In this document: positions 1-64,000 of the stretch, piece by piece | Numbering within the stretch: the first letter of the stretch is position 1 | Layout of the letters: the number at the start of each line of letters is the position of its first letter | IMG/VR virus record: IMGVR_UViG_3300047476_002078 | Span: 42,802-106,801 of that record | Direction: 5' to 3' (one strand) | Length of the DNA stretch: 64,000 nucleotides | From: a virus | The notes under the pieces: generated by a model | Databases searched by the model: none | The model's input: only the letters and a program-made list of their open reading frames with translations | What the model was told of the DNA's origin: nothing | Position numbers and translations under genes: made by a program

Positions 1-77
1 ATAAAGTCATTCTGAAACTCCTTTTTCATTTTTTATCAATTTAACACTATATTATTATAATCAAAAAGGTTTTAAAT

Positions 78-290
78 ATGTCAGATTTTATTACAGACAT
101 TCAAAGTATTCAGTATTTGGTTAGTTCTTCAAAAACAGTAGAAGAGGCTAAAAGTTTGTACCATGTTATGCAAGGCATAAATTTGGATAGAACTGTGGCA
201 GAAAAAGTTTTTGAAGAAATGTTAAGGGCTAAATTTTCTAATAAGAACATTAAAGCTGAAATTTCTAAAATGGAAGCTAAGTTAAGATGA
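78..290 (+). CDS. hypothetical protein
   Basis: 70-aa ORF, start overlaps next gene (ATGA). Confidence 0.4.
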   Translation: MSDFITDIQSIQYLVSSSKTVEEAKSLYHVMQGINLDRTVAEKVFEEMLRAKFSNKNIKAEISKMEAKLR

Positions 291-607
291 AAAGATCAAA
301 GGTCTGGATTTCATATTGCCCTGATTTAAAAAATATTAACTCAGAGCCTCTGACTGTAAAATTTGAATTTGATTATGATTATGATTGTTATTTCGTAAGC
401 ATATATAAAGAAAGGCTTCTTTTAAAAGAAACTCCAGTTAATAAACAAAGTGATTATTTAGAATTTGAAGAATTAAAAAAAAGCATTAAGGTTGCAGATA
501 ACCTCATCCAAGAATTACATTACAAAGAAACACTACTTAAAAAATTATTTCGCAAACTGAAAAATAAGTTAAATGATTGGATATACAATCAATGTGGCAT
601 GAATTAA
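287..607 (+). CDS. hypothetical protein
   Basis: 106-aa ORF, no recognisable motif. Confidence 0.4.
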   Translation: MKRSKVWISYCPDLKNINSEPLTVKFEFDYDYDCYFVSIYKERLLLKETPVNKQSDYLEFEELKKSIKVADNLIQELHYKETLLKKLFRKLKNKLNDWIYNQCGMN

Positions 608-652
608 TTACGGTAATTTGACTTTAAAAACAGCATAAGATATTTTAACCAA

Positions 653-1297
653 ATGAAAATATCTACAGAATTAATTGTTTTTGATCTCGAATCAACATCA
701 AATCAAGAAACAAAATACGAAAAGCCTAAAGTTCAAACGAATAATTTCATTATTGAAATAGGTGCTGTTTTACTAAACAAAAATTTAGAAATTGTAGATG
801 AGTTTCAGCATTTTGTTAAACCTGAAGAAAATATAACTCCTTTCATAGAAGAATTAACTGGAATTTCAAACGATATAGTTCATAAAGAGCCTACGTGGGA
901 ACAAGTAGCTTCTAAATTTGAACAGTGGGCTTTAAGTCACACTAAAAATTTTAAAAGTGTTAGGTTGTGTGCTTGGGGAAACTATTTTGATATACCTCTT
1001 TTAAGAAAATGCTATTCTCATTACGGTATGTATTACCCTTGGTCAGGAACAGCACTAGATTGTAAAACAATTGCATTTTTATGGTGTGCTTTAAGTGGTA
1101 GAAGAACAGATAAGTTAAGTGTAGAACATTTAGCATCTTTAATGAATATTAGCCCTGAAGGGGATTACCATCGAGCTATAGTGGATGCTCAAGTACAGGC
1201 TAAAATTATCCAAAAGGCTTTAAAAGACCTGTCTTCTGGTTATTTTTTACCTAACACAGAAAACAAGCCCTATGATTTACTTAAAATTTGCAAGTGA
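653..1297 (+). CDS. DEDDh-type 3'-5' exonuclease (DnaQ-like)
   Basis: Exo I motif VFDLESTS, Exo III motif YHRAIVDAQ. Confidence 0.6.
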   Translation: MKISTELIVFDLESTSNQETKYEKPKVQTNNFIIEIGAVLLNKNLEIVDEFQHFVKPEENITPFIEELTGISNDIVHKEPTWEQVASKFEQWALSHTKNFKSVRLCAWGNYFDIPLLRKCYSHYGMYYPWSGTALDCKTIAFLWCALSGRRTDKLSVEHLASLMNISPEGDYHRAIVDAQVQAKIIQKALKDLSSGYFLPNTENKPYDLLKICK

Positions 1298-1298
1298 T

Positions 1299-1904
1299 TT
1301 ATATTTCACCGTGTAATTCGGTAACTTCCGTTGTGTATGTTTTAAGCCATTTTTTATAAGATTTTTTAATAATTTTAAGTTCCAATTTTGGAGCAATAAT
1401 TTCATCCCAACATTCTTCGTAAACATCATTTAAAAGATAGCACAATGAAAAAGGTCTTTTTGATGTGCTATAAAAATCGTGAGAAAATCCTAATTTGTGA
1501 CCATATTCATGGATAAAATTAGAGCCTGTCATTTTTCTGTGATGGCTTTCTTTTGATAAATTATTTGAATCAAAATATTTTGTGTTCACGTAAATTGTCA
1601 TGGTATTTGGATAGGTATAGCCGATGACATTTTTCCATGAAAAATAAGATTGAATTGTTATATCAATTACGTTGTCGATTGAAGGATTTAGAGTTTCTTT
1701 TCCAGATAGTATGTGGTTGTATATTTGTTCTCTTGATGCGTCTTTCCAAACAGAAAGTTCTCCGATTGGATTTTTAAGATTAATAATTTTTTCTTTAAAA
1801 AGAGAAGAGTTTATTATCATTTCCATCTCTTTCTGTACGGCATTAACTTTTTCCTGTCTTTCCTGTGTGAAATCTATTGTGGTTATATTAATTTTTGTAT
1901 TCAT
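1299..1904 (-). CDS. metzincin-like zinc metallopeptidase
   Basis: HEYGHKLGFSH matches HExxHxxGxxH; paralog of 53934..54596. Confidence 0.5.
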   Translation of the reverse strand: MNTKINITTIDFTQERQEKVNAVQKEMEMIINSSLFKEKIINLKNPIGELSVWKDASREQIYNHILSGKETLNPSIDNVIDITIQSYFSWKNVIGYTYPNTMTIYVNTKYFDSNNLSKESHHRKMTGSNFIHEYGHKLGFSHDFYSTSKRPFSLCYLLNDVYEECWDEIIAPKLELKIIKKSYKKWLKTYTTEVTELHGEI

Positions 1905-2001
1905 TTTAACTCCAAGTTTTACTCAGAATAAAAATAAATATGTTATTTTAACTACATGTGTTAAATTGACAGTTTCACCGTAAAATTGATATTCTAAAAA
2001 A

Positions 2002-2352
2002 ATGAACTTTGTTGCTGACTTTTATAATATCATTTCAAAATGCCAGTTTTCTTTAGAATCTGAAGAAGAGTTGAAACTGCAAATTTCAAGCGTCTTAGAA
2101 CGACATAATTTTGATTTTAAAAAAGAGTTTAGATTAGATTCAAAAAATAGGTTAGATTTTTACATTCATGATTATGCAGTAGAGGTAAAAATAAAAGGCT
2201 CTGCTATGAGCATCTACAGACAGTGTGTTCGATATTGTCAATTTAAGGAAGTAAAAGGTTTATTTCTCATTACAAATAAGTCTATGGGGTTTCCCACAGA
2301 GATTAATCAAAAACCTTGTTATTTAATAAATTTAGGTAAAAGTTGGCTTTAA
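2002..2352 (+). CDS. hypothetical protein, possible VRR-NUC-like nuclease
   Basis: VEVKIKG...SIYRQ resembles VRR-NUC E-x-K / Q motifs; immediately upstream of SNF2 helicase as is common in phages. Confidence 0.35.
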   Translation: MNFVADFYNIISKCQFSLESEEELKLQISSVLERHNFDFKKEFRLDSKNRLDFYIHDYAVEVKIKGSAMSIYRQCVRYCQFKEVKGLFLITNKSMGFPTEINQKPCYLINLGKSWL

Positions 2353-4013
2353 TGTTTAGATATTACGGTTCTATAAAATTTGATTCTAAAAATAATAGAT
2401 GGACAATAGAACAAATTGAACCGCATGTTTCAATTAAACTAAAATCTATTTTCACAAAAATTGCAAAATGGAAAACCGTTCCAATACATTTTGAAAATAC
2501 TCAAGAAAATTGCAGAGAATTAGAATGGTTTATTTCTCGATACCCTTTAGAAATGAGCGAAGAAGATCACAGTTATTTATTATCGCAAAAATTTAATCAT
2601 CTAAAAAAATTAGAAGATTTAGAAAAAATACTTAAACCTGATTATTCTCCAAGAGTTTTTCCACTGAAAGGTGAACTAAGACCTTATCAAGCTACCGCTG
2701 TTGAAATATTTCTACGCAACAAGCGGTTGTTAATAGGAGATGGAGTAGGATTGGGTAAAACTCTGTGCGGTATAGCTTCTGCTTTAGAGCCTTCTACGCT
2801 TCCAATGGCAGTAGTGGTTCAAACTCATTTACCGACGCAATGGAAAGAGCAGTTTGAAAAGTTTACTGATCTTAAAGTTCATCTAATTAAAGGAACAAAA
2901 CCGTATAATTTACCAACCGCAGATATTTATATTTGGAAATATTCATGTTTGTCTGGATGGGTTGATGTTTTTAAAATGGGATTTTTAAAATCTGTTGTAT
3001 TTGATGAGTGCCAAGAATTACGTATATCTGGTTCACAAAAATATGAAGGAGCGAAAGTTTTAACTTCAAATGTGGACTATGTTCTGGGTCTTTCTGCTAC
3101 CCCTATTTATAATTATGGTGATGAAATTTATAACATAATGAATCTAATCAAAGAAGGCTGTTTAGGAAACATTTATGATTTTATGAGAGAGTGGGCAGGA
3201 GGAGGGAATGGTAAACAAATTAAAAATCCAAAAGCTTTGGGAACTTATTTAAGAGAAAATTTTCTCTTTATTAGAAGAACAAGAGAAGACGTTCAAAGAG
3301 AATTACCTCCAGTAAACAAAATCGTACACACTGTAGATTTCGATAAAGAAGCTGTAGATAATATTGAGGAAATAGCGAAGAAATTGGCTATTTCTGTTAC
3401 GACAGGAACTTTTGTAGAAAGAGGAAAAGCCGCTCGTGAATTAGACATAATGGTTCGTCAGGCTACAGGAGTGAGTAAAGCAAAGTATGTGGCAGAATAT
3501 GTAAAGATTTTGTTAGAAAACGGGGAGTCTGTTCTTTTGGCAGGATGGCATAGAGCCGTTTACGATATATGGTTAAAAGAGTTATTTCAGTACAACCCAG
3601 TTATGTACACTGGTTCGGAAGATGTTAAAGAAAAAGATGCTGCTAAAAAGGCTTTTATTGAAGGTAAATCTCAATTAATGATTATATCACTTCGTTCCGG
3701 AATAGGATTAGATGGTCTTCAAGAGAGGTCTTCTCTGGTAGTTTTTGGGGAATTAGATTATTCTCCAGCCGTTCATGAGCAAGTGATAGGACGCTTAGAC
3801 AGGGATGGTCAAAAAAATCAAGTAACTAGCATTTATTTAATTAGCGATAGCGGCTCAGACCCTTTGATGGTTGACTTATTGGGCTTAAAAGCCTCTCAAG
3901 CCAAAGATATTATTGACCCTATGAATAACCAAGTGACTTTCCAAAATAGTGATGATACTCGTATTAAACTTCTAGCAGAGCTTTACCTTAAAAAAGCAGG
4001 AAATAATGGATAA
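2343..4013 (+). CDS. SNF2/SF2 family DNA helicase
   Basis: LRPYQ, Walker A GVGLGKT, DExx-like FDECQ, helicase C-terminal motifs. Confidence 0.7.
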   Translation: MALMFRYYGSIKFDSKNNRWTIEQIEPHVSIKLKSIFTKIAKWKTVPIHFENTQENCRELEWFISRYPLEMSEEDHSYLLSQKFNHLKKLEDLEKILKPDYSPRVFPLKGELRPYQATAVEIFLRNKRLLIGDGVGLGKTLCGIASALEPSTLPMAVVVQTHLPTQWKEQFEKFTDLKVHLIKGTKPYNLPTADIYIWKYSCLSGWVDVFKMGFLKSVVFDECQELRISGSQKYEGAKVLTSNVDYVLGLSATPIYNYGDEIYNIMNLIKEGCLGNIYDFMREWAGGGNGKQIKNPKALGTYLRENFLFIRRTREDVQRELPPVNKIVHTVDFDKEAVDNIEEIAKKLAISVTTGTFVERGKAARELDIMVRQATGVSKAKYVAEYVKILLENGESVLLAGWHRAVYDIWLKELFQYNPVMYTGSEDVKEKDAAKKAFIEGKSQLMIISLRSGIGLDGLQERSSLVVFGELDYSPAVHEQVIGRLDRDGQKNQVTSIYLISDSGSDPLMVDLLGLKASQAKDIIDPMNNQVTFQNSDDTRIKLLAELYLKKAGNNG

Positions 4014-4260
4014 AGAAAAATATGATTTTTTAGTCTCGAAAACTATGGGTGAAATAGAAAAAGCCGTAAAAAATGCTTTGGTTGGTGAAAACTTAACTCC
4101 TTCCGAACAGTTTACTGTTACAACTGGAGTTTCCTTTTTTCTTACGGCTGAACACATTTCCGCTCTCTTGATGAGTCAACCTGAACAAAAAGATTTTTTA
4201 GTTCAGAGTTCAATAAATAAAATTATGGAATTAGTTCAAGGATATTTATCCGAAGTTTAA
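4006..4260 (+). CDS. hypothetical protein
   Basis: 84-aa ORF overlapping helicase stop. Confidence 0.4.
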   Translation: MDKEKYDFLVSKTMGEIEKAVKNALVGENLTPSEQFTVTTGVSFFLTAEHISALLMSQPEQKDFLVQSSINKIMELVQGYLSEV

Positions 4261-4284
4261 TATTTTAATGGAATGGAGTTTTAA

Positions 4285-4575
4285 ATGAAATTTTTAGTTG
4301 TTATTTTGTCATTTTTTTACGCAAACATTTCTGAGGCTTGTCTTCACAGTGATAAGACTGAGTTTAAACGGAAGCTAGAACAGACAAAGGTTGAGATTAA
4401 AATTTTTTGTCACAACTATTTTAATTCAGATATGATTGAGACTTGCGTTAATGAAAATAATGAATGTTTAAAAGAAAACATTAAAAAAGTTAGAAAAGTA
4501 ACTTTTTGCAAAAATGATTCTAATATAATCATTAAAGCTTGGGATATGTGTCAATATAGAAAACCTTGGCTATAA
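4285..4575 (+). CDS. secreted Cys-rich small protein
   Basis: N-terminal signal peptide, multiple Cys. Confidence 0.35.
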   Translation: MKFLVVILSFFYANISEACLHSDKTEFKRKLEQTKVEIKIFCHNYFNSDMIETCVNENNECLKENIKKVRKVTFCKNDSNIIIKAWDMCQYRKPWL

Positions 4576-5535
4576 ATCCACGCATTGAGAAGCATCCTTA
4601 TCTTCTCTTATTCTTATAAATCTGGGGCTTCTAAAAGCCCCTTTTTTTGTTCTTTCTTGTGCTTTTATCTCAATAACTTTTCCAATGTAACTTTCTTTAT
4701 TTTGTGAGAAATCTCTTCTCATACTTTCACTCATTCCCGAACAAGTTCCAAGCTCAATAATTTGACCGTTTTTATACAGTCCAAATTTTATAGCTCCTAT
4801 TAATTTTTCTTTCCAATAAGATGTTTCAGATACTTCTCCGTTTGATTTTTTTGAAAATTGTTGAGGCTTTTCAAAACCTGTTATGATTACATCCCAAGTC
4901 TTCACTTTTTTTACTTTAAACCAACCTGAGCCGTAACTAGCGTTTAAACTTTTCAACATAATTCCTTCGCCTCCTCTATTTGTTACAGCTTCATATAATT
5001 TTTTTGCCTCTGAAGCAGGAACAGATTGAACCATAACGACAGGCACTTTATTACTGAATAGAATGTTTACAACTTTTTTTAAAAACTCTTTCCTTTTTTT
5101 AAGAGGTATTTGACGTAAATCATTATTTCCAAATTTAGGTATGTCATAAACATGGTACTCAAGCCAACCTTCTTCATTTTGTTTTTGTACTGCTCTTTCA
5201 GGAGTACACCCCATTATTGAAGTAGTTGCATCGGATTTTTCTGTATTAGGGTGAACTAACTCTCCATCAATAATTGTTCCGTAAAGTTCTTTTGGTACTA
5301 ACACTCTTGTTAAGTGGGGACAATGTAGAGTTTTATCTACGTATTCTCCAGTAACGTCTGATATTCTTCGGGATAACAATTTAGATTTCCCAAGTTCGTC
5401 AATATAAAGCAAATAACGGCTTCCGTCTTTTTTCACTTCAGCTACGAAGTTTTCATTGATGAAATTAGAATCTGCCCAAAGATTGTCATAGTCTTCGTGG
5501 GGAATGTGTTCAGCTTTAGCAGGATTTACTTTCAT
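4570..5535 (-). CDS. ATP-dependent DNA ligase
   Basis: Motif I EVKKDGSR (KxDG), EGIMLK motif, OB-fold C-terminal region. Confidence 0.75.
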   Translation of the reverse strand: MKVNPAKAEHIPHEDYDNLWADSNFINENFVAEVKKDGSRYLLYIDELGKSKLLSRRISDVTGEYVDKTLHCPHLTRVLVPKELYGTIIDGELVHPNTEKSDATTSIMGCTPERAVQKQNEEGWLEYHVYDIPKFGNNDLRQIPLKKRKEFLKKVVNILFSNKVPVVMVQSVPASEAKKLYEAVTNRGGEGIMLKSLNASYGSGWFKVKKVKTWDVIITGFEKPQQFSKKSNGEVSETSYWKEKLIGAIKFGLYKNGQIIELGTCSGMSESMRRDFSQNKESYIGKVIEIKAQERTKKGAFRSPRFIRIREDKDASQCVDL

Positions 5536-5559
5536 GTTTATTCTCCTATAATACTTAAA

Positions 5560-5576
5560 GGCTATACCGATTCCAC
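5560..5576 (-). promoter_or_regulatory. conserved 17-bp element GTGGAATCGGTATAGCC (copy 1 of 5)
   Basis: Exact reverse complement on + strand, ~25 bp upstream of ligase start on - strand. Confidence 0.45.
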
Positions 5577-5611
5577 CGTTTAATATAAGTAATTGAATTT
5601 AATGAGGATTT

Positions 5612-5950
5612 ATGAGTTTTGAAGGGTATTATCAAATAAAGTGCGAAAATAATCACTATTACACGGAAAATGTTTATACGTTTTCTTTTTCTTCATCAAG
5701 GTGCTCTTACTGTGATGGAAAAATTATAGCTACAAAAATGGTAGATGAAACAAATGGGGAGTCAGAAGGGTATGATCCAAAATTTTCAGAAAATTGTGAT
5801 GTTTTAGTCTCAGTTTGGAAATCTGAATTAGAGTTTTTAACAGAAGAAAAAGAAAAATTTGAAAAAATTGCTAAATGTAAATATATGCACAAGATGAAAA
5901 TAGATGGGGAAGGCTATTGTTCTAAATGTGGCTGGAAACAAAATTTGTAA
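5612..5950 (+). CDS. Cys-rich zinc-binding hypothetical protein
   Basis: CxxC pairs at both ends. Confidence 0.4.
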   Translation: MSFEGYYQIKCENNHYYTENVYTFSFSSSRCSYCDGKIIATKMVDETNGESEGYDPKFSENCDVLVSVWKSELEFLTEEKEKFEKIAKCKYMHKMKIDGEGYCSKCGWKQNL

Positions 5951-5986
5951 AGAGGAGCCTGCTTTCAGGCTCCTCTCTTGTTTAGA

Positions 5987-6181
5987 TTACTCTCCGATAG
6001 AAAGCTTATCTTTTGAAACAATTCGCAGAATCATGTTTACTACCGCAAATACGCCTACTACAACGTCAGGTTGAGCAGCAATGTATTCGCTCACGCCCGG
6101 AGCGAAAAGTGCTCCTAATGCCACAATAGCGTTTACCCAAAGCGTTTTAGAAAGCCATGGCTTCTTTACACCGTTTTCCAT
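5987..6181 (-). CDS. small membrane protein, possible holin
   Basis: 64 aa, two hydrophobic segments, charged C-terminus. Confidence 0.3.
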   Translation of the reverse strand: MENGVKKPWLSKTLWVNAIVALGALFAPGVSEYIAAQPDVVVGVFAVVNMILRIVSKDKLSIGE

Positions 6182-6259
6182 TTTAAATTCTCCTTTTTAA
6201 GTTGAGTTCCTAAATAATTATAGAAACAATACATATAATGGTGACGAGGATATTTTATT

Positions 6260-6916
6260 ATGTCTATAAACATAAATCATTTTTTTAATTACGGTTACTC
6301 AGTGAGTCAAATTCCTGTCGAATTAGCGGATGCTTTGTTAGAAACAGTGAGAAAGCAAAATTATTCTGTTTGTGATGGAACTTACAAATCAAATTTGGAG
6401 GCTCCTTTACTAGCTTCTTGGAATAGTGAGCTTTTACCTAAAACTTCTAACATTGGTGAAACTCCTCCAATTTTAGAGTCTCTTCAAGCGATTTTAAAAG
6501 AAATGGGTTTTTTAAATTGGTTTGAGATTAACTTTGGGGTCTTTAGTCAATTTTCGGTAATGGTCAACAAATTTTCAAAAAATAATGGGATGATTTGGCA
6601 TAATGACCATTTAGATTCAACTTTTTTAAGTGTTTTAATTTATCTTTCTAAAGATATTTTTGAAGAAAATGATGGCGGATATTTGGAGTTAGGTAGGATA
6701 TACAACACTGATTATGTAATGGATGCTAGACCTCCTTCAGAAGAAGTTAGCTTATTAAGAAGTGTCTTGCCAAATCACGGAACAATAGTGCTTTTAAACA
6801 ATACTCAGATAACATCTGTTCACAGAGTTGAAAAAATGATTTCAGACAAAGAGCGTTATACAATTCTGTGTCATTTTGGTTATTGGCAAAATATTGTTCA
6901 CAAAAAACGGAAATAA
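6260..6916 (+). CDS. 2OG-Fe(II) oxygenase family protein
   Basis: WHNDHLD (HxD) and distal VHRV His. Confidence 0.5.
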   Translation: MSININHFFNYGYSVSQIPVELADALLETVRKQNYSVCDGTYKSNLEAPLLASWNSELLPKTSNIGETPPILESLQAILKEMGFLNWFEINFGVFSQFSVMVNKFSKNNGMIWHNDHLDSTFLSVLIYLSKDIFEENDGGYLELGRIYNTDYVMDARPPSEEVSLLRSVLPNHGTIVLLNNTQITSVHRVEKMISDKERYTILCHFGYWQNIVHKKRK

Positions 6917-6969
6917 TTTTGACTTACCGTAAAATACCTTTTAGCGTTTTAAAATACATGGAGGTTTCA

Positions 6970-7200
6970 ATGAAATTTTTATCTTTATTCAGTGTTCTTT
7001 TTTCCTTTTCTTTGTTTGCCCAAGAATTAAAATGTGACGTTAGATTAAACTACGTCGGTGTTTATTATAATTATTGTCCTGTTGGAACAGTTTCGGAAGC
7101 TGTAGATGTAAGATTGAGCGGTTCCCCTCAATATCCTTTTGTAAATGTGTTGCTAAGATGTGTAAAACCTGAAGTTGTGTGTAAAAAGGTTAATGAATAA
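6970..7200 (+). CDS. secreted small protein
   Basis: Signal peptide MKFLSLFSVLFSFSLFAQ after RBS GGAGG; upstream in-frame extension likely spurious. Confidence 0.4.
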   Translation: MKFLSLFSVLFSFSLFAQELKCDVRLNYVGVYYNYCPVGTVSEAVDVRLSGSPQYPFVNVLLRCVKPEVVCKKVNE

Positions 7201-8073
7201 ATGAAAAAGTTAGTAGTTGTAGATGTATCAAATATGTTTTTTAGGGCTTTCTATGGTGTACCAACACTTTCAAATAAGAAAGGGATGCACACCAACGCCA
7301 TTTTTGGGTTTTTGAAAATGGCACTCAACTTGACAAAAATGAGTCCTGATTATTTTGCATTTTGTATGGAAGGTGGAAGCTCTTTTAGAAAAGATATTTT
7401 TTCAGAATACAAAGGCAATAGAAGTGAATTGCCTGAAGAGTTAAAACAACAACTTCCATATATTCCAAAAGTGATTGAGTCTCTAGGATTTAAACAGATT
7501 CAACAAAAAACTTTTGAGGCTGACGATATAATTGGCACTTTATCTAAAAAAGCTTCAGAAAGCGGAATTAAAACCATAATCATATCAGGTGATAAAGATT
7601 TTTCTCAGCTTATAGACGAAAATGTAGAGCTTGTTGATACTATGAGAAACATTACCTACGCTTCAAAAGACGTGTTTTTAAAATACGGGGTAGAGCCTAA
7701 AAATTTCATAGATTATTTGGCTATAGTCGGAGACAGTTCAGATAATATTCCGGGCGTTTCTGGCATAGGGGCGAAAGGGGCAAGCTCGCTTCTAAACTTG
7801 TATAATTCCCTTGAAGGGATTTATGAGAATATTGAAAAGATTAAAGGCAAAAATAAAGAAAAATTAATCGCCTCTAAAGACAACGCCTTTTTGAGTAAAA
7901 GACTAGCAACAATAGTAACAGATGTACCTATTGAAATTAATTGGGAAGACTTTAAAAGAAATCCAATCAACAAAGAACTCATAAAAGAATTAATAGAAGA
8001 GTTAGAATTTACTCAACTTGACTACTTATATAAACCGCAGCCTGAATCTTTAAGCGAGTTAGAATACATGTAA
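7201..8073 (+). CDS. 5'-3' exonuclease / flap endonuclease (FEN, Pol I N-terminal-like)
   Basis: VVVDVSNMFFRAFYG, helix-3-turn-helix-like GIGAKGA motif. Confidence 0.75.
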   Translation: MKKLVVVDVSNMFFRAFYGVPTLSNKKGMHTNAIFGFLKMALNLTKMSPDYFAFCMEGGSSFRKDIFSEYKGNRSELPEELKQQLPYIPKVIESLGFKQIQQKTFEADDIIGTLSKKASESGIKTIIISGDKDFSQLIDENVELVDTMRNITYASKDVFLKYGVEPKNFIDYLAIVGDSSDNIPGVSGIGAKGASSLLNLYNSLEGIYENIEKIKGKNKEKLIASKDNAFLSKRLATIVTDVPIEINWEDFKRNPINKELIKELIEELEFTQLDYLYKPQPESLSELEYM

Positions 8074-8096
8074 AATGAAGGGAGTTAAATCTCCCT

Positions 8097-8447
8097 TCAT
8101 TGCGTGATTGGAATAATTTTCTTACTTTTTTCAGTTTTTGGAATTTCTATCTTTAATACTCCGTCTTTGTATGATGCTTTAATATCATCTGTATTAAGAT
8201 CATTCGCTAGTTTAAAAGATCGTTTAAATTTCCCATAATTAATTTCATTCAAAATAGTTCTGTCTGCTTCTGTTTTTTCTTTTTCATATTCAACAGTCAA
8301 AATATTATTGTTTGTTTCTATGTTGAATTTTTCAGATGAAACTCCGGGCACTTCGGCAAGAATGGATACTTTATCTTTGTAGTCAGTGATGCAAACATCA
8401 AAAGGTTTCACCATTTCATGACGGAAAAAAGAATCTGAATAAAACAT
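8097..8447 (-). CDS. Hsp20/alpha-crystallin small heat-shock protein
   Basis: Alpha-crystallin domain, AEVPGV ... GVLKIEIPK. Confidence 0.7.
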   Translation of the reverse strand: MFYSDSFFRHEMVKPFDVCITDYKDKVSILAEVPGVSSEKFNIETNNNILTVEYEKEKTEADRTILNEINYGKFKRSFKLANDLNTDDIKASYKDGVLKIEIPKTEKSKKIIPITQ

Positions 8448-8535
8448 TTTAACCTCCTAAAATTGTTCTTATTTATAAAATGTTTCCGTAATTTAATTTG
8501 TCAAGTGCCTAAAATAAAAATAAGGAATAACTTAT

Positions 8536-8811
8536 ATGAACAAAGAAGAAATTATATCTCTTGCAATGGAACGATTGGGTTGGACTGAAAGAAAAGTTCG
8601 GTCTTGGTATAAAAAAGAAAATAATTGGCTTAAAGGTAACTCTCCTAAAGAGTTAGTTGAAAGAGGTGAATCAGAAATAGTTGTAGAATTTTTAATGTCA
8701 CGGCAAAAAGATTTAGACGAAGATGATAAAGGCGAAGATGTTGAGCCAAAAGAAGAATATGAAGTAGTGTTCAAAAAAGATAAGAAGAAAAAATTATGGT
8801 TTAAACCATAA
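8536..8811 (+). CDS. hypothetical protein
   Basis: 91-aa acidic ORF. Confidence 0.4.
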   Translation: MNKEEIISLAMERLGWTERKVRSWYKKENNWLKGNSPKELVERGESEIVVEFLMSRQKDLDEDDKGEDVEPKEEYEVVFKKDKKKKLWFKP

Positions 8812-8833
8812 CATCATGCACAATTAAAATTTA

Positions 8834-8870
8834 TTGTTATAGTATTTTCCGTAAAATATAATTTACGGAA
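8834..8870 (+). promoter_or_regulatory. sigma70-like promoter TTGTTA-N17-TATAAT with CCGTAAAA palindrome in spacer
   Basis: TTGTTA 8834-8839, TATAAT 8857-8862, inverted TTCCGTAAA/TTTACGGAA flanking -10. Confidence 0.45.
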
Positions 8871-8881
8871 AAAGAGGTTAT

Positions 8882-9223
8882 ATGAAAAAAGGAACAGTTA
8901 CAAAAATTTCATTCTTAGATAATCCGCAAGTCCCTGTTGAAAAGGCTTTCGTATTAGAAGGAGAGAAATTTACGGGGTATTTTTCTGAGGAACCTAGAGT
9001 TGGTCAATGCTTTTTACTCACTCAATGTCAGGACGATGTGGCATTTTTTAAAAGCTCTACAGTCAAATCTGTTTTTAAACCAGATACAGAGCAAGATAAA
9101 TTAATTATTCCTTCTCAATTTCAAAATAAAGAAAAACTGAATATTCCAGTTGTTAAAGAAAATGAAACACTTTTTATAACAATGAACTCTTTATACCTTT
9201 TAAGTGATGTGACGGATGCGTAA
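8882..9223 (+). CDS. hypothetical protein
   Basis: 113-aa ORF with RBS. Confidence 0.4.
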   Translation: MKKGTVTKISFLDNPQVPVEKAFVLEGEKFTGYFSEEPRVGQCFLLTQCQDDVAFFKSSTVKSVFKPDTEQDKLIIPSQFQNKEKLNIPVVKENETLFITMNSLYLLSDVTDA

Positions 9224-9361
9224 CAAGATTAAAAAACTTCATTTGGTGTCGGTTATTGTATGTTTTTTTGTGCTGGGTAACGCAATTAACAAAAAAGATT
9301 TTAAGTTAATTGCGTTCACTTCATTTTTTACATTTGTTGGTTTGTACAGATACGTAAGGAT

Positions 9362-9643
9362 TTAAAAATCATCTTTTAAAGGATTTTTGTCAGTTCCCAT
9401 TAACCATCCTCTATCTACGCCATATAAATTTACCACGTCAGTAATAAATTGTGCAGAAGCCGATTTAGAACCCTCTTCGATAGCGATATATTCATCTAGT
9501 GGCATAGCGAGTAGAGCACAAACTTGTTCCCGTGTGAATCGGTTGGAAATTCTTTTTGCTCTTATTTTTGCGGCGAAATCTTTCATTTTCATAAATTCTC
9601 CTTTATTTAATTTTATTTTAGAGAAGCATTGATCGAATTGCAA
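9362..9643 (-). CDS. XRE-family HTH transcriptional regulator
   Basis: HTH FTREQVCALLAMPLDEYIAIEEG; real start probably internal MKMKDF. Confidence 0.5.
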   Translation of the reverse strand: MQFDQCFSKIKLNKGEFMKMKDFAAKIRAKRISNRFTREQVCALLAMPLDEYIAIEEGSKSASAQFITDVVNLYGVDRGWLMGTDKNPLKDDF

Positions 9644-9648
9644 ATAAT

Positions 9649-10107
9649 TTGCCTATAATGCTTTACAGTATGGAAGACTTAGATTTATTAAAATTTCTTT
9701 TTCCTATAATTTCTTATTCGATAATCTGTGGCTCTATTTTGGGAATAGAGAGAGAAATAAATAACAAAAAAGCAGGCATTAAAACAAACATATTAATTTG
9801 TTTCGGCTCTGCGTTATTTACAATATGTTCGGTTCTAGTCACAAAAGAAGTGGGGGACCCTTCAAGAGTAATATCTCAAATAGTATCAGGTATAGGTTTT
9901 TTAGGGGCTGGAACGATAATTCGATACAACGACAAAGTATCAGGATTAACAAGTGCTGCAATTATATGGGTAGCTTCTGCTATAGGTATCATGATCGGAT
10001 TAGGTCACGGATTAACAGCGAGTGTCACAACATTTATAATTGTTATAATTCTTATGGTCGTTAGATTTCTTGAAAGAAAATTTATCTATCAAAGAAAAGA
10101 TGATTAG
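9649..10107 (+). CDS. MgtC/SapB family membrane protein
   Basis: IEREINNKKAGIKTNILICFGSALF matches MgtC N-terminal signature, 4 TM. Confidence 0.55.
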   Translation: MPIMLYSMEDLDLLKFLFPIISYSIICGSILGIEREINNKKAGIKTNILICFGSALFTICSVLVTKEVGDPSRVISQIVSGIGFLGAGTIIRYNDKVSGLTSAAIIWVASAIGIMIGLGHGLTASVTTFIIVIILMVVRFLERKFIYQRKDD

Positions 10108-10460
10108 CCTTTAAGAGATTTTTTTAAAAATTCTAAAAGAAGAAGACAGGCTACTGCCACAATACTACCAATAGCTCCCCAAGCTCCAGACTTTAATTTC
10201 AAAAGAGCTATTTCAGTTGAAAACTTAGGAAGTTCAACTGTGCGTATTTGATCTACTTTATCCGCTAGTTCGTTGTGTTGCTTGTTCGACTGATCTGACA
10301 TGTGTTTTATTTCATTCTGTAGCATTTCAAGCTTTGCTAACAAAACTTCGTGAACTGAAGAATTTTCTCGTAAATCAGCCATAGCTTCTCGTTGGTCAGC
10401 GAGAGCGTACTCAACTTTTTGAAGTCTTTTTTCAAGCTGTTCGATGTTTTGTTCTTCCAT
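10104..10460 (-). CDS. coiled-coil protein with C-terminal membrane anchor
   Basis: Heptad-rich, C-terminal hydrophobic helix. Confidence 0.4.
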   Translation of the reverse strand: MEEQNIEQLEKRLQKVEYALADQREAMADLRENSSVHEVLLAKLEMLQNEIKHMSDQSNKQHNELADKVDQIRTVELPKFSTEIALLKLKSGAWGAIGSIVAVACLLLLEFLKKSLKG

Positions 10461-10556
10461 CTTGACCTACCTTAAAAATGATACATATAGTAAAATTAAT
10501 TACTTCTGTAACAAGTCTAATAAAAAACTTAATAGATAGAATAACTTACGTATTTA

Positions 10557-10802
10557 CTATTGTTCCATGTTGAAAATTTTGCATAATAACGCAAGGTGAA
10601 CAATAACTAAAAGCCTGTTTCCTCTTCGCTCTTTTACTCTTAAAGAACCTAGTTCAGGGTAAGTTGCGTAGTCACTACCAGAACTATAATTCGCAGGAGG
10701 TGGGAGAAGTATAGAAACGATCTCATCTTCATCCCAGTGATCTTTGTTACCGTAAAATACGACGTTATCTTTTATATGTGATTTTAACTCTTCAATAGTC
10801 AT
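10557..10802 (-). CDS. hypothetical protein
   Basis: 81 aa, overlaps next start. Confidence 0.3.
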   Translation of the reverse strand: MTIEELKSHIKDNVVFYGNKDHWDEDEIVSILLPPPANYSSGSDYATYPELGSLRVKERRGNRLLVIVHLALLCKIFNMEQ

Positions 10803-11358
10803 TTTGTTCGCACTTTTTTAACTCTTCTCTGATCTCCATTAAAGCTTCACCTAAAAGATTTTGACCGAAACCAACATTACCTAATTTTCCTGTTCCCCAC
10901 ACTAGATCATACGGGTTATCAGAATAAATTAAGCGATCTTTTGTAGAAAGAAGGAGATTTTTCATTTCTTCTTCTCTGAATTTTACTCTTAGTGCTTTTA
11001 ACATGATACTATATTTTATACTGTCCCAATCTTCTCTAATGTTTATTTTTGAAGCCATCTTTTTTGCATCTTTTGGATTTGGTGCAAATCGGATGGTTTC
11101 TTGTTCAAAAAAATTTTCTGATTTCATTGCTTGAAAATAATGCTCAACTGTTTGCCAATCCCTTCCATCTATTTCTAATGGAGTTAAAGCGTAGTTAGAC
11201 AACATTGAATATTTTTGATTACTAAAAAAGAAAATAGGAATCGTTGGATTATCTGCACTAATATCGTTATCAAAAATTATGTTAGATTTAGCTTCTTTTA
11301 AGTTCCAGTTTGTTATATGGAGGTTACGGTTAGGATTTAATCTAAAAAGTCCACTCAT
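10792..11358 (-). CDS. NADAR (YbiA-like, DUF1768) domain protein
   Basis: FFFSNQ...YSMLSNY...WQTVEHYFQAMK signature. Confidence 0.6.
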   Translation of the reverse strand: MSGLFRLNPNRNLHITNWNLKEAKSNIIFDNDISADNPTIPIFFFSNQKYSMLSNYALTPLEIDGRDWQTVEHYFQAMKSENFFEQETIRFAPNPKDAKKMASKINIREDWDSIKYSIMLKALRVKFREEEMKNLLLSTKDRLIYSDNPYDLVWGTGKLGNVGFGQNLLGEALMEIREELKKCEQNDY

Positions 11359-11425
11359 AAAAACCCTCTCAAGTGAATTTACCTATTAAATATAAAATAA
11401 AAGTTAGTTATCTTCTTATATTTTT

Positions 11426-12025
11426 CTATTCAATAGACTTATCTGAATCCCAAACGACTTTTACGTTTTCTGCTAAATATAAACCTGTAGGACTTATGTA
11501 AGGTCTTCCTAATCCTGCCAAATCTGTAAGATCAATTTTGAGTCTTTTTTCAAAATCAGAAAGATAAATTAACTCTGAACAATACAAGGCAGAAACACCT
11601 ATTTTAAAGGAAGTGTCATACTTAGAGCCTTCAAAAGATTGACATTTTTCTACCATTTTATTTATGTAATCTTCATCAAAATCAACACATTCTAATATAA
11701 CAACTCGGTCGCTTTCTTTGCACATATCAAAGAAAAAAGATTTGGTGTAATCCGAATGGGTCATTTCTGCTATTTCGTAATTGTCTGGATATAAACCTAT
11801 GCAAAATCCTGCATGTGAGAACTCGCCCGGAATTAGAAAAGTTGTGAGCTTATTCTTATCAATGGATAAGATTATATGCCCCTTTTTTAAAAGTTTGTAA
11901 CCTTCGTGATACTTTCGACCTCGTAAAGAAGTGTAATAGGTTGTAAATCTAATGTAAGGAACGAATTTTTTAAGAAGCCATTTATACGGTTTTGTTTCCA
12001 TTAACCAAAAGATAATTTTTTTCAT
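11426..12025 (-). CDS. permuted papain-fold amidase (YaeF/YiiX C92 / LRAT-like)
   Basis: HAGFCIG His then distal YCSELI Cys motif. Confidence 0.45.
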   Translation of the reverse strand: MKKIIFWLMETKPYKWLLKKFVPYIRFTTYYTSLRGRKYHEGYKLLKKGHIILSIDKNKLTTFLIPGEFSHAGFCIGLYPDNYEIAEMTHSDYTKSFFFDMCKESDRVVILECVDFDEDYINKMVEKCQSFEGSKYDTSFKIGVSALYCSELIYLSDFEKRLKIDLTDLAGLGRPYISPTGLYLAENVKVVWDSDKSIE

Positions 12026-12076
12026 TATTTATACCCTCTATAAGGTAGAAATAATGAAACTTTATGACGCATAGCA

Positions 12077-12108
12077 AAAGTGAGAGGGTTTAACCTCTCA
12101 CTTTTTCA
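12077..12108. terminator. hairpin terminator
   Basis: AGTGAGAGG-gtttaa-CCTCTCACT followed by TTTT. Confidence 0.4.
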
Positions 12109-12245
12109 ATTATTTCTTTTACGGCTGAAACAAGATCAGGAATATCCAAAATAAATATCCAGACTCCAAGAATACCGACAGAGTAAAGATAATATGAGGC
12201 AGAAAAACATGATGATAAATCTGATAGTTCTTTTATAAGAGAATA

Positions 12246-12695
12246 TCAGTTCCATTTGTCTCTTCTGTAGTTGCCTCTATCTCCTCGATCACGTCTGTTA
12301 CCTCTGTTTTCGATGTCATATTTCGTGAATCCTGCATCATTTGTGAAAGGGCGTTCCTCACGATTAAAAGACCTTTCTTCACGATTAAAAGACTTTTCTC
12401 TAGGGGCATACGAGGTTCTTTCAGTACGAGGTCTATCCCCTCTAGGTGCTTGAGGTTGAGCTTCTTTTACAACTAGGGTTCTTCCGCTTAGTTCTCCACC
12501 ATTTAATTCCTGAATAGCTTTCTTACCGTCTTCTTCATTTTCCATCTCTACAAAAGCAAAACCTTTAGATTTTCCTGTTTCTCTATCGGTAATCACTCTT
12601 GCATCAACAACTTTTCCAATCTCAGAAAAAGTCATTTTAAGATCATTTGAGGTTACAGTGTAGGGTAGATTAGCTACGTAAATTTTCTTAGACAT
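12246..12695 (-). CDS. RRM-domain RNA-binding protein with RG/REER-repeat tail
   Basis: RNP2 IYVANL, RNP1 KGFAFVEM; C-terminal REERSFN x3 and RG/RD repeats. Confidence 0.7.
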   Translation of the reverse strand: MSKKIYVANLPYTVTSNDLKMTFSEIGKVVDARVITDRETGKSKGFAFVEMENEEDGKKAIQELNGGELSGRTLVVKEAQPQAPRGDRPRTERTSYAPREKSFNREERSFNREERPFTNDAGFTKYDIENRGNRRDRGDRGNYRRDKWN

Positions 12696-12704
12696 AAAGT
12701 CTCC

Positions 12705-13118
12705 TTAATAAAGTCTTGACCACTTAGTTTGTTTAGTTTTGAGATAATTATCAATTAAGTCTTCCATTGATTCTTCTGTATAAAAACCGACAGGGTAAAG
12801 TTTTGCTAAATTGTCACAGTTAAGCTCCTCGTTTTCAAAGTTTGAAATAAAATCAATAAGCAAAATTACAGCCGCACCGGGGTTATGGGCAAAACAATTA
12901 ACTGCCATTAAACCTTGATTGGTTAATTTTATAGGGAGCTTATTAACTTCTACTCTTAGTTGTACGATTTTTGATAAAAATGGCATCTCCTGAATTTCAA
13001 AATCTTTTCCAAGGATACAAAGCTGTAAAAATAATTCAGCTTGGTCTTTGGAAAGTTCCTTATATTTAGGAACAAACCCAAGCTCCGTTGGTAAAGGCAG
13101 TTCATTTTGGTAAAGCAT
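12705..13118 (-). CDS. hypothetical protein
   Basis: 137-aa ORF. Confidence 0.4.
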   Translation of the reverse strand: MLYQNELPLPTELGFVPKYKELSKDQAELFLQLCILGKDFEIQEMPFLSKIVQLRVEVNKLPIKLTNQGLMAVNCFAHNPGAAVILLIDFISNFENEELNCDNLAKLYPVGFYTEESMEDLIDNYLKTKQTKWSRLY

Positions 13119-13302
13119 TTTTATTTTCCTGATTCCATTTATTTTTAGGACAAGACATATTTTGTAAACGTGCTTTGATTGTCATTACACAGCCACAAAT
13201 ACCGCATCGGTTTAGAAATTTTTTGAAGTGTTCGCACTCAGTACATATCGCTAATCTTTGCTCATACTCTTTTTTTAAAACAAAAATCTCTTTAATTTTC
13301 AT
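13102..13302 (-). CDS. small zinc-ribbon protein
   Basis: CTEC ... CGIC ... C motifs. Confidence 0.35.
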   Translation of the reverse strand: MKIKEIFVLKKEYEQRLAICTECEHFKKFLNRCGICGCVMTIKARLQNMSCPKNKWNQENKNALPK

Positions 13303-13532
13303 AGATTTGGTTATTGAGGAAATAATTCTCTGATTTTCATTTATGAAGGGAGTTTACAATAATGTTAATCTGTTTTGTCACAGTTCTTTTGGCTCTTTTA
13401 ATTAGACAAGCGTCAGCCCATTCTAAAGGTAATTTCATAAAATGCAACAAAATTATCTCAAAGGTATAAAATTGATATTTTCAAACTATAACTCTTCAGA
13501 ATTAATAACTTTTTTAAATCCCTTGAAATAAG

Positions 13533-13715
13533 ATGGACGTTAAAAAGTTTAAAAATGGGGATAAGGTTCAAGTAGTCGCAAGCTCTTGTGGTTACAAAGG
13601 CAAAGGTGAAGTTATTGGACCTGCCTATCTAAAGGCTTATCTGGTAAAAATTGAAGCTGAAGGTTTTAATTCAATCATTCTTGTTAAAGAAGATGAGATG
13701 AGAAAATTAAAATAA
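13533..13715 (+). CDS. hypothetical small protein
   Basis: 60 aa. Confidence 0.3.
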   Translation: MDVKKFKNGDKVQVVASSCGYKGKGEVIGPAYLKAYLVKIEAEGFNSIILVKEDEMRKLK

Positions 13716-13720
13716 AAAAA

Positions 13721-13797
13721 TGGAGCGGGCGAAGGGGTTTGAACCCTCGACATCCAGATTGGAAATCTGGCACTCTACCAACTGAGCTACGCCCGCA
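13721..13797 (-). tRNA. tRNA-Gly (anticodon UCC)
   Basis: Reverse complement GCGGGCGTAGCTCAGTTGGTAGAG...GGTTCAAACCC...CGCCCGCTCCA; anticodon loop TTTCCAA. Confidence 0.8.
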
Positions 13798-13818
13798 TGG
13801 TTTTATTATAGAAAAAAT

Positions 13819-14067
13819 TTATTTTGTAGCAACTATTTTTTGAAAAATATGTTCGCAAACATTTTCGCCCCATTCAACGGGCTTACCACATGTTCCACAA
13901 CGACCAACAGCCGCCATTTTATTACCTTCAGCACAATAACTACAATCGCAATCAACAATCCAATATGGTGAACAATTTTCGGTAGTCATCCAATATTCAT
14001 CGCAGTTTTGACAATACCAATCTATTTTTCCCCAATTTTCCATTAAGACTCCTCTTTCATTTACCAT
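13819..14067 (-). CDS. Cys-rich zinc-binding protein
   Basis: Multiple CxxC pairs. Confidence 0.4.
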   Translation of the reverse strand: MVNERGVLMENWGKIDWYCQNCDEYWMTTENCSPYWIVDCDCSYCAEGNKMAAVGRCGTCGKPVEWGENVCEHIFQKIVATK

Positions 14068-14255
14068 TATAGAGGTAAATTATAAACTTTACTTTACGGT
14101 AAAAACTCGATAGCCTTTTTAAATGAAACAAAATTTATGTGTTGTGTTATATTTAATTTTTATTTTTTTAGCGTCAGGATTTATTGCTTTTTATAGTCCA
14201 ATAGAATGTGATGAAGTTTGTATGAAAGAATACATGGAAGAATAGGGAGGTTCCT

Positions 14256-14609
14256 GTGATTGATTACGACCAAAAGGGTAAAGAAGTTTGGGAATTAAAA
14301 GTTGTTACTCTTGATAATGGAAAAAGTTTGCCAACTATCGTGAGTTTTAATGACGGAAAAAATTTTATCGGAGTTGATGATTATAAAGGTTTTAATTACG
14401 TCTTGTTAGAACAAGACAATGATAAGGTTGTTTACAGTTCTTTAATTTTTCCTCATGTAATGAAAATTTTAGCAAAATTACCAGAATTGCCACTAGCTTA
14501 TGAACCTTACGCTGAGTGGTATTATAACGATAGTACGTCGGTGGAAATTACGGCAAAACCTACACCGAAAGACGAAATTAATTCAAAACCTCATAGCGTT
14601 CACGGGTAG
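14256..14609 (+). CDS. hypothetical protein
   Basis: 117 aa, directly upstream of AAA ATPase. Confidence 0.4.
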   Translation: MIDYDQKGKEVWELKVVTLDNGKSLPTIVSFNDGKNFIGVDDYKGFNYVLLEQDNDKVVYSSLIFPHVMKILAKLPELPLAYEPYAEWYYNDSTSVEITAKPTPKDEINSKPHSVHG

Positions 14610-14615
14610 GTCATA

Positions 14616-15575
14616 ATGTCAGATATGGAAGAATTTGCATCTAAAGTGGGAACTTCTAAACCAGAATACAGTGAGAGAGGGAGCTTGGTAGCTGAAGAAC
14701 CTGTACGTTGCCGTGAATCAAAAGAGGGTGCTCCTCAAATTGGTAAACTGACTCAATACGCAAATTTCGCAAGAGGTTTTTTACCTACAACTTCAACAGT
14801 TTCAACATTGCCTGCAAGAGCCTACAAACTCGTCGGTTATCAAGAAGGGGTCGTTCTTGAACCTTTGAATATTGTGACTGATAAACTTATGAGATTTCCT
14901 GACAGTAGATCGGATGAAGTCATTGCAGAAGTTAAAAATTTCTGGAAATTAAAGAGCAAATTTAAACAATTTGGTTTTTCTCATAAAAGAGGATTTTTAA
15001 TATGGGGTCCGCCCGGTTCTGGAAAAACTTGTACTATAGCGATAATTATACAAAATATGCTTCAAGATGAAGGAGTAGTAATTATCGCAGAGTCTCCAAG
15101 GTATCTAGCTGATATTCTACCAAATATAAGATCGGTTGAGCCTGAACGACCTATCATTGTTATTTGGGAAGACTTAGATGCTGTAATAGATCGTTATGGG
15201 GAATCTGAAGTTTTGGCTATTTTAGATGGTGAATCTCAAGTGGAAAATATCGTTTTTATAGCAACGACAAATTATCCTGAAAAACTTGATGGTCGAATTG
15301 TAAATAGACCTAGCCGATTCGATAAAATTGTTAAAATAGGTATGCCAAATGAAGAAGCTAGAAAAATGTATTTAATGGACAAAATAGGAACTACACAAAT
15401 AGATGGTATAGATTTAATCAAATCTACTCATGACTTTTCTATTGCTCATTTAAGAGAATTAATCGTGGGTATAAAGTGTTTGGGTAACTCGCCACAAGAA
15501 GTTATATCAAGGCTTTCTTCAATGAAGAAAAAACCAAAATCAAGTGACACTGGACATACTTTAGGATTGCAATAA
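14616..15575 (+). CDS. AAA+ ATPase (classical clade)
   Basis: Walker A GPPGSGKT, Walker B VIWEDLD, second region of homology ATTNYPEKLDGRIVNRPSRFD. Confidence 0.7.
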   Translation: MSDMEEFASKVGTSKPEYSERGSLVAEEPVRCRESKEGAPQIGKLTQYANFARGFLPTTSTVSTLPARAYKLVGYQEGVVLEPLNIVTDKLMRFPDSRSDEVIAEVKNFWKLKSKFKQFGFSHKRGFLIWGPPGSGKTCTIAIIIQNMLQDEGVVIIAESPRYLADILPNIRSVEPERPIIVIWEDLDAVIDRYGESEVLAILDGESQVENIVFIATTNYPEKLDGRIVNRPSRFDKIVKIGMPNEEARKMYLMDKIGTTQIDGIDLIKSTHDFSIAHLRELIVGIKCLGNSPQEVISRLSSMKKKPKSSDTGHTLGLQ

Positions 15576-15578
15576 TTT

Positions 15579-15616
15579 TATATGGGTCAGAAATCTGACC
15601 CATATAATTTTTTTTC
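15579..15616. terminator. bidirectional rho-independent terminator
   Basis: TATATGGGTCAG-aaat-CTGACCCATATA then T9; between convergent genes. Confidence 0.65.
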
Positions 15617-16054
15617 TAGTTCAGCGATCTTTTTTTCTAAGTGTGACTTTTTCTTTATCTCTTTAGCTTTATCACCAAATGTAGGAGTGTTTACAGGTTT
15701 ACCTGTATTAGGTTTCTCCTTCTCTTTTTTCTTTTTATTCTTGGCAAGCTCCGCTCTTTCATCTTTGGATAGATCATGAGCTTTTTGTCTTGGCATACAT
15801 TTAAGAGGGTCTTTACCGTTATTAGTAATGTCTTTCCAGTCTGGGTCTTTGCTTATTCCACAAGGTCCGACTATATCCCCTGCCTCATAAGTCTTTTTTT
15901 CACCGTCATCTTTTGTAACAGTGTTTTTAACAGGAGTAATAGCTATCCAATCGCCGTAAGGAGCTTTGCCTTTAGCTTTTGATTTACCTTGACCGTGACC
16001 TTTAAACCAAGCATCCAAACCTCCGTGTTCGGAGCCTTTATCTCTATCAGCCAT
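15587..16054 (-). CDS. lysine-rich hypothetical protein
   Basis: 155 aa, K-rich C-terminal tail. Confidence 0.45.
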   Translation of the reverse strand: MADRDKGSEHGGLDAWFKGHGQGKSKAKGKAPYGDWIAITPVKNTVTKDDGEKKTYEAGDIVGPCGISKDPDWKDITNNGKDPLKCMPRQKAHDLSKDERAELAKNKKKKEKEKPNTGKPVNTPTFGDKAKEIKKKSHLEKKIAELEKKLYGSDF

Positions 16055-16056
16055 AT

Positions 16057-16866
16057 TTAATCTGCTTTTTTATAGGTAAGAATAGGTTTTCCGCCTTTAA
16101 CAATTGTGAATCCGCCTTCATCATCAAATTTAATTTCACTTGCTTTTGGAAATTCTAACCAAGAGTCGCCATTAGGAGTTTTGAAAGCAACTGCCTTGGA
16201 CTGAATTTTTGAAACTTCTCTTAATCCTAAATCTTTGTTCAATATGTGGTTAAAACAATTCCACTTAGAACCTATAGTTAAAGATTTCTTGAGGTCTGAT
16301 AGACTTGATTTTTTCTTCCACCCTCCACCAAGCTCTTTATAAGTTTTTGAAGCCCATCCATTTCCGTAGGCACTTGGAAAAATTTCAAAACCTTTACCAT
16401 CGTTAGGTCCATTAATTTCTTTTCCGTTATGTTTAATAGATTTAACTTCGCCTTTAGTAAGTTTCTGTACCTTTTCCCACAATGAAGGGTTTGTAGGCTC
16501 ATTGTCTCCTGCAAATTTCTCATTAGACTTTTTGCTTAAAACATCTGATACACTGAAACCTTTTTCCCACATCTTGCACGACCAATACTTAGCTTTCCAT
16601 TTTGGTCCGGGGTCAACATCGCATTGATGTCTTGATCTAAAGTTTTTTCTAGCATCGTCGTTATCACGACGGATTTCCATATTAGGGTCGCCAAAATTTA
16701 CTTTAACTACATTACCTTTATCGTTTTTAACATAAACACTAAATTTTTTAGGACCATCTGGAGTTCGGAAAGGCTTATTTAAAGTTACTTTTTTACCTTG
16801 ATATTCAGATTCACCTGCTATCTTCATTTCCATTTCAAAAATTTCAAACTCTATATCTTTTTTCAT
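16057..16866 (-). CDS. hypothetical protein
   Basis: 269 aa, W/G/K-rich. Confidence 0.45.
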   Translation of the reverse strand: MKKDIEFEIFEMEMKIAGESEYQGKKVTLNKPFRTPDGPKKFSVYVKNDKGNVVKVNFGDPNMEIRRDNDDARKNFRSRHQCDVDPGPKWKAKYWSCKMWEKGFSVSDVLSKKSNEKFAGDNEPTNPSLWEKVQKLTKGEVKSIKHNGKEINGPNDGKGFEIFPSAYGNGWASKTYKELGGGWKKKSSLSDLKKSLTIGSKWNCFNHILNKDLGLREVSKIQSKAVAFKTPNGDSWLEFPKASEIKFDDEGGFTIVKGGKPILTYKKAD

Positions 16867-16874
16867 TTTATCTC

Positions 16875-18299
16875 CTAACGGGAATTACCCCAACGTAAAA
16901 CTTTGGCAGCACTAATGAAATCTTGTAATGATGATTTGATTAAATTAGTGTCGTATTTTTTCCCTTTAGGGAACTTTATGTGAAATCTAAAACTTACTGC
17001 CCATGCTTTTGGAATATCATGGTGACTATCAGAAGACATTGTAACAATGTTGTCTTTTACTATAACTCTTGGAGTTCGATAAGTATCGGTTCCATCGTAA
17101 TAGTCTTCTTCTTGGTAGGTTAAGCTACCTGTAACAAATCCACCTGCGTTTTTAATTCCCTTAACAGCACTATCTATTCGAGATTTGAGTGAGCTTTCCT
17201 CAGATTTAGAAAAATAAAGTTTTGTTTTCCAAGAATCATCAATTTCTTCATATCCCTCGACAGTAATCAAATTTTCATTTTCTGATTCTTTTACTTTAAT
17301 ATGTTTTCCATCTTCCATTTTACGAAATTCATGCTGATTTTCTTCAGTTTTATTTTTCAGTTTCTTATATCCACCATCAACTAACATTCTTTGTAATTTT
17401 TCTACTTGAAACAAATTGTCTGTTTTTGATTGAAGTGTACTCTTATCTTCAAAAAATAATTCTTTTACATTGTCATGATTGCCTTCTCCTAAGCTGAATT
17501 GATAGTAAGGAAGACCTTCTGTAAAAGTCATAACAATAGATGCAAAAAGAGGTTTTTGTCCTTTAATGTTAATTACTGCCCCTGATTTAACATCAATGCT
17601 GTAGTTCATTGGATTTTGTCTTGCATAGTTTCTGTACTTAACATCAAAATCTAACCCTGAACCTCTTGTTATGTTTTCTTTTACTAATGATTGAAATTTT
17701 TTTACTAAATCAGATAAATCTTTAGGGGGTGTTTTTGATGAATTAAATTTGTCTTTTTGACTTTCAATATCTTTTTCAGCTTTTGTCTTATATTTTTCAG
17801 CTTCAGATTTTAATTTTGCTAGATCAGAATTATTTTCTTTCCCTTGGTTGAAAGCTCTAATTACATTCTGAATTATAAAAACGGCTTGTCGAAGTTTTAC
17901 TAACTTTTGAGATAAATCTTCGGCTCCTGCTTTTTTTGATGCTCTTATTGAAGATGAATACTCAATTGTAGCCACAAGATCATAAACATCATTTTCCTGT
18001 GGTTTTGAGGGACCAAAAGAAGCGTTAATGTAAAGTAAGAATCCTCCCTTATCTCCATGTGGAATTTCTACGTACCATTTTTTTCCATCTGGCATAGGTG
18101 AATGTTCACTATTAGGTATGTGGTAATAATCAGTTTTTTGTATGTTATAGTCTATTCCATTATCAGAAAGGTCTTTTAAAATACTTTGAACAGGCTTCCA
18201 CGTATCATCTCTAAAAAATCCCTTAGTCTTGGGATATATTATAGACTGTAAGTAAGACTTCGCTTTATGCTTTGATAACTCGTTAAACATGACGTTCAC
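16875..18299 (-). CDS. hypothetical protein
   Basis: 474 aa ORF. Confidence 0.45.
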   Translation of the reverse strand: MNVMFNELSKHKAKSYLQSIIYPKTKGFFRDDTWKPVQSILKDLSDNGIDYNIQKTDYYHIPNSEHSPMPDGKKWYVEIPHGDKGGFLLYINASFGPSKPQENDVYDLVATIEYSSSIRASKKAGAEDLSQKLVKLRQAVFIIQNVIRAFNQGKENNSDLAKLKSEAEKYKTKAEKDIESQKDKFNSSKTPPKDLSDLVKKFQSLVKENITRGSGLDFDVKYRNYARQNPMNYSIDVKSGAVINIKGQKPLFASIVMTFTEGLPYYQFSLGEGNHDNVKELFFEDKSTLQSKTDNLFQVEKLQRMLVDGGYKKLKNKTEENQHEFRKMEDGKHIKVKESENENLITVEGYEEIDDSWKTKLYFSKSEESSLKSRIDSAVKGIKNAGGFVTGSLTYQEEDYYDGTDTYRTPRVIVKDNIVTMSSDSHHDIPKAWAVSFRFHIKFPKGKKYDTNLIKSSLQDFISAAKVLRWGNSR

Positions 18300-18339
18300 C
18301 TCTTGAATATAAAACTATTATATTAAGAAATTAGACATC

Positions 18340-18909
18340 TTAATCCCAATCCCAAGGGTCATAAAAAAATTTATCGGAATTGCTCCCAAGTTTATCAAAT
18401 CTTTCATGTTTTATACATTCACGTTCAAACATTCTATGACGCTTTGCAGATTTTTTTCTACTTATCTGGCGAGCCGTACTACGTGATCTTTTATAGTCTC
18501 TTCTTTTATCCTTTTTCCAAGAGCTTTTATTTTTTGTATCCTTTTTTTTGTGATGCTGTTTACGAACAAACTTTTGTTTTTCCCTGAACTTCTTGACAGT
18601 TGCTTTTTTAAAGTAAGTTTTAAAAAAAATATCTTTACCGTTTTTAATTTTCTGGCAAAATTCAAAAAAACTCATTTTAAGGCACATCGAAAATATACCT
18701 TCATCGTACAGGTTTTGCAGTAGTGGTAATTTTAATTCATGCTTATCTGAGTAGATATATTTGAAAGATTTTAAGCAGAAATATTTTTCAGGTGGATAAG
18801 GTTCACCGCATTTTTCAACGTAAAACAAATAACAAAAACGAAGGTAATTGTTTTGCTTTTCTTCAGTCCAAACAGGTTTCCATGCAGGATTAGGATAAAT
18901 TTTTGACAT
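18340..18909 (-). CDS. hypothetical protein with highly basic C-terminal tail
   Basis: K/R-rich 70-aa tail, possible nucleic-acid binding. Confidence 0.45.
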   Translation of the reverse strand: MSKIYPNPAWKPVWTEEKQNNYLRFCYLFYVEKCGEPYPPEKYFCLKSFKYIYSDKHELKLPLLQNLYDEGIFSMCLKMSFFEFCQKIKNGKDIFFKTYFKKATVKKFREKQKFVRKQHHKKKDTKNKSSWKKDKRRDYKRSRSTARQISRKKSAKRHRMFERECIKHERFDKLGSNSDKFFYDPWDWD

Positions 18910-19022
18910 AAAGTCTCCTTAGTGAAAGTTCACTAATGAGCGTCAAATAAAAATTTTCCTAGTTTTGTGTGGTTCATTCTCATACAATATTTAAAATAAT
19001 TAACTGATTACATATAATTTTT

Positions 19023-19559
19023 GTGATGCAAGATTGGAAAGTTTTAATTATTGACCAGTTAGATCAACCTATCAAAATGGTTGATTGGACTACGGCTATC
19101 ATAATGCTACTTCAAAACAAAATTGACGTAGTTTATGAATATCAAAATGTTTTAATTAGAAGTGAGAAAATACAAATAAATTTACCATCTGTTATAAGGT
19201 TAAAGCGTTATTTCCGAAGACCTTCTTCCGCAAAATTTTCCAGATATTCAGTGTACTTTAGAGATAAATGGACTTGTCAGTATTGCGGTGAAAAGAAAAA
19301 ACAGAAAGAGCTTACTTTTGACCATGTGATACCTCGAAGTTTAGGAGGTAAAACTAATTGGGAGAACATTGTTACAGCTTGTTTTAGATGTAACGGTAAA
19401 AAAGCTGATTTATCACTTCAAGAATCTGGTATGAGTCTTTTAAATAAACCTAAAAAGCCTCATTGGACTCCTTGCATTATATTTAAAATAAAAAAACATC
19501 ATCCTGAAGAGTGGAAGTATTACATTCATTGGTACGATCAGATCGAAGAAAATATTTAG
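19023..19559 (+). CDS. HNH endonuclease
   Basis: CQYCG ... DHVIPRSLGG ... WENIVTACFRCNGKK. Confidence 0.65.
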   Translation: MMQDWKVLIIDQLDQPIKMVDWTTAIIMLLQNKIDVVYEYQNVLIRSEKIQINLPSVIRLKRYFRRPSSAKFSRYSVYFRDKWTCQYCGEKKKQKELTFDHVIPRSLGGKTNWENIVTACFRCNGKKADLSLQESGMSLLNKPKKPHWTPCIIFKIKKHHPEEWKYYIHWYDQIEENI

Positions 19560-19896
19560 AAATTGAATCTATAATAAAGCTATGGATTGTAAACATGATT
19601 ACAAAAATGCTTATACCCAAGTTCTTTATGAAGATAATAAAATTATCGAAACTGTAGAATTTTGCCCTAAATGTAAACAAGTTATCAGACATGAAATAAT
19701 CTCAAAAGATCAAAAATCAGATACTTACGACATCAAATGCGAACATTAGTTAATAGTTTTGGTTATAGGAATCTTTAAAGGAGATACAGATGAAATGGAT
19801 ATTCTTATTATCAGTTATCTTGTCTTGTAGCCACGTTGAAGAAAAACCTTGTTCTGAAAACTGTAATCATCACAAACATGTTTATGAGAGGGCTAG

Positions 19897-20112
19897 ATGA
19901 AAACAAAATTAATCTTAGCCTTTCTGTTATTTTTTAGTAGTTGCGGAAAACCGATAGTTGATAAATCCGATGAAGTTCAAAGAGAAGTTTATTCTTCAGA
20001 GTATGATTTAAAAAGAGAGGTTCTCAATTACAATTTTACAAGGTATTCTAACAAAGAAATAACATGCTATACCTTCAATGGTTTTGATTTGGATTGTAAA
20101 TGGAAGTTTTAG
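19897..20112 (+). CDS. putative lipoprotein
   Basis: Signal peptide with lipobox FFSSCG. Confidence 0.35.
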   Translation: MKTKLILAFLLFFSSCGKPIVDKSDEVQREVYSSEYDLKREVLNYNFTRYSNKEITCYTFNGFDLDCKWKF

Positions 20113-21020
20113 TTACAGGCGGAGCAGGATTTATCGGAAGTCATTTATGTGACCATTTAATCAGTAAAGGTTGCAATGTTACGGTAATTGATGACTTATC
20201 AACAGGCAGAAATAAAAATTTATCCAAAAAAGTCGATTTTATTCAAGCAGATATTTCAAAGCAAGAGACGTGGAATAGTTTAAACAAAAATTTTAATGCT
20301 TTGTTTCATTTAGCCGCAAAAACTTCGGTAACAGAATCGGTAAAAATACCGTCATTCTATTTTCAGCAAAATGTTATTACGTCACAATACATTTATGAAT
20401 GGAGCATAAAAAACAACGTAAAGAATGTAATTTATGCAAATACCGCTGGAGCCTTGTACGGTGACGCTTTTGATAAAGGTCATAATGAAAGCTCCTTACC
20501 TAAGCCTAAGTCTCCTTATGGTGCGACTAAATACGCCTGCGAGCTTTTTTTAATGTCTCTCCCAATAAATTTTACTTCCATAAGATTAGCCAACGTATAT
20601 GGGGAGAGACAAATAACCAAAGGTGAAGCAGGAGTAATCCCTATTTTTACGGAAAATATTCACGCTGGTAAAGATTGCATTATTTTCGGTAAAAATAAAA
20701 TGCGTGACTACATTCATGTAACAGATGTTTGTGAATATTTTGTTAGAGCCTTTGAAAAAATGCTCCCATCACAGGGATGGAAAGAGATTTTTAATGTAGG
20801 GACAGGCGTAAAAACTGAAGATGAGAAAGTTTTTAATACTATTTCTAGTGTAATTAAAAAGCCTGCTCAAATGTTATATGCTGATAAGAGAGATGGGGAA
20901 ATAGATGTAACTTATTTAGACATCTCTAAAGCAAAAGAGATTTTAGAATATGAACCAAAAATAGAATTTGTTCAAGGTTGCTCGAATACTGTCAGATATT
21001 ATTTAGAAAATGAGTTTTGA
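20100..21020 (+). CDS. NAD-dependent epimerase/dehydratase (extended SDR)
   Basis: VLVTGGAGFIGSHL Rossmann motif, YGATK catalytic YxxxK. Confidence 0.7.
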   Translation: MEVLVTGGAGFIGSHLCDHLISKGCNVTVIDDLSTGRNKNLSKKVDFIQADISKQETWNSLNKNFNALFHLAAKTSVTESVKIPSFYFQQNVITSQYIYEWSIKNNVKNVIYANTAGALYGDAFDKGHNESSLPKPKSPYGATKYACELFLMSLPINFTSIRLANVYGERQITKGEAGVIPIFTENIHAGKDCIIFGKNKMRDYIHVTDVCEYFVRAFEKMLPSQGWKEIFNVGTGVKTEDEKVFNTISSVIKKPAQMLYADKRDGEIDVTYLDISKAKEILEYEPKIEFVQGCSNTVRYYLENEF

Positions 21021-21382
21021 TGAGTGATAAAAATAGCTTTTTAGCAGACATCTATTATTTTCTGTTAAAAATGTTTAATAAGGTGTGCAAAAGAGACACT
21101 TCTATCAAAAATTTTCCCTCCAAAAAGTTTCATAACTATAAAGCAGACAATCATATTGTTTGTAGTTTTTGTAATTTTCAATTTAGTTATGTTCGAGATG
21201 AGCTAAGTCTCTACAAAGGAGATAGTCCGGAATTTATTCAATCTTCCCACATTACAGATGTTAATGCTCGGCAATGGTTTTATAAATTTTATCCTGCCCT
21301 TGAGTGCCCAAAATGCTTGAAGAAACTTGAGTCTTGCTACACAGTCAGAGTCAACAACAGTGTCGTTACTTTAATGTTTTAG
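21017..21382 (+). CDS. Cys-rich zinc-ribbon protein
   Basis: CSFCNF ... CPKC. Confidence 0.4.
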   Translation: MMSDKNSFLADIYYFLLKMFNKVCKRDTSIKNFPSKKFHNYKADNHIVCSFCNFQFSYVRDELSLYKGDSPEFIQSSHITDVNARQWFYKFYPALECPKCLKKLESCYTVRVNNSVVTLMF

Positions 21383-21481
21383 TTGACTTGAAAGATAAGG
21401 TATAACTCATATTTGAATAATAAAAAATCTAACTAGATGTAGAAAAAATTTGACCCCTAATTCCCTAACAGCGAGGTTCAA

Positions 21482-21745
21482 ATGAAAATAGATCAGTTAG
21501 CAAACGCTCTTACTTTGTCGTTCTTAGACAAAACCCACAAAATGATCGTAAAAATTGACCCTGTGAATAATAGAAAAAATTCAAGGGAAGCCTATTTTTG
21601 TTTGAGTGAAAACATATTTGATAAGAACAAGAACTTTTTTTACCAAGCTAATGAATCCTGCATAATGTTTGGAACAAATACAAACGATTATATGGAAGAT
21701 GAATTTTACGGGGATGAAGAAGAGTATATTGTCGATTCTAAGTAA
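21482..21745 (+). CDS. hypothetical protein
   Basis: 87 aa. Confidence 0.35.
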   Translation: MKIDQLANALTLSFLDKTHKMIVKIDPVNNRKNSREAYFCLSENIFDKNKNFFYQANESCIMFGTNTNDYMEDEFYGDEEEYIVDSK

Positions 21746-22166
21746 GTTCATAAATACAGAAACTATTCTTTTTCTCATAAAATATAGGGAGATCAAGAAT
21801 AACATTTCTTTGGTAGGTATTTTTGCTAGTCAAACCTTCTTTGACTAAATCTCTTCTTACTGTAATGTAAGCTCTGCCTTTAACTTTAAGCAACATCTTA
21901 ATATGTTTTAATATTTTTGATTCTTCTTCTAGGGGGAGAACATTTAAAACATATTGGCAGGTTACGGTATCGTAGCTATTTTCTTGAAGTTTTTTAGGAA
22001 AGTAAAAAGGGTCAAATTTATCCATTTTGTAAATTTCTGCATCTTTTCCCTTTCCACAACCGTAATCTAAAGTATTGCCAATCAACTTCCCACTTTCAAA
22101 AAGGATACGCATTGGTTTTGCAGGGGCACTACGAGTTATTGCGGTTTTTTCTGGTCTGTGATTCAT
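21738..22166 (-). CDS. small SAM-dependent methyltransferase-like protein
   Basis: LDYGCGKGKD resembles class I MTase motif I. Confidence 0.4.
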   Translation of the reverse strand: MNHRPEKTAITRSAPAKPMRILFESGKLIGNTLDYGCGKGKDAEIYKMDKFDPFYFPKKLQENSYDTVTCQYVLNVLPLEEESKILKHIKMLLKVKGRAYITVRRDLVKEGLTSKNTYQRNVILDLPIFYEKKNSFCIYELT

Positions 22167-22237
22167 AAATTCTCCTAAAATTAATGTATAGAATCATACA
22201 ATTCTTTACAAATAAAATTGTTAATCTAGGGAGTTTT

Positions 22238-22465
22238 ATGAACATAAAGAAAGAAATTGAGTCATTAGAAAATCGAATAGCAAATTCAGAAGACAAAAAC
22301 GACATGGCAATCGGGTATGTTAGAGACATTATGGATATGGCTCAAATGCTTGAAAACATTATTCATAATGAACCTGATTTGGAAGACTGGGTTAATGCGA
22401 AAATAACACGAAGCAGAACAGACCTAGTTGACGTTACAAAATATCTACAAAATAGACCTAAATGA
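22238..22465 (+). CDS. small coiled-coil protein (paralog A)
   Basis: MNIKKEIESLENRI...; start trimmed to internal Met after RBS. Confidence 0.4.
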   Translation: MNIKKEIESLENRIANSEDKNDMAIGYVRDIMDMAQMLENIIHNEPDLEDWVNAKITRSRTDLVDVTKYLQNRPK

Positions 22466-22632
22466 ACATTGAGCAAGAAATTTTAAAATTAGAAAATAAT
22501 ATCAAAGAAATGACTAGCTACTTATTAATGAAAGTAAACGTAGCTGATTGGCACGCTGTCGCTGACGCAGCAATGGATATTAGAGAGTTTCAAGCTAAAA
22601 TTGATGCTTTGAAACAAATTAAACAACCGTAG
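22462..22632 (+). CDS. small coiled-coil protein (paralog B)
   Basis: MNIEQEILKLENNI..., ATGA-overlapped, similar N-terminus to upstream gene; not in ORF track (<60 aa). Confidence 0.3.
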   Translation: MNIEQEILKLENNIKEMTSYLLMKVNVADWHAVADAAMDIREFQAKIDALKQIKQP

Positions 22633-22658
22633 AACATACTACCCTTATCGGAGGAATT

Positions 22659-22844
22659 GTGAGAGAAAATATTATTGTTACGTCAGTAGAATTGATTGAA
22701 GGAGGAGTTTTTAAATTAGAACTTTTAAATAAAGATACTAATGAAAAACTTTACGTTAAATCTGAGAATCTTTTTTCTTTAGTTCAAAAAGCTTTGGAAA
22801 ATAAAAACAAAGAATTTTTAGAATTCAATCAAGTTCTCGTGTGA
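22659..22844 (+). CDS. hypothetical protein
   Basis: 61 aa. Confidence 0.3.
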   Translation: MRENIIVTSVELIEGGVFKLELLNKDTNEKLYVKSENLFSLVQKALENKNKEFLEFNQVLV

Positions 22845-22847
22845 GGA

Positions 22848-23099
22848 GTGTGTTTGGATAAAATTAGTAAAGAAAGAGTGATCGAACTCGTAAAAATGAT
22901 GAATTTTCTTTCAGAGACAAAAAAAGAAAAATACGCTTTGAAAGAAGAATATACCATGGAAGATATGATTTCGTTCCAATGGGTTGAAGAGGAAGATAAG
23001 ATACTTTTTCCTATAATTTTGAACACTACTAAGGGTAGCTATGCGGTTGATGATATTAAAAAAATACCCTATAAAATGTCTTTGAATGGTTATCAATGA
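22848..23099 (+). CDS. hypothetical protein
   Basis: 83 aa. Confidence 0.35.
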   Translation: MCLDKISKERVIELVKMMNFLSETKKEKYALKEEYTMEDMISFQWVEEEDKILFPIILNTTKGSYAVDDIKKIPYKMSLNGYQ

Positions 23100-23398
23100 C
23101 GAGATGCTATTTTAATGGAACAGTTAAAAGATGTGTTAATGGGTGCTTGAAACCATTGTCTGAGTTTTATCCTCATTCAGGAAAAACAAAAAAAGGTAAA
23201 ATTAAAGATAAAAGTTTATCTTGCTACTACAGACCTTATTGTAAGACTTGCCACAATCAAATAAATATCCGTAAAGTTTTAGAGAAAAAAATTAAGACTT
23301 ATCCTAATAGTTTTTGGGAATGTGACAACTGCGACCATATTGTGCCCGTTTCTAAAAAATTATGCTCTAAATGTAAAACAATAAGAATAAAAAGGTAA
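23096..23398 (+). CDS. Cys-rich zinc-finger protein
   Basis: CxxC x4. Confidence 0.4.
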   Translation: MTRCYFNGTVKRCVNGCLKPLSEFYPHSGKTKKGKIKDKSLSCYYRPYCKTCHNQINIRKVLEKKIKTYPNSFWECDNCDHIVPVSKKLCSKCKTIRIKR

Positions 23399-23427
23399 TT
23401 TTTTGTTCATTAATATTAAGGAATTTT

Positions 23428-24498
23428 ATGGCACATAAGAATGTTAAATTAGACCCGTCATATTGGTTATATGAACCTTCTCAAGGCAGGCTAGAGAATA
23501 GCGAAACTTTTTTGGAAGACCTTGTAACAGATGGGTATGTTTTTGAACCTACGAGCTTAAATGCTTTAGGTTTAACTAAAGATTCTTATCTAACTGCGGA
23601 ACAATTTGCAAATTTTAGAAGTTCTTTTTCCACCCCTCACAATAAAGAAGGAAAAGAGGAAAAATATTTTCACCTAAATAATGCAGAAAGGTATCTGCTT
23701 TCTAATTGGACTTCTTTGGGTTGGGGAGCCAACAAAACAGAAGTGCTAGAAAATTATAATAATTTTATTCAGAAAAATTTGCTTGATAATGATAACAATA
23801 ATGTCAGAATGAGTATTAATAGAGGTAATCTTGATTTATCTAGCTTGATAGTGAACGGAGTAGTTTCAGGTTCAGAGCAGGAGTATTTTGTTCCTATTCT
23901 TTTATTCTCAGATCAAGCAGACGATCTTTTCTCTTTAAATACTGGATTAGAAAACTTCGTTTCAACTTCAAGTCTAAGTCTTCAAATTAATCAAAGCTTT
24001 GATGACTCATTCATTGAACTACCTGACTTGCCATTTGACTTTTATTTTTTAGGTACTAATTATAAAAATTCTATATTCCTCGGCTCCAATACTTATCTAA
24101 CTTTTGGGCAAGGTAGCTCAAATTATTCAGGACTAAGTGCAAGCAATCCATTTTTGCCTAAAATTCATTTAGGTTCGGCAGATCACAGTTATCAGCGTGT
24201 CTATTGGCAACAGGTTGTTATAAATGGGCAAGACGCTTTAGTTGTAAGATATGAAGGAACTAACTCTACAGGCGGAACGCCCGGAAGCCCCAACATTGTA
24301 ATGCAAATAACTTTCTTCCCAAATCAACGTATGACTGTAACTTTTGGTTCTCATGCAGGAAGGTTTGGTCAAAGAGGTATAGCAAGTGCTTCATCTTATG
24401 TTACTACCTTTACACTAGATCAGAACACTTCTTACGCATTTAGCTCTGACGCAACAGGTTATAATTGGGTTGTTGAAGCTGGGAAATACTGGTCGTAA
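23428..24498 (+). CDS. hypothetical protein (possibly structural)
   Basis: 356 aa, S/N/G-rich beta-type composition. Confidence 0.4.
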   Translation: MAHKNVKLDPSYWLYEPSQGRLENSETFLEDLVTDGYVFEPTSLNALGLTKDSYLTAEQFANFRSSFSTPHNKEGKEEKYFHLNNAERYLLSNWTSLGWGANKTEVLENYNNFIQKNLLDNDNNNVRMSINRGNLDLSSLIVNGVVSGSEQEYFVPILLFSDQADDLFSLNTGLENFVSTSSLSLQINQSFDDSFIELPDLPFDFYFLGTNYKNSIFLGSNTYLTFGQGSSNYSGLSASNPFLPKIHLGSADHSYQRVYWQQVVINGQDALVVRYEGTNSTGGTPGSPNIVMQITFFPNQRMTVTFGSHAGRFGQRGIASASSYVTTFTLDQNTSYAFSSDATGYNWVVEAGKYWS

Positions 24499-24544
24499 AA
24501 TTTAGAATTAGACATTTTAAATTTTACGGTAAATAATTCTCAGC

Positions 24545-25081
24545 ATGAATATTTTTTGTACTGACGAATGTCCAAGACTGTCTGCACAATCATTAGATAA
24601 CATTCGTGTTAATAAAATGATTACCGAATCTCTTCAAATGCTTGTAACTGCTATGCGGTTAAACGGAGCAAAAGAGGAAGAAATTCCTCAAAGAGTGGAT
24701 GGGATTCCTATGAAAATTTCCCATGTTAATCATCCATGTTCGATATGGGTTAGAGAATCAAGAGAAAATTATTTGTGGTTGTGGGAGCATTTAAAAGCCC
24801 TCACAGAAGAATTTGAATTTCGCCACGGCAAGAAACATCATGGAGCCTCACAACTTAAAAGGGCTTATAAAGGCTCTTTTCTAATATCAGATAAGCCTAG
24901 AACTTCTTTTCAAAATAGCAGTATTTTTAAAAATGAACCTACTTTGGAAGCTTACAAAGCTACAATGGTTAATAAATGGAAAAACGATGTTCGCACACCT
25001 TCATGGGGAAACAGAGAAAAGCCTAGTTGGTACGATCTTGGTGAAAATTTGATTAAAAAATTTACAATGGAAATACAATGA
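24545..25081 (+). CDS. hypothetical protein
   Basis: 178 aa; weak resemblance to pyrimidine-dimer glycosylase N-terminus not reliable. Confidence 0.4.
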   Translation: MNIFCTDECPRLSAQSLDNIRVNKMITESLQMLVTAMRLNGAKEEEIPQRVDGIPMKISHVNHPCSIWVRESRENYLWLWEHLKALTEEFEFRHGKKHHGASQLKRAYKGSFLISDKPRTSFQNSSIFKNEPTLEAYKATMVNKWKNDVRTPSWGNREKPSWYDLGENLIKKFTMEIQ

Positions 25082-25356
25082 AAGATATTTATAATCCAAC
25101 GAGTGTTTTAGGATTAAAAATAGCTACAGAAAAAGCAAAAAAAGCTTTAGCTCAGTATTCAAAAAATTATTCATCGGCAGACATCCCAAAGTGGATATTG
25201 GATGAAAGTGTTGGTTACAACTACGAACAAGGTTTACAGCAAGATGAAATAATTGCTTTTTTGGCAGGCTTTCTGAACGGTTTTTCAGCTTTTGAAGAAA
25301 AAATAGTGAGCTTAGAAAATGAAATTAAAAAACTCAAGGAAGGTTCTAATGGGTAA
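25078..25356 (+). CDS. hypothetical protein
   Basis: 92 aa, overlapping operon. Confidence 0.4.
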   Translation: MKDIYNPTSVLGLKIATEKAKKALAQYSKNYSSADIPKWILDESVGYNYEQGLQQDEIIAFLAGFLNGFSAFEEKIVSLENEIKKLKEGSNG

Positions 25357-25567
25357 TAGAGCGTCTTTTTGGGATGAGCCAAAAAAAGATAATAATGACA
25401 AAAATTTGATGATAGAAACTCGTGAGAAATTTAGATCAACAAAAAATAATTATTTAGTTGTTTATCAAGGAAAGAATGGCAAACATTATGTTGACGGAAC
25501 TCCAAATAAATTATTTTTAAGAGTAATCAGAGACAAAATAAATGAAATTTTAAAGGAAGCGAAATGA
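25319..25567 (+). CDS. hypothetical protein
   Basis: 82 aa. Confidence 0.35.
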   Translation: MKLKNSRKVLMGNRASFWDEPKKDNNDKNLMIETREKFRSTKNNYLVVYQGKNGKHYVDGTPNKLFLRVIRDKINEILKEAK

Positions 25568-25818
25568 AAGCTACTTTAGAGATTTTCAAAGAAAGGTATT
25601 TTAATTCTGATTTAACAGGAAATACTTTTGATATAGTTTTAGGAAAAACTTTTCATTTTGGTTTGGATTATTCAAATTCATCTAAACTTGTACATATAGT
25701 TTTTCAAACAAAAGAAAGAACTTATTTTTTAGGTATTTGGTTTAACAAAAGCTCTTTTGAAGAATACTTTCAGGGGTATAGATTGACTGAAACTTACAGA
25801 ACAATTTTTCTATTCTAA
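25564..25818 (+). CDS. hypothetical protein
   Basis: 84 aa. Confidence 0.35.
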   Translation: MKATLEIFKERYFNSDLTGNTFDIVLGKTFHFGLDYSNSSKLVHIVFQTKERTYFLGIWFNKSSFEEYFQGYRLTETYRTIFLF

Positions 25819-26022
25819 TATTTTTAATAGTTTTTTCTCTTCGTAATCTAAATTAGCTTCGTAATATTCACCAATGACAATACCAGAAACCCATTTCACG
25901 TTATTTTGTGTATTAATATCCTGAGAAACAATTGATTTTAAAAATTTTTTAGCAGCTTCTTTTGATTTGAAACTCTTTACTTTTTGAGAGCAGTTTTCAA
26001 CGTATAAAATTTGATACTTCAT
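25810..26022 (-). CDS. hypothetical protein
   Basis: 70 aa. Confidence 0.35.
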   Translation of the reverse strand: MKYQILYVENCSQKVKSFKSKEAAKKFLKSIVSQDINTQNNVKWVSGIVIGEYYEANLDYEEKKLLKILE

Positions 26023-26254
26023 TTTTCCCTCTTATACTGTATTTTCCAAAAACCAAAACGCAGTTCAAACGTATAAACTGAAACCAGTTTATCTGGGAAC
26101 CCTGCATAATCTTTGACGATCATATTTTTACAACTAGAGATACCTAATTCAAAAGCTCGATTTTCTAAAAATTTCCATTCGCCCATATTATTAATATAGA
26201 CTTTTACGGTTACAAAAAGTAAAATTTTGTTCTTTATTTTACGGAGAATTTAAA

Positions 26255-26530
26255 ATGCTGATCTACCAAATACTGTTTATGTGTTTTTTCCAAATTGACC
26301 CACGTTTAGATAAAAACTATTGTGTAAAACAAATGATACAATGCACTAATAAAGGAGTAAATTTTGACAATTGTTCAGAATATTGGGAACCTTTATTTTA
26401 TGAAAATGAACTTTATAGTAGGGAAACTTTTAAAGATTTTATTCAATCGGTATGGGTTGAAAATAAAAAATTTAGAAGTGAAATTGAAAAAGCGGAAATC
26501 TTAATTGAACGGGAGGATATGTGGAAATAA
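26255..26530 (+). CDS. hypothetical protein
   Basis: 91 aa. Confidence 0.35.
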   Translation: MLIYQILFMCFFQIDPRLDKNYCVKQMIQCTNKGVNFDNCSEYWEPLFYENELYSRETFKDFIQSVWVENKKFRSEIEKAEILIEREDMWK

Positions 26531-27096
26531 GTTTAAAAAAAGCTAGGAAAATTGAAACAACTATTAATACATTTTTAGAAGAAAATGATTTTAAACTGGA
26601 AGCTACTGTTCGGGTCTTAGGAACTTTGGATGAAGCTAAAGATTCCGTAGCAAATACAAAATCAGAAATTTTTTCTAGTCTGAAGTTACGAGAAGAACTT
26701 TTAAAAATTAGATTTGATATGAGAAGGCAGATTGAAAAATCTAACGAAGAATCAGGTATCAATGCTTTAATAAATAAAAAAGTCTTGAACGAAAAAACTA
26801 TTTTGGAGTTAGACAAACTTATTAATCATAACAAGGTTTTTGACGAAAAAGAGTTAGATGATGTCTTAAAGTCTCAATCTAAAATTGATTATGATAAATA
26901 CTCCTTCAGAGTAAAAACAACTTTCGAGTTTCCTGTTTTTCAAAAAGAGGATTTAGCCTCTTTCAAAGATAAAAAAATTTCTATCAAGAAAGACATTGAA
27001 AAAATTGAAGATGAATTGAGCTTCTTAAATTTGAATACCAAAATCATCCTTTCTGAGGATGTTACAAAACTTTTAGAATTTAACAAAATTCTTTAA
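26521..27096 (+). CDS. coiled-coil hypothetical protein
   Basis: 191 aa, E/K-rich. Confidence 0.4.
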   Translation: MEISLKKARKIETTINTFLEENDFKLEATVRVLGTLDEAKDSVANTKSEIFSSLKLREELLKIRFDMRRQIEKSNEESGINALINKKVLNEKTILELDKLINHNKVFDEKELDDVLKSQSKIDYDKYSFRVKTTFEFPVFQKEDLASFKDKKISIKKDIEKIEDELSFLNLNTKIILSEDVTKLLEFNKIL

Positions 27097-27315
27097 GTTT
27101 TGGAGCAAGGCTGAAAAGGATAAAAGTAAACTATAGCTGTAGGGTTACTATATGTAATCTTACAACAGAAGATTTGTTTTTGACTAAAAGAGTAAAGTTT
27201 GTCTTCTCTGTTGTCTCAAAAGTTTTCTTCTGCAATGTTTTTTGTTTTTTGAAATATTGATACTTGTTTCTCTTTTATCTTTAGTAAGTCTTGCTTTTTA
27301 TTTTAGGAGATAATT

Positions 27316-27561
27316 ATGAAATGGTCATTTAATCGTATTCGAGCAGCTTTAATAAACATAGAAAATGAACAGTCATACTACGCAGGAGCAAGTTTATGTA
27401 TAGACTTTGCTGACCACCCTAATGTTGTTTTAAATTTAAACGGCAGAGGGTTTTTTTACGGATTTAAAAATAGCAACAAGCAAATGAAATTTGTAGTTCC
27501 TAATGATATTAAAGATAAGCTACTTGAAATATACAAAAAATATAAAAACATTCAAAATTGA
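27316..27561 (+). CDS. hypothetical protein
   Basis: 81 aa with RBS AGGAGA. Confidence 0.4.
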   Translation: MKWSFNRIRAALINIENEQSYYAGASLCIDFADHPNVVLNLNGRGFFYGFKNSNKQMKFVVPNDIKDKLLEIYKKYKNIQN

Positions 27562-27640
27562 TTTGTAGCGTCATTTAATAAAAAATTAAGATTCAAATTT
27601 AAAATCTTTGTGTTAATCAAAAAACACAAGGAGAAATTAT

Positions 27641-27853
27641 ATGCAAAATAACCCATTCAAAGAATTTAATGAAACAGAAATTGGTAAATCAATGATGGTA
27701 GCTTGGAAAAAATTTGTCGAAGAAAATGAAGGTTGTTACGCAGAAGACTCGATTGAAACAGCCGATTTCTTTGCAGGATTTGTTGCAGCTTGGGAACAAC
27801 AATCTGTAAAAATAGAAGAATTAGAACAAAGAATTAAAATACTTGAAAAATAA
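27641..27853 (+). CDS. hypothetical protein
   Basis: 70 aa with RBS. Confidence 0.4.
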   Translation: MQNNPFKEFNETEIGKSMMVAWKKFVEENEGCYAEDSIETADFFAGFVAAWEQQSVKIEELEQRIKILEK

Positions 27854-27879
27854 TATTTTGGTTAATTTTTAATAAAAAA

Positions 27880-27906
27880 GGGGAGTTTAATGCTCCCCTT
27901 TTTTAT
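27880..27906. terminator. rho-independent terminator
   Basis: GGGGAG-tttaatg-CTCCCC then T6, A-run upstream (bidirectional). Confidence 0.7.
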
Positions 27907-27907
27907 T

Positions 27908-27994
27908 TGGTGGCTCTGACCAGACTCGAACTGGTACGCCCTTACGGACACTCGATTTTAAATCGAGGTTGTCTACCGATTCCAACACAGAGCC
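27908..27994 (-). tRNA. tRNA-Leu (anticodon UAA)
   Basis: 87 nt with long variable arm, anticodon loop TTTAAAA, CCA encoded. Confidence 0.75.
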
Positions 27995-28018
27995 AATTCA
28001 CGACTATAATAAATATGA

Positions 28019-28095
28019 TGGTGGGACTGGCAGGACTTGAACCTGCAACCCTCCGGTTATGAGCCGGACGCTCTGACCAATTGAACTACAATCCC
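28019..28095 (-). tRNA. tRNA-Met (anticodon CAU; could be Ile2 or initiator)
   Basis: GGGATTGTAGTTCAATTGGTCAGAGC...CTCATAA...GGTTCAAGTCC...CAGTCCCACCA. Confidence 0.75.
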
Positions 28096-28168
28096 ACATG
28101 AGGGAAATTTACCTTAGTATGATTTTTTAATCAATATGGATTTAAAAGAAAGAACATTTTTATAGGAG

Positions 28169-28438
28169 ATGATATTGAAAACAATTATTATTTTGCTTCT
28201 TTTAAGTTCATGCTCTATGACAACGACTAGAAGATCAGATTTTATTGCAGGGTGTTATATTGGAGCATCTTCAGCGTTAGGTGATGTTGTAAACGATCAA
28301 AAAATTATAAATTTTTGTATCAGGTCTTATGACAAAAATCCCAAGATTAAAGATAAATTAGACGAACTTAATGATTTATCTAAATACTTAAAAGAGTCTG
28401 AAATAACTGAAGAAGAATCTACCTATATGTTCCTCTAA
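28169..28438 (+). CDS. putative lipoprotein
   Basis: Signal peptide LLLSSCS lipobox. Confidence 0.4.
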   Translation: MILKTIIILLLLSSCSMTTTRRSDFIAGCYIGASSALGDVVNDQKIINFCIRSYDKNPKIKDKLDELNDLSKYLKESEITEEESTYMFL

Positions 28439-28451
28439 TCAGGGGGGATAT

Positions 28452-28883
28452 ATGTGGATATTATTTTTATTTTTATCATTTTATAGTTTTGCTTTTCCAA
28501 AAATTCCAAATGCAGAAATTACCTATGGTGATTTATGTAATTTATCAAATACTGATTTTGTTGAGTACCGATACCCTGAAAAAATACCTTATTGTAAAAG
28601 AAACGTGAGCAGTTACAGAAAGTCTAAAATTTACGATCTTTATAAAATTCCAGTTAGTGAAAGAAAAAATTTTACTATAGATCATCTTATACCTTTGAGT
28701 ATCGGAGGCTCGAATAAAGATTCAAATTTATGGGCTGAACACTTGAGCCTAAAAGAGCAGAGAGGTTCTCTTGAATTAGATTTATTTATTTTATTAAAAT
28801 CTGGTACTATAACGCAAAAACAAGCTATAAATAGAATACTTTGTTCTAAATTTAATAATTGTTATTTAGTGGAGGAATTATGA
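28452..28883 (+). CDS. secreted HNH-type nuclease-like protein
   Basis: Signal peptide; DHLIPLSIGGSNKDSNLW HNH core. Confidence 0.45.
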   Translation: MWILFLFLSFYSFAFPKIPNAEITYGDLCNLSNTDFVEYRYPEKIPYCKRNVSSYRKSKIYDLYKIPVSERKNFTIDHLIPLSIGGSNKDSNLWAEHLSLKEQRGSLELDLFILLKSGTITQKQAINRILCSKFNNCYLVEEL

Positions 28884-29053
28884 GTTATGAAGAAGCTGTA
28901 GCCAAATTACAAGAAATTGTTGGAAATGATTTAGAATCGTTTGAATGTCATGGAATTAAAAATGCGTCAGAAAATTTTGAATTTTTTGTGACTAAAAAAG
29001 ACCAATCAAAAGTTGTCATTCACATTGGAAATTCTATTATTGTTAAGGATTAA
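28859..29053 (+). CDS. hypothetical protein
   Basis: 64 aa. Confidence 0.3.
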   Translation: MLFSGGIMSYEEAVAKLQEIVGNDLESFECHGIKNASENFEFFVTKKDQSKVVIHIGNSIIVKD

Positions 29054-29108
29054 TCTTGAAAAAATACTATGGAAATAGTATAAGATCGTACTTTCAAAAG
29101 AGGGTACG

Positions 29109-29369
29109 ATGGATTTAAGTTTAAAACATTACATGGTAAAAAATTTCACAGGATTGATAATGGAAGACATTAAATACTCCGCAGGAACAAGACTTTGTTT
29201 TTTAGACCCTCAAAGTGGTGAATCTTTTGAAGGAGTTGTTGTTGAAAATTATAAATTTGGTGGAGACATTTGTGTTAATTGGGACACAGGTCTTTCAAGT
29301 TCTTATGACAAAGATTGGCTAGATAAATTTACATCAATCGTTCGTGACAGAAATATAGATTACTTTTAA
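29109..29369 (+). CDS. hypothetical protein
   Basis: 86 aa. Confidence 0.35.
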   Translation: MDLSLKHYMVKNFTGLIMEDIKYSAGTRLCFLDPQSGESFEGVVVENYKFGGDICVNWDTGLSSSYDKDWLDKFTSIVRDRNIDYF

Positions 29370-29444
29370 AGGGGTATCGACAAGTGGTAAGTCAGCAGAT
29401 TTTGATTCTGCCATACGCAGGTTCGACCCCTGCTACCCCTACCA
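29370..29444 (+). tRNA. tRNA-Gln (anticodon UUG)
   Basis: AGGGGTA acceptor pairs TACCCCT, anticodon stem GCAGA/TCTGC loop TTTTGAT, TTCGACC T-loop, CCA encoded. Confidence 0.75.
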
Positions 29445-29451
29445 AATATTT

Positions 29452-29895
29452 ATGTTAAAACCTAAAAAAGATCAAATCTGGTACTACAACAAAACAGGTA
29501 ACACTTATTTGATTAGGTCAAACACTTTAATGAAAATAAACGACTCTGAGTGGATAGACGGAGTGGTTTACAAGTGTTTGAGAGAGGGAAAAACATATAC
29601 TAGAGATTTAAAGACCTTCTTAGAAAAATTTAGAGCAACATTATTTGTTAAAAACGTCTATGTCAGAGAATACAACGACATTCAATTTAATTCCTATGAT
29701 TTAATTAAAATAATAAAACCTTTTGAAGAATTAGATGATGCTCTTTTGAAAGAGTATTTTAATTTAGATAGCTCTCACAGAGACTACAAATCCGTTAAAG
29801 GTACTAAATGCAAAGTTAATCGTTATATAGTGAGGAAACCAACAGGGTACGCAATTTATCCTGACGCTTTAGTTGCAAAAAATGGATGTTATTAG
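29452..29895 (+). CDS. hypothetical protein
   Basis: 147 aa. Confidence 0.4.
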   Translation: MLKPKKDQIWYYNKTGNTYLIRSNTLMKINDSEWIDGVVYKCLREGKTYTRDLKTFLEKFRATLFVKNVYVREYNDIQFNSYDLIKIIKPFEELDDALLKEYFNLDSSHRDYKSVKGTKCKVNRYIVRKPTGYAIYPDALVAKNGCY

Positions 29896-29922
29896 AAAAA
29901 TCTACTAATATAGAATTAAGAT

Positions 29923-30165
29923 ATGAAAACAGTAGATTTATTAGCAAAAATTTCCCAGCTAGAAAAAATTTCAAAAGGTAATAGAGCCGACCTTTATCTA
30001 CAAAACTCTCTTGACCATCTTAAAGATTTAAGAAAAGAAAAAGAAATTAAAACTTTAGAATTCAAAAAACTCAGAAAACTCGACAACGCCATAAGAGAAC
30101 TAATGGAGGCTATGAAAGTATTAGATGTGACTCCATTTAATCGCCCTTTTGATGTTATTTCTTGA
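29923..30165 (+). CDS. hypothetical protein
   Basis: 80 aa. Confidence 0.35.
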   Translation: MKTVDLLAKISQLEKISKGNRADLYLQNSLDHLKDLRKEKEIKTLEFKKLRKLDNAIRELMEAMKVLDVTPFNRPFDVIS

Positions 30166-30211
30166 TTTATTACTTCTTTTCAACTAAAAGCTAGATGAAA
30201 GGAATAATTAT

Positions 30212-30487
30212 ATGATTCAATGCGAAAAAACAGTAGAATATACCATTAGTGTTATCCAAAGAGGAAGTCTCGTTCATATCGTAAGTCCTGAAATGCGAGG
30301 AAGAATTTCTCCACTAAGTTGGCAAAGATTTATCGGTTATCTTAGAAAATGTTTTCCTAACACCCTTAGTTGGGACGTATATGCTAACGTACCTGTTTAC
30401 GAGTATGCTTGTAGTGAAGATGAAATGAAACACGCAGTAAAATTTTTTGTTGAAGAAGAGTTAAAAGGAACAGTTTCTTTTACTTAA
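30212..30487 (+). CDS. hypothetical protein
   Basis: 91 aa. Confidence 0.35.
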   Translation: MIQCEKTVEYTISVIQRGSLVHIVSPEMRGRISPLSWQRFIGYLRKCFPNTLSWDVYANVPVYEYACSEDEMKHAVKFFVEEELKGTVSFT

Positions 30488-30786
30488 TCTTTTATAGAAT
30501 ATTTAGTTTTTAAAAACTCTGAATTTACTGTTGAATTAAATCCTATAAGATTGCACAATGCAAAAAACAGGTACATAAACTGTTTAATTTCTGAATCCGT
30601 AAGAACTGCCGTAAAAAGATTGAACCCCAATCCCAAAAAGAATATAGTTGAATAACTATTAAAGTAGAATCTATTAACTTTTGGATTAGTAGAAGGTTTT
30701 CTGGTCAACACAACCATAAAAACTATAATACTTACCCAGTAAGATAAAAATAATAGAACATAGAATACAGACATTAATTCTTTCAT
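30484..30786 (-). CDS. small integral membrane protein
   Basis: 100 aa, three hydrophobic helices. Confidence 0.4.
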   Translation of the reverse strand: MKELMSVFYVLLFLSYWVSIIVFMVVLTRKPSTNPKVNRFYFNSYSTIFFLGLGFNLFTAVLTDSEIKQFMYLFFALCNLIGFNSTVNSEFLKTKYSIKD

Positions 30787-30816
30787 ACCGTAATTTTAGT
30801 TAAAAAGGGGTTTTAA

Positions 30817-31038
30817 ATGACAGAAAAAGAAGAATTATTATCATTTCTTGATAAAACAAAAACGCCCTATACTGTTTTTAATGAAGCTGAATTTATAGAT
30901 GACCTTTCAGTTAAAAAAGGAGCTATCGTTTCTATAAGTGTGCGAAACGCTGCTAATTTTAATTTTGATGCTTATGGGACTTTAATAGGGACTTCTACAG
31001 ACTCAGCAAAAAGTCACATTTTGAGGAAAAAACAATGA
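30817..31038 (+). CDS. hypothetical protein
   Basis: 73 aa. Confidence 0.35.
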   Translation: MTEKEELLSFLDKTKTPYTVFNEAEFIDDLSVKKGAIVSISVRNAANFNFDAYGTLIGTSTDSAKSHILRKKQ

Positions 31039-31298
31039 AAGTAAATTTACAGTTAGAATTTGAAATGCCTGAAGATCAAGATGATTTTCATAAATACTCA
31101 AAAGCTTTAGATATTGCCGAAGCTTTGTATGAAACAAGACAACGGATTTTCAGACCTGCTAGAAAACACGGTTATCCAAGTAAAAAAATACAAGAATTGT
31201 TAGATTCGATGGGGGATAACGGATACGAATTAATAGAGCTTCTGGAAGACGAATTTAACTCAATTTGTCAAGAATACGGAGTATCGGAATTTTCTTAA
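31035..31298 (+). CDS. hypothetical protein
   Basis: 87 aa. Confidence 0.35.
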   Translation: MKVNLQLEFEMPEDQDDFHKYSKALDIAEALYETRQRIFRPARKHGYPSKKIQELLDSMGDNGYELIELLEDEFNSICQEYGVSEFS

Positions 31299-31303
31299 AT
31301 TTA

Positions 31304-31333
31304 CACCGTAAAAGTTTTACACCGTAAAATTTA
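31304..31333 (+). promoter_or_regulatory. two direct copies of ACACCGTAAAA motif
   Basis: TACACCGTAAAAGTTTTACACCGTAAAAT upstream of SPFH gene. Confidence 0.4.
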
Positions 31334-31369
31334 TAAGATAGCATTTTCTTAACTTTCACAGGAGGAAAA

Positions 31370-32668
31370 ATGCTTATCACTTTTACATCTTTAGGAATCC
31401 TATTATTCGTAGCCTTGATTATCACTTTCTTAGCTTTTGCTTGGAGACGTGTTGTTCCAACGAACGAAGTTCATATTGTTCAAAACAGAAAAGAAACTAT
31501 CTCTTACGGCAAAGATTCAGGTAACGGAAATACTTACTATGAAATCCCATCTTGGGTTCCAGTTTTGGGAGTTGATAAAATCATTTTACCTGTAAGTGTT
31601 TTCGATTTGGATTTATCTGGTTATGAAGCATACGATAAAGGAAGATTACCTTTTGTGGTTGATGTTAAAGCTTTTTTCAGAATCTCTCACAGTAACATTG
31701 CGGCTCAACGAGTAGCGTCTTTTCAAGAACTGTGTAATCAACTTGAAGCTGTTGTTCAAGGGGCTGTCCGTACAATTCTAGCCGCTTCAGATATTGAAGA
31801 AATCATGCAAGGTCGTTCAAAATTCGGTAATGAATTTACAGACGAAGTAAAAGAACAACTCACTAATTGGGGAGTTGAGACTGTAAAGAATATCGAACTT
31901 ATGGATATTCGTGATGCTAAAGGTAGTGATGTTATTCAGAACATCATGGCAAAGAAAAAGTCTTTAATCGAAATGGAATCTCGTCAAGAAGTAGCTAAAA
32001 ACAAAAAACAGGCTGAATTAGCTGAAATTGAAGCCAGTCAGGAAGTACAAATTAGACAACAAGAATCACAACGTCAGGTAGGTTTGAGAACCGTTGAAAC
32101 TCAAAAAGAGGTTGATTTAGCAAAACAAACAGCTTCTCAATCTATTAAAGAACAGGAAAAAACGACTGCCGAAAGACAAATGGAAGTAGAGCGTGTGAAG
32201 CAAATTAAAGCGGCTGAAATCACGAAAGACACAACTATTTTGAAAGCCGAACAAGAAAGACAGCAAGCCGTTATCTTGGCGGAAGGTAATCTTGAGGCTC
32301 AAAAACGTGAAGCTGAAGCTATTTTGGCTCAAGGTAAAGCGAAAGCTGAGTCTGAAAAAGCTATGCAACTTGCTCCAGTAGAGGCTCAGATTGTTCTAGC
32401 TAAAGAAATCGGTGAAAATGAAAGTTACCAAAACTATTTAATTACAATACGAAAAGTAGAAGCGGCTCAAGAAGTTGGGGCTGCTCAAGCTAAAGCACTT
32501 GAACACGCAGACATTAAAATCATTTCTAATGCAGGCGACCCTCAAGCAGGAATGACTAAAGTAATGGACTTGTTCAGTTCTAATGGAGGCACAGCGTTAG
32601 CCTCTATGTTAGAAGCTTTATCTCAAACTGACACAGGAAAAGCTGTTGTAAGTAAACTTACTAACTAA
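31370..32668 (+). CDS. SPFH/Band-7 (flotillin-like) membrane protein
   Basis: N-terminal TM, SPFH core, long E/A/Q-rich coiled coil. Confidence 0.6.
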   Translation: MLITFTSLGILLFVALIITFLAFAWRRVVPTNEVHIVQNRKETISYGKDSGNGNTYYEIPSWVPVLGVDKIILPVSVFDLDLSGYEAYDKGRLPFVVDVKAFFRISHSNIAAQRVASFQELCNQLEAVVQGAVRTILAASDIEEIMQGRSKFGNEFTDEVKEQLTNWGVETVKNIELMDIRDAKGSDVIQNIMAKKKSLIEMESRQEVAKNKKQAELAEIEASQEVQIRQQESQRQVGLRTVETQKEVDLAKQTASQSIKEQEKTTAERQMEVERVKQIKAAEITKDTTILKAEQERQQAVILAEGNLEAQKREAEAILAQGKAKAESEKAMQLAPVEAQIVLAKEIGENESYQNYLITIRKVEAAQEVGAAQAKALEHADIKIISNAGDPQAGMTKVMDLFSSNGGTALASMLEALSQTDTGKAVVSKLTN

Positions 32669-32703
32669 AATAATAAGTAGTGGCTCTAATTTAGGGGATT
32701 AAA

Positions 32704-32934
32704 ATGATTTTAAAAGTTCATCATATTTTTGAAGATAATAAAACATCTATAATGATTGAAGAGATCATTCCAAATGCTCCTGAAGAAAGAGCCACATTTT
32801 ATCGAGCCTATTTCAAAATAGCTAACGAACAAATGCAAATAGTAGAAATTAGCCCTGTAGTTGTTGAAGCACTTATAAATGTTAGTAATAAGATAAAAAG
32901 ATTGGAAAATCGAAATTCTGAACTAAACATTTAA
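32704..32934 (+). CDS. hypothetical protein
   Basis: 76 aa. Confidence 0.35.
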   Translation: MILKVHHIFEDNKTSIMIEEIIPNAPEERATFYRAYFKIANEQMQIVEISPVVVEALINVSNKIKRLENRNSELNI

Positions 32935-32946
32935 AGAGAGGTATCT

Positions 32947-33111
32947 ATGTCACAAAATATGCAACAAATTAATTTAAACGTCGAAAAAATGGAAGAAATT
33001 AAAAAAATTGTGGCTAAAATGAAACAAGAGGATTCCGAAGAAGGAAAAATTCAAGAGCAAACCTTGAGCCAACTGGTAGCTGTAATTAATTCTATCCCGA
33101 CGGAAGAATAA
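32947..33111 (+). CDS. small hypothetical protein
   Basis: 54 aa (MSQNMQQINLNVEKMEE...) with RBS; below ORF-track cutoff. Confidence 0.3.
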   Translation: MSQNMQQINLNVEKMEEIKKIVAKMKQEDSEEGKIQEQTLSQLVAVINSIPTEE

Positions 33112-33126
33112 AATATTTAAGGAAAA

Positions 33127-33945
33127 ATGTGTATGAAAATTGTTTGGGGAATGTTGAAATCATTGGAAGAATATCAAAGACTCGCAAAAAGGTTTGATTC
33201 TAAAATCCAAGAATTAACAAATGGTGAGGTTGGGGTTGAGATCAAGTTGTTTGATAAAGACCCTAGCAACCCTTTAAAAGATATTGAAAAAGGGTCGCTA
33301 GATTTATACCAAGTTACGACTCCTCATTTAAGAATGTTATTAGAGGAGCATAGTTGGTTAAAATGTTGGGAAGTCCCATTTCTGTTTACAAGTGAAGAAC
33401 ATTTGGAACGGTACATAGGTAGTGAATACACACAGCAAAAATTAAAATCTTTGGAAACAAATACAATACTCCCTCTTACTTATTCGTATGCAGGAGGTTT
33501 TTGTGGAATAGTTTCTAAGAGAAATGAAATAAATCAAAATTACGAGAATTTAAAAACTATTCCATTCACCAATTATGAATATGAAGACATGTCTGTTGAA
33601 GAGTTTATGGAAAACATCTATCAACAACTTCCTTCAAATATTTTAATGTATGAAATTCAAGAACTTTTAAAACTTAAACCTGAAAACAAATTTTTGTTAA
33701 ACATTGATGTTACTAAACATATTGTTGTAGCCAGAATATCAATGATGTCAAAAAAAGCTCTTTCAAGAATTCCATCTCAATACAGAGAGATATTTCTATC
33801 AACTTTAGTAGAATTTCTTAATGATGAGCGAAGAATAATTTACGAAAAAGCTAAGAAAAACGTCGAAGCTTTGAAAAAAGATGAGCATATTGGGTACAAT
33901 TTAGGATTAAATAAAGAAATTTTAGCTATTAAAGCCCATGAGTAA
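33127..33945 (+). CDS. hypothetical protein
   Basis: 272 aa. Confidence 0.45.
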   Translation: MCMKIVWGMLKSLEEYQRLAKRFDSKIQELTNGEVGVEIKLFDKDPSNPLKDIEKGSLDLYQVTTPHLRMLLEEHSWLKCWEVPFLFTSEEHLERYIGSEYTQQKLKSLETNTILPLTYSYAGGFCGIVSKRNEINQNYENLKTIPFTNYEYEDMSVEEFMENIYQQLPSNILMYEIQELLKLKPENKFLLNIDVTKHIVVARISMMSKKALSRIPSQYREIFLSTLVEFLNDERRIIYEKAKKNVEALKKDEHIGYNLGLNKEILAIKAHE

Positions 33946-34809
33946 TTAAAGATATAAATGTTCAAGACTTACCTCTTGAACCATTCCTTTAAAAAAGTGC
34001 TCGATAACTTTAACTGTCCAACCGTTACCAATCATTTTAAAACATTGAGTGTCTGAAACATTCATAACAATCTCTTCTGGGATTGTTTGAAGTTTCTTAC
34101 ACTCACTAACCGTCAACTTTCTAATTTTCTTTCTAAGTTCCTTTAACGGTAAACTCTGAGCTTCTTCTTTAGTTCCTTTGAACACTGAAGGCAAAGAACC
34201 TCCTCCACTATTTGCTCTCAAAGTAGGACTTTTTGTATCAAAAACTCTGCATTTATTTTCATTAAATCCGCCGTAGATATTATGAACGAGAATTTCGCCA
34301 GAGGGTAAAACGTCTTTAAGTGTAATATTTTCTGGTGTGATAAGTCCGAAAGGGATGTTTGTCCAATAAAGTCTATTTCTACTTTGAGCGGATAATACTT
34401 CCGAATTAATTTTAATAGGCTTAACTCCCATATATTGAGTGATAATATCTTCAAATTCTTTTTTCATGACCACATTTTCGAGAAGAAACCACTTAGGTTT
34501 AACAGCCTCTAATAAACGAACATAGTCAAAAAAGAGCTTACTTTGAGGGTCTTTAAAGTTTAATTGTTTACCTGCTAAAGAAAATCCAGTACAAGGTGAG
34601 CCTCCAATTAATAAATCAATTTTCGGTAACTTAGATGTATCAATTTTTGACACATCTCCTAAATGAATCATATTTGGAAAATTCTCGGAACTAACTTTTA
34701 TTGCGTGAGGGTCAATCTCAGAGGCGTAGTAGTTATCAACCTTTATATTCAAATTTTTTAGAGCGATCTGTCCACAACTCATTCCATCGAAAAGACTCAA
34801 CACGTTCAT
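33946..34809 (-). CDS. DNA (cytosine-5)-methyltransferase (paralog 1)
   Basis: Motif I LSLFDGMSCGQ, motif IV GGSPCTGFS, motif VI LLENV, motif X GNGWTVKV. Confidence 0.7.
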   Translation of the reverse strand: MNVLSLFDGMSCGQIALKNLNIKVDNYYASEIDPHAIKVSSENFPNMIHLGDVSKIDTSKLPKIDLLIGGSPCTGFSLAGKQLNFKDPQSKLFFDYVRLLEAVKPKWFLLENVVMKKEFEDIITQYMGVKPIKINSEVLSAQSRNRLYWTNIPFGLITPENITLKDVLPSGEILVHNIYGGFNENKCRVFDTKSPTLRANSGGGSLPSVFKGTKEEAQSLPLKELRKKIRKLTVSECKKLQTIPEEIVMNVSDTQCFKMIGNGWTVKVIEHFFKGMVQEVSLEHLYL

Positions 34810-34845
34810 TAAAACCTCGTTGTTTAATGATATTTTTTACCGTAA

Positions 34846-34872
34846 AATATAAGCAGCTAATTACGGTAAAAC
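34846..34872. promoter_or_regulatory. inverted pair TTACCGTAAAAT / TTACGGTAAAAC in divergent intergenic region
   Basis: Between divergent MTase (-) and 34924 (+). Confidence 0.4.
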
Positions 34873-34888
34873 AATAGGTAAAATTATA

Positions 34889-34905
34889 GTGGATTCGGTA
34901 TAGCC
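34889..34905 (+). promoter_or_regulatory. conserved 17-bp element (copy 2, GTGGATTCGGTATAGCC)
   Basis: 19 bp upstream of ATG 34924, RBS AGGAGG between. Confidence 0.45.
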
Positions 34906-34923
34906 TTCAGACAGGAGGTAACT

Positions 34924-35142
34924 ATGGAAGATTTCAAGCCTATTTTAGACAGTATTAAAATTATTTCTTCAATGAAACCAACATTTTGTGGAGAGATAAG
35001 CTCATTAGTTACTAAAATACTTAAAGACACTCGTTTTAGCATTAAAGAAAACCATTACACAGCATACGGTGTACGAATGGTTATCTCTGATACTGAAAAT
35101 GAACAAGATTACGAGATAACAATAAATACAATGAAAAAATAA
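34924..35142 (+). CDS. hypothetical protein
   Basis: 72 aa. Confidence 0.4.
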   Translation: MEDFKPILDSIKIISSMKPTFCGEISSLVTKILKDTRFSIKENHYTAYGVRMVISDTENEQDYEITINTMKK

Positions 35143-35679
35143 ATGGAAAGATTTAAACCCATCGGAAGGGGAAACTTTATTGACACTGTTACAGGTCGAG
35201 TCGGTGTACCTAACCAAATAAATGTAGGCAACGTAGCAAGCATAGACGACCCCTCCTTTTGGCTTCACATTGAAACAGGAGTAAAATCCCCAATCAAAGC
35301 TCTTTTAGACAAGGGCTTTAGACCTATTACCTCTTGTGAAGGTCATTGGGAAAATTCTAAGTCTCGAAGAAAATTAACAATTCTTTTCCCAACGATCACT
35401 CAAATAGAAGAAGCTATAAAATTATTTAAACCTCATGTTTTTTCTGCAACAAACAATTATTCATTTTCCGCTAACCAAGTTAAAGAACAAAATCTAGCGG
35501 ATAATATTTGGGGAAAGTGCGACAGGTGGTTTTTTATGTCTATTTATCTGAGTGATACCTATGACACAACAACTGATTTAAAAAATCATATCGAACAAAC
35601 AAATAAGAAGACAGAGCTTTTTACGGAATTTATAATCAACCTTAGTGATGAAATTTGTGAAAGTTTAAATAGGAGATAA
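35143..35679 (+). CDS. hypothetical protein
   Basis: 178 aa. Confidence 0.4.
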   Translation: MERFKPIGRGNFIDTVTGRVGVPNQINVGNVASIDDPSFWLHIETGVKSPIKALLDKGFRPITSCEGHWENSKSRRKLTILFPTITQIEEAIKLFKPHVFSATNNYSFSANQVKEQNLADNIWGKCDRWFFMSIYLSDTYDTTTDLKNHIEQTNKKTELFTEFIINLSDEICESLNRR

Positions 35680-35681
35680 AT

Positions 35682-36071
35682 ATGAAAAATGAAGAACTTG
35701 TTAAAACTGCATGTGAAAATCTTAATTTTATGTCAAAACAAGTACACCAAAATAATGTGGACGCTGGCTGGTGGACTGATCTAACTACAGGTGAAAAGAA
35801 AGATAGAAACGTAGGCGAGCTTTTATGCTTAGTACACTCTGAAATTTCAGAAGCTATGGAAGGTCACAGAAAAAATTTAGCGGATGACAAACTACCTCAC
35901 CGATCTATGTTTGAAGTGGAATTAGCAGATGCTATCATTCGCATTTTTGATATTGCAGGGGCACACAACTTGGACTTAGGTGGAGCTATTTTTGAAAAAA
36001 TGCAATACAATGCTAAGAGAGAAGACCATACTCTTGCACACAGAATGAGTGAGAATGGAAAAAAATACTAA
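35682..36071 (+). CDS. MazG-like nucleoside triphosphate pyrophosphohydrolase
   Basis: LVHSEISEAMEG and ELADAIIRIFD (EExxE/D metal-binding helices). Confidence 0.6.
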   Translation: MKNEELVKTACENLNFMSKQVHQNNVDAGWWTDLTTGEKKDRNVGELLCLVHSEISEAMEGHRKNLADDKLPHRSMFEVELADAIIRIFDIAGAHNLDLGGAIFEKMQYNAKREDHTLAHRMSENGKKY

Positions 36072-36339
36072 GCTCACAAATTTTTACAACGAGCTAGAAA
36101 AATTAAGAAAGCCTAAGAGTGACGACCCTTATGATGATAGAGTCACCCACTGTTTACTTATGCACGAATATCAAGGCAAAACACACCGCTTTGATGTTCG
36201 TGGGTGGAATAAAATAAAAAATGGAAAACTCTACATTTCAGTTGTCAATTGGACTATGTGTGCAGGTACAGCTTCGCTTGAATTAGATGAAGAAACCGTA
36301 GATAAATTTATCATTGAAGAGGATATTTTTAAGGCTTAA
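36049..36339 (+). CDS. hypothetical protein
   Basis: 96 aa. Confidence 0.35.
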   Translation: MRMEKNTKLTNFYNELEKLRKPKSDDPYDDRVTHCLLMHEYQGKTHRFDVRGWNKIKNGKLYISVVNWTMCAGTASLELDEETVDKFIIEEDIFKA

Positions 36340-36341
36340 AA

Positions 36342-36644
36342 ATGAACTTTGTTGAATATGGTCTTCGATACCTTGGAACTGAAGTAGAGGAAATAGTCGG
36401 AGCAAACCCGTGTGAAAATTCAGGTGCGGGATTTGAGAATGATGTTTTCTCATTGAGAGCTTTTTGTTGGTGTAGTGGAGACATAAAAGAGCATGAAGAA
36501 GGATGCCCTCCAAACTTCTTACACAAAAAAACTGGGTTCAGTGTCGAATGGTACAAATATCTTGGTAGATCAACGGAACACTCAGAAATATCACAGAAAG
36601 AATTTAGAAAAATAATTGCTGAGTGTTTAGAGTCCTTACAATGA
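36342..36644 (+). CDS. hypothetical protein
   Basis: 100 aa, Cys/His-containing. Confidence 0.35.
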   Translation: MNFVEYGLRYLGTEVEEIVGANPCENSGAGFENDVFSLRAFCWCSGDIKEHEEGCPPNFLHKKTGFSVEWYKYLGRSTEHSEISQKEFRKIIAECLESLQ

Positions 36645-37100
36645 ATGTGTCTCAGTTTGAAGTAAACGTATCAGAAGAAATAATTTTTTCTGTTATCTCT
36701 TTGTTCAATACAACCCCTTTAACTCAGATGTATTCTAATAAAGGTGGATGGTCGAGCCAGCGGTTTTATAAGCCAGAGGAAAACCACAAAGATTTATTGA
36801 ATCAAGTATTTAATAAAATATCTGAATTTTACCCAAGACCAAAACTTAGCGACTATTGGTTTAACGTAAATCAGCCTAACTCATTTCACATCTGGCACAC
36901 TCACTACCAAGTCAAATATTCAGGAGTGGTCTATCTCCAAGCTCCTCCAAAGTCCGGAGCTATTCAATTCCGAGAAGATGCTGCAATGGTTTCGACTCTT
37001 CAAATTGAGCCTCGAAAAGGTCTTTGTGTTGTTTTTCCAGCAAATTTTACCTAATTTATCCAATGAATATAGGGTGAGTTTAGTGTTCAATTTTAACTAA
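36623..37100 (+). pseudogene. 2OG-Fe(II) oxygenase-like gene interrupted by apparent +1 frameshift
   Basis: Frame 1 ends ...VVFPANFT* at 37054; +1 frame continues LPNLSNEYRVSLVFNFN* (RxS 2OG-binding-like motif) to 37100. Confidence 0.35.
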
Positions 37101-37110
37101 GAGGTAAATC

Positions 37111-37311
37111 GTGGATACTTATAGAGAAATGTGTGAAAAAATATATGTTGAATTAAATGAATCAAAGTCAGAATTAGATGAAGCAAAAATTCTCATAAAA
37201 GATTTGGTAGATACCTTACAAAGGATTGGATTGTATTCTGATCTGGGAGGTAAATACGCAGGAGAAGTTTTGGAAAAGCATAAAGATTTGATTTCAAAGC
37301 TTATTAAATGA
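37111..37311 (+). CDS. hypothetical protein
   Basis: 66 aa. Confidence 0.35.
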   Translation: MDTYREMCEKIYVELNESKSELDEAKILIKDLVDTLQRIGLYSDLGGKYAGEVLEKHKDLISKLIK

Positions 37312-37320
37312 GGTGAATGT

Positions 37321-37968
37321 ATGTACGTCGATAAATACGGTCTTTATAATGTTAAGCCTGTTGTGGATGGAAATCCTTCAGGTAACGATGGGTGGATTAT
37401 AACAGCTTATGCTATAAAAGTAGGATTACCTGTAGAAAGAGAAAAAATTTTACAAGCCTTTGACTTCCTTAAAAAAGATCAAAAAGGTATGCCTTTAGAG
37501 AGATTGCCAAATAAAGCGACTCCTTACCTATCTCGTGATGTAATTTTAGGATTAGTTTATCTTGGAATTTTAACAGTCAAAGATTTAGAAGATTGGGGAT
37601 ATAGTTTTTCCCCTTTCCCTCTACCTAAGTTCAATTTCTTCCAAGCGATAAAACAATTTTGGGGATTAAGAGGAAAACACAGAAATCACTTTTGGCAAAA
37701 TCCGGGCTTTGAGCAAGTTTATAGATTCGCTTTTAGTGTTCCTATTGGTGATCGTTATGCCATGCAGAAAAAGTTTGGTAAACCTACGTTGTTTCAAAAA
37801 TTGTGGGGATTTTTTGATTTCATATTGAAACCGAGTGATGATTCCTCAAAACTAATACATTGGTTAAAGTACGAAGAAGTTCCTGATAGAGATGTTTTCA
37901 TTCGCTATTTCGGTGAACAACATCCAATCACATTAGCATTTTTAGATTCACCTCTTTATAATTATTAA
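37321..37968 (+). CDS. hypothetical protein
   Basis: 215 aa. Confidence 0.4.
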   Translation: MYVDKYGLYNVKPVVDGNPSGNDGWIITAYAIKVGLPVEREKILQAFDFLKKDQKGMPLERLPNKATPYLSRDVILGLVYLGILTVKDLEDWGYSFSPFPLPKFNFFQAIKQFWGLRGKHRNHFWQNPGFEQVYRFAFSVPIGDRYAMQKKFGKPTLFQKLWGFFDFILKPSDDSSKLIHWLKYEEVPDRDVFIRYFGEQHPITLAFLDSPLYNY

Positions 37969-37970
37969 TT

Positions 37971-38014
37971 TTGACAACCTCTACCGTAAATTACTAGAAT
38001 TTACGGTAGAGGTT
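37971..38014 (+). promoter_or_regulatory. sigma70-like promoter TTGACA-N18-TAGAAT overlapping perfect 17-bp palindrome
   Basis: AACCTCTACCGTAAATT-actag-AATTTACGGTAGAGGTT; 5 bp before MTase ATG 38019. Confidence 0.5.
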
Positions 38015-38018
38015 ATAA

Positions 38019-38957
38019 ATGAACGTGCTGTCACTATTCGATGGAATATCCTGTGGGCAAATAGCTCTTAACAGAGCAAAAATTAAATATAAAAATTATT
38101 TTGCTTCTGAAATTGATAAAAACGCTATTAATGTTACTCAGCACAACTACCCAGACACTATTCAGTTGGGGGATGTGACTAAAATTAATTTTAAATCTTT
38201 GCCAAAAATACATCTTTTGATAGGGGGTTCTCCATGTCAAGGATTCAGCATAAGTGGAAAACAACTCGCTTTCAATGACCCTCGAAGTAAACTATTTTTT
38301 GAATTTATAAAGGCTATAAAAGAACTACAGCCGAAATATTTTTTTCTTGAAAATGTTAAAATGAAAAAAGAATATGAAAATATCATAACAGAATTTTTAG
38401 GTGTAAATCCGATAGAAATAAATTCTGCCTTGGTTTCTGCTCAAAATAGAAAAAGACTTTATTGGACTAATATTCCAAACATAACTCAGCCACAAGACAA
38501 ACACATTTTTCTTCGTGATATTTTAGAAAAAGATGTAACCGATAACCTATTCGCCATTCCTGATAAATATTGGAAAGGGACTAATATCGAAAATTATATA
38601 GCTCAATCAGAAAAACCTGTAGCTTTAACTGAAAGAAGAACAGAAGAAGCAAAAAGAATTAGGAAAGAATATCAGAAAAAATATGGAAGAGACTTTTGCC
38701 CTCGAAGAGGAAAAGAATTAGTAGTCAGAAAAGACGGTAAAATGAATTGTTTGACTTCGACTTATTCAATAAAAGAACACACAGTCATTGATGAAAAAGG
38801 TTTTTACAGAAAACTTACTCCAATAGAATGTGAAAGACTACAAACAGTACCAGATAATTATACAAAAATTTTGTCTAATTCACAAAGATACAAAGCCCTT
38901 GGAAATGGTTGGACGGTAGATGTAATTGCTCACATTTTTAAAGGTATAGAAACATGA
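38019..38957 (+). CDS. DNA (cytosine-5)-methyltransferase (paralog 2)
   Basis: LSLFDGISCGQ, GGSPCQGFS, FFLENV, GNGWTVDV. Confidence 0.7.
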   Translation: MNVLSLFDGISCGQIALNRAKIKYKNYFASEIDKNAINVTQHNYPDTIQLGDVTKINFKSLPKIHLLIGGSPCQGFSISGKQLAFNDPRSKLFFEFIKAIKELQPKYFFLENVKMKKEYENIITEFLGVNPIEINSALVSAQNRKRLYWTNIPNITQPQDKHIFLRDILEKDVTDNLFAIPDKYWKGTNIENYIAQSEKPVALTERRTEEAKRIRKEYQKKYGRDFCPRRGKELVVRKDGKMNCLTSTYSIKEHTVIDEKGFYRKLTPIECERLQTVPDNYTKILSNSQRYKALGNGWTVDVIAHIFKGIET

Positions 38958-40033
38958 ACATTCTTTCTTTATTTGATGGAATGTCTTGTGGGCAGATCGC
39001 TCTTAATAGATTGGGAATCAAATACGAAAACTATTTTGCTTCTGAAATTGATATTTACGCAATTAAAGTCACTCAACATAATTATCCAAAAACAATTCAG
39101 CTTGGCGACATCAATAATTGGAGAAATTGGAACATAGATTTTTCAACTATCGGATTAGTTACAGGTGGATTCCCCTGTCAAGCATGGTCTACGGCAGGAA
39201 AGCAATTAGGTGATAAAGACGAGAGAGGAAAACTATTTTGGGTGATGCTAGAAATTATCAAGCATATAAAAAGTTTGAATCCAAATGTCATTTTTCTACT
39301 TGAAAATGTAAAGATGAAAAAAGACTTTGAAGAATACATAACATTTCATACAGAGCAAGCTCTCGGTAAAGTTGAAAAATATCTCATAAATTCTGCTCTG
39401 GTTTCAGCACAGACTCGTTGGAGATATTATTGGACAAACATTCCAAACGTGACTCAGCCGAAAGACAAGGGAATTACTTGGGGAGATGTTCGAGAACATA
39501 ATGTGGAAGCTGACAAATATTACTACACGGAAAAAGCATTACAGTGGTTAGCGAAAGAGTCACGCAAAAAAAATAAAACTCTCAAAGTTCACACAGATGA
39601 CGAAAAAATGCAAATGCTTGAGGCAAGCCATCACAAGAAATACTCAGCACAGCGTTTCTTTGGCATTGTAGAATCAGCGGAACAGGCTGTAGGAGCGATT
39701 CGTGGGCGTTACCTAGTCAATGGTAAGAGACAAGATGGAGAACAGCTTACGGCAGGTTTAACGACGCAGTATATTGAGTTTCGATATGATGGTAAAACTA
39801 ATACTCTATTTACGGTATCGAAAGACAATGTGGTAGTGCCGTTTACTTTGCCAGACCGAGTGCCTGCTTCGGAATTTTTGTTTCGCTACATTACTCCGGT
39901 TGAATGTGAAAGATTACAGACTGTGCCAGATCAATACTCTAGCGTTGTTAGTGATTCTCAGCGTTATAAGATGTTGGGTAATGGTTGGACTGTCGATGTG
40001 ATATGCCATATTCTTAGTCATGCCAATTTCTAA
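38954..40033 (+). CDS. DNA (cytosine-5)-methyltransferase (paralog 3)
   Basis: LSLFDGMSCGQ, GGFPCQAWS, FLLENV, GNGWTVDV; different variable region. Confidence 0.7.
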   Translation: MNILSLFDGMSCGQIALNRLGIKYENYFASEIDIYAIKVTQHNYPKTIQLGDINNWRNWNIDFSTIGLVTGGFPCQAWSTAGKQLGDKDERGKLFWVMLEIIKHIKSLNPNVIFLLENVKMKKDFEEYITFHTEQALGKVEKYLINSALVSAQTRWRYYWTNIPNVTQPKDKGITWGDVREHNVEADKYYYTEKALQWLAKESRKKNKTLKVHTDDEKMQMLEASHHKKYSAQRFFGIVESAEQAVGAIRGRYLVNGKRQDGEQLTAGLTTQYIEFRYDGKTNTLFTVSKDNVVVPFTLPDRVPASEFLFRYITPVECERLQTVPDQYSSVVSDSQRYKMLGNGWTVDVICHILSHANF

Positions 40034-40095
40034 TTTCCTTGTGGCTCATTGTCATGGTTTTTCATTGCCTTATTCTATTGCCAATACATCCGTAT

Positions 40096-40245
40096 GTTTT
40101 AGGGTATCTTGCGTTTTTTGATAATGCTATGTATTAATTCCTAGCGATAGCGTTTAGGGCATTTCACGATTTTTGATAACACGGTGCTTTATTTCGAGCG
40201 GTAGCGTTTAGGGTATTTAGCGATTTTTGATAATGCTATGCTTCA
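40096..40245. repeat. three imperfect ~54-bp direct repeats (iteron-like)
   Basis: GCGTTTAGGGTATTTAGCGATTTTTGATAATGCTATG unit x3 in 250-bp intergenic gap. Confidence 0.6.
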
Positions 40246-40285
40246 TATAAATATTACAAACCTGATTGAAATTTACACATAATCC

Positions 40286-40741
40286 TTGATAATTAATGGC
40301 ATGGAAACAAACAATATCGACCCCTATAAAGTTGACCCTTATTCTTTTAAGTGGGAGCTAACAAAACCTTGCTCAGATTGCCCTTTTGTGAAGTCTTCTC
40401 CTTTGCATGATGGGATAGCCTCGGATTTGCCAAAACTCGCAGAACATATTGAAAGTGGAAACTTTGTACATAGTTGTCATAAAACACACCCCGGAGCCGA
40501 TGGGTGGAATCCTGATTACAAGGGAGCTATTCAAAACTGTGCAGGACTAACTATCATGCAGATAAAAAATGAGGAACTAACGATTCCCATAGTTCGAGCG
40601 AAACTTTCGGGAGAACTCGACGAGTCAAAATTAGATAAGACTGTAGAAACTTTTAAAGACATTAAAGACATGGCTGATTACTATGTGAAGAATCATGTAA
40701 AAATACGCTTTCTTCTTAGGAATAGACATGAACGCAATTAA
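40286..40741 (+). CDS. hypothetical protein
   Basis: 151 aa, Cys/His-containing. Confidence 0.4.
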   Translation: MIINGMETNNIDPYKVDPYSFKWELTKPCSDCPFVKSSPLHDGIASDLPKLAEHIESGNFVHSCHKTHPGADGWNPDYKGAIQNCAGLTIMQIKNEELTIPIVRAKLSGELDESKLDKTVETFKDIKDMADYYVKNHVKIRFLLRNRHERN

Positions 40742-41000
40742 CAAACAAGATTTCATTGAAGCTCGATATGTGAACTTTAAAAGGAAACAAGAGTTCCTTG
40801 ATAAATTTCTCGGAAGAGGTAACTACATTCTTACTGATCTCGATGCTTACAGCGAAGATTTCGAGTGCCTCATGTCTCATGTGGTGATCTGCGATAAGTG
40901 CAACGAAAACATCTCAGAAAATATCATCATCAAAGATTCTGATTTTATCTTTCATTCAAAATGCACGACAAATTTCAGTAATGTTGTTTCACTCAATTAA
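40728..41000 (+). CDS. hypothetical Cys-containing protein
   Basis: 90 aa. Confidence 0.35.
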   Translation: MNAINKQDFIEARYVNFKRKQEFLDKFLGRGNYILTDLDAYSEDFECLMSHVVICDKCNENISENIIIKDSDFIFHSKCTTNFSNVVSLN

Positions 41001-41050
41001 TAAGTGAAAATTCCCAGATGTTAGTATCGGGAACATAAGAAGGAGATTCT

Positions 41051-41440
41051 ATGGAAACAAGACTTATTCGTAAGGGTTCGCTAGGCATCGCAGGAACTTT
41101 AAAAAATGCCGAACATCATGCTCAACCTGCTATTCCTCTAGTTAAGGCTATGATTGATGAGATTCATGATCTCACAGATTTAATTAAAGTCTGGCATCAA
41201 GGTCACAACATTCATGTGATCGAATCTCATGATGGAAGAAAAATAGCTTTCAGACCATATCGAGATGTAGAAGGAGAATGGGGAATAGAAATTTTAATTA
41301 AGATGTCTCGGCAACTTGAATACCCTCTGTTTCAAATCAAATGCCTTCGAGATGTTTTCACGGCTTCAAGTATGATTCAAAATATTTTTAGCGTGAAACA
41401 AAACAAATATCTCAGAATGGGTAACTCAGTAGAAGAATAA
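41051..41440 (+). CDS. hypothetical protein
   Basis: 129 aa with RBS AGGAGA. Confidence 0.4.
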   Translation: METRLIRKGSLGIAGTLKNAEHHAQPAIPLVKAMIDEIHDLTDLIKVWHQGHNIHVIESHDGRKIAFRPYRDVEGEWGIEILIKMSRQLEYPLFQIKCLRDVFTASSMIQNIFSVKQNKYLRMGNSVEE

Positions 41441-41446
41441 TTTTTA

Positions 41447-41469
41447 AGGCAGTAGGTGAGCCTACTGCC
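41447..41469. other. GC-rich stem-loop
   Basis: GGCAGTAGG-tgagc-CCTACTGCC, 9-bp stem, right after stop codon. Confidence 0.5.
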
Positions 41470-41490
41470 AATAATTTAAAGTCTTCTCAA

Positions 41491-41566
41491 CTACCACACA
41501 GATTCACACCTACCGCACAGATTCACACCTACCACACAGATTCACTTCTACCACACGGATTCACAT
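41491..41566. repeat. 4 x 19-bp tandem repeat CTACCACACAGATTCACAC
   Basis: Four head-to-tail copies with 1-2 substitutions, followed by ATGCCACTTGCC x2. Confidence 0.7.
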
Positions 41567-41993
41567 GCCACTTGCCACACGCCCCATGCCACTTGCCCCC
41601 ATTACCATCCCATACCCATGAAGATGCCCTTGCCAAGTGCAACGGAAGCCAAACGTACAGGTAAGCGTACAGGTCAAAATCAAGGGCAGGGAAACGGTTC
41701 AACTGGAAACTGTGAACCGTGCGGAAGTCCAAAAAGTCGGTTTTACCCTAAAGCCCTTAAACACGGTTAAACAGGCTTTACTCATCTTAAACAGATCATG
41801 GCAAACATAAGCACCGAACACCGCACGAGATAACGTGGCACGACAACCGAAAAACGGCTTTTACCCTAAAAGCAACAGGAGGTAAGTGCGGTTTTACGGT
41901 GAAATGCCAAAGATATAATGACAAAGGCTTTACGGTTAAAAATTGCCGTGATAGCGTTTTCGATGAGTGTTAAACCTATGGAGGGGATGAAGA

Positions 41994-42191
41994 GTGTACG
42001 AACTACAAAAATATAAGTGGTGGGAACTTTGGTTCTATAAATATAAGTTTGTCCGGAAATTGAGCGGTGCATTTTGGGTGCGACTTTTGGAAGATGGTTA
42101 TGATTGGGTGAAATTTGATAAAGAAAAATTTTATTCAATGAGTTTTAAGCCGACGACGAAGTTTGAGGTTGAGGACTGGACGGCGAAATGA
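41994..42191 (+). CDS. hypothetical protein (GC-richer island)
   Basis: 65 aa, W-rich. Confidence 0.35.
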   Translation: MYELQKYKWWELWFYKYKFVRKLSGAFWVRLLEDGYDWVKFDKEKFYSMSFKPTTKFEVEDWTAK

Positions 42192-42436
42192 ATTGTGCTT
42201 CGTTTTACATTTGGAAAAGTAAAAGTGGGTACGCTCTGCAAACTTCGGGCGTGGTTGGGAGCGGAGTGTGGGAAAATTTTGCGATTTTGTTACGTACTGA
42301 AGATGGTGAGTACGAGCGAATTGAAGTGAGTGAGGCGGAAGATTTAGAAAGCGTTTGCAAAAAATGGAAGCGAGTGAGTGAGATAAAAATTCCGAAAAGG
42401 AAAGAAACTTTTGAGCGTGAGGTATTAGAGATATGA
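42188..42436 (+). CDS. hypothetical protein (GC-richer island)
   Basis: 82 aa, ATGA overlap. Confidence 0.4.
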   Translation: MNCASFYIWKSKSGYALQTSGVVGSGVWENFAILLRTEDGEYERIEVSEAEDLESVCKKWKRVSEIKIPKRKETFEREVLEI

Positions 42437-42744
42437 GCTATGAATTTGGAAATTATGTAGGCGGTTATTTTCATAACAAAATTTATTCAGCGAAAGAAGA
42501 TTTAGAGCAAGAGGCAAAGTTTGAGTTACACAAAAAGCTCATTCCTTTTTTTAATATGCTCTATGAGGTAAGTTTTGCGATCTCTGCGGTGGAGGCAGGG
42601 GATTCTGGAGAAGACAGGGCGGTTTTTGCCATGTTGGATAATGTTCCACTTATGATTCAAGAGCTAGAAAATTTAGATCAAGAGCTTCAAGTTTTTCGTG
42701 AGGTAGCTAAAGAAGCTGTGAGAAGACAGTTAGAGGTTTTTTAA
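42433..42744 (+). CDS. hypothetical protein (GC-richer island)
   Basis: 103 aa. Confidence 0.4.
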   Translation: MSYEFGNYVGGYFHNKIYSAKEDLEQEAKFELHKKLIPFFNMLYEVSFAISAVEAGDSGEDRAVFAMLDNVPLMIQELENLDQELQVFREVAKEAVRRQLEVF

Positions 42745-42745
42745 T

Positions 42746-43000
42746 ATGGGAGAATTCGATAGCCTTGGTCCTACAGGTACGAGAGGTCCCGATGACAGTG
42801 GGTTAAGGGATACCTCTTCTTGTGAATCGAAAACCGAAATTTTATATTGCCCTATTAGTAATGAACTCTTTTTATTTTCTGGAGTGTATAAGCTCGACAC
42901 GAAAAAAATGGAGATGACTTTATATCTTTACTGTAGTCGTAATAAGGTAAAAAAGCGGAAGCAAAAAGTTATATCCTTAAAACATATAGGATGGCTATAA
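42746..43000 (+). CDS. hypothetical protein
   Basis: 84 aa. Confidence 0.3.
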   Translation: MGEFDSLGPTGTRGPDDSGLRDTSSCESKTEILYCPISNELFLFSGVYKLDTKKMEMTLYLYCSRNKVKKRKQKVISLKHIGWL

Positions 43001-43252
43001 AATATTGATTTTATTGAATATATGTAGCTTACTGGTAAAATAGCATATACCCTTCCTGAATTTATTTGACATTCCATATCATTTTGGTGCATACTTCGGC
43101 TCATAGGTTTGAGAACCTGCGAGTCGCACCCTTTTTTGGGTATCGTAAACTCTCCTCATCAAAAAAATAAAACCAAAACATTTTATTTTTTGAGAGCCTT
43201 GAAGCAAAGCGACTACTTCACCGAATGGGACAACTCTCAAGAAGGAAATGTT

Positions 43253-43819
43253 ATGGATTCTAAAGTTCTTGCTACAACCGCACACAAACTATTAAAGGAA
43301 ATGGGTCACGAGCTACCGCTTGGTCATGTCTATGAACTCTTTTCTAAACTCTCAGGGCACAAGTCTTGGAATGTGGCAAAGACCAAAGACGGGTTTGAGC
43401 CAGTTCTTCGTCTGATTTCCCCTAAGTCTGTTGGTGAAGGTAACTATGAAGTTAAAGTTACTCTTGAAGAAGGTTCAATCGAGTTAAAAAAGTATTACAA
43501 GGTGCAGGCTCAGTCTGAAAAAGAAGCTGAAAGTATTGTTTCTAATTACATTAAGTACCGCATTTGTGACTTTAATAGTGAAGTTGAGATTGAGCAGTTC
43601 TTGTTTGAGAATGAAGGTGTGAGAATTCTTTCCGAATTAGAGAGTGAAGATGATTACCTTTATGAAAATTGGGAAGTCATTTGGAATGATTGTGTTCCTC
43701 AAGTTCAGGCAGGCTCAACTCTTTTTTTATTTTCAGAACATGATTTAGTCAAAAATCATCTCTTGGGAAAAATGTCGAAAGATGATTTTAAGAAGCAGTT
43801 GAAAGCAAAAATGCGTTAA
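43253..43819 (+). CDS. hypothetical protein
   Basis: Start trimmed to MDSKVLATT after RBS AAGGAAA; long 5' leader upstream. Confidence 0.45.
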   Translation: MDSKVLATTAHKLLKEMGHELPLGHVYELFSKLSGHKSWNVAKTKDGFEPVLRLISPKSVGEGNYEVKVTLEEGSIELKKYYKVQAQSEKEAESIVSNYIKYRICDFNSEVEIEQFLFENEGVRILSELESEDDYLYENWEVIWNDCVPQVQAGSTLFLFSEHDLVKNHLLGKMSKDDFKKQLKAKMR

Positions 43820-43827
43820 GATTTTAA

Positions 43828-44040
43828 ATGGAGGGGGATTTATTCTCCCTCCTCATTTTGTGGGTTTTTATGCAATTACAAGCTACGGGTGCAATTTTAA
43901 GTTATTCCATTGGATTTGTTCTTATGTACACTTCTTATTTTGGAGAAATTAAAAAACTCTCCGTTAATGAAGGTTTTATCGCTTCTGGATTTTTTATTTA
44001 TCTTGGATGCTATTTATTTTTTTCTTTGAAAAAATCTTAA
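43828..44040 (+). CDS. small membrane protein
   Basis: 70 aa, two TM helices. Confidence 0.4.
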   Translation: MEGDLFSLLILWVFMQLQATGAILSYSIGFVLMYTSYFGEIKKLSVNEGFIASGFFIYLGCYLFFSLKKS

Positions 44041-44101
44041 AGTCTCTCCTTTTCTTCATAACCTTGCTAATTTGCTTATAATAAGCAGAGTTGGGGTTAT
44101 A

Positions 44102-46249
44102 ATGAAAATCGACAAGAAAACACTCTCTGTTTTACAGAAACTAGCAATTACTTATCAAGAGTATAAGAAATTGCATCCTCGTACTAAGAAGACACCCGAT
44201 GACCCTCTTTTTACTTTGGCACAAGACCCAAACAAAAAAGAGTTCAAGGTTAAGCCTAAAGATATTAAAACAGTCATGCCTTCCAAGACACCTACCAAGA
44301 GTGTTCCGCAAAAGACAGACGACCCTGTTGAAAAGTTTCGCCCAAAGCTGGCTCCAAGTGCTTATCAAAAGCAGATGGATTCAAAAGAGCTTTTGAAAAA
44401 CGCTAAGAAAATGTCTTCTGACGATATGGCATGGCATCTTCTTAATTCTAAGATTGGTATGGGTTTTGAGAGTGGGGAACTTCGAGATCAAATGAAGAGT
44501 CATTTTGGTATTGCCAATATGTATGCCATGATGATTTTAAATCCAAATATATCAAAAGAAAGCCGAGACAATATTGCTTCATGGTTGCTCGATAAAGCCG
44601 GAGTATATTTTGTTTCCAGTAAATCTCTTAAAAGATTTCTCGAAGGTTGTGCGAATAAAGGCATTATCTCAAAAGAGATTTGGGAAGAAGAAGCCAATGG
44701 GGATAGTCAGCGTAAGGAAGAGGATGAGATTGCTCAAAATTACACCGCTGACCAACTTAAAAAACTTCCTGCTAAAAAGATTCAAGAGAATTGGAATGAG
44801 ATTTGTCAAAACGAAAATCTTCCGACTTCCATGATTCAAAAGATGTTGGGTGATAAGGATGTGAAGAAAGCCCTTGAGTTCATGAAAAAGGGCTACATAG
44901 AAGATACAGGAGCCATGTCTGGTAAGATTGGTGAGCGTAAAAATAAAATTGGTAAAGCGTTAAAAATTCTTTCTCATAAAAATGTTCCTTTTGAAGCGTT
45001 ACAAGAAGTGTTTGTACCTTCTCTTAAAAAACATCTTTCAACAAATAACTACAAGGCTTACGAAGTCGCTGAATACCTTGCGAGTCATCCTGACATAAAC
45101 AAGCCAGAGAACAGTGAGCTAAAAAAGTTAGTGCTTCAGGCTTATAAGACTCAGCTTAAATACTACAAAGACGACCCAGAATATGTGGAAGACCCTTACA
45201 AGTCTCAACGTAACTTTGATGAGCTAAAGCACCCTTCCGCTCCCCCTGCTAACTTAAAGCTGTCGAAGGAAGAGTTCTTAGCAATTTGGAAGATTAGAGA
45301 TGAAGGTCCATATAAGTCTCAAAATGAAAGATGGTTTGAGCATCCTGATATGCCAGATGAGATTATCAAAGAGAGTTTGACTAAAAAAGATAATAAAGTA
45401 AAAGACCCTCTTGATAAATATCTTAGTGACTATTCGGAAGTTCGGAAACTCGCTTTTCATCAAGCTCGAAAAAGAAATCTCTTATCAGATGACGACTTAA
45501 TCAAAACTGTAAAAGCTAATTTGAATCTGCATGGCAATGACAATGAACTTATGAAAAAGTTCGCTGAACAAGCTTACACTTATGGAAAAAGCACTAATGA
45601 TATACCTCGTTATATTTCTAAGGGAAGTGATGAGGAACGCAAAGCTGTAGAAGAACAGATGAAAAAGTCAGCTTTCCATGAAGAGTTTGATTTTGAAGTC
45701 TCCGCAGTTTACAACATTGATAAAGAGCCACACAAAGATTTCGCAAAAACTTCTAAGAAACTTGGAAATGTAATGGAAGGTGTTTACCATGGTACAAGCT
45801 ATGCAAACGCCGCTGGGATTCTTTCAGATGGGGTTAGAGTTGATACCGAAGAAAGAACAGGTTCTATGTTCGGTAGGGGTTTTTATCTAGCTTCTGCTTC
45901 TTCTAAAGCTGCCCAATATGCTGGAGAAAAATTTAGTCAGCATGATGGAGATGGGGTAGTCTTTATGCTGAATGTCGCTCTTGGTAAATCCAAAGAAATG
46001 AAATATGGCAGACCCGAAGGAGATAATCTAAAATATCGTATGTTGAGTCCGGAAGAAAAACAAATGATTGAGGATTACAAAAAGAAAACAGGCAAAGACC
46101 TTGATGATAAGTGGCACTACGACCATGACTCTGTAACTGCTAAGGCAGGGCAGGCTTTAGATTATGATGAGTTTGTGGTGAAAGACCCTTCTCAGCTTCA
46201 GATTAAAAAGATTGTTATTGTGAAGAAGACACCAAAGGCAAAAGTATGA
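44102..46249 (+). CDS. PARP-like ADP-ribosyltransferase (H-Y-E class) with shared N-terminal leader module
   Basis: C-terminal VYHGTS ... GRGFYLASASS ... YDEFVVKDP (His-Tyr-Glu triad); N-terminal YQEYKKLHPRTKKTPDDPLF. Confidence 0.65.
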   Translation: MKIDKKTLSVLQKLAITYQEYKKLHPRTKKTPDDPLFTLAQDPNKKEFKVKPKDIKTVMPSKTPTKSVPQKTDDPVEKFRPKLAPSAYQKQMDSKELLKNAKKMSSDDMAWHLLNSKIGMGFESGELRDQMKSHFGIANMYAMMILNPNISKESRDNIASWLLDKAGVYFVSSKSLKRFLEGCANKGIISKEIWEEEANGDSQRKEEDEIAQNYTADQLKKLPAKKIQENWNEICQNENLPTSMIQKMLGDKDVKKALEFMKKGYIEDTGAMSGKIGERKNKIGKALKILSHKNVPFEALQEVFVPSLKKHLSTNNYKAYEVAEYLASHPDINKPENSELKKLVLQAYKTQLKYYKDDPEYVEDPYKSQRNFDELKHPSAPPANLKLSKEEFLAIWKIRDEGPYKSQNERWFEHPDMPDEIIKESLTKKDNKVKDPLDKYLSDYSEVRKLAFHQARKRNLLSDDDLIKTVKANLNLHGNDNELMKKFAEQAYTYGKSTNDIPRYISKGSDEERKAVEEQMKKSAFHEEFDFEVSAVYNIDKEPHKDFAKTSKKLGNVMEGVYHGTSYANAAGILSDGVRVDTEERTGSMFGRGFYLASASSKAAQYAGEKFSQHDGDGVVFMLNVALGKSKEMKYGRPEGDNLKYRMLSPEEKQMIEDYKKKTGKDLDDKWHYDHDSVTAKAGQALDYDEFVVKDPSQLQIKKIVIVKKTPKAKV

Positions 46250-46467
46250 ACCAAGCCGAAATAGATCGCCAAACTATTGAATTTATTGTCAATCAGACAC
46301 CCTCTGAAGAAGAGGCGAGGCAACGTCTGGATAAGTTACAAGTTTCTTTGAAAAAAGATTATTACGAATTCTTAGTGGAAGAAGCGATTAAGAATAAATT
46401 CCTTATAATTAATAAAACTAAGGAAATTCAAGCGAAGATATTAAATTTAGAATCAAAGTTAAAATAG
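46246..46467 (+). CDS. hypothetical protein
   Basis: 73 aa. Confidence 0.35.
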   Translation: MNQAEIDRQTIEFIVNQTPSEEEARQRLDKLQVSLKKDYYEFLVEEAIKNKFLIINKTKEIQAKILNLESKLK

Positions 46468-46474
46468 GGATTGT

Positions 46475-47104
46475 ATGAAAAAAATAGTTTCAAGCCTTCA
46501 TAAAATTGCGTCAGATTTAGAAAAAACTGCTTTAGATTACAATGAGTATAAAAAGCTACACCCGAACACAAAAAAGACACCTTCTGACCCGATGTTTAAA
46601 GAAAATAAACCTCAACAGGAGAGTCAGGCTCCCAAACAACAAGCTCCAAATCAACAACCAAAATCTGAGCCTAAACAAGAATCTGCTCCTAAAGTAAAGA
46701 AAACTGTTAGTGATTTTACGGATGCTGAATTAGATGAAATTGGTTTCATGCCGTCTTATAGAAAAAGTTTAAGTGATAAAGAAGTTTTGGAAGAATATAA
46801 CGCTAAAAATAAAGTTGATGAGCTTGTAAAATCTAAAAAATTGAACCTTTCTGATTATCCTGATACTGCCTTTACCTCTATTCTGCAAGATTACAAAGAA
46901 AAACAAAATAAAGGAAAATTAAGTGATGATGATTTTGAACCAGAAAACTTTTATACCGCAGTTAGAAAACATTTAAGCGATAAAGAAGTTACTCCTAAAA
47001 CTGTGAGGGAAGCGATTCGTGTTTATCACCCAGATGCAAAACTCACAAATGACCAAATAAGTTCTGTAATGAATATGTATGAAAAAAAACAAGGTTGGGG
47101 CTAA
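46475..47104 (+). CDS. hypothetical protein with shared N-terminal leader module
   Basis: N-terminal LDYNEYKKLHPNTKKTPSDPMF then Q/P/K low-complexity linker. Confidence 0.5.
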   Translation: MKKIVSSLHKIASDLEKTALDYNEYKKLHPNTKKTPSDPMFKENKPQQESQAPKQQAPNQQPKSEPKQESAPKVKKTVSDFTDAELDEIGFMPSYRKSLSDKEVLEEYNAKNKVDELVKSKKLNLSDYPDTAFTSILQDYKEKQNKGKLSDDDFEPENFYTAVRKHLSDKEVTPKTVREAIRVYHPDAKLTNDQISSVMNMYEKKQGWG

Positions 47105-47498
47105 TATGAAATTAAAAGAACAGATACAAAATTTAGAGAAAAAAATCGCTTCTAAAGCGGATGCTGCTGATATTTTTGATGAGTTTGTTAAAAACATCAT
47201 GGAGCCTCATAGAAAGAAATTTATCGAAGATCAAAACTCACCTTGGAACAAAAGCAGAGAAACTGAAGCTTCTTTAAAAGAAAAAGCAAAGTTGATTGAA
47301 GAAAGAATGAAAGAAGGTAGAGGTTTCCGTGAGGTTTGTGATGATAAAGATATTTATTTAGGAAGCGTTGATTCTAACTTCATTTATGATAAATATGTTC
47401 TAAAATCTTGGAAAGGCTCTTTTGAAGATTGGAAAGATAAAGAGATGCGTTTAGACGCTAGAAGATTTTTTGTAGATTTAAAATTAATTAAGTGGTGA
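47079..47498 (+). CDS. hypothetical protein
   Basis: 139 aa. Confidence 0.4.
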   Translation: MKKNKVGANMKLKEQIQNLEKKIASKADAADIFDEFVKNIMEPHRKKFIEDQNSPWNKSRETEASLKEKAKLIEERMKEGRGFREVCDDKDIYLGSVDSNFIYDKYVLKSWKGSFEDWKDKEMRLDARRFFVDLKLIKW

Positions 47499-48610
47499 TA
47501 GATATGAAAGATTTAATTCCGGGCGGAAAGTCAGATAAAAAACCAGACTCAGCTTTTGATTCCAAGCAACTTCAAAAAGGTATCAAGGTTGAGCGAGAGC
47601 ACACAAAAAACAAACAGCTTGCTAAAGAGATTGCAAAAGATCATTTATCTGAATTTTCTGATTACTATGATAGATTAGAAAAGATGGAAAAGTCAGCACA
47701 TTCAAAAGTTCTCTTAAAAAAAATAAAAGAGCTTGCACACAAAATTTCTGCTTCTAACGAGCATCCTATAACTAAAGGCTTAGTGCTGTCCTTTTTTGCT
47801 ACTAACATCGAGATTGGTGTTATTGACGAAGCTACGAAAAAACCTATCACTATTGCGAAAATTAATAAATCGTTTAAGAAAGATAGTCAAAGTGAAGTTA
47901 TCGAACTAGCTAAAGAGATATTTAATAATCTCGATGCTTCTGGTTACACTAAAGGCATGGACTTCAAGGCTCAACCTTACTACCGAGAATTAAATCAGGC
48001 TTATCTTAATTTCAAGAAAAGATTGTCGGAACTTTCAGAGAACCAATTAGAAAAGATGGGACTCGGTAAGCATCCATATAAATATTTGGGAGCTATGGAG
48101 TCACCTTCAAAAGAACTTCAAGAGCAAAATCCAGAAGCCTATAACAACGCACTAAGAAATTTCCCAAGATTTGATGCAGGTGGAATTGGAAGCTGTGCTA
48201 GATGTTACAACGCAATTACTATTCACCATATTATTAAATCTAGTGATGGAAAGGTATTTCCTTTAGGTAGTGAGTGCGTTTGGACATTGAATGATAATAA
48301 AATCGAGTCTGAAGTTAAAAAAGAAAAGACAAAGATTGAGAAAAGTAAAAGAGACGTAAGAAATAAGGCAAAATTATCTGATCTGGAAGACATTATAAAC
48401 AATCCTGAGTTAATCAAGAAAATGAAAAGTATGTCATACAAAATGCCAGCCGCTTTCAGTAAATGGGATGAGGGCAAAAGGCAATGGTACTTAAATACAA
48501 TTGTTGGAGATGGGACTTACTACGATTATGTTTTACACATGATTAAAATTTCTGGCACTTCAGGAAAACAAAGAATACTAAAAGAAGTTAAAAAAGATTT
48601 GGGGTTATAA
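47492..48610 (+). CDS. hypothetical protein
   Basis: 372 aa; N-terminal GGKSDKKPDSAFDSKQLQKGIKVEREHT motif. Confidence 0.45.
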   Translation: MVIDMKDLIPGGKSDKKPDSAFDSKQLQKGIKVEREHTKNKQLAKEIAKDHLSEFSDYYDRLEKMEKSAHSKVLLKKIKELAHKISASNEHPITKGLVLSFFATNIEIGVIDEATKKPITIAKINKSFKKDSQSEVIELAKEIFNNLDASGYTKGMDFKAQPYYRELNQAYLNFKKRLSELSENQLEKMGLGKHPYKYLGAMESPSKELQEQNPEAYNNALRNFPRFDAGGIGSCARCYNAITIHHIIKSSDGKVFPLGSECVWTLNDNKIESEVKKEKTKIEKSKRDVRNKAKLSDLEDIINNPELIKKMKSMSYKMPAAFSKWDEGKRQWYLNTIVGDGTYYDYVLHMIKISGTSGKQRILKEVKKDLGL

Positions 48611-48611
48611 T

Positions 48612-48914
48612 ATGAGCATTGTTAAAAAATTAAATAAAGTTGCAGAGTTTCTTGAAAAATCATCCGCAAGTGAGTTCGACAAATGGCTCGATACTTTCCT
48701 TGAAGAGAAAGGCATTGACCTTGAAGATGATTTCACAGTTCAAGGTGCTTTTTATGGTGATAACTACATGACTTATGAAGTTGTTGTAGAGCACATTAAA
48801 ATCGCTCCGAAGCACGAACAAAAGAAAATTAAAGACATGCTCGTAAAAATTGATTTTAAGAATGGGGATGTGAAACATTTTCTCCGTCATTTAGGACAGG
48901 CTTTAGCAAAATGA
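48612..48914 (+). CDS. hypothetical protein
   Basis: 100 aa. Confidence 0.4.
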   Translation: MSIVKKLNKVAEFLEKSSASEFDKWLDTFLEEKGIDLEDDFTVQGAFYGDNYMTYEVVVEHIKIAPKHEQKKIKDMLVKIDFKNGDVKHFLRHLGQALAK

Positions 48915-49102
48915 AAAATATTCTTTCTAAACTTAATGAATTAGCTACAAAAATAGAGAAAACATCTTCAAAACGTATTCCTGTTTATCTGAGTCAAGAA
49001 GAGTTGAAACTTATTAAGCAAGGGCTTGATAAAGTTCAAGGGTCAGGAGTCTTAAAACTTATCGAAAGAGTCGAAGCAGAGTTAGACACTTTCGAGGAAT
49101 AG
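48911..49102 (+). CDS. hypothetical protein
   Basis: 63 aa. Confidence 0.3.
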   Translation: MKNILSKLNELATKIEKTSSKRIPVYLSQEELKLIKQGLDKVQGSGVLKLIERVEAELDTFEE

Positions 49103-49163
49103 CTCACCGCAAAAATTGATATTGACTAAGTGTGTTCAATAGCATATTATCCGTAAAATTTTT

Positions 49164-49424
49164 ATGGAGATTAGCTTGAGCAACTGTCCTTCCTGTAAAA
49201 AGCCCTACAATGGTTTTAAAGACGACGAGTCCATGGCTGAGTATAAACAGTCAGGTCTTTGTCAAAACTGCCAAGACGAGTTTTTTGGTGCTCCTACGCT
49301 ACCAAAAGGAAATCCTACAGGTATATGCCGTGATTGCGGTAGGATGACATATCAAGAAGAAGAATTTTGTTCTCAGTCTTGCGAAACAGCTTACATGAAT
49401 TATTTAAACGAAGGTTTGAAATGA
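49164..49424 (+). CDS. zinc-ribbon protein
   Basis: CPSC ... CQNC ... CRDC ... C motifs. Confidence 0.4.
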   Translation: MEISLSNCPSCKKPYNGFKDDESMAEYKQSGLCQNCQDEFFGAPTLPKGNPTGICRDCGRMTYQEEEFCSQSCETAYMNYLNEGLK

Positions 49425-49645
49425 ATTTACGAGAACTAGAAAGAAAACTTGGTCTTCCACTTCGTTACTTGGACAGCAAAGAAAATGTAGAACTTCCAGA
49501 AACTCAAGCATTATTAAAAATGATTGATGCTATGCCTTGGCTCATAGAGGTAGCAGAAAGTGGTTTTAATCCTGAAGTTTCCCAACTGATACTACAAAGA
49601 GAAGCAATCAACATAAAGATAGAGGAAGCTAGGAATGGCAAATAA
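49367..49645 (+). CDS. hypothetical protein
   Basis: 92 aa. Confidence 0.35.
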   Translation: MFSVLRNSLHELFKRRFEMNLRELERKLGLPLRYLDSKENVELPETQALLKMIDAMPWLIEVAESGFNPEVSQLILQREAINIKIEEARNGK

Positions 49646-49862
49646 AGCAGAATTTAGAGTGATGTATCAAAAATCCGTCGGCTTTTGCGGTGAGGCTAGA
49701 ATGGAGTGTGTAAAAAGTTTCCTAACTTTTGAAGAAGCCTCTAAATTTGCCAAAGACTATGAGTTACCTAATCACATGGACGAAATATACATAATGCAAA
49801 TTTACACAAAGGATAAAAATAATGAGGACGATGGCAAATGTTCTACTGGAAAAGAGTCTTAA
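49635..49862 (+). CDS. hypothetical protein
   Basis: 75 aa. Confidence 0.35.
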   Translation: MANKAEFRVMYQKSVGFCGEARMECVKSFLTFEEASKFAKDYELPNHMDEIYIMQIYTKDKNNEDDGKCSTGKES

Positions 49863-50091
49863 CGCTCTTTTGAAAAAACTTACTCCTCAAGACTTAGCTA
49901 AATATGAGGCTTGGAAGTTAGACCAATCTCACGATCTTGAATTGGATGATAAAATGCTTGAGCTTGAAATAGATAACCATGTCGTAGCAATTGAAGAAGT
50001 TAAAGAAATGGAAAAAGATACAGACCAGTATTATCAACTTCAAGCACATATCAAAAAAATACAGAAATTAGCTAATCTTTGGGACACCTAA
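49822..50091 (+). CDS. hypothetical protein
   Basis: 89 aa. Confidence 0.35.
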   Translation: MRTMANVLLEKSLNALLKKLTPQDLAKYEAWKLDQSHDLELDDKMLELEIDNHVVAIEEVKEMEKDTDQYYQLQAHIKKIQKLANLWDT

Positions 50092-50253
50092 TCAACAAGG
50101 CTCGGATGAGGAAAACCGAGCCTAAAAAACCTACTCCCATACCTATTCTTGGGAAACCGCTCATAACTGCTTGAATGTTTAATAAACTTAGGGAACAGCC
50201 TATTAAAGTAAAATGAATCTTTTTATCTAGTTTTGGGCACATAACTCATTATA

Positions 50254-50270
50254 GTGGAATCGGTATAGCC
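50254..50270 (+). promoter_or_regulatory. conserved 17-bp element GTGGAATCGGTATAGCC (copy 3)
   Basis: 24 bp upstream of ATG 50294, RBS AGGAGG between. Confidence 0.45.
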
Positions 50271-50293
50271 TATGTAACAAATAGGAGGATTCC

Positions 50294-50740
50294 ATGAGCA
50301 TTAATATTGGCGACATTGTAGAACTCAACGGAAAAGAATATAAAATTGTCGGAACGATCAAGCGTTCCTACCTTCTTGAAAGGGAAGGTAAGCAATATAA
50401 AGCGACTGCCGATAAAATCAAAAAGATTCAACAAATCACAGGTCAAAGAGAAAGCACTCCCACGACTTCTTACCTAGAAAGAAGAGTGGCTTACTTGAAA
50501 ATTTTCAAAATAGACGCAAAAATACCGACCAATGCAGAAGAGTGTATGCCTTTCTTTGAAAGATTAGTTGGTGAACTATCTCCAGAAAATCTATCTTGTG
50601 ACGGAGAGGCTTCACGCTCACAAGTTCAGGCGAAGCTCAGAGAAATCAGAGGAACTTGGAAAGAACTTGAAACGATTGCAGGACGAAGATATTCAGAACA
50701 AGAAATTGAAGAACGTATGATGGGAGGACTCAATGGATAA
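50294..50740 (+). CDS. hypothetical protein
   Basis: 148 aa. Confidence 0.45.
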   Translation: MSINIGDIVELNGKEYKIVGTIKRSYLLEREGKQYKATADKIKKIQQITGQRESTPTTSYLERRVAYLKIFKIDAKIPTNAEECMPFFERLVGELSPENLSCDGEASRSQVQAKLREIRGTWKELETIAGRRYSEQEIEERMMGGLNG

Positions 50741-51002
50741 TTTTGAATACAAAGGTTATACTTACTTAAAAGAACTTGATGTAGAACCTGATAACATCAA
50801 AATCTTTCACATGGCTGTAAAAGAAGGTAAAGAAGTACATATAGATTTCAGCCCATACACTGAAATGGATTTTGAAACCTTTCAAATGTTGGTTGATCTT
50901 AATTTTCCAGAAAGGATTGGAGTAAAAACTCCTCATGGGACTTTTTTCTCTCCTTGGAATAAAGATTCTTTGATGAAATTTTGGCTTGAGAGAAAAGTAT
51001 GA
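50733..51002 (+). CDS. hypothetical protein
   Basis: 89 aa. Confidence 0.4.
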   Translation: MDNFEYKGYTYLKELDVEPDNIKIFHMAVKEGKEVHIDFSPYTEMDFETFQMLVDLNFPERIGVKTPHGTFFSPWNKDSLMKFWLERKV

Positions 51003-51400
51003 ATATAACTCCAGAATTAGTAAAAACTCTTGAACCTAATCAGATATTTGTTTTTGGCTCAAACGAAGCTGGCAGGCATGGAGCAGGAGCCGCCAAAAAT
51101 GCGGTTAAGTGGGGAGCTATTTATGGGGTAGGTGAGGGATTAAAAGGTCAAACTTATGCTATACCGACAAAAGATAAAAACATTGAGACGCTAAATCTTG
51201 AAGATATAAATGATTACGTTCTTAATTTTTATAACTTTGCCAAGATAAACCCTGATCTTGATTTTTTAGTTACAGAAATAGGGTGCGGTTTAGCAGGTCT
51301 TACTCCAGAACAAATAGCACCTATGTTTAAAGACACTTCAAAACTGCCGAATGTTTACCTACCTTATAGGTTTTGGAATGTTTTGGTGGAAATGGTATAG
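50999..51400 (+). CDS. Rossmann-like nucleotide-binding protein (possible SLOG/LOG-like)
   Basis: IFVFGSNEAGRHGAGAAKNA glycine-rich loop after beta-strand, second G-rich loop EIGCGLAG. Confidence 0.35.
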   Translation: MNITPELVKTLEPNQIFVFGSNEAGRHGAGAAKNAVKWGAIYGVGEGLKGQTYAIPTKDKNIETLNLEDINDYVLNFYNFAKINPDLDFLVTEIGCGLAGLTPEQIAPMFKDTSKLPNVYLPYRFWNVLVEMV

Positions 51401-51402
51401 CC
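51386..51402 (+). promoter_or_regulatory. conserved 17-bp element variant GTGGAAATGGTATAGCC (copy 4)
   Basis: 15/17 match, upstream of 51443/51455 start. Confidence 0.35.
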
Positions 51403-51442
51403 AGCCAAATCTTAATTTAAGATAAGATTTGGCTAAATATAA

Positions 51443-51817
51443 ATGGAGGGATTTATGAAAGCTATTCTGATTGATGTTGAAAAACGTGAAGTAAAAATAG
51501 TTGATGTGGAAAAAGGAATTGATGCGATTTATGCACAGATTAAATGCGACTGTTTCACAGTTGTAACATTAGAAAACGAAGATGCTATTTTTGTAGATGA
51601 TGAAGGTTTACTTAAATTGGATGAAAATTCAAAATTCTTTTTCATTGAAGGTTATCATCAACCTTTAGCAGGAAACGGTTTAATTCTCGGAACCGATGAA
51701 GAAGGTGAAAGCGTTGATGTGAAAAGTGATTTAGAGGATATAAAGAACAAGGTGCGTTTTCTTAACATTCAAGAAATTCACGCTACAAACCCAGAATGGC
51801 TATCTCAATTCTTATAA
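51443..51817 (+). CDS. hypothetical protein
   Basis: 124 aa; true start may be internal MKAIL. Confidence 0.4.
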   Translation: MEGFMKAILIDVEKREVKIVDVEKGIDAIYAQIKCDCFTVVTLENEDAIFVDDEGLLKLDENSKFFFIEGYHQPLAGNGLILGTDEEGESVDVKSDLEDIKNKVRFLNIQEIHATNPEWLSQFL

Positions 51818-51826
51818 GAAGGTTTT

Positions 51827-52066
51827 ATGAATAAAATTCAGAGTTACCATTTTGGTTATGTTTTAGAAAAAGTTAATTATGTTGAAGAAGTTTTAGAAAT
51901 TATTGAAACGCCTTATGCGGCTTTAAACATCTTCGGTCAGATTTTAAATCAAAAAAGAGTACACAGAGTAAACTTTTGCAGATTTACTCCGGGCGAGGCT
52001 ATTTCAATGCCTTACAAAAATAAAAAGGATTGCGAAGATTTTCAAAAATTATATGAAAATTCGTGA
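51827..52066 (+). CDS. hypothetical protein
   Basis: 79 aa. Confidence 0.35.
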   Translation: MNKIQSYHFGYVLEKVNYVEEVLEIIETPYAALNIFGQILNQKRVHRVNFCRFTPGEAISMPYKNKKDCEDFQKLYENS

Positions 52067-52268
52067 TAAAGTAGGTTATATGGAAAATAAATTCAGAATG
52101 ATTGTAATGTGTGATGGAGAAAACGGTTCAATTGTTCCGTGCGAAGATGCGAGCTTGTTTGAAACGCTTGAAGATGCTAAAGAGTGGGCTGAAGCGATTA
52201 TTCAATCAGGCAACGCTCATTACATAAACATATATCAAAACGATGAAATGGTTTGCAGGGTTTTATGA
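52053..52268 (+). CDS. hypothetical protein
   Basis: 71 aa. Confidence 0.35.
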   Translation: MKIRDKVGYMENKFRMIVMCDGENGSIVPCEDASLFETLEDAKEWAEAIIQSGNAHYINIYQNDEMVCRVL

Positions 52269-52498
52269 AGACTTTTGATTTCTCAGATTTAGAAAAAGCT
52301 GTATTAGCTGATATTAATCAGAATCATGAGCATATTCCAGATTACTATAGTCTGTGGGCAGATGAGTTTAAAGTTGATCGGAAACTTGTTAAAGAAATTG
52401 CTTGGTTACATTTTTATGACGTGACTAAAGGTGAAAATATAAACCAAATTAAAAACAGTATTCGTTCTACTCTTATACAACGAGGCTATAAAGTATAA
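52253..52498 (+). CDS. hypothetical protein
   Basis: 81 aa. Confidence 0.35.
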   Translation: MQGFMKTFDFSDLEKAVLADINQNHEHIPDYYSLWADEFKVDRKLVKEIAWLHFYDVTKGENINQIKNSIRSTLIQRGYKV

Positions 52499-52575
52499 TG
52501 GCGACCGAGGAGGGACTCGAACCCCCAACCGCTGCCTTAGAAAGACAATGCTCTATCCGGTTGAGCTACTCGGTC
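52499..52575 (-). tRNA. tRNA-Arg (anticodon UCU)
   Basis: GACCGAGTAGCTCAACCGGATAGAGC...anticodon loop TTTCTAA...GGTTCGAGTCC...CTCGGTCGCCA. Confidence 0.7.
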
Positions 52576-52609
52576 AAATTCCAATTATTCTGTGTTAAAT
52601 TTTAAAAGT

Positions 52610-53431
52610 CTATTTAAAATTTAATTGAACCTGTGAATCTGTCCCATCTTCATGAGCAAAAGTAAAATAATGCTGTTGATGCCATTTTGATTTGATTGCA
52701 TTTGACAGTCTCATTTTAACTTTCCCTGCTTCATCAAAATCAGTAAAAATGTTTTTAAGATGGCTTCCTGCTACGTGCCCTGTGCCCTTCATCTCATCTC
52801 CTGCATATTGTTCCCAGAGAGGCTTTAAATGATTATGCCCTGCGGTAGAGTGGATAACGGAATGTTGTCCATATTTTTTACCAATTGCTTCCAAGTCTTT
52901 TGGAGAAACTTTATTTGTGTGGTGAACCATGAAAACATTTTCATCATTCCCCATGAAGTGCCCTGTACCTCTGTGAAAAACAACGCCCATTTTCTGAAGT
53001 TCTTGCATGAGTTGTTGTGTACGTTTTTTATTTTCTTCGGAATCTGTTTTTTGACCATGTGGGTTTTCTGCGGTTAGTACCGTAAATGAACCGTGGTTTA
53101 AATGATGCTTGAGAAATTTTTTATCTATTGGGGCTGCTCCGGAAATAAAAGGTCGTGCGTTTTCGGAAGTCTTTACTTGCGTTCTTGTTCTCAATTCTTT
53201 GAACTTATCAAAGTCTAATTTTGTATCGGGATGATTCTGCTTAAACATATCGTAAGCAGTATTAATGCTCTCGTCTGATTTAGTCTGTGGTTTATTTTGA
53301 GAAGGTTGAGCAAAAAGAGGGTCATTTGGTCTTTTTTTAGTCAAAGGGTGTAACTTCTTATAGTCTTCATAAGTTATTTTGGCTTTTTTAAGCTTATTTT
53401 CAAGTTCAGAGATTAAGTCAGATACTTTCAT
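52610..53431 (-). CDS. His-rich hypothetical protein with shared N-terminal leader module
   Basis: N-terminal ITYEDYKKLHPLTKKRPNDPLF then Q/P/K linker; many His/Gly in C-terminal region. Confidence 0.5.
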   Translation of the reverse strand: MKVSDLISELENKLKKAKITYEDYKKLHPLTKKRPNDPLFAQPSQNKPQTKSDESINTAYDMFKQNHPDTKLDFDKFKELRTRTQVKTSENARPFISGAAPIDKKFLKHHLNHGSFTVLTAENPHGQKTDSEENKKRTQQLMQELQKMGVVFHRGTGHFMGNDENVFMVHHTNKVSPKDLEAIGKKYGQHSVIHSTAGHNHLKPLWEQYAGDEMKGTGHVAGSHLKNIFTDFDEAGKVKMRLSNAIKSKWHQQHYFTFAHEDGTDSQVQLNFK

Positions 53432-53556
53432 GGATACACCTTCAATAAATTAAACATTACTTTTTACGTTATTATTAAAACATAATACTTTTTGACTTTA
53501 AATAACAATCAGGCATTAATGTTTTTACATCATTATAGAAATACAAAGGCTCATTT

Positions 53557-53886
53557 ATGATGATTTCAAAAAAAGTAAGTTTTTACAAAAATGACAAAGG
53601 TGAGAGCCTTTCTTGTATTGTTTACGACAAAGACAATTTTTTTGTAACTTTGAAAGAAAGCTCCGACGGTGATTTAGATATTGAATTTAAGACTGAAAAC
53701 TTAGGAGAGATCAAGATAGCTACTCAGTTAGGATACTCAGATTTAAGCGAATATGAAGTTTTAGATGATATTGCTGTAAACATCATAGAAACGCTCACAT
53801 TTTACGGTGAAGAGGTTCTTGGCGACTTGGTTGAATACTATAACAACATTGATATAAGTGAAGTTGTAGAAGCCACCACGCATTAA
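53557..53886 (+). CDS. hypothetical acidic protein
   Basis: 109 aa. Confidence 0.4.
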   Translation: MMISKKVSFYKNDKGESLSCIVYDKDNFFVTLKESSDGDLDIEFKTENLGEIKIATQLGYSDLSEYEVLDDIAVNIIETLTFYGEEVLGDLVEYYNNIDISEVVEATTH

Positions 53887-53933
53887 AATCCGACTAATTT
53901 AGTTTTAAGAATTTACTAATTCATTGCGTTATA

Positions 53934-54596
53934 ATGAATGGGATAGTTAAATTCTATTTAATTATTATCATGTGTCTTTTTTACCGTGATATTAATATCC
54001 GTTCAACTCTAATGGAAGAACATTCCGAAGATAATGTTTATGTTTATCCTAATGTAGAACAATCTTTCTCTGAAAAATTTTCCGTAAACATCATAGCTAA
54101 AAATTACAAAAAGCCTGAATTACAAAAACTAAACCAAGCTTCATTATTGCTCGAAGATGTTTTCAATAGCGAAGAATACAGAGAAGAAGTTTTAAATTTT
54201 ACATCATTTAGAAGAAAAGCGTTTCAATATAATAGAGATCAAACTAACGAACAGATTTACTTAACGATCATTTGGGGAGCAGAGATTTTAGATTCAAGAT
54301 TCGACAGAGAAATGGATTTAATTGTTCAAATGTATCACGCACCTTTTTCAAAAACAGTAGGATATACTTACTGGAATGAGCCGACAGTTTACACAAATAA
54401 AAAATATCATAGAAGATTTACGCCTTGCGAAGTAGCTTCAAATTTGGTTCACGAGTGGATGCACAAGTTGGGATACTCACATTCCGTAAAATGGGAAGAA
54501 AAAAGGGATTTTACGGTTCCTTATGGGCACAATGAGATAATTAAAAAACTCTGCCCTCTTGCCGAACAAGGTAAATTGACTCCATTATATTGGTAA
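53934..54596 (+). CDS. metzincin-like zinc metallopeptidase (paralog)
   Basis: HEWMHKLGYSH (HExxHxxGxxH); GYTYWNEPTVYTNKKY parallels 1299..1904. Confidence 0.5.
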   Translation: MNGIVKFYLIIIMCLFYRDINIRSTLMEEHSEDNVYVYPNVEQSFSEKFSVNIIAKNYKKPELQKLNQASLLLEDVFNSEEYREEVLNFTSFRRKAFQYNRDQTNEQIYLTIIWGAEILDSRFDREMDLIVQMYHAPFSKTVGYTYWNEPTVYTNKKYHRRFTPCEVASNLVHEWMHKLGYSHSVKWEEKRDFTVPYGHNEIIKKLCPLAEQGKLTPLYW

Positions 54597-54892
54597 GGTT
54601 TTACTTTTACGGAGTTTTTATGACTAAGAATCAAAAGAAGATAATGTTAGGAGTTGATGGAGTTAAATTTAATTTGAAAAATTTAGCAGACAGGCTAGAG
54701 ATTGTTTCGAGAAGTTTAAAAAATATGCCTTTAGAAACAAAACATGAAGATAAGCTACCTGTTGGTCAAGCATCACCCTGTTATGCACTTAAAGAGTTAG
54801 GCGGAGAATTAAGCGTCATTAATTACAACATCAATTATCTGTCGGATATGCTAGAAGATTTTTACAAAGAATATAATAAAGAGGTTATGTAA
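54590..54892 (+). CDS. hypothetical protein
   Basis: 100 aa. Confidence 0.35.
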   Translation: MVRFYFYGVFMTKNQKKIMLGVDGVKFNLKNLADRLEIVSRSLKNMPLETKHEDKLPVGQASPCYALKELGGELSVINYNINYLSDMLEDFYKEYNKEVM

Positions 54893-54983
54893 AATGGATT
54901 CAATAGGAAGCGTTTGTTGCAAAGACCAATGTAAGGGAACAGAGTACCAATGTGCCTGTCAAAAATGCGACAAAAAATAACGA

Positions 54984-55382
54984 ATGGGAAATTTGAAAAA
55001 ATACATAAAAGAAATTTGCAAAATTTACGGTGTAAAGATCAGATTCAAAAATAACTTTTCAGGAGGCGTGTACTGGAAAGGTAAAATAGAAATGGGAAAA
55101 TGTTTGAACAAAAAAGATTACATCGACGTTTTCTGTCACGAATTAGCACATTTTTTAAATGACGTTGAAAGCAAATACCCAGTATATCATCAACAAGACA
55201 GTTCAAAAGTTATAAAAAGAATGGGTTTAAAAAATTATTCTTTATATGCTTTGAAAGCTGAACTCTATACTGAAAAAAGAGGGAAAGAGATTGCAAAAAT
55301 CTGGTTTCCTCAACATAAATATGAAAGCTCATATTTTAACACCTCCTACTGGAAAGGTTTTTTCTATGGGTATTATCTTTAA
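54984..55382 (+). CDS. putative HExxH zinc metallopeptidase-like protein
   Basis: VFCHELAHFLND motif. Confidence 0.35.
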   Translation: MGNLKKYIKEICKIYGVKIRFKNNFSGGVYWKGKIEMGKCLNKKDYIDVFCHELAHFLNDVESKYPVYHQQDSSKVIKRMGLKNYSLYALKAELYTEKRGKEIAKIWFPQHKYESSYFNTSYWKGFFYGYYL

Positions 55383-55391
55383 GGAGATCAC

Positions 55392-55742
55392 ATGGATGCT
55401 TTGAATTTTGTTTATTGGCTTCAAGGTTTTTTAGAATTATCAAACACACAAAATCTGAATGAAGAACAAGTTAAAATTTTAAAAGACCATATAAAACTTG
55501 TTTTAGAAAAGAAAACTCCAAATTATTCTCCTTTTACAACCTCTCCGCCTTACCATCAACCTTTTGTAATCAATACTCCGAATAATATACCTATGACTCC
55601 GATTTGCTCTACTAATGTTAAACTCGATAATCGCTCTTTCTGTAACTCAGGTTTGACTCTAAATGAAGGTGTCTCCCCATTAACTTTTAACGATGGAGTA
55701 GCCCCTTTAACTTTCGAGGACATACCGTCTTTTGAAGAATAA
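55392..55742 (+). CDS. hypothetical protein
   Basis: 116 aa. Confidence 0.4.
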   Translation: MDALNFVYWLQGFLELSNTQNLNEEQVKILKDHIKLVLEKKTPNYSPFTTSPPYHQPFVINTPNNIPMTPICSTNVKLDNRSFCNSGLTLNEGVSPLTFNDGVAPLTFEDIPSFEE

Positions 55743-55767
55743 GTAATAACAGTTACTTAGCCTCCGA

Positions 55768-55784
55768 GTGGAATCGGTATAGCC
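55768..55784 (+). promoter_or_regulatory. conserved 17-bp element GTGGAATCGGTATAGCC (copy 5)
   Basis: 20 bp upstream of probable ATG 55804, RBS GGAGGA between. Confidence 0.45.
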
Positions 55785-55785
55785 G

Positions 55786-56091
55786 ATGAAACTTGGAGGA
55801 ACTATGAAAAGTACAACTGCATGGGAGCTAAAAAAAGATCAATTAATCCACCTCGATGGAAAATCTCACCGTATAGAATTTGTAAATAAAAACAAACAAG
55901 AATATTCAGTCACTATTAAAGTAAACGGACAATTTAAAGTCATGGGAGCGAGTCAACATTGCGTTGTTTCTAACGACTTGTTCGGAGCCATTATGAAGTT
56001 TGAAGAAGATGAATTGGATGAATCAAAAATAATTGAACTTATTGAAGAAGAAAATGAATCTAACGAAATTCAATACAGGAGGGCAGCATGA
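55786..56091 (+). CDS. hypothetical protein
   Basis: True start probably 55804 (MKSTT) after RBS. Confidence 0.4.
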   Translation: MKLGGTMKSTTAWELKKDQLIHLDGKSHRIEFVNKNKQEYSVTIKVNGQFKVMGASQHCVVSNDLFGAIMKFEEDELDESKIIELIEEENESNEIQYRRAA

Positions 56092-56315
56092 TCGGTTATT
56101 TAAAAGATGGCAGGCAGGTAGAATTTTCTGTTTTTGGAAGGTACGAAGATGATCTAACTATAGACGATATTTACTTCACAGAATCAGAAGATGAAGTGAG
56201 CCAAGAAGATATTGACTACATCGAGAAAACATACGCACAAGAAATTTACGAAAATTGGATAGAAGATCAAATCGCACGAGCAGAAGATTGGGCTGAAAGA
56301 AATATGGAAAGGTGA
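56088..56315 (+). CDS. hypothetical acidic protein
   Basis: 75 aa. Confidence 0.35.
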   Translation: MIGYLKDGRQVEFSVFGRYEDDLTIDDIYFTESEDEVSQEDIDYIEKTYAQEIYENWIEDQIARAEDWAERNMER

Positions 56316-56318
56316 GGG

Positions 56319-56750
56319 TTAAACCCCACCTTCCACCTTTGCCAAAATCGAAAGTAATTCTTTTTCATATTTTGGATTAATCACATCATGTTCAAGTTCT
56401 ACATCCAGAATAGCCTTCATTATTTCTTTTTCTCTTGTAGTAAATCTTTCCCCTGCTTGAGAATTGGCAAGAAGCTCATTAACATCCCAAGTTTGACGAG
56501 ACATAAAGTATGATGCAGGCTGTTTAAGAAGTTCTTCCATGCCTCTTTGTAGCAATTTAAAGTAGTTTAAATCGGCTCCTGCCTGACCTCTCTGGGCTTT
56601 TAGGTTCCCTTTAGCATCTCGTCTAATAAAGCGGTAAAAAATGTCGCTTTGGCTATCAGGATAGTTGTACTGACAGTTTTGGAAACATAGTTTCTCTCCA
56701 TCTGGTAAATCTAAAGTAACCTCAAAACGAACATCAATTCTAGTAGTCAT
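56319..56750 (-). CDS. hypothetical protein
   Basis: 143 aa. Confidence 0.4.
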   Translation of the reverse strand: MTTRIDVRFEVTLDLPDGEKLCFQNCQYNYPDSQSDIFYRFIRRDAKGNLKAQRGQAGADLNYFKLLQRGMEELLKQPASYFMSRQTWDVNELLANSQAGERFTTREKEIMKAILDVELEHDVINPKYEKELLSILAKVEGGV

Positions 56751-56814
56751 TTGTCCTCCATGTGTGGTTTAAAGTTGCATAAAGTAAGCACATGATGTAT
56801 TATGAGTATCACAT

Positions 56815-57276
56815 GTGTATCTTTTATGCAAGAGGTATCGAATGAAGTTCGTTTATAACGATGGAGGGAGAAAGGACGCAGGATTTAAGGGGTCGGCTGG
56901 GGACTGCGTAGTGAGAGCTATAGCAATAGCAACAGGATTACCTTATAAGAGAGTCTATGACGATATTAACGAACTGTGTAAGCTTCATAATGATAAGAAG
57001 AAAGTTAAGAAAGGTACAAATTCTTCTTCACGGGAAGGAGTATCTCGACCTGTATATGACAAGTATCTGAAGGAACTAGGTTGGTTCTGGGTCCCGACCA
57101 TGAAGATAGGTCAAGGGTGTAAGGTTCATCTAAAAGAAGATGAACTACCGAAGGGAAAGCTAATAGTAAGCGTATCAAAACACATGGTAGCGGTTATAGA
57201 CGGGGTAATTCACGATACATATAAAGAAGATCGGGACGGAACGAGATGCGTTTATGGCTACTTCTATAAGCCTTGA
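56815..57276 (+). CDS. hypothetical protein
   Basis: 153 aa. Confidence 0.4.
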   Translation: MYLLCKRYRMKFVYNDGGRKDAGFKGSAGDCVVRAIAIATGLPYKRVYDDINELCKLHNDKKKVKKGTNSSSREGVSRPVYDKYLKELGWFWVPTMKIGQGCKVHLKEDELPKGKLIVSVSKHMVAVIDGVIHDTYKEDRDGTRCVYGYFYKP

Positions 57277-57476
57277 GTTATAAAAATTCGTTCCGAGTTG
57301 TTGGAAGTGCAAGGGCAGTATTTTTGGAAGATTTTTGAAAGTTTTTGGAAGTGTTTAGAGCACTCGGAACGTATTTAAAAACTTTACCGTAAATTGAAAT
57401 TAATTCAACATTGTTTTTCACGGTGCAAGAATTTTTAAGATTCACGCACAGCACAATTTACTAATTTAATCTTGTT

Positions 57477-57731
57477 TTGATGAGATTATTTTTTCTTGCT
57501 CTGTTTATATCTTTTAACAGTTTCGCTCTGGAAACAGTTATTTGCAACGGTGCGGAAGAATCATATAAGTGCTACACTTATTCTAAAGACGAACCTCAAT
57601 ACTACGAAAATGTCATAAATGTTCATGAATCCGATGGATGGAAAGAAGAAAAAAGTGACTCAGATAGTCAGGATTCCGAATACTCCTATAAAGAAAAATC
57701 AAGTTTACCGTATATTTTTCTTCGTAATTAA
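57477..57731 (+). CDS. secreted small protein
   Basis: Signal peptide MMRLFFLALFISFNSFA. Confidence 0.4.
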   Translation: MMRLFFLALFISFNSFALETVICNGAEESYKCYTYSKDEPQYYENVINVHESDGWKEEKSDSDSQDSEYSYKEKSSLPYIFLRN

Positions 57732-57770
57732 CCTCATGCAGTTTATTGTTTTACTATCGAGGATAAAGCA

Positions 57771-58001
57771 ATGAATTTGTATTACGTTGAAGTAGCTCTA
57801 AGTTATAAAACTTCCGATGTTTATTATGTATGGGATTACGGCTTGCACACGATTGAGGAATACGTAGGTAGAAATGAAAACGGTGAGTTGAAGTTAAGGG
57901 ATTCAAGTCCGGAAGCTCATCTTAGTTTTAAAGATTTTTTGGATACTACAGAGTACCCCAATTATCGAGGCAGATTCACTAAATTTATAAAATGCTTTTG
58001 A
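57771..58001 (+). CDS. hypothetical protein
   Basis: 76 aa. Confidence 0.35.
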   Translation: MNLYYVEVALSYKTSDVYYVWDYGLHTIEEYVGRNENGELKLRDSSPEAHLSFKDFLDTTEYPNYRGRFTKFIKCF

Positions 58002-58037
58002 ACTAATTTTCTATAATATCACTATATTCGGAGAGAA

Positions 58038-58592
58038 ATGATGAACTGTGAACCACAACTAAATGTAGAAGCTAAAGAAATTAGTGTTTATAGAAACGTA
58101 TTACCTGAAAATCTTTGCAAACACTTGATTGAAAAATTGGAAGGAACTGAGTTTTTTCTGCCGACAAATAAAGCAAAATTAAAAGCCGTAAATTTAGAAG
58201 ACTTTCCTGACGATATGTTTGTAGTTAAAAATTTTGTTGAAATTTGTGCTAATAAATATTTGCAGCAATTCGATAAAAAATTATCAAGCGAGCATCTTGT
58301 ATTTGATTCGATGTTTGTGGCTCGTTACAACACTGGAGATGCTTTTCCTGTTCACCACGACTTTCTTAGCGGTAATATCTTTACAGTTATGGTTGTACTT
58401 AATGATGATTATGAAGGCGGAGATTTAATATTTCCGAAACAGCATGTTTCGATAAAAGGTGGAACGGGGGATATAATTATTTTCCCTACTCTTTTTATTT
58501 ATCCTCACGAAGTTACTACGATCACCAAAGGTTGTAGAAATGCAATATTTATACGACTTGGTTACGATACTCAAAAGATGAAATATGGTTAA
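58038..58592 (+). CDS. prolyl-4-hydroxylase-like 2OG-Fe(II) oxygenase
   Basis: FPVHHDF (HxD), distal His in IYPHEV, NAIFIRL. Confidence 0.55.
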   Translation: MMNCEPQLNVEAKEISVYRNVLPENLCKHLIEKLEGTEFFLPTNKAKLKAVNLEDFPDDMFVVKNFVEICANKYLQQFDKKLSSEHLVFDSMFVARYNTGDAFPVHHDFLSGNIFTVMVVLNDDYEGGDLIFPKQHVSIKGGTGDIIIFPTLFIYPHEVTTITKGCRNAIFIRLGYDTQKMKYG

Positions 58593-58685
58593 TAAAATAT
58601 GATTTTAAACATATTATCCTAATTTCTCCTCTCAAAAAATTATCGTTTTATACTTTTTAAAGTTTGTTAAAACTTTTTAAAAGGT

Positions 58686-59129
58686 ATGAAGATGGAAAAA
58701 TTGTTTCACCAGCATTTACTACTAAGAGCCTATGTTAAAAACCCTCCAAAACAAGAAGAGGTTTTGAATCAATGGATGCTAGAATTGATTCAAGACATTA
58801 AAATGGAAATCGCTGTTCCCCCTAGATCATGCTATGTAGATAAAGCAGGAAACGAAGGTTTGACAGGTTCTATAGCTTTCACTGGGGTTGCAAATATCCA
58901 AACGAGCCACTTTGCCATTCATATCTGGGATGGTTTAGAACTACCGAAAATTGAGATGGATTTGTATAGTTGTTCATGCTTTTCTGAAATGACTATTCTA
59001 AAAAAGTTGTCAGAGTGGGATTTAGTCAAATATTATTTTATAATGGTAGATAGAAATCAAATTCCATTTACCATAGTAAACCAAACGCAAGATGAAGTTT
59101 TATGGGATTCTCAAAAATTGCTAGACTAG
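58686..59129 (+). CDS. S-adenosylmethionine decarboxylase-like (SpeH class 1, pyruvoyl-dependent)
   Basis: TSHFAIHIWDG...MDLYSCS aligns with SpeH [23 protein letters not shown]. Confidence 0.5.
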   Translation: MKMEKLFHQHLLLRAYVKNPPKQEEVLNQWMLELIQDIKMEIAVPPRSCYVDKAGNEGLTGSIAFTGVANIQTSHFAIHIWDGLELPKIEMDLYSCSCFSEMTILKKLSEWDLVKYYFIMVDRNQIPFTIVNQTQDEVLWDSQKLLD

Positions 59130-59905
59130 CTAGAGACAAAGAGTTTATTGGTAAAACATTTAATTCAATTAAACTAATTAAAAGAGCTAAGGGTGATTCC
59201 AGAGCTACTTGGAAAGCGGAGTGCCTAGAGTGCGGTAAAAAATTTTATGTTTTAGAAAAGGTAGTTTTAAGCGGAAATAAAAAAAGCTGCGGATGTAAAA
59301 AGTTAAAATACTTATCTTTAGGCACAAAAATATCAGCTTATAAAAAGATAAAATCTCGTGGTGATAGGCTTATAGGGAAAAGGTTCGGCAAGTTAGAAAT
59401 ATTAAAAATTTATGAAATACAAGATAACTTTAAAAATAGAATTTACTGCGATGTAAAATGTGATTGCGGTAAAATAAAAAAAGTTAGATATGACTCCGTA
59501 AAAAACTCTAAATCTTGCGGTTGTTCAGTAATTCAGAAAAATAAGGAAAGGTCTAAAAAATTTTCTGCCGAAAACCACCTGTTTAAGCATACAAAAGCAA
59601 CTGCTAAAAAGAGAAATTTATCATTTACTTTAGATTTTATGACTTTTATATCTATTATAGAGAAAAATTGTTACTATTGCGGTCAGGAACCGACTTTATT
59701 TTATCTCAATGATAGTTCAAGATGTTTTCGTAACGGTATAGATAGAATGGATAATTCTAAAGGCTACGAAGAATCAAACTGTGTCCCTTGTTGCTACGTA
59801 TGTAATAGGGGAAAAAGTAATATGCTTATGAAGGATTGGTTGGATTATATCAATCGAATAGTAAATTTCTATAAATCAAGCGAATACAAAATAGACTTTC
59901 CGTAA
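59102..59905 (+). CDS. HNH homing-endonuclease-like protein with CGC zinc-finger repeats
   Basis: GIDRMDNSKGY...NCVPCCYVCNRGK HNH core; two SCGC repeats. Confidence 0.45.
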   Translation: MGFSKIARLARDKEFIGKTFNSIKLIKRAKGDSRATWKAECLECGKKFYVLEKVVLSGNKKSCGCKKLKYLSLGTKISAYKKIKSRGDRLIGKRFGKLEILKIYEIQDNFKNRIYCDVKCDCGKIKKVRYDSVKNSKSCGCSVIQKNKERSKKFSAENHLFKHTKATAKKRNLSFTLDFMTFISIIEKNCYYCGQEPTLFYLNDSSRCFRNGIDRMDNSKGYEESNCVPCCYVCNRGKSNMLMKDWLDYINRIVNFYKSSEYKIDFP

Positions 59906-59950
59906 ATTCATGCGGTACGATTTCCATATAGGGAGAAATACCGCATGAAT
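59906..59950 (+). promoter_or_regulatory. 12-bp inverted repeat enclosing RBS and start codon of 59945 gene
   Basis: ATTCATGCGGTA ... TACCGCATGAAT; loop contains TATAGGGAGA. Confidence 0.4.
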
Positions 59951-60211
59951 GATAAAGAAGATTTGATCGCTCTATTAAATGAAATTTTGTGTGAAGCTTA
60001 TCAAGATCACGAAGCTGAAGCTAAATTGTCTCTATCTATAATTAGAGAAAAACTTCAGCCTTTTTCGACTAAAGAATTTCCGTATTCTGTTCAAAGAAAA
60101 CTTCAAAAAGAGATTGATAAATTGACTAATATTTACAATTTTTATCAGTCTTTTCCGAACATTCCAGAACACATTCAAAATGAAGCTAGAGAGATGTTTT
60201 TAAAAAAATGA
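59945..60211 (+). CDS. hypothetical protein
   Basis: 88 aa. Confidence 0.4.
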   Translation: MNDKEDLIALLNEILCEAYQDHEAEAKLSLSIIREKLQPFSTKEFPYSVQRKLQKEIDKLTNIYNFYQSFPNIPEHIQNEAREMFLKK

Positions 60212-60591
60212 AGTTTTTAATTCATTCAATCCTAGAGAAATTTTTTCAAAAACTTTCAGTTTGGAATCATTTTCTTTTTTACGAAGAAAATAAACATTTA
60301 CCTACGACCAAATACAGACCTAGCAAAAAAGTTTCTCAGATATGTTCTTATTGCGGTAATCACTTTAAGGTAGGTTCAAATTTTGGTAAAACAGAAGTCA
60401 GAAAATTAACACCACTGTATTTCAAAGTGCGGAATGATAAAATCAGTATTTATCCTCAAGCTCACGAAGTTAAAGGATACATAAAATCTCAAACTTCTGA
60501 TTCAGATTTAACATGCCCTTTCTGTTTTAAAAAATTTTCTACGGCAGTATCATTTAAAACTCTCGATGTTATAGTTGTTCTTTTTTATTAG
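60208..60591 (+). CDS. hypothetical Cys-containing protein
   Basis: 127 aa, CxxC pairs. Confidence 0.4.
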   Translation: MKFLIHSILEKFFQKLSVWNHFLFYEENKHLPTTKYRPSKKVSQICSYCGNHFKVGSNFGKTEVRKLTPLYFKVRNDKISIYPQAHEVKGYIKSQTSDSDLTCPFCFKKFSTAVSFKTLDVIVVLFY

Positions 60592-60778
60592 CTATATGCT
60601 TGTCTAAACAATAGTCCCCAATTACGCACATAGCTAAGAACATTATAAATTCAGATACGGCTGACATTTCTATTTTTAATACCTGACCTGCTAAGATAAA
60701 AAACATACTGCCTATAAATCTCATAAAAAAGCCTTTTTACCGTAAAATATATTTGCTATTCTTTCACGGGAGGAATTT

Positions 60779-61042
60779 ATGGTCAATGACATTCAAAAAA
60801 TAGTTGAAACTTCTCACGCTCTTGTTAATCTTGTACATGCTTTTATTAACCACACTAGCGAACTTGAAGCAAAAAATAAAAAATTGAGAGAGTGTCTGGA
60901 ATTTTATTCAAAAAAAGAAAATTACCACGATCTTTTAGATTATAAAAATCTCCACTCCTTTACTAGAATAGGTTATCAAACTTCTTTAGGTGCAGATGAT
61001 GGTGAATTTGCTCGTAAAACTTTAAAGGAACTAAATGAGTAA
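60779..61042 (+). CDS. hypothetical protein
   Basis: 87 aa, RBS GGGAGG. Confidence 0.4.
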   Translation: MVNDIQKIVETSHALVNLVHAFINHTSELEAKNKKLRECLEFYSKKENYHDLLDYKNLHSFTRIGYQTSLGADDGEFARKTLKELNE

Positions 61043-61078
61043 TGAAGACACTATACTTTTAGTTCTCGTAATAACTTA

Positions 61079-61303
61079 TTGCTTAGTCAAAATTATAAAG
61101 GCTTTAAAAGAATGAAAATTACACAAGAAAAAATAGATGAATTTAGGAGAAACTCTGAGGAGCTTTTGATTGCCAAAAGGCAGCTTAAAGAACTTCAAGA
61201 AAGAATACTGCGTATTGAAGAACATCATTTTAATATTGTTGATTCGCTTCTAAACACGATTGAGCAACTACAAAAAGAAAACATAAGGTTGCAAGGAAAC
61301 TAA
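61079..61303 (+). CDS. coiled-coil small protein
   Basis: 74 aa. Confidence 0.35.
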   Translation: MLSQNYKGFKRMKITQEKIDEFRRNSEELLIAKRQLKELQERILRIEEHHFNIVDSLLNTIEQLQKENIRLQGN

Positions 61304-61401
61304 ATTGAAAAACATTTCAAAATGGATGTTTACTATATACTACGTTTTTATGGCTTTGTTTGGTATAAAAATTTTATCTGACATCATACGAGAAAAAATG
61401 T

Positions 61402-61986
61402 TCAGATAAATCCTGCTCTACACATGAGGGTAAACCTACCCTCTTCTGTTGACCTAACTCTGTGGCAAAAAGTAGGATTAGAAGATAACAATACAGCGAT
61501 TTTTCCCATTTTAGGTTCTATTGTTTTATGGGTTTTGGCGGTTGATTCTATACCTTCTCCATTTTCATCTAAATCCCATGTTCCGATCTCTAATTCACCT
61601 TCTTGATTCCATTCCGATAAATATAAACATAGATTTATATGAAAATTTCCAAAGTAGTCGTTGTGCCAATTTAACTCATTTCCTTTTTTATACTTAGCTA
61701 TGGAAATTTCAAAAAAATTAAATTCTCCAAAATTTTTGTGATAAAAACTAAAATCTGGTCTTTTTAAAATTTTTTTCCAAAATGATAAAAGATAAAGATA
61801 CTCAGGGGATTCATCTCCTGCCCAACTTCTACCCATATAAGGTTTGTATTTCTCATCACAAATGTAACCGTTTGTGCCAGAGTAAAATAATTCTACAGTT
61901 GAACAAAATGAGGATATAGAAAATAATAAATTTTCATCTAGTTGTATTTCTTCAAAACCTTGTGAAAATAACTGAGTTAGGTTCAT
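61402..61986 (-). CDS. prolyl-4-hydroxylase-like 2OG-Fe(II) oxygenase
   Basis: WHNDY (HxD), distal CHRVRS His/Arg. Confidence 0.5.
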   Translation of the reverse strand: MNLTQLFSQGFEEIQLDENLLFSISSFCSTVELFYSGTNGYICDEKYKPYMGRSWAGDESPEYLYLLSFWKKILKRPDFSFYHKNFGEFNFFEISIAKYKKGNELNWHNDYFGNFHINLCLYLSEWNQEGELEIGTWDLDENGEGIESTAKTHKTIEPKMGKIAVLLSSNPTFCHRVRSTEEGRFTLMCRAGFI

Positions 61987-62161
61987 TGATTTATTTTAGC
62001 AAATCAAATTTTAAAAAGAAATCATCCATTCACGTTTATAAAATGAAATAACGAGATATTTGCCAAGATTACCTGTGCAAAAAACGATTCCAAATTTGAC
62101 TGATTTTGTTTTAATTTTTAAAACTTCCATAAATAATGGACAATAATAATAAAATAATACT

Positions 62162-62371
62162 ATGCGTTATAGTATGGAAAAAGCATTAATTTTACAACGT
62201 ATTGAAAAAGCTAGAGCCTCTCTAAAAAACAGCTTTATGAAGTATGAGCATAGCTTTGCAAGTTTGGCGATTATGCTTGAAGAAGAACATTACTTTCCAG
62301 AAAAAATAATAAAAGACTTAGAAGAAATAGAAAATTTTATTCTATTTATGAATAAGCTCGAACAATCTTGA
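62162..62371 (+). CDS. hypothetical protein
   Basis: 69 aa. Confidence 0.35.
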   Translation: MRYSMEKALILQRIEKARASLKNSFMKYEHSFASLAIMLEEEHYFPEKIIKDLEEIENFILFMNKLEQS

Positions 62372-62683
62372 TAAAACATCATCTGAAGTGTGCCCATCCC
62401 AAACATGATTAGGGCTGTGTGTAAAATTCTTCTCCGCTAATTCTAAATAAATATTTGGCACATGGTAGCTAATCTGACCTTCTTCTAATTCCAAGTATAT
62501 ACAAAAAAAGTTTTCATAATCTTTTTTGTAGTAAACTTTATCTTTCCATTGCATACAGAGGGCTAGAAAAAGAAAATATCGGTGCTTATAAAGTTCTGTA
62601 AAAGTGTGGTATCCGTCAGAAATGTCATCGTTTACAATTTGAAAAGTCTTTCCCATAATATGATTAGAACTCAACTTTATCAC
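62342..62683 (-). CDS. hypothetical protein
   Basis: 113 aa. Confidence 0.4.
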   Translation of the reverse strand: MIKLSSNHIMGKTFQIVNDDISDGYHTFTELYKHRYFLFLALCMQWKDKVYYKKDYENFFCIYLELEEGQISYHVPNIYLELAEKNFTHSPNHVWDGHTSDDVLSRLFELIHK

Positions 62684-62698
62684 TTTGGAAATTAATTT

Positions 62699-63031
62699 AT
62701 GAAAATAATTGTAACAGGCGGAAGATTTTTTAACGATTACAGTAAAGTTGAAAAAGCTCTTAAAGAATTAAATCCTACTTTTATTATACAAGGCGGAGCG
62801 AGCGGAGCCGATAGACTTGCTATCCGATTCGCTTTAGAAAATAAAATCAAGTATCAAACATATCAGGCAGATTGGAACACTCACAAAAAAGCTGCTGGTC
62901 CCATTAGGAACAGGCTTATGCTATCTAATAATCAGGATGCTCTTGTGGTAGCTTTTGAAGGCGGAAAAGGTACTAAGAATTGTGTTGATACTGCCATATC
63001 TCTTGGTATGAAAGTGGTGGAGATAAATTAA
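62699..63031 (+). CDS. DUF2493 (YAcAr) SLOG-family protein
   Basis: IIVTGGR...IIQGGASGADRLAIRFA...ADWNTHKKAAGPIRNRLM matches DUF2493 signature. Confidence 0.55.
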   Translation: MKIIVTGGRFFNDYSKVEKALKELNPTFIIQGGASGADRLAIRFALENKIKYQTYQADWNTHKKAAGPIRNRLMLSNNQDALVVAFEGGKGTKNCVDTAISLGMKVVEIN

Positions 63032-63032
63032 A

Positions 63033-63227
63033 ATGGAAATCAAAACACAAAACTCTTGGCAAAGAATCGCTATCAGCACGGATAACTTTGATGACGGTAG
63101 AGGTGAATTAGCAGTTATTTTATATGTTCCGCATAAAGACTACCCTGAGCATGAACACATAGTTTTTGATAAAGAATCTGCGAAACAGCTTAGAGATTGG
63201 TTGGATGATTATTTAAAAAATCATTAA
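63033..63227 (+). CDS. hypothetical protein
   Basis: 64 aa. Confidence 0.35.
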   Translation: MEIKTQNSWQRIAISTDNFDDGRGELAVILYVPHKDYPEHEHIVFDKESAKQLRDWLDDYLKNH

Positions 63228-63459
63228 TAATATCAATTCTGTTTTTTATGAACCAATCTATTTCATCCCATTCTCTTTCGTTAAAATTTTCGTAGTTCAC
63301 GCACCCACAATGGCTTTGAAAAAGAAGATTACCTTTGTGAGATAAGTAGTGAAGAGAAACTCCGCAAAGAGAACACTCTCTAACTCTCATCCAGTGACCT
63401 TGATTTAATTTTTCTTTAACTTGTTCAAGCATATTACAATCCGTGTGGTTGAGATTCAA
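63190..63459 (-). CDS. Cys/His-rich hypothetical protein
   Basis: 89 aa, CxxC and HCGC. Confidence 0.35.
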   Translation of the reverse strand: MNLNHTDCNMLEQVKEKLNQGHWMRVRECSLCGVSLHYLSHKGNLLFQSHCGCVNYENFNEREWDEIDWFIKNRIDIINDFLNNHPTNL

Positions 63460-64000
63460 TTAAACCTAAATTAGTCATTTCCATGAAAGTGGCGTTTGAA
63501 TATATTTCTTGAATTGATTTAGCATTTAGATAAGTCATTCCTGATCTGATTCCACCGCATAATTGAGAGATAACTTTTTCTACAGAACCTTTTGAATTAA
63601 CAAAACAAGATTCACCTTCGGCGGAAATATTTTCAGCTATTGAACCTTTCCATGATACTTGAGCTTCTGTTGATGCCATTCCACGGTATCTTTTTTTGCC
63701 GTTTAGTATTTCGCCCGGTGTTTCATCACACCCTGAGAATAAAGAACCTGCCATAACAGTTTCCGCTCCGACTGCGAAGGCTTTAACAATATCTCCAGAG
63801 TTTTTTATCCCCCCATCTGCGATAACAGGGATGTCGTTTTTTTGAGCTTCTTGCACACACATCGCTAACGCTGTTAATTGAGGAACTCCACAACCTGTCA
63901 CTATTCTTGTGGTACACATTGAGCCGGGTCCGATACCGACTTTAATTGCATCCGCTCCATGTTCAATCAGTCTGCGAACTCCATCGAAAGTAGCAACATT
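63434..64000 (-). CDS. IMP dehydrogenase/GMP reductase family protein (C-terminal part; N-terminus beyond window)
   Basis: [22 protein letters not shown], catalytic Cys loop, [18 protein letters not shown]. Confidence 0.6.

What the first reader, a model, noticed from the sequence alone, without database searches (positions are those of the whole stretch)
606..60750. Recurrent palindromic CCGTAAAA / TTTAC-N-GTAAA element in at least 16 intergenic regions
Occurrences include 606-619, 1972-1986, 6925-6936, 8847-8870 (an inverted pair flanking a TATAAT), 14089-14103, 24522-24536, 26202-26248, 30788-30800, 31304-31333 (two direct copies), 34846-34872 (an inverted pair), 37981-38012 (inside a perfect 17-bp palindrome), 49149-49162, 54603-54613, 57383-57394, 59896-59905 and 60737-60750. 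Almost all lie 10-40 bp upstream of start codons. In at least three cases (1965, 8834, 37971) the element sits in the spacer of a recognisable TTGNNA-N17/18-TAnnnT promoter. The core is a palindrome (TTTAC-c/g-GTAAA), consistent with a dimeric DNA-binding regulator such as the XRE-family protein at 9362..9643. Alternatively it could be a phage-specific extended -10 (CCG-TAAAAT).
Basis: seen in the sequence. Interest (0 to 1): 0.65.

Follow-up and report, generated by a model that had tools for sequence, protein, structure and literature searches.

The report
Repeated operator-like motif at phage promoters
An uncultivated giant phage carries about twenty copies of a short near-palindromic DNA word (TTTAC-C/G-GTAAA) on its host-type promoters; this is most likely the binding site of one unidentified regulator protein, which is an ordinary kind of control with a new sequence.

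Summary
CCGTAAA occurs 41 times in the window against 5.2 expected. About half of the copies lie in the 11% of the window that is intergenic, and it is the most enriched intergenic 7/8-mer. The perfect 11-mer TTTACSGTAAA occurs 5 times (0.07 expected), always between genes.

In a syntenic relative at about 77% nucleotide identity (L011), 5 of 6 intergenic copies are intact while their flanks diverge. None of 4 coding copies is intact. More distant relatives lack the motif.

At seven strongly predicted sigma-70-type promoters, two of them fixed by a conserved leaderless geometry, the site centre lies between -41 and -2. It sits upstream of the -35, in the spacer, or over the start site. Two promoters carry inverted pairs that bracket the -10.

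This variable position, the dyad symmetry and the co-occurrence with consensus TTGACA fit operators of a dimeric regulator, probably a repressor (confidence about 0.6). They do not fit a core promoter element.

Its own promoter carries a different palindrome and no CCGTAAA, so the binder remains unknown.

This is a new member of a known kind, of modest interest.

The parts
607..617 (.). Degenerate site ATTACGGTAAT, directly upstream of the -35 TTGACT of a leaderless promoter for gene 653-1297. Site centre about -41.
   Evidence: L011 has a better copy (TTTACGGTAAAG) at the same place. The TTGACT-N17-TAnnnT-N6-ATG geometry is conserved in L011.
1974..1984 (+). Site TTCACCGTAAA in the spacer of TTGACA-N18-TATTCT-N6-ATG, a leaderless promoter for gene 2002-2352 plus the SNF2 helicase. 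Site centre about -23.
   Evidence: The -35 and the motif are conserved in L011, while the bases between and after them diverge.
6923..6933 (+). Site CTTACCGTAAA immediately after the -35 TTGACT of the promoter for gene 6970-7200. Site centre about -26.
   Evidence: L011 keeps this site and has a second direct copy 17 bp downstream, over the -10.
8482..8492 (-). Degenerate site (CCGTAAT) in the spacer after TTGACA on the minus strand, upstream of the HSP20-like gene 8097-8447(-).
   Evidence: The whole block is conserved in L011.
8845..8872 (.). Inverted pair TTTTCCGTAAAATA|TAATTTACGGAAAA bracketing the -10 TATAAT of TTGTTA-N17-TATAAT, upstream of gene 8882-9223. Site centres about -19 and -2.
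   Evidence: Both copies and the -10 are conserved in L011, while the spacer upstream diverges.
14093..14103 (.). Perfect palindromic site TTTACGGTAAA, 50 nt upstream of gene 13819-14043(-).
24523..24533 (.). Perfect site TTTACGGTAAA overlapping the predicted -10 (AATAAT) 7 nt before the ATG of the DenV-like glycosylase gene 24545-25081, which has no Shine-Dalgarno sequence.
26203..26248 (-). Two direct copies (TTTACGG at 26203 and at 26238, 35 bp apart) in the divergent region between 26019-26186(-) and 26255-26530(+). The first lies 4 nt upstream of the -10 TATATT of a leaderless minus-strand start.
31302..31328 (+). Two direct copies of TACACCGTAAA, 16 bp apart, upstream of the flotillin (SPFH) gene 31370-32668.
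   Evidence: In L014 the flotillin gene carries an internal deletion and the second copy is mutated (CCGCAAA).
34836..34870 (.). Inverted pair TTTTACCGTAA ... TTACGGTAAAA (perfect 11-nt arms, 15 nt apart) between the C5-methylase gene 33946-34809(-) and gene 34924-35142(+).
37976..38014 (.). Perfect 17-bp inverted arms AACCTCTACCGTAAATT / AATTTACGGTAGAGGTT containing two sites that bracket the -10 TAGAAT of TTGACA-N18-TAGAAT, upstream of the two C5-methylase genes 38019-40033. Site centres about -22 and -2.
49147..49157 (+). Site TTATCCGTAAA abutting the -10 of TTGACT-N17-TATTAT and covering the predicted start site, upstream of gene 49176-49424. Site centre about -5.
54606..54616 (-). Site TTTACGGAGTT 14 nt upstream of gene 54620-54892, about 30 nt downstream of a TTGACT hexamer.
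   Evidence: The promoter assignment here is weak.
57383..57393 (.). Perfect site TTTACCGTAAA in the 203-nt intergenic region upstream of gene 57480-57731.
   Evidence: No confident promoter was found nearby.
59896..59906 (+). Site CTTTCCGTAAA overlapping the stop codon of 59102-59905, 45 nt upstream of gene 59945-60211.
   Evidence: Borderline member; no relative was available to test conservation.
60736..60746 (.). Perfect site TTTACCGTAAA followed directly by TATATT, 39 nt upstream of gene 60779-61042. No recognisable -35.
41893..41939 (-). Two exact CCGTAAA copies (TTTACGGTGAA, TTTACGGTTAA) in an atypical, G+C-richer, repeat-bearing non-coding stretch. Membership is uncertain.

Best explanation
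The motif is a set of operators. Each is a binding site for one sequence-specific, probably dimeric DNA-binding regulator. The consensus is (a)tTTtAC-C/G-GTAAAat with an invariant core CCGTAAA.

The sites are placed inside the RNA-polymerase footprint of about 15 host-type (sigma-70-like, TTGACA/TATAAT) promoters of a roughly 356-kb uncultivated phage. Occupying these sites would block or dislodge host RNA polymerase. A dispersed set of presumably early genes would therefore be switched off together: small ORFs, methylases, flotillin, a DenV-like glycosylase and a helicase operon. Promoters with two sites (8882, 38019, 34.8 kb, 31.3 kb, 26.2 kb) would be held more tightly.

Shown here: the enrichment, the intergenic location, the symmetry, conservation against diverging flanks, the variable position relative to predicted -35/-10 hexamers, and lineage specificity.

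Inferred: that a protein binds, that it is a dimer, that the effect is repression, and that the protein is phage-encoded. Its gene was not identified.
For: - Enrichment: 41 copies against 5.2 expected. It is the top intergenic k-mer. There are 5 perfect 11-bp palindromes against 0.07 expected, all intergenic.
- The upstream flank is T-rich and mirrors the right half, and 21 of 22 intergenic CGTAAA are preceded by C.
- Phylogenetic footprint against L011 (77-78% nt identity): 5 of 6 intergenic 7-mers are intact against a 32% background for intergenic 7-mers (binomial P = 0.014). None of 4 coding copies is intact (Fisher P = 0.024). The spacer bases next to the motif differ.
- L014 conserves 6 of 7 promoter-proximal sites.
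- At promoters scoring 9 or more, and at 8447(-) (score 7.6), site centres lie at -41, -23, -26, -19/-2, -22/-2, -5 and -17. The promoters at 653 and 2002 are anchored by a -10 + 6 nt + ATG leaderless geometry that is conserved in L011.
- Inverted pairs bracket the -10 at 8845-8872 and 37976-38014. Pair spacings of 16, 17, 20, 24 and 35 bp show that each 11-13-bp site is an independent unit.
- Six of the 14 intergenic TTGAC[AT] hexamers are adjacent to a site.
- The motif is absent from more distant relatives: L005-L010, L012 and L013.
Against: - No binding protein was identified. Pfam and PHROG scans of about 60 window proteins, plus the precomputed Pfam hits for the rest, give only one weak HTH. 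That protein's own promoter lacks the motif.
- All promoters and start sites are predictions. The generic sigma-70 scan finds no more hits than shuffles do.
- About half of the sites (57383, 59896, 60736, 31.3 kb, 14093) have no convincing -35. There the site could equally act positively, or its own TAAAAT could be the -10.
- There is a mild orientation bias: CCGTAAA is on the coding strand of the downstream gene in 10 of 12 clear cases (P = 0.02), or 11 of 15 with degenerate sites (P = 0.06). A purely symmetric operator does not predict this.
- Coding regions also carry more copies than codon shuffling predicts: 19 against 5.6, mostly antisense. This is unexplained.
Confidence: 0.6

Rival explanations
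1. The site is bound by a positive factor, an activator or sigma-appropriating protein comparable to P1 Lpa or T4 MotA. The element, centred about -20, would replace or supplement the -35 and define a phage-specific temporal class of promoters.
For: - Ten sites can be read as lying 4-14 bp upstream of a TAnnnT hexamer. -10-like hexamers are enriched 8-15 nt after the motif start: 6 of 17 against a 10% null, P = 0.005.
- About half of the sites lack a usable -35.
- There is a mild orientation bias towards the downstream gene.
Against: - The distance from site to -10 spans a full helical turn (4-14 bp). Other sites sit at -41, -5 and -2.
- The best-defined promoters already have consensus TTGACA or TTGACT at 17-18 bp, so they need no activator.
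- In the inverted pairs, one copy sits over the start site, where bound protein normally blocks transcription.
Confidence: 0.13
2. CCGTAAAAT is itself a core promoter element: a phage-specific -10 or extended -10 read by a phage sigma factor or phage RNA polymerase.
For: - TAAAAT matches TATAAT at 5 of 6 positions, and TACCGT fits TAnnnT.
- Orientation mostly agrees with the downstream gene.
- Sites such as 60736 and 34836 have no other obvious -10/-35 pair.
Against: - Inverted pairs and perfect palindromes would imply convergent or divergent promoters firing into the upstream gene.
- At 653 and 2002 the conserved leaderless geometry places the functional -10 elsewhere, 12-40 bp from the motif.
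- At 49147 and 8862 the motif lies downstream of a good -10.
- No sigma factor or RNA-polymerase gene is recognisable in the window.
Confidence: 0.08
3. The sites are operators, but for a host global regulator (for example one with a CodY-like T-rich/A-rich odd palindrome). The phage would have recruited it to couple early expression to host physiology.
For: - No phage-encoded binder was found.
- The 15-mer ATTTTAC-S-GTAAAAT shares 11 of 15 positions with the Firmicute CodY box AATTTTCWGAAAATT. That box is recalled from my own knowledge and was not tested.
- The window has low G+C (33%) and Gram-positive-like SD and -35/-10 signals.
Against: - The positions that differ from the CodY box (A/T next to the core, and the S centre) are the invariant ones here.
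- The host is unknown, so no host genome could be scanned.
- Relatives at 63-83% protein identity lack the motif entirely. That fits a fast-evolving phage regulator at least as well as a host switch.
Confidence: 0.13
4. The motif acts at the RNA level as CCGUAAAAU in 5' leaders, for example as a site for a translational repressor or a nuclease.
For: - Most copies are on the sense strand 14-93 nt before start codons.
Against: - At the best-defined promoters the motif lies upstream of, or across, the predicted start site, so it is not transcribed.
- Palindromic and inverted copies occur.
- There is no Rfam match other than tRNAs.
Confidence: 0.03

Closest known systems
KorA / KorB global operators of IncP-1 plasmids (O_A GTTTAGCTAAAC; O_B TTTAGC(C/G)GCTAAA; PMC2680271)
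   Same: - A short 12-13-bp palindrome, T-rich on the left and A-rich on the right. O_B, like this motif, has an odd length with a central C/G.
- It is repeated at many promoters of one mobile genome.
- Some copies overlap the -10 and others lie just upstream of the -35.
- It serves coordinated repression.
   Different: - The sequence differs: TTTAC-S-GTAAA against TTTAGC-S-GCTAAA.
- No ParB/KorB-like or KorA-like protein was detected in the window.
- Most sites here lie in the -35/-10 spacer.
- No evidence was obtained for action at a distance or for partition functions.
Phage P1 C1 repressor operators (22 dispersed sites, asymmetric 17-bp consensus ATTGCTCTAATAAATTT; PMC8546580)
   Same: - One phage regulator with roughly 20 operators scattered over a large genome, controlling many unrelated operons.
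- Sites occur singly or in pairs.
- The core shows some asymmetry.
   Different: - The sequence is unrelated and shorter.
- The site here is clearly dyad-symmetric at its best copies.
- This phage shows no sign in the window of a temperate or plasmid lifestyle.
P1 Lpa-dependent late promoters and T4 MotA-dependent middle promoters
   Same: - A phage-specific sequence between the -35 position and a host-type -10 marks a class of promoters. The Lpa and MotA geometry (about -22 and about -30) is recalled from my own knowledge. Lpa as a factor acting at specific late promoter sequences is described in PMC8198154.
   Different: - Those elements sit at a fixed position and replace the -35.
- Here the position ranges from -41 to -2, copies are inverted, and consensus -35 hexamers are retained.
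Lambdoid CI/Cro-type and XRE-family operators
   Same: - Pseudo-palindromic sites overlap the -35/-10.
- Multiple sites occur per promoter.
   Different: - Lambdoid operators are confined to one immunity region and are longer (14-18 bp), with half-sites about 10 bp apart.
- Here there are 15 or more dispersed promoters, and half-sites are only 6 bp centre to centre.
- The in-window XRE gene has a different palindrome at its own promoter.

Membership tests
Dispersed operator set of a mobile-element global repressor (KorA/KorB-like, P1 C1-like) | One short sequence recurs at many promoters across the element, far above chance. | tested here: met
   41 copies against 5.2 expected, with half of them in the 11% of the window that is intergenic. 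Top intergenic k-mer.
Dispersed operator set of a mobile-element global repressor (KorA/KorB-like, P1 C1-like) | Sites overlap the RNA-polymerase footprint (-35, spacer, -10 or start site) at variable positions. | tested here: met
   Site centres lie at -41, -26, -23, -22, -19, -17, -5 and -2 at seven predicted promoters. Two of these are anchored by a conserved leaderless geometry. The promoters are predictions, not mapped.
Dispersed operator set of a mobile-element global repressor (KorA/KorB-like, P1 C1-like) | Sites are conserved in relatives more than the surrounding non-coding DNA. | tested here: met
   In L011, 5 of 6 sites are intact against a 32% background (P = 0.014), and the flanks diverge.
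Dispersed operator set of a mobile-element global repressor (KorA/KorB-like, P1 C1-like) | A cognate DNA-binding protein is encoded by the element. | tested here: inconclusive
   Only a sub-threshold HTH_31 match was found, at 9362-9592(-). No ParB, KorA, RHH or other DNA-binding domain appeared in about 60 proteins scanned, nor in the precomputed Pfam lists. About 290 kb of the genome was not seen.
Dispersed operator set of a mobile-element global repressor (KorA/KorB-like, P1 C1-like) | Protein binding and repression are demonstrated. | not testable with these tools
   This needs EMSA or footprinting and reporter assays.
KorB O_B / KorA O_A operators specifically | The sequence is TTTAGC(C/G)GCTAAA or GTTTAGCTAAAC. 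| tested here: not met
   The consensus here is TTTAC(C/G)GTAAA. The operator sequences are taken from PMC2680271.
Phage-specific core promoter element (-10 / extended -10 for a phage sigma factor or RNA polymerase) | Fixed distance to the start site and a single orientation relative to the gene. | tested here: not met
   The position varies over about 40 bp. There are perfect palindromes and inverted pairs, and four sites are in the opposite orientation.
Activator-dependent promoters (P1 Lpa-type, T4 MotA-type) | The element sits at a fixed position and substitutes for a missing -35. | tested here: not met
   The distance from site to -10 is 4-14 bp. Six promoters keep TTGAC[AT] at 17-18 bp.
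Operator of the in-window XRE-like protein (9362-9592, minus strand) | The regulator's own promoter carries the operator (autoregulation, usual for XRE/Cro/CI-type proteins). | tested here: not met
   Intergenic region 9593-9669 has no CCGTAAA. It has a different perfect palindrome, GCAAATAATTTGC, over the predicted -35, conserved in L011 and unique in the window.
CodY box (AATTTTCWGAAAATT) | A match to the 15-bp consensus at the invariant positions. | tested here: not met
   11 of 15 positions match. The invariant A/T flanking the core and the C/G centre differ. The CodY consensus is recalled from my own knowledge.
Known structured RNA (Rfam) | A covariance-model match at gathering score. | tested here: not met
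   Only 5 tRNAs were found.

The most novel reading that the evidence does not exclude
The element may not be a simple repressor site. It could mark a phage-defined promoter class in a giant uncultivated phage. In that reading, a phage factor bound at about -20 re-programmes host RNA polymerase. It would activate promoters that lack a -35 and silence those that carry a second copy over the start site, giving a dual switch like phi29 p4 or P1 Lpa. Alternatively, the element could load a KorB/ParB-type clamp for long-range silencing. The excess of unconserved antisense copies inside genes would then be part of the same system.
Probability: 0.15. Interest if true: 0.55.

Novelty: new member of a known kind. 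Interest (0 to 1): 0.35.

Why it matters
Giant uncultivated phages are known almost only as gene lists, and their transcriptional programmes are unknown. A conserved, lineage-specific operator at about 15 promoters does three things.

- It defines a co-regulated, probably early, gene set without culturing the phage.
- It gives clean probes for fishing out the regulator: the 28-bp pair at 8845-8872 and the 39-bp palindrome at 37976-38014.
- Together with the conserved leaderless promoters, it gives a first sketch of promoter architecture in this lineage.

The regulatory principle itself is textbook, so the value is descriptive and practical rather than conceptual.

Tried and rejected
- Megablast of 12 kb against GenBank phages gave no match.
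- IMG/VR scans with three window proteins found no close relative.
- The single metagenome scan, with the PARP protein, returned only 3-kb contigs that do not reach any site.
- Flotillin homologues at 63-83% identity (L006-L010) and helicase homologues at 67-70% (L012, L013) are not syntenic and lack the motif. They served only as negative controls.
- A literature search for the motif strings returned only primers and vector sequences.
- Pfam and PHROG scans for a regulator found nothing except the weak XRE match.
- The generic sigma-70 scan is uninformative in this AT-rich DNA: 77 hits against 80 in shuffles.
- Walking 10 kb upstream (L019) and 9 kb downstream (L024) added three perfect sites but no regulator.
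- Rejected as explanations: compositional chance (shuffles and Markov models); peptide-coding bias for the intergenic copies; repeat or mobile-element ends (flanks are unrelated); a methylase target (no reason for intergenic clustering); an RNA element (sites lie upstream of the predicted starts).
- A fixed helical phasing between paired sites was looked for and not found. Spacings are 16, 17, 20, 24 and 35 bp.

Full report
**What the window is.**
The window has 33% G+C and about 135 mostly small, mostly plus-strand genes, plus 5 tRNAs. Recognisable genes include an SNF2 helicase, a ligase, exonucleases, three C5-methylases, a PARP-domain protein and a flotillin. It has no nucleotide match in GenBank phages. 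Identical pieces occur in several JGI and Logan metagenomes. One window protein belongs to a cluster whose longest contig is 355,874 bp. The helicase resembles those of 300-485-kb phages. I treat the window as part of an uncultivated jumbo phage.

Yes.
- CCGTAAA occurs 41 times on both strands. Dinucleotide shuffles give 5.24 +/- 2.2, with a maximum of 11.
- With a simple gene model, 21-22 of the 41 copies fall in 7.2-7.5 kb of intergenic DNA, which is 11-12% of the window.
- A k-mer scan of intergenic DNA against an order-3 Markov model trained on that same DNA ranks CCGTAAA (21 observed, 3.7 expected) and CCGTAAAA (14 observed, 1.6 expected) first.
- Aligning the intergenic copies gives tTTtA-CCGTAAA-AT. 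The T-rich left flank mirrors the right half, so the full site is an imperfect odd palindrome, TTTAC-S-GTAAA.
- Five copies are perfect 11-mers (0.07 expected), and all five are intergenic.
- 21 of 22 intergenic CGTAAA are preceded by C.
The three promoter assignments and the 17-bp palindrome arms are correct.
- Minor corrections are listed in the observation check.

**Conservation.**
Two syntenic relatives were recovered.
- L011 (ENA, 13.4 kb) aligns to window 77-14530 at 77-78% nucleotide identity.
  - The copies at 1978, 6927, 8849, 8862 and 14093 are intact. The degenerate copy at 606 is a better match in L011 (TTTACGGTAAAG), and the copy at 8486 is retained.
  - Bases between the -35 and the motif, and after the motif, differ. 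L011 also has an extra direct copy 17 bp after the 6927 site.
  - Only the copy at 12118 is lost.
  - Only 32% of intergenic 7-mers are fully conserved in this alignment, so 5 of 6 intact gives P = 0.014.
  - The four coding-region copies in the same interval are all changed (Fisher P = 0.024).
- L014 (JGI, 87-90% identity to window 22878-35602) keeps the sites at 24523, 26203, 26238, 31306 and the 34.8-kb pair. It has lost the degenerate 30788 copy. It has mutated the second copy in front of a flotillin gene that carries an internal deletion in L014.
- More distant phages lack the motif. These share the flotillin (63-83% aa) or the helicase (67-70% aa). They show no CCGTAAA excess and no perfect 11-mer.

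The motif is therefore functional, intergenic-specific and lineage-specific.

**Where the sites sit.**
This phage uses recognisable sigma-70-type signals and strong Shine-Dalgarno sequences.
- Several genes have no Shine-Dalgarno sequence but have a TAnnnT hexamer exactly 6-7 nt before the ATG. This implies leaderless mRNAs.
- For genes 653 and 2002 the geometry TTGAC(T/A)-N17/18-TAnnnT-N6-ATG is preserved in L011 although the spacer sequence changes. That fixes these promoters with some confidence.
- Across the seven best promoters the site centre lies at:
  - -41 (gene 653)
  - -23 (gene 2002)
  - -26 (gene 6970)
  - -17 (gene 8447, minus strand)
  - -19 and -2 (gene 8882)
  - -22 and -2 (gene 38019)
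  - -5 (gene 49176).
- The 8882 and 38019 promoters each have an inverted pair bracketing the -10 hexamer.
- Six of the 14 intergenic TTGAC[AT] hexamers lie next to a site.
- Paired sites are 16, 17, 20, 24 or 35 bp apart. They are not phased, so each 11-13-bp site behaves as a unit.
- For the remaining sites (14093, 24523, 26203, 31.3 kb, 34.8 kb, 57383, 59896, 60736) the -35 is weak or absent and the promoter assignment is uncertain. A TAnnnT hexamer often follows within 1-8 nt: 6 of 17 against a 10% null, P = 0.005.

**Interpretation.**
Four features are the signature of operators for a dimeric DNA-binding regulator: a dyad-symmetric site; its placement anywhere from just upstream of the -35 to the start site; frequent doubling; and its presence on promoters that already have consensus -35 and good -10 elements. 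The position inside the polymerase footprint points to repression.

These features argue against a core promoter element. Such an element needs a fixed distance and one orientation. They also argue against a MotA- or Lpa-type activator site, which needs a fixed position and a missing -35.

I put about 0.6 on the operator/repressor reading. That a protein binds, that it represses, and that it is phage-encoded are all inferences.

Two observations do not fit neatly.
- CCGTAAA is on the coding strand of the downstream gene in 10 of 12 clear cases. With degenerate sites included the count is 11 of 15 (P = 0.06).
- Coding regions hold 19 copies against 5.6 under codon shuffling, mostly antisense (14 against 3.5), in two reading frames. 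TTTACGG ranks 16th of 12,033 coding 7-mers. These coding copies are not conserved in L011.

**Who binds?**
Unknown.
- Pfam and PHROG scans of about 60 window proteins, and the precomputed Pfam lists for the rest, show a single candidate: a 76-aa XRE-like protein (HTH_31, E = 1.8e-4, below threshold) at 9362-9592(-) (10, 35, 45, 56, 67).
- Its own upstream region contains no CCGTAAA. It contains a different perfect 13-bp palindrome, GCAAAT-A-ATTTGC, lying over the predicted TTGCAA-N17-TAAAAT promoter of the XRE gene. That palindrome is conserved in L011 and unique in the window. It is the more likely XRE operator.
- The regulator may lie in the roughly 290 kb not seen, or may be a host protein.
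- Extending 10 kb upstream and 9 kb downstream added three perfect sites, two of them at gene starts, but no regulator.

**Comparison with known systems.**
- The closest analogues in logic are the global operators of IncP-1 plasmids. KorA O_A (GTTTAGCTAAAC) overlaps -10 regions. KorB O_B (TTTAGC(C/G)GCTAAA) lies upstream of the -35 and is also an odd palindrome with a C/G centre (PMC2680271).
- A second analogue is the 22 dispersed C1 operators of phage P1 (PMC8546580).
- The sequence here differs from both, and no KorA-, KorB- or C1-like protein was found. The element therefore works like these systems but is not a member of either family.
- A literature search for the motif strings found nothing relevant. 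Rfam finds only tRNAs.

**Verdict.**
This is a real, conserved, lineage-specific regulatory motif. It is most probably the operator of an unidentified repressor controlling about 15 host-type promoters of a giant uncultivated phage. It is a new instance of a familiar kind of control. Its interest is modest: it is useful as a handle on the transcription programme of an uncultured jumbo phage.

Noticed in passing
window 5560-5576 (-), 34889-34905 (+), 50254-50270 (+), 55768-55784 (+), and 51386-51402 (+, 2 mismatches): A second repeated element, GTGGAWTCGGTATAGCC, occurs 5 times against 0.06 expected. It is often preceded by ATTATA. Every copy is on the sense strand, 0-25 nt before a start codon. 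It is partly conserved in L011 and L014. It could be a promoter with a conserved leader, or a 5'-UTR element.
   Followed up: partly
window 653, 2002, 19026, 19582, 24545, 26186(-), 29923, 30786(-), 40301: These genes have no Shine-Dalgarno sequence but have a TAnnnT hexamer exactly 6-7 nt before the ATG. This implies leaderless mRNAs. The geometry is conserved in L011 for 653 and 2002.
   Followed up: partly
window 9640-9652: A perfect 13-bp palindrome, GCAAAT-A-ATTTGC, lies between the XRE-like gene (9362-9592, minus strand) and the MgtC-like gene (9670-10107). It overlaps the predicted XRE promoter, is conserved in L011 and is unique in the window. It is probably the XRE protein's own operator.
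   Followed up: partly
window coding regions, e.g. 10750, 20646, 21705, 46715, 53801, 54510: TTTACGG on the coding strand (that is, CCGTAAA antisense) occurs 14 times against 3.5 under codon shuffling, in two reading frames. Many copies carry the full ATTTTACGG. The four copies in the L011-aligned interval are not conserved. This is unexplained.
   Followed up: partly
window 40098-40243 and 41491-41597; non-coding stretch 41441-41993: There is a 54-bp tandem repeat (2.7 copies) and a 19-bp tandem repeat CTACCACACAGATTCACAC (3.9 copies). Both lie in unusually long non-coding regions, the second of which (41.44-42.0 kb) is G+C-richer. TTTACCCTAAA occurs twice there. This could be an origin or iteron region, or an RNA gene.
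   Followed up: no
L014 8411-8695 versus window 31370-32668: In relative L014 the flotillin gene has lost about 1.1 kb internally (window 31407-32527). The promoter-proximal motif copy upstream is mutated (CCGTAAA to CCGCAAA).
   Followed up: partly
window 37976-38014: At the methylase promoter the dyad symmetry extends 6-7 bp beyond the shared motif (AACCTCTA...TAGAGGTT). This may reflect an additional specificity or a recent duplication. It is reminiscent of controller-protein operators of restriction-modification systems, but no nuclease gene is adjacent.
   Followed up: no
window 44102-46249 and L019 6318-8309 (about 2-4 kb upstream of the window start): There are two large PARP-domain (ADP-ribosyltransferase-like) proteins in this phage, plus several 2OG-Fe(II) oxygenase paralogues and three C5-methylases.
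   Followed up: no

What the first reader, a model, noticed from the sequence alone, without database searches (positions are those of the whole stretch)
5560..55784. 17-bp element GTGGAATCGGTATAGCC repeated five times just upstream of genes
There are four exact or near-exact copies: 5560-5576 on the minus strand, 34889-34905, 50254-50270 and 55768-55784. A fifth 15/17 copy lies at 51386-51402. All are intergenic and end 19-25 bp (54 bp for the variant) before a start codon, with an AGGAGG Shine-Dalgarno in between. They serve genes on both strands. A 17-mer is not expected even once by chance in 64 kb. The spacing is too tight for a -35/-10 sigma70 promoter. It fits better with a contiguous promoter recognised by a phage-encoded or phage-modified RNA polymerase (compare T7-type or jumbo-phage late promoters, which share a TATAG core), or with a conserved 5'-leader RNA element.
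Basis: seen in the sequence. Interest (0 to 1): 0.7.

Follow-up and report, generated by a model that had tools for sequence, protein, structure and literature searches.

The report
Repeated promoter of a huge phage
The repeated 17-base element is most likely the core of a promoter that an uncultivated phage of about 356 kb places in front of dozens of its genes: a familiar kind of signal with a previously undescribed sequence and an unusual layout.

Summary
The window holds five copies of GTGGAATCGGTATAGCC with at most 2 mismatches, against 0.01 expected. All five point at a gene start.

The window comes from a huge phage. Its ligase also occurs on a 355,874-bp contig. Another 17.4-kb piece that very probably belongs to the same genome (L246) carries 22 more copies, roughly one for every second gene. 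One pair lies back to back, only 18 bp apart.

The full motif is R-GTGGAATCGGTATAGC-M-NN-YGARA. Nothing is conserved upstream of it. No substitution fell in 184 aligned element positions between two strains that differ by about 3% elsewhere.

Two related phages keep a diverged version (GTGGAA-N4-TA..., and CTGGATAGCG-TA...) at the same places. In these, start codons with no Shine-Dalgarno sit exactly at motif positions 20-23. That places the transcription start 4-6 nt after the 17-mer.

TATAGC is therefore a -10-like hexamer, GTGGAATCGG is an abutting upstream box, and there is no -35. The best reading is a phage-class promoter read with sigma-type geometry. A T7-type start at TATA|G, sigma-54 and an RNA leader motif are all disfavoured.

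The polymerase or sigma factor was not found. This is a new member of a known kind, of moderate interest.

The parts
5553..5577 (-). Promoter copy 1 (17-mer 5560-5576, exact; extended motif g-GTGGAATCGGTATAGCC-tttaagt). It drives the ATP-dependent DNA ligase gene 4570-5535(-). Predicted start about 5556-5554, Shine-Dalgarno AGGAG 5547-5543, ATG 5535.
   Evidence: 34.3 bits. The ligase is a lone minus-strand gene between plus-strand genes, so it needs its own promoter within 5536-5611.
34888..34912 (+). Promoter copy 2 (17-mer 34889-34905, GTGGATTCGGTATAGCC). It sits at the strand switch after the minus-strand C5-methylase gene and opens the long plus-strand gene block. Predicted start about 34909-34911, Shine-Dalgarno AGGAGG 34913-34918, ATG 34924 (72-aa ORF).
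   Evidence: 30.9 bits. A second motif, TTACCGTAAAATA, lies 52 nt upstream at 34837.
50253..50277 (+). Promoter copy 3 (17-mer 50254-50270, exact). Predicted start about 50274-50276, Shine-Dalgarno AGGAGG 50283-50288, ATG 50294 (148-aa protein of unknown function).
   Evidence: 36.6 bits. It follows a 162-nt non-coding gap after ORF 49822-50091.
51385..51409 (+). Promoter copy 4, the variant (17-mer 51386-51402, GTGGAAATGGTATAGCC). It overlaps the last 15 nt of ORF 50999-51400 and lacks the YGARA extension. It drives the DUF3846 gene (ATG 51455, Shine-Dalgarno GGAGGG 51445-51450).
   Evidence: 28.1 bits, the weakest of the five.
51403..51434 (+). Perfect 12-bp inverted repeat (AGCCAAATCTTA, 8-nt loop, TAAGATTTGGCT) directly after copy 4. 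It is either a 5'-leader hairpin or an operator-like palindrome.
   Evidence: Read from the sequence and in the predicted fold. It starts 4 nt upstream of the start predicted from the relatives, which is a point against that start for this one site.
55767..55791 (+). Promoter copy 5 (17-mer 55768-55784, exact; full extension gatGAAA). Predicted start about 55788-55790, Shine-Dalgarno GGAGG 55795-55799, ATG 55804 (95 aa). The gene caller's earlier in-frame ATG at 55786 would lie upstream of the predicted start.
   Evidence: 39.9 bits, the best of the five.

Best explanation
The 17-mer is the core of a class of phage promoters. The full signal is R-GTGGAATCGGTATAGC-M-NN-Y-G-A-R-A, about 25 bp. 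TATAGC acts as a -10-like hexamer (T-12 and A-11 conserved). GTGGAATCGG is a specificity box that abuts it, at about -22 to -13, and takes the place of a -35 element. Transcription starts 4-6 nt after the 17-mer, at motif positions 21-23, on a purine that follows a pyrimidine. In this phage that yields short, purine-rich leaders of 10-25 nt that carry the Shine-Dalgarno. This geometry is that of a multisubunit RNA polymerase with a sigma-70-family -10 reader. The most likely reader is therefore host core polymerase directed by a phage-specified sigma or sigma-appropriating factor that reads the upstream box. A phage-encoded polymerase is not excluded. The class is used densely in one part of the roughly 356-kb genome and sparsely in the window. 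In the window it heads the ligase gene, the start of a long plus-strand block and three further units. Shown here: the copies, their orientation, their conservation and the position of start codons in relatives. Inferred: the start site, the -10 assignment and the kind of polymerase.
For: (1) The window holds five copies against 0.01 expected, sharply separated from background.
(2) The same genome holds many more. The AAA ATPase of metagenome contig L163 is 99% identical to P0038. P0038 and the window's ligase P0001 each have a longest contig of 355,874 bp from JGI. L246, which carries P0038 and comes from the same sequencing run as window-identical contigs, has 21 copies with at most 2 mismatches and one weaker copy in 17.4 kb.
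(3) Of 29 sites, 26 are followed by a Shine-Dalgarno and a start codon at motif positions 32-46, or about 70 for two sites. All of these point at the gene. The other three are followed by a short non-coding unit or by a terminator.
(4) A divergent pair (L246 9443- / 9478+, also in L163) has only 18 bp between its upstream ends. That leaves no room for other promoters.
(5) A terminator-like hairpin with a T-run sits directly upstream of L246 1302+.
(6) The logo shows positions 1-16 nearly invariant, a purine at -1, no information upstream of that, and then Y20 G21 A22 R23 A24 followed by a purine-rich tract.
(7) Purifying selection: 0 substitutions in 184 element positions between two strains, against 3.2% in other intergenic DNA and 3.3% in coding DNA.
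(8) Relatives keep the architecture at orthologous places. L247 (AAA protein 76% identical, GC 51%) has GTGGAA-N4-TA.... L250 (51% identical) has CTGGATAGCG-TAnnnn five times. Both have the divergent pair in front of the AAA gene.
(9) In L247, 7 of 16 GTGGAA occurrences have an ORF's ATG at motif positions 20-23 with no Shine-Dalgarno and a pyrimidine just before it (P about 2.5e-5). Three of these starts were verified against L246 orthologues (MCCLIGY/MCGLIGY, MSYKFPKM/MSYRFPKM, and a zinc-ribbon protein). L250 has one ATG at position 21. Leaderless messages must begin at the A of the ATG, which pins the start.
(10) A more distant relative, L248, uses canonical TTGACA-N17-(G)GTATAnT promoters. 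GGTATAG is therefore a normal -10 region in this group.
Against: There is no experimental 5' end. The start site is transferred from two relatives whose motif is diverged.

No sigma factor or polymerase gene was seen in the roughly 110 kb of this genome that could be read.

Position -7 of the putative hexamer is C, not the T that sigma-70 reads. A 10-bp box directly abutting the -10 has no well-studied precedent.

At window copy 4, a perfect 12-bp inverted repeat begins immediately after the 17-mer, 4 nt upstream of the predicted start. That would fit an earlier start.

It was not read directly.

The near-invariance of about 16 positions is more typical of promoters of phage-encoded polymerases than of sigma promoters.
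Confidence: 0.68

Rival explanations
1. It is a T7-type contiguous promoter of a phage-encoded single-subunit polymerase. GTGGAATCGGTATA would span -14 to -1, with initiation at the G of TATA|G (motif position 15).
For: The block is contiguous and nearly invariant, ending in TATA followed by a purine (28 G and 1 A at position 15), like CACTATAG in T7/SP6 promoters (own knowledge). At window copy 4 the leader hairpin starts right after the 17-mer and would be fully transcribed only from such a start. Near-identity of more than 25 copies is typical of phage-polymerase promoters.
Against: In relatives L247 and L250, Shine-Dalgarno-less start codons lie at positions 20-23. A start at position 15 would give untranslatable leaders of 5-8 nt. 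TATA|G is not kept in those relatives (TAGAAC, TAGCTC, TAAGAC, ATTACC), whereas T11 and A12 are. The conserved YGARA and the switch to purine-rich composition begin at position 20/21, not 15. No PF00940-type polymerase was seen in about 110 kb.
Confidence: 0.12
2. It is an RNA element in the 5' leader, made as part of longer transcripts. It would serve as a processing site for an endoribonuclease, or as a binding site for a translational regulator such as the RRM-domain protein encoded at 12246-12695(-).
For: It always lies shortly upstream of a Shine-Dalgarno and is strictly strand-specific. The window encodes an RRM_1 protein. One copy per cistron in tandem gene arrays would also suit a processing signal.
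Against: The divergent pair only 18 bp apart leaves no upstream promoter for either transcript. No Rfam family matches. The predicted folds share no partner for the 17-mer, with a mean pairing probability of 0.44. In relatives the start codon lies 3-5 nt after the element with no Shine-Dalgarno, which makes sense only if transcription starts there. Some copies directly follow terminator-like hairpins.
Confidence: 0.07
3. It is a sigma-54 (-24/-12) promoter. TGGAATCGGTATAGC has the GG-N10-GC spacing of TGGCACG-N4-TTGC.
For: The GG at positions 3-4 and the GC at positions 15-16 are exactly 10 bp apart and nearly invariant in this phage. AAA+ ATPases are encoded nearby.
Against: Sigma-54 starts about 12 nt after the GC, at about position 28. 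That lies inside or beyond the Shine-Dalgarno at several sites (Shine-Dalgarno from position 21-25 at window 34889 and at L246 5300 and 16196). It also lies beyond the start codons at positions 20-23 in L247 and L250. The GC is not conserved in the relatives (AC, TC, CT). The -24 and -12 flanks (AAT in place of CAC, TA in place of TT) depart from the consensus. The pattern was not found in bacterial genomes beyond chance.
Confidence: 0.02
4. It is a tRNA-derived or tRNA-mimicking sequence. The first 14 nt equal the D-arm of a phage tRNA-Glu(UUC), and 14 of 17 equal a tRNA-Leu D-arm.
For: IMG/VR loci L232, L237 and L243 carry tRNA genes reading ...TAGTGGAATCGGTATAACAC.... L074 and the window's own tRNA-Leu have GTGGAATCGGTAGACAC and TTGGAATCGGTAGACAA.
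Against: The element cannot form a D-stem (GTG against GCC). Nothing tRNA-like flanks it, and ARAGORN and Rfam find only the five true tRNAs. The relatives' versions drift away from the D-arm sequence. My rough estimate is that a 14-mer match somewhere in the very large space of tRNA sequences has a chance of a few percent.
Confidence: 0.03
5. It is chiefly a recombination or cassette-boundary repeat, like the promoter-stem-loop repeats that flank mobile ORFs in T4-type phages, with promoter activity secondary or absent.
For: Gene content changes at the elements. A unit of 105-aa gene plus promoter lies between two direct copies (L246 9478 and 9959) and is absent in L247, where the pair abuts the AAA gene. 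Homology between L145 and L246 breaks about 28 nt after a copy. A 9-nt part of the element is expanded in tandem in L192.
Against: This does not explain the strict orientation towards genes, the fixed relation to start codons, the YGARA extension, or the conservation of only the TGGA...TA core in relatives. Recombination at repeated promoters is an expected by-product.
Confidence: 0.03

Closest known systems
Promoters without a -35 that consist of a -10 element plus adjacent upstream bases: extended -10 promoters (TGnTATAAT), phage T4 late promoters (TATAAATA read by gp55) and Thermus phage P23-45 middle/late promoters (own knowledge)
   Same: There is no -35 hexamer. All information sits in and just upstream of a TA-rich hexamer placed 6-7 nt before the start. 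The class is phage-specific and marks a set of genes.
   Different: Here the upstream extension is 10 nearly invariant bases (GTGGAATCGG) rather than 2-3. The hexamer ends in GC. The reading factor is unknown.
Phage T4 middle promoters (MotA box plus sigma-70 -10, with sigma appropriation by AsiA/MotA; own knowledge)
   Same: A phage-specific box replaces the -35, while a -10-like hexamer is kept. The architecture would let a phage redirect host polymerase.
   Different: The MotA box is centred near -30, 11-13 bp from the -10. Here the box abuts the -10 and is centred near -18. No MotA or AsiA homologue was seen.
T7/T3/SP6-type single-subunit polymerase promoters (own knowledge)
   Same: Both are contiguous blocks of about 20-25 bp, nearly identical between copies, containing TATA followed by a purine, and placed in front of many genes.
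   Different: In T7 the start is the base right after TATA. Here the start inferred from leaderless genes in relatives is 6-8 nt further downstream, and the last 4 bases before it are not conserved.
AR9 / phiKZ-type jumbo-phage non-virion polymerase late promoters, A(-11)ACA-N6-U-A/G(+1) (PMC5449584)
   Same: Both are short, lack a -35, and have an element at about -11 to -8 and a pyrimidine-purine at -1/+1. Both are read by a multisubunit enzyme with a sigma-like subunit.
   Different: The sequences are unrelated. The AR9 consensus holds only about 6 informative bases, against about 20 here. No split beta/beta' genes or other phiKZ-like genes were seen in the DNA read.

Membership tests
Sigma-70-family promoter (-35/-10) | A -10 hexamer TAnnnT at -12 to -7, with T-12, A-11 and T-7 the most conserved | tested here: inconclusive
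   T11 and A12 are invariant in 29 sites and kept in relatives L247 and L250. With the start at position 23 they are -12 and -11. Position -7 is C (28 of 29), not T.
Sigma-70-family promoter (-35/-10) | A -35 hexamer 16-18 bp upstream of the -10 | tested here: not met
   Information content is about 0 at all 29 columns upstream of position -1.
Sigma-70-family promoter (-35/-10) | Start 6-8 nt downstream of the hexamer, on a purine after a pyrimidine | tested here: met
   This is inferred, not measured. Start codons without a Shine-Dalgarno lie at motif positions 20-23 in L247 (7 cases, P about 2.5e-5) and at position 21 in L250. Each is preceded by T or C. The phage's own sites show Y20 and G21.
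T7-type single-subunit polymerase promoter | A contiguous conserved block of about 17-23 bp spanning the start | tested here: met
   The conserved block is 25 bp.
T7-type single-subunit polymerase promoter | Initiation at the purine immediately after the TATA-like melting segment | tested here: not met
   The inferred start is 6-8 nt downstream of TATA|G. TATAG is not conserved in the relatives. This is indirect: there is no 5'-end mapping.
T7-type single-subunit polymerase promoter | The phage encodes a T7-like RNA polymerase | not testable with these tools
   None was found in about 110 kb (the window, its flanks and L246). The remaining roughly 245 kb of the 355,874-bp contig could not be fetched.
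Sigma-54 promoter (-24/-12) | GG-N10-GC within TGGCACG-N4-TTGCW | tested here: inconclusive
   The GG-N10-GC spacing is present in this phage. The GC is not conserved in L247 or L250, and the flanking consensus bases differ.
Sigma-54 promoter (-24/-12) | Start about 12 nt downstream of the GC | tested here: not met
   That start would fall at about position 28, which is within or after Shine-Dalgarno sequences and after the start codons of the relatives.
Structured RNA leader motif (Rfam-type) | A match to a described family, or a conserved secondary structure | tested here: not met
   There is no Rfam hit other than tRNAs in the window at gathering threshold, and none in L246 at E<=1. Minimum-free-energy structures of 26 leaders share no pairing for the 17-mer.
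tRNA or tRNA-like element | A cloverleaf, or at least a D-stem and flanking arms | tested here: not met
   ARAGORN and Rfam find tRNAs only at five other places. The bases GTG...GCC cannot pair, and the flanks are not conserved.

The most novel reading that the evidence does not exclude
The element defines a new promoter architecture: a 10-bp specificity box fused directly to a -10-like hexamer. It would be read by a so far unidentified sigma-like or polymerase-associated factor of a clade of uncultivated huge phages. That factor would contact DNA one to one and a half helical turns closer to the start than any known -35 reader. In relatives the same promoter launches leaderless messages, so this clade would switch between leadered and leaderless expression on one promoter scaffold.
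Probability: 0.2. Interest if true: 0.65.

Novelty: new member of a known kind. Interest (0 to 1): 0.4.

Why it matters
The motif gives a ready transcription map for an uncultivated phage of about 356 kb. Each copy marks a transcription unit. The dense and sparse regions probably correspond to temporal or functional gene classes. The motif also corrects at least one gene start: 55804 rather than 55786.

Comparison with two relatives shows how a phage promoter drifts (GTGGAATCGG-TATAGC, GTGGAAnnGG-TAnnnC, CTGGATAGCG-TAnnnn) while its position and a TGGA...TA core stay fixed. It also shows the same scaffold serving Shine-Dalgarno-led genes in one phage and leaderless genes in another.

No open question in the field depends on this finding.

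Tried and rejected
(1) Close relatives in GenBank phages. Megablast and blastn of 8-kb pieces gave nothing useful. A 30-nt query containing the element found no phage record with the 17-mer.

(2) IMG/VR scans for the exact 17-mer and for a version with a loosened 3' end returned only coding, chance or tRNA matches. A scan for the L250-type motif gave only single chance hits.

(3) A GTDB genome scan for the element plus GGAG gave 11 unrelated, mostly high-GC coding matches. The element is therefore not a bacterial signal.

Most hits are a coding motif in high-GC DNA. The low-GC hits first looked like independent phages but proved to be a strain of the same phage, 92-98% identical. I withdrew an early idea that the element is conserved across unrelated phages.

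(5) All other contigs that encode window proteins are 100% identical to the window and give no variation.

(6) Phages whose ligase is 57-59% identical (L210, L212) show no copy in 21 kb each.

(7) Extending the window by about 10 kb on each side found no further copy.

(8) The possible sixth copy at 1606(+) scores within noise.

(9) Sigma-54, tRNA mimicry, an RNA fold and complementarity to the 16S rRNA tail (checked by eye only) were considered and set aside for the reasons given under the rivals.

(10) The sigma-70 consensus scan is not enriched in 40-59 kb: 47 sites found against 60 expected.

(11) Full-text searches found no paper that contains the sequence or describes such a motif.

Full report
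**Observation**

The pattern GTGGAATCGGTATAGCC occurs five times in the window with at most 2 mismatches, at exactly the coordinates and strands given. Shuffled sequence gives 0.01 matches. The family is sharply bounded. The next-best 17-mers have at least 4 mismatches. A weight matrix built later from 29 sites scores the five at 28-40 bits and everything else at 8.3 bits or less, which is within the range of shuffled sequence. Each copy is followed by a Shine-Dalgarno and a start codon 18-24 nt after the 17-mer, or 52 nt for the variant. Each points at that gene. The variant at 51386 overlaps the last 15 nt of the preceding ORF.

**What the window is**

The window has 31-38% G+C, five tRNA genes, about a hundred mostly small ORFs and strong Shine-Dalgarno sequences. 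Recognisable genes include:
- an SNF2 helicase and an ATP-dependent DNA ligase;
- a 5'-3' exonuclease and three C5 DNA methylases;
- a PARP-domain protein, several 2OG-Fe(II) oxygenases and an RRM protein.

No deposited phage is close. The helicase's best relatives are phages of 300-485 kb. The ligase protein also occurs on a JGI contig of 355,874 bp. The window is therefore part of an uncultivated huge phage. Every other contig that encodes window proteins is 100% identical to it.

**More copies**

The 17-mer is absent from 50,697 GenBank phage records. In IMG/VR it occurs only as chance, coding or tRNA matches. GTDB genomes hold it only as chance matches.

A metagenome scan returned mostly a coding motif in high-GC DNA. 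It also returned short contigs of 30-46% G+C from two lake samples in which the element again precedes Shine-Dalgarno-ATG, up to four times per 1.6 kb. These are not independent phages. The AAA ATPase of one of them (L163) is 99% identical to P0038, whose longest contig is again 355,874 bp from JGI. The contigs align at 92-98% identity to L246, a 17.4-kb contig that carries P0038 and comes from the same run as window-identical contigs.

L246 holds 21 copies with at most 2 mismatches and one weaker copy, about one for every second gene. The window thus shows the sparse end of a signal that is used very densely elsewhere in what is almost certainly the same genome.

**Anatomy**

Aligning 29 sites gives R(-1) GTGGAATCGGTATAGC M(17) N N Y(20) G A R A, followed by a purine-rich tract up to the Shine-Dalgarno. 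The 29 columns upstream of the purine carry no information, so there is no -35 element and no A+T tract.

Of the 29 sites, 26 are followed by Shine-Dalgarno plus ATG at motif positions 32-46, or about 70 for two sites with an intervening hairpin. Three have no ORF. Two of these are followed by paralogous non-coding units of 60-90 nt and then a second copy. One is followed by a terminator-like hairpin.

One pair is back to back with 18 bp between the upstream ends. One copy directly follows a hairpin with a T-run.

Between L246 and the lake strain, none of 184 aligned element positions differs. Other intergenic DNA differs by 3.2% and coding DNA by 3.3%. About six changes would have been expected.

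**DNA signal or RNA signal**

Rfam finds nothing but the tRNAs. Predicted folds of 26 leaders share no partner for the 17-mer. The divergent pair leaves no room for separate promoters. In the window, the ligase is a lone minus-strand gene whose whole upstream space is 76 bp and contains the element. These points favour a promoter over a leader motif.

**Where transcription starts**

Two relatives were reached through the AAA protein.

L247 (76% identical, 51% G+C) carries GTGGAA-N4-TA... at the orthologous places, including the divergent pair before the AAA gene. Of its 16 GTGGAA occurrences, 7 have an ORF's ATG at motif positions 20-23. These have no Shine-Dalgarno, and a pyrimidine sits just before the A (binomial P about 2.5e-5). 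For three of these genes the start is verified by N-terminal alignment to the L246 orthologues. One is a class-II amidotransferase that must begin Met-Cys.

L250 (51% identical) has CTGGATAGCG-TAnnnn five times upstream of genes, again with the divergent pair, and one ATG at position 21.

Leaderless messages begin at the A of the start codon. The start therefore lies at positions 21-23. This agrees with the Y20-G21 step and with the onset of purine-rich leader composition in the phage's own sites.

With that start, T11 and A12 are -12 and -11 (or -10 and -9), so TATAGC is a -10-like hexamer. T11 and A12 are the only hexamer bases kept in all three phages. GTGGAATCGG is a box at about -22 to -13. 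A still more distant relative, L248, uses ordinary TTGACA-N17-(G)GTATAnT promoters, so GGTATAG is a normal -10 region in this group.

**Alternatives**

*T7-type start.* A start at TATA|G would give leaders of 5-8 nt without a Shine-Dalgarno in the relatives, and TATAG is not kept there. In its favour, the leader hairpin of window copy 4 starts right after the 17-mer, and the copies are unusually uniform.

*Sigma-54.* The GG-N10-GC spacing fits, but the start would fall at about position 28, beyond Shine-Dalgarno sequences and beyond the start codons of the relatives. The GC is also not conserved in those relatives.

*tRNA resemblance.* The first 14 nt equal the D-arm of a phage tRNA-Glu, and 14 of 17 equal a tRNA-Leu D-arm. 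No stem can form and nothing tRNA-like flanks the element. I treat the resemblance as coincidence.

*Recombination.* Gene cassettes are gained and lost at the copies. This is what one expects of repeated promoters and does not explain their orientation or spacing.

**What reads it**

No sigma factor or RNA polymerase gene is present in the roughly 110 kb of this genome that I could read. About 245 kb remain unseen. The geometry points to a multisubunit polymerase with a sigma-70-family -10 reader and a phage-specified reader of the upstream box. That step is inference.

The AR9 jumbo-phage late consensus, A(-11)ACA-N6-U-A/G(+1), is similar in layout but unrelated in sequence (PMC5449584).

**Verdict**

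The finding is real and is best explained as a phage-class promoter.

The sequence has not been described in any collection or paper I could search. The kind of element is ordinary, though its layout, a long box fused to the -10, is unusual. I rate it a new member of a known kind, interest 0.4.

Noticed in passing
window 1978, 6927, 8849, 31306, 31322, 34840, 49151, 60740 (+); 24529, 26209, 26244 (-): A second conserved upstream motif, (T)TTACCGTAAAAT(A), lies 25-50 nt before many gene starts. It occurs twice in tandem at 31306/31322 and as an inverted pair in the divergent region 34837-34871, just upstream of promoter copy 2. Its layout resembles the studied element: a box abutting a TAAAAT -10-like hexamer, with no -35. 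It is probably another promoter class of the same phage. In L246, where the studied element is dense, its CCGTAAAA core occurs 10 times but none of the occurrences carries the full motif.
   Followed up: partly
L232 7638(-), L237 735(+), L243 1066(-); L074 7400(+); window 27969(-): The first 14 nt of the element are identical to the D-arm of a phage-encoded tRNA-Glu(UUC) (…TAGTGGAATCGGTATAACAC…). In addition, 14 of 17 nt match tRNA-Leu D-arms. I judge this coincidental, but it is unexplained.
   Followed up: partly
L192 822-900(-), compared with L246 2079(+): In the lake strain, the 9-nt unit GGTGGAATC (the 5' half of the element) is expanded to about 8 tandem copies directly upstream of one promoter copy. 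The other strain has a single copy there. The element contains the short direct repeat GGT…GGT, which may favour slippage.
   Followed up: no
L246 1319-1404 and 2005-2078 (+); L246 152(-): Two paralogous non-coding units of 60-90 nt (…GCGAAAGGGCAACGC…GACTCTACCATGGTAGGGGGAGG…) each sit between two promoter copies. One further copy is followed after about 30 nt by a terminator-like hairpin with no ORF. These may be small RNAs made from this promoter class. There is no Rfam match.
   Followed up: partly
L246 9478-9959 compared with L247 6837-6870; L145 about 902 compared with L246 about 127; L163 2570-2815 compared with L246 8502-8747: Gene content changes at or near promoter copies. A unit of 105-aa gene plus promoter is present in one phage and absent in its relative. 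Homology between the two strains breaks about 28 nt after a copy. One gene is only 75% identical between strains whose flanks are 93-98% identical. The repeated promoters may act as recombination points for gene cassettes.
   Followed up: no
L247 (whole locus) and L250 5334(+): The 51%-G+C relative seems to express many genes as leaderless messages, with the ATG 3-5 nt after the promoter core and no Shine-Dalgarno. The phage of the window uses strong AGGAGG sites behind the homologous promoters. This suggests hosts with different translation-initiation habits.
   Followed up: partly
window 52610-53431(-), 44102-46249(+), 46475-47104(+); L098 266-883(-): Three otherwise different window proteins, among them the PARP-domain protein, share an N-terminal segment of about 45 residues with an ORF of the lake-strain contig L098 (42-47% identity). 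This may be a common targeting or packaging module.
   Followed up: no
window 44072-46249(+); L225 6109-8100 (about 2-4 kb upstream of the window start): The phage encodes two large proteins with a PARP catalytic domain. It also has at least six 2OG-Fe(II) oxygenase genes, a NADAR protein, three C5 DNA methylases, an RRM_1 protein and an SPFH/Band-7 protein. This is an unusual load of ADP-ribosylation and modification genes.
   Followed up: no
window 55786 versus 55804: The gene caller's start for the gene behind promoter copy 5 (ATG 55786) lies inside the promoter motif, upstream of the predicted transcription start. The in-frame ATG at 55804 has a GGAGG 5 nt upstream and is the more likely start.
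   Followed up: yes
metagenome loci L092-L209 with 50-68% G+C: Most metagenome matches to the 17-mer are one recurring coding context (…CTGGTTGAnnTCnTCGCTGCCG-GTGGAATCGGTATAGCC-GACGACCAGCAGCAG…). This is a conserved peptide of a bacterial protein family read on the opposite strand, and is unrelated to the phage element.
   Followed up: no

Follow-up and report, generated by a model that had tools for sequence, protein, structure and literature searches.

The viral NAD+/ADP-ribose network and phage ADP-ribosyltransferases

[quoted passage not shown] Iyer et al. (2022) give frequencies of 48% for NADAR among medium and jumbo phages and, among jumbo phages, of 56% for Macro and 31% for SLOG, with positive co-occurrence (PMC9503650). 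With respect to function, AdfN NADARs from three phage groups (T4 gp30.3, Bas32, and Bas60) have been shown experimentally to counter DarTG1 (PMC11825919), and the AdfM macrodomain of a chimallivirus (PhiKZ gp104) to counter DarTG2 (PMC13309987). Furthermore, phage ADP-ribosyltransferases (ARTs) are often head packaged, and head-packaged ARTs of the PARP family have been described (PMC7824862, PMC9503650).

The window analyzed here is a stretch of 64,000 nucleotides from the genome of an uncultured phage of very large size (about 355 kb): it carries 5 dispersed tRNAs and ~135 mostly small open reading frames (ORFs) of at least 50 amino acids at a GC content of ~32%, and the longest member of the JGI contig family encoding an identical macrodomain protein measures 355,874 bp. 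As a first-pass annotation had proposed, several members of the NAD+/ADP-ribose network are encoded in the window, on the strength of family and fold assignments (Table 1). The four ORFs named in that annotation each lie at the positions it gives. These are the families of the network of Iyer et al. (PART/PARP ART, Macro, NADAR, and YAcAr SLOG), stand-alone in a large phage, but the genes are fully dispersed, neither fused nor adjacent, and the macrodomain comes from a divergent family missed by the Pfam Macro models. DUF4326, sirtuin, and NAD-salvage genes were not seen within the 64-kb window, and promoter scans did no better than shuffles.

Table 1. Features of the window discussed in the text
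Feature	Position	Strand	Basis
NADAR, YbiA clade, 188 aa	10792..11358	-	Pfam PF08719, TIGR02464, PDB YbiA
Peptidase_C92 (YaeF/YiiX permuted papain-like amidase)	11426..12025	-	Pfam PF05708 1.7e-10
MazG-like all-alpha (d)NTP pyrophosphatase, 129 aa	35682..36071	+	PHROG, PDB profile match
PARP-family ADP-ribosyltransferase, 715 aa (725 aa from TTG at 44072)	44102..46249	+	PF00644
209-aa protein with the PARP's N-terminal module (YNEYKKLHPNTKKTPSDPMF)	46475..47104	+	Regex scan, all window ORFs
Divergent macrodomain protein, A1S_2505 family, 133 aa	50999..51400	+	Fold search, signature motifs
273-aa DUF3293 protein with the PARP's N-terminal module (YEDYKKLHPLTKKRPNDPLF)	52610..53431	-	Pfam 7e-12, regex scan
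YAcAr (DUF2493) SLOG-superfamily protein, 110 aa, stand-alone	62699..63031	+	Pfam PF10686

Predicted erasers, PARP-family transferase, and SLOG protein encoded in the window

The NADAR matches Pfam PF08719 over profile positions 2 to 163 of 163 (E = 3.8e-30; 105.7 bits, GA 35.1) and TIGR02464 with 112 bits (curated cutoff, 73.7); among solved structures, E. coli YbiA comes nearest (2b3w, E = 1.2e-24; also 8bau, 3.7e-14), and source annotations read “ribA/ribD-fused” or “N-glycosidase YbiA.” Residues E72, K79, W111, D151, and W154, equivalent to the ADP-ribose (ADPr) contacts E43, K50, W89, D130, and W133 of the P. nicotianae NADAR (PMC11543638), are invariant in the alignment and match both 8bau and YbiA. 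The last strand differs, since the position that holds the charged catalytic residue in the YbiA (Glu), BC4488 (Asp), and phage gp30.3 (His) subfamilies is a Ser in the window NADAR (“LIYSDNP,” with Asp at +1). The loss of conserved catalytic residues, which the first-pass annotation had named as evidence against its proposal, is seen in part, the hallmark catalytic Glu being replaced by Ser. Within the clade, Ser recurs in relatives at 96% and 81% identity, Asp is found at 65%, and Glu in all others; viral NADAR homologs mostly have Glu, with D, K, Q, N, or Y also occurring. Active NADARs naturally carry Glu, Asp, or His here (PMC11125620), and D171A/N in the E. coli C7 NADAR causes the loss of efficient activity (PMC11543638). 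Because Ser occupies the hallmark position in the window NADAR and its two closest relatives, guanine-ADPr hydrolase activity is uncertain.

The proposed family activity, removal of the ADP-ribose that DarT places on guanine, holds for DarT1 (PMC11543638), and guanine-ADPr is hydrolyzed by all tested NADAR subtypes, E. coli YbiA included (PMC11125620). Despite being active in vitro, E. coli YbiA and T4 NADAR do not rescue cells from DarT1 toxicity (PMC11125620), indicating that family membership is no guarantee of counter-defense. Like AdfN, the window protein is an orphan phage NADAR that keeps the ADPr-binding residues, and some of its clade relatives also match Pfam Phage_30_3. It differs from AdfN in belonging to the YbiA clade rather than the T4 type, in the Ser found in place of His, Asp, or Glu, in an extra N-terminal extension of ~45 amino acids that is conserved in its lineage, and in that its activity is a prediction. 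NADAR matches occur in 627 cultured phage records. The Peptidase_C92 gene directly upstream is the only neighbor that is both assigned to a family and conserved in relatives, with the order C92-NADAR-88aa-117aa kept in contigs encoding the 81%-identical NADAR.

Two SLOG/Rossmann proteins had been claimed, one of which, the YAcAr protein, is indeed SLOG, while the other (50999..51400) is a macrodomain by fold search: it shows the three-layer alpha/beta macro fold, and its listed matches contain macrodomains and no SLOG, LOG, or DprA proteins, so that the SLOG identity is rejected. No Pfam family matches the protein at E ≤ 0.01, the Pfam/NCBIfam Macro sequence models miss it, and its family profile finds macrodomains in the PDB at sub-threshold level only (E = 0.46 to 0.47). 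It carries a putative DarG/TARG1-like signature (N22, G28-x-G30, P56-T57-K58, and G95-C96-G97-L-A-G), with N22, G28, G30, P56, and G95-C96-G97 invariant and T57 and K58 at least 90% conserved; an HMM alignment scoring below threshold pairs PTK and GCGLxG with the DarG of T. africanus. K58 may be equivalent to TARG1 K84 and DarG K80. The protein is thus a macrodomain, probably of the DarG/TARG1 type, which makes the ADP-ribose theme of the window stronger than first supposed. In contrast to AdfM, DarG, and TARG1, its sequence is not significantly similar to that of any solved macrodomain; it belongs to a separate family (NCBIfam A1S_2505) and lacks a DarT-binding domain. This family is very large, with at least 8000 homologs, and A1S_2505-type matches are found in 472 cultured phage records, mainly of N4-like podophages.

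The PARP-like writer of the first-pass annotation is confirmed by Pfam PARP PF00644 (E = 4.9e-23; 82.1 bits, GA 26.7), which covers amino acids 522 to 717 of the 725-aa form. A shared N-terminal module of ~35 amino acids is followed by a disordered linker, a helical region, and a C-terminal H-Y-E ART domain, the triad of which (H563/Y595/E690) is invariant in 5 PARP orthologs down to 46% identity. The best Foldseek matches are to the PARP1 catalytic domain (E ~2e-7), in a region where the model has low confidence. The protein resembles T4 Alt/ModA/ModB, head-packaged ARTs, and polyvalent injected proteins with LPD domains in being a phage ART with presumed early host targets, and its N-terminal module is also found in an LPD1-domain protein. 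In contrast to these systems, it belongs to the H-Y-E clade and not to the R-S-E Alt/Mod group, has no MuF or portal fusion, and is only putatively packaged. PARP homologs are rare, with matches in 7 of 50,697 cultured phage records.

The YAcAr protein matches PF10686 (formerly DUF2493) over profile positions 1 to 66 of 66 (E = 5.9e-16; 58.5 bits, GA 28.2), as well as phrog_289 (1.6e-23), and carries the Gly-rich G-G-x-x-G-x-D loop (“QGGASGADRLA”); a match to DprA (PF02481) is sub-threshold. Three other contigs with an identical protein have the same local gene order. In the literature, we found no experimentally shown function for any phage YAcAr protein.

The MazG assignment survives at the level of the MazG-like all-alpha superfamily, and its membership in an NAD/ADP-ribose toolkit is rejected, as the nearest characterized relatives are (d)NTP pyrophosphatases and nothing links the protein to NAD. 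PHROG “pyrophosphatase” families match it at E = 4.7e-62, and the best family-profile matches in the PDB are MazZ of cyanophage S-2L (7ody, E = 1e-4) and DCTPP1/RS21-C6 (E = 1.4e-3), which share its ExxE...ExxD metal site (E54, E57, E60, E80, and D83, all invariant). The likeness is nevertheless weak (E = 1e-4 to 1e-3), and Pfam MazG models match neither the window protein nor 27 homologs. The gene sits between three Dcm cytosine methyltransferase genes, and in 144 viral loci we never observe a MazG-like gene beside a NADAR or macro gene.

Gene dispersal and competing explanations

The genes had been described as a unit not previously reported, and neither part of that description holds. Gene starts lie at 10.8 (NADAR), 35.7 (MazG-like), 44.1 (PARP), 51.0 (macro), and 62.7 kb (SLOG) on both strands, the spacing of the ADP-ribose genes being given as 11 to 52 kb, with 33 kb between NADAR and PARP and 5 kb between PARP and macro. 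They are not adjacent and co-oriented as in a single operon or island but fall into separate local gene clusters, and relatives keep only each gene's own local neighbors. In addition, Macro-NADAR-SLOG co-occurrence, fusions, and neighborhoods in jumbo phages and NCLDVs have already been published (PMC7824862, PMC9503650), and we find such neighborhoods again in other viral contigs: a tight operon of YAcAr, a protein with macro-like motifs, and NADAR (L026), a YAcAr gene overlapping NADAR (L024), and an A1S_2505-type macro gene adjoining NADAR (L080). Of 64 viral loci, 7 have a YAcAr gene no farther than 10 kb from NADAR, and linkage outside the window is limited to subsets of SLOG, macro, and NADAR.

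We regard it as rather unlikely that the proteins share no NAD/ADPr purpose and serve separate housekeeping or metabolic functions, with NADAR acting as a YbiA-type N-glycosidase on reactive riboflavin-pathway intermediates, the macrodomain processing ADPr-1''-phosphate or O-acetyl-ADPr in connection with tRNA/RNA repair, the SLOG protein binding nucleotides or ssDNA in the manner of DprA/LOG, and the MazG-like protein cleaning up dNTPs. TIGR02464, the above-cutoff match, is named “riboflavin biosynthesis intermediates N-glycosidase,” in agreement with the source annotations; the sub-threshold DprA match points the same way, the 5 phage tRNAs make RNA-repair by-products plausible, and the lost NADAR Glu could mean an altered substrate. 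However, a Pfam scan covering nearly every ORF of the window turned up no gene for the riboflavin pathway and none for an RNA ligase, KptA/Tpt1, 2H, or Nudix protein, every NADAR subtype tested acts on guanine-ADPr, and the tight SLOG-macro-NADAR operons of other viral contigs argue for related substrates.

An unlikely explanation is a phage-internal circuit in which the PARP is the relevant transferase and its marks are erased by NADAR, the macrodomain, or both as cognate partners, providing self-immunity or a temporal off-switch by protecting phage DNA or proteins or by resetting host targets late, like an ART-antitoxin pair. A myxobacterial YbiA-family NADAR is the antitoxin to YarT, an ART of the H-Y-[EDQ] clade (PMC11125620), which parallels the H-Y-E PARP and YbiA-clade NADAR of the window, and Iyer et al. 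(2021) suggest “toggles” for NAD-utilizing and ADPr-degrading phage domains (PMC7824862). Against this, the three genes lie apart at the distances given above, in different transcription blocks, and a PARP homolog was found within 10 kb of NADAR in none of 64 viral loci and within 3 kb of macro in none of 80. The presence of NADAR and macro in hundreds of cultured phage records, compared with 7 for PARP, further indicates that the erasers function without such a writer.

That the set is degenerating accessory cargo, partly nonfunctional and with at least NADAR a catalytically impaired remnant kept by hitchhiking, would account for the Glu-to-Ser change in a lineage whose 65% sister has Asp and whose distant clade members have Glu, but is very improbable, since the Ser variant is kept together with all five ligand residues at 96% and 81% identity and the lineage gained a conserved extension, indicating purifying selection on a modified function, at a position that is variable in active NADARs and viral homologs alike.

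Probable parallel tools in a large phage

The explanation we favor, and consider reasonably probable, is that these are stand-alone NAD+/ADP-ribose conflict enzymes, scattered among accessory genes and acting in parallel against different NAD-dependent defenses of the host. This reading is supported by the dispersal of the genes, each in its own conserved local order, and PARP, NADAR, macrodomain, and SLOG protein would not form one co-regulated machine. The PARP-family transferase would be a host-takeover writer that ADP-ribosylates host macromolecules, and it probably enters the cell together with the DNA or is produced early. Judging from its family, NADAR may hydrolyze the N-glycosidic ADP-ribose-guanine adducts that DarT1-like host toxins place on phage ssDNA, as AdfN does, a role weakened by the Glu-to-Ser change. 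The macrodomain may remove ADP-ribose from DNA thymidine (DarT2 type, like AdfM), with acidic protein side chains or ADPr-1''-phosphate as possible alternative substrates, and the YAcAr protein is predicted to bind or cleave NAD-derived signals, e.g., the cADPR isomers of TIR/Thoeris-type defenses. The MazG-like (d)NTP pyrophosphatase would stand outside this set, with a role in the nucleotide pool or in DNA modification.

Given the published frequencies, finding NADAR, Macro, and SLOG in one ~355-kb phage is unremarkable. Large phages typically carry this set of genes, which has been described before, and the window is therefore a new example rather than a new system; within this set only the PARP is rare.

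Gene content of the window

The window is an accessory region of a jumbo phage with a GC content of about 32%. It encodes approximately 135 ORFs of 50 aa or more, most of them small (146 when the minimum is 40 aa), and five tRNA genes that are dispersed singly or as a pair and not gathered in one cluster. A Pfam scan that took in essentially all window ORFs recovered a SNF2 helicase, an ATP-dependent ligase, a flap endonuclease, an RNase T-like exonuclease, three Dcm C5-methyltransferases and four to five 2OG-Fe(II) oxygenases, as well as Hsp20, MgtC, SPFH and RRM proteins. A megablast comparison of 8 kb of the window with 50,697 cultured phage records returned no match and hence no near-identical relative. 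A protein identical to the one encoded at 50999-51400 is present on JGI metagenome contigs, the longest being 355,874 bp, and local gene orders of the window were found again on other metagenome contigs.

Positions of the features discussed, in nucleotides of the window
Feature	Position	Strand	Remarks
2OG-Fe(II) oxygenase superfamily	6260-6916		
NADAR	10792-11358	-	
Peptidase_C92 (YaeF/YiiX permuted papain-like amidase)	11426-12025	-	directly upstream of NADAR
Bacterial-type RRM RNA-binding protein	12246-12695	-	PF00076, E=1.1e-24; Arg/Gly/Asn-rich tail
tRNAs Gly-TCC, Leu-TAA, Met-CAT, Gln-TTG, Arg-TCT	13721-13796, 27908-28095, 29370-29444, 52499-52575		
272-aa protein	33127-33945	+	partial DctP match (TRAP-transporter solute-binding family 7), E=3.6e-13, profile positions 14-130 only
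Dcm C5-cytosine methyltransferase	33946-34809	-	
MazG-like protein	35682-36071	+	
2OG-Fe(II) oxygenase superfamily	36623-37054		
Dcm C5-cytosine methyltransferase	38019-38957	+	
Dcm C5-cytosine methyltransferase	38954-40033	+	
Stretch without convincing ORF	41441-42190		about 750 bp; GC about 39%
19-bp tandem repeat	41491-41565		3.9 copies of CTACCACACAGATTCACAC
PARP-like protein	44102-46249	+	715 aa (725 aa from upstream TTG)
N-terminal module in PARP	44102-44220		
N-terminal module in 209-aa protein (46475-47104)	46475-46600		
Predicted macrodomain, A1S_2505 family	50999-51400	+	133 aa
N-terminal module in DUF3293 protein (52610-53431)	53431-53310	-	
2OG-Fe(II) oxygenase superfamily	58038-58592		
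2OG-Fe(II) oxygenase superfamily	61402-61986	-	
YAcAr SLOG protein	62699-63031	+	
IMPDH/GMP-reductase	63434-64000	-	cut by right window end; 343 aa in identical contigs L071-L073

Several of these features stand apart from the ADP-ribose theme. The 2OG-Fe(II) oxygenase superfamily is represented by at least four separate, scattered genes, unusually many for 64 kb, and the DctP-like match is unexpected for a phage. The stretch without a convincing ORF, whose GC content is higher than that of the window, begins after a hairpin and carries the 19-bp tandem repeat followed by a 7-bp repeat; these repeats could be iterons or an origin, or else a regulatory array, and an Rfam search of the non-coding 41.3-43.2 kb at a permissive threshold gave no match.

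ADP-ribose-related proteins and the MazG-like enzyme

The four ORFs named in the first-pass annotation all translate as given there. The YAcAr/DUF2493 assignment is solid (PF10686, E=5.9e-16, full-length). Pattern scans of IMG/VR for its close relatives returned nothing. The gene is adjoined by a nucleotide-metabolism gene, the IMPDH/GMP-reductase, next to which, past the window end, contigs L071-L073 encode a 320-aa unknown and a YqcI_YcgG protein. The NADAR and PARP-like calls are confirmed too. The NADAR matches PF08719 (E=3.8e-30) and scores over the curated cutoff of TIGR02464, with E. coli YbiA as the nearest solved structure (E=1.2e-24) and a Phytophthora NADAR (8bau) as the next.

At the hallmark charged position on the last strand, YbiA-family members have Glu, DarT1-linked NADARs Asp and T4-type NADARs His, and the D171A/N substitutions in E. 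coli C7 NADAR abolish efficient activity (PMC11543638, PMC11125620). Compared with YbiA and 8bau, with 54 viral homologues and with the 21 closest database homologues, the window NADAR retains E72, K79, W111, D151 and W154 throughout, and carries Ser at the hallmark position ("LIYSDNP" versus the clade consensus "IYEDSP"). Loss of catalytic residues, which the first-pass annotation had said would count against its reading, is therefore found in part. The Ser is common to relatives at 96% and 81% identity, a 65% relative has Asp, and an N-terminal extension of about 45 aa marks the lineage. Partial decay of the NADAR would account for the Ser, but the conservation of all else suggests a modified enzyme rather than a dead one. 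Relatives with a NADAR of 81% identity keep its pairing with the Peptidase_C92 gene. Two genes upstream of NADAR lies the RRM gene, which some relatives have and others lack.

The protein at 50999-51400, taken at first for a second SLOG/Rossmann protein, does contain the motif FVFGSNEAGRHGAGAA, yet its fold is that of a macrodomain as predicted by AlphaFold2 (40-sequence alignment; pLDDT 92.3, pTM 0.88). The structures matched by the model include the PARP9 and PARP14 macrodomains, and no SLOG, LOG or DprA structure is among the matches listed. It has no Pfam match, and is recognized by the NCBIfam model "A1S_2505 family phage non-structural protein" (2.2e-42). Residues that are invariant or, for T57 and K58, at least 90% conserved in this family (N22, G28-x-G30, P56-T57-K58 and G95-C96-G97-L-A-G) appear to take the places that the Asn, GxG phosphate loop, "[IP]TK" lysine and "GCGLxG" loop have in DarG/TARG1-class macrodomains, and a profile alignment, sub-threshold as a match, lined up PTK...GCGLGG with T. 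africanus DarG. K58 may correspond to TARG1 K84 and DarG K80. Read as a DarG/TARG1-like macrodomain, the protein is therefore a candidate for hydrolysing ADP-ribosyl bonds or for countering DarTG2. At least 8000 homologues at about 60% identity make this a very large family, which occurs in 472 cultured-phage records, mainly of N4-like podophages; a few depositors have already labelled members "ADP-ribosylglycohydrolase".

The PARP-like protein matches PF00644 (E=4.9e-23), and five orthologues, the most distant at 46% identity, all retain its H-Y-E triad. An AlphaFold2 model of the full protein from six sequences has a mean pLDDT of 70 with a poorly modelled ART domain; its Foldseek matches, to the PARP1 catalytic domain, reflect only the PARP domain, and the N-terminal 520 aa received no fold assignment. 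A pattern scan of IMG/VR for the PARP found nothing. The protein starts with a module of about 35 aa (KLAIT-x-EYKKLHP-x-TKK-x-P-x-DP-[LM]-F) that is invariant in all PARP orthologues and is followed by a disordered linker in the model. The same module opens a 209-aa protein and a DUF3293 protein, the C-termini of the three being unrelated, and no further window ORF carries it. It also begins an otherwise unrelated 631-aa protein of another contig (P0307) that has an LPD1 "large polyvalent protein-associated" domain. The module may be a shared targeting, packaging or localization tag. For the DUF3293 protein, a phmmer search of the PDB gave only myoglobin matches, which we judged spurious.

The MazG call stands as to ORF and superfamily and falls as to membership in an NAD-related set. 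Neither the protein nor 27 homologues match Pfam. The protein is recognized by PHROG "pyrophosphatase" families (E=4.7e-62), and its own family (8400 cluster representatives) has an invariant metal motif (E54/E57/E60...E80/D83) and matches MazZ (E=1e-4) and DCTPP1/RS21-C6 (E=1.4e-3) in profile comparison, which therefore makes it a MazG-like all-alpha (d)NTP pyrophosphatase. We rejected it from the NAD set since its nearest characterized relatives are (d)NTP pyrophosphatases and no homologue occurs in 144 neighbourhoods centred on NADAR or the macrodomain. The gene is flanked by the three Dcm genes within 6 kb, which suggest that cytosines of the phage genome are heavily methylated, and a nucleotide-pool or DNA-modification role is more plausible for this dCTP/dGTP pyrophosphatase-like enzyme. 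Published surveys discuss MazG-like enzymes in terms of the breakdown of unmodified nucleotides or of a part in RNA repair, and not of NAD metabolism (PMC7824862, PMC9503650).

Linkage among the genes

The five genes do not form a unit within this genome. NADAR lies at 10.8 kb on the minus strand and the MazG-like, PARP, macrodomain and YAcAr genes at 35.7, 44.1, 51.0 and 62.7 kb on the plus strand, with dozens of unrelated ORFs between them, and relatives conserve only each gene's own neighbours: Peptidase_C92 with NADAR, DUF3846 downstream of the macrodomain, and a WDGH protein and IMPDH around YAcAr. Scans for sigma-70 promoters and terminators around the NADAR and macrodomain genes gave counts not above those of shuffles, and PADLOC matched only a candidate-system NADAR model, with no DarG and no Thoeris.

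Co-occurrence was judged from neighbourhood tests together with published statistics. YAcAr lies within 10 kb of NADAR in 7 of 64 NADAR-centred IMG/VR loci. A jumbo-phage contig (L026, 8871-10459) has a tight operon of YAcAr, a 162-aa protein (motifs MGAGFA and GMGCGLAGGNW; no Pfam match) and NADAR, and on another (L024, 9604-10450) YAcAr overlaps NADAR. The 162-aa protein aligned with the A1S_2505 profile only weakly and locally at the GCGLAG motif (hhalign probability 21%), and we therefore call it macro-like by motif only. An A1S_2505-type macrodomain is directly followed by NADAR in one of 80 macrodomain-centred loci (L080, 3001-3874, on a 362.6-kb contig). No PARP homologue occurs in the 144 neighbourhoods, and no contig name common to the 64 NADAR and 80 macrodomain loci listed was seen by eye, in samples too small and too limited to inform.

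Published complement and possible roles

The ADP-ribose theme holds up, yet it amounts to the usual complement already published for jumbo phages, and the genes are not organized as a system here. Surveys of viral NAD/ADP-ribose systems by Iyer et al. (2021, PMC7824862; 2022, PMC9503650) put the share of medium and jumbo phages with NADAR at 48%, and those of jumbo phages with Macro and SLOG at 56% and 31%. [quoted passage not shown] In experiments, NADARs of three phage groups (AdfN) neutralize DarTG1 (PMC11825919), and a chimallivirus DarG2-like macrodomain, AdfM, neutralizes DarTG2 (PMC13309987). Given these surveys and the AdfN and AdfM work, it therefore cannot be maintained that the combination had gone undescribed as a unit. 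Most of the first-pass observation was right; the exceptions are the fold assigned to one protein and the inclusion of one gene, MazG, which lies outside the set.

The four remaining proteins most likely act independently of one another as tools of counter-defence and takeover. In this reading the PARP would be a writer on host targets, NADAR would remove guanine-linked ADP-ribose, the macrodomain would remove thymine-linked or protein-linked ADP-ribose, and YAcAr may bind or cleave NAD-derived signals. One rival is a phage-internal writer-eraser circuit, for which the YarT-YbiA toxin-antitoxin pair is a precedent (PMC11125620). On a bolder reading, the phage has a complete ADP-ribosylation cycle of its own: the previously undescribed module would send the PARP writer and the other proteins that carry it into the virion for injection, and the Ser-bearing NADAR and the DarG-like macrodomain would act as the matching erasers, limiting or undoing the modification; we consider this quite improbable. 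Unrelated housekeeping roles are a further rival to independent counter-defence and takeover. A coupling to RNA repair is rejected, since the Pfam scan found no KptA, 2H or ligase of such a kind in the window.

As a toolkit, the set represents one more uncultured jumbo phage in an already catalogued pattern, and its general impact is small. The module common to a rare phage PARP and other proteins is a possible delivery or localization tag, and the Ser-bearing NADAR lineage is a natural test of the catalytic role of the supposedly essential last-strand Glu. The A1S_2505 family, which lacks a Pfam model and bears only the NCBIfam name "phage non-structural protein", could be annotated as a DarG/TARG1-like macrodomain.
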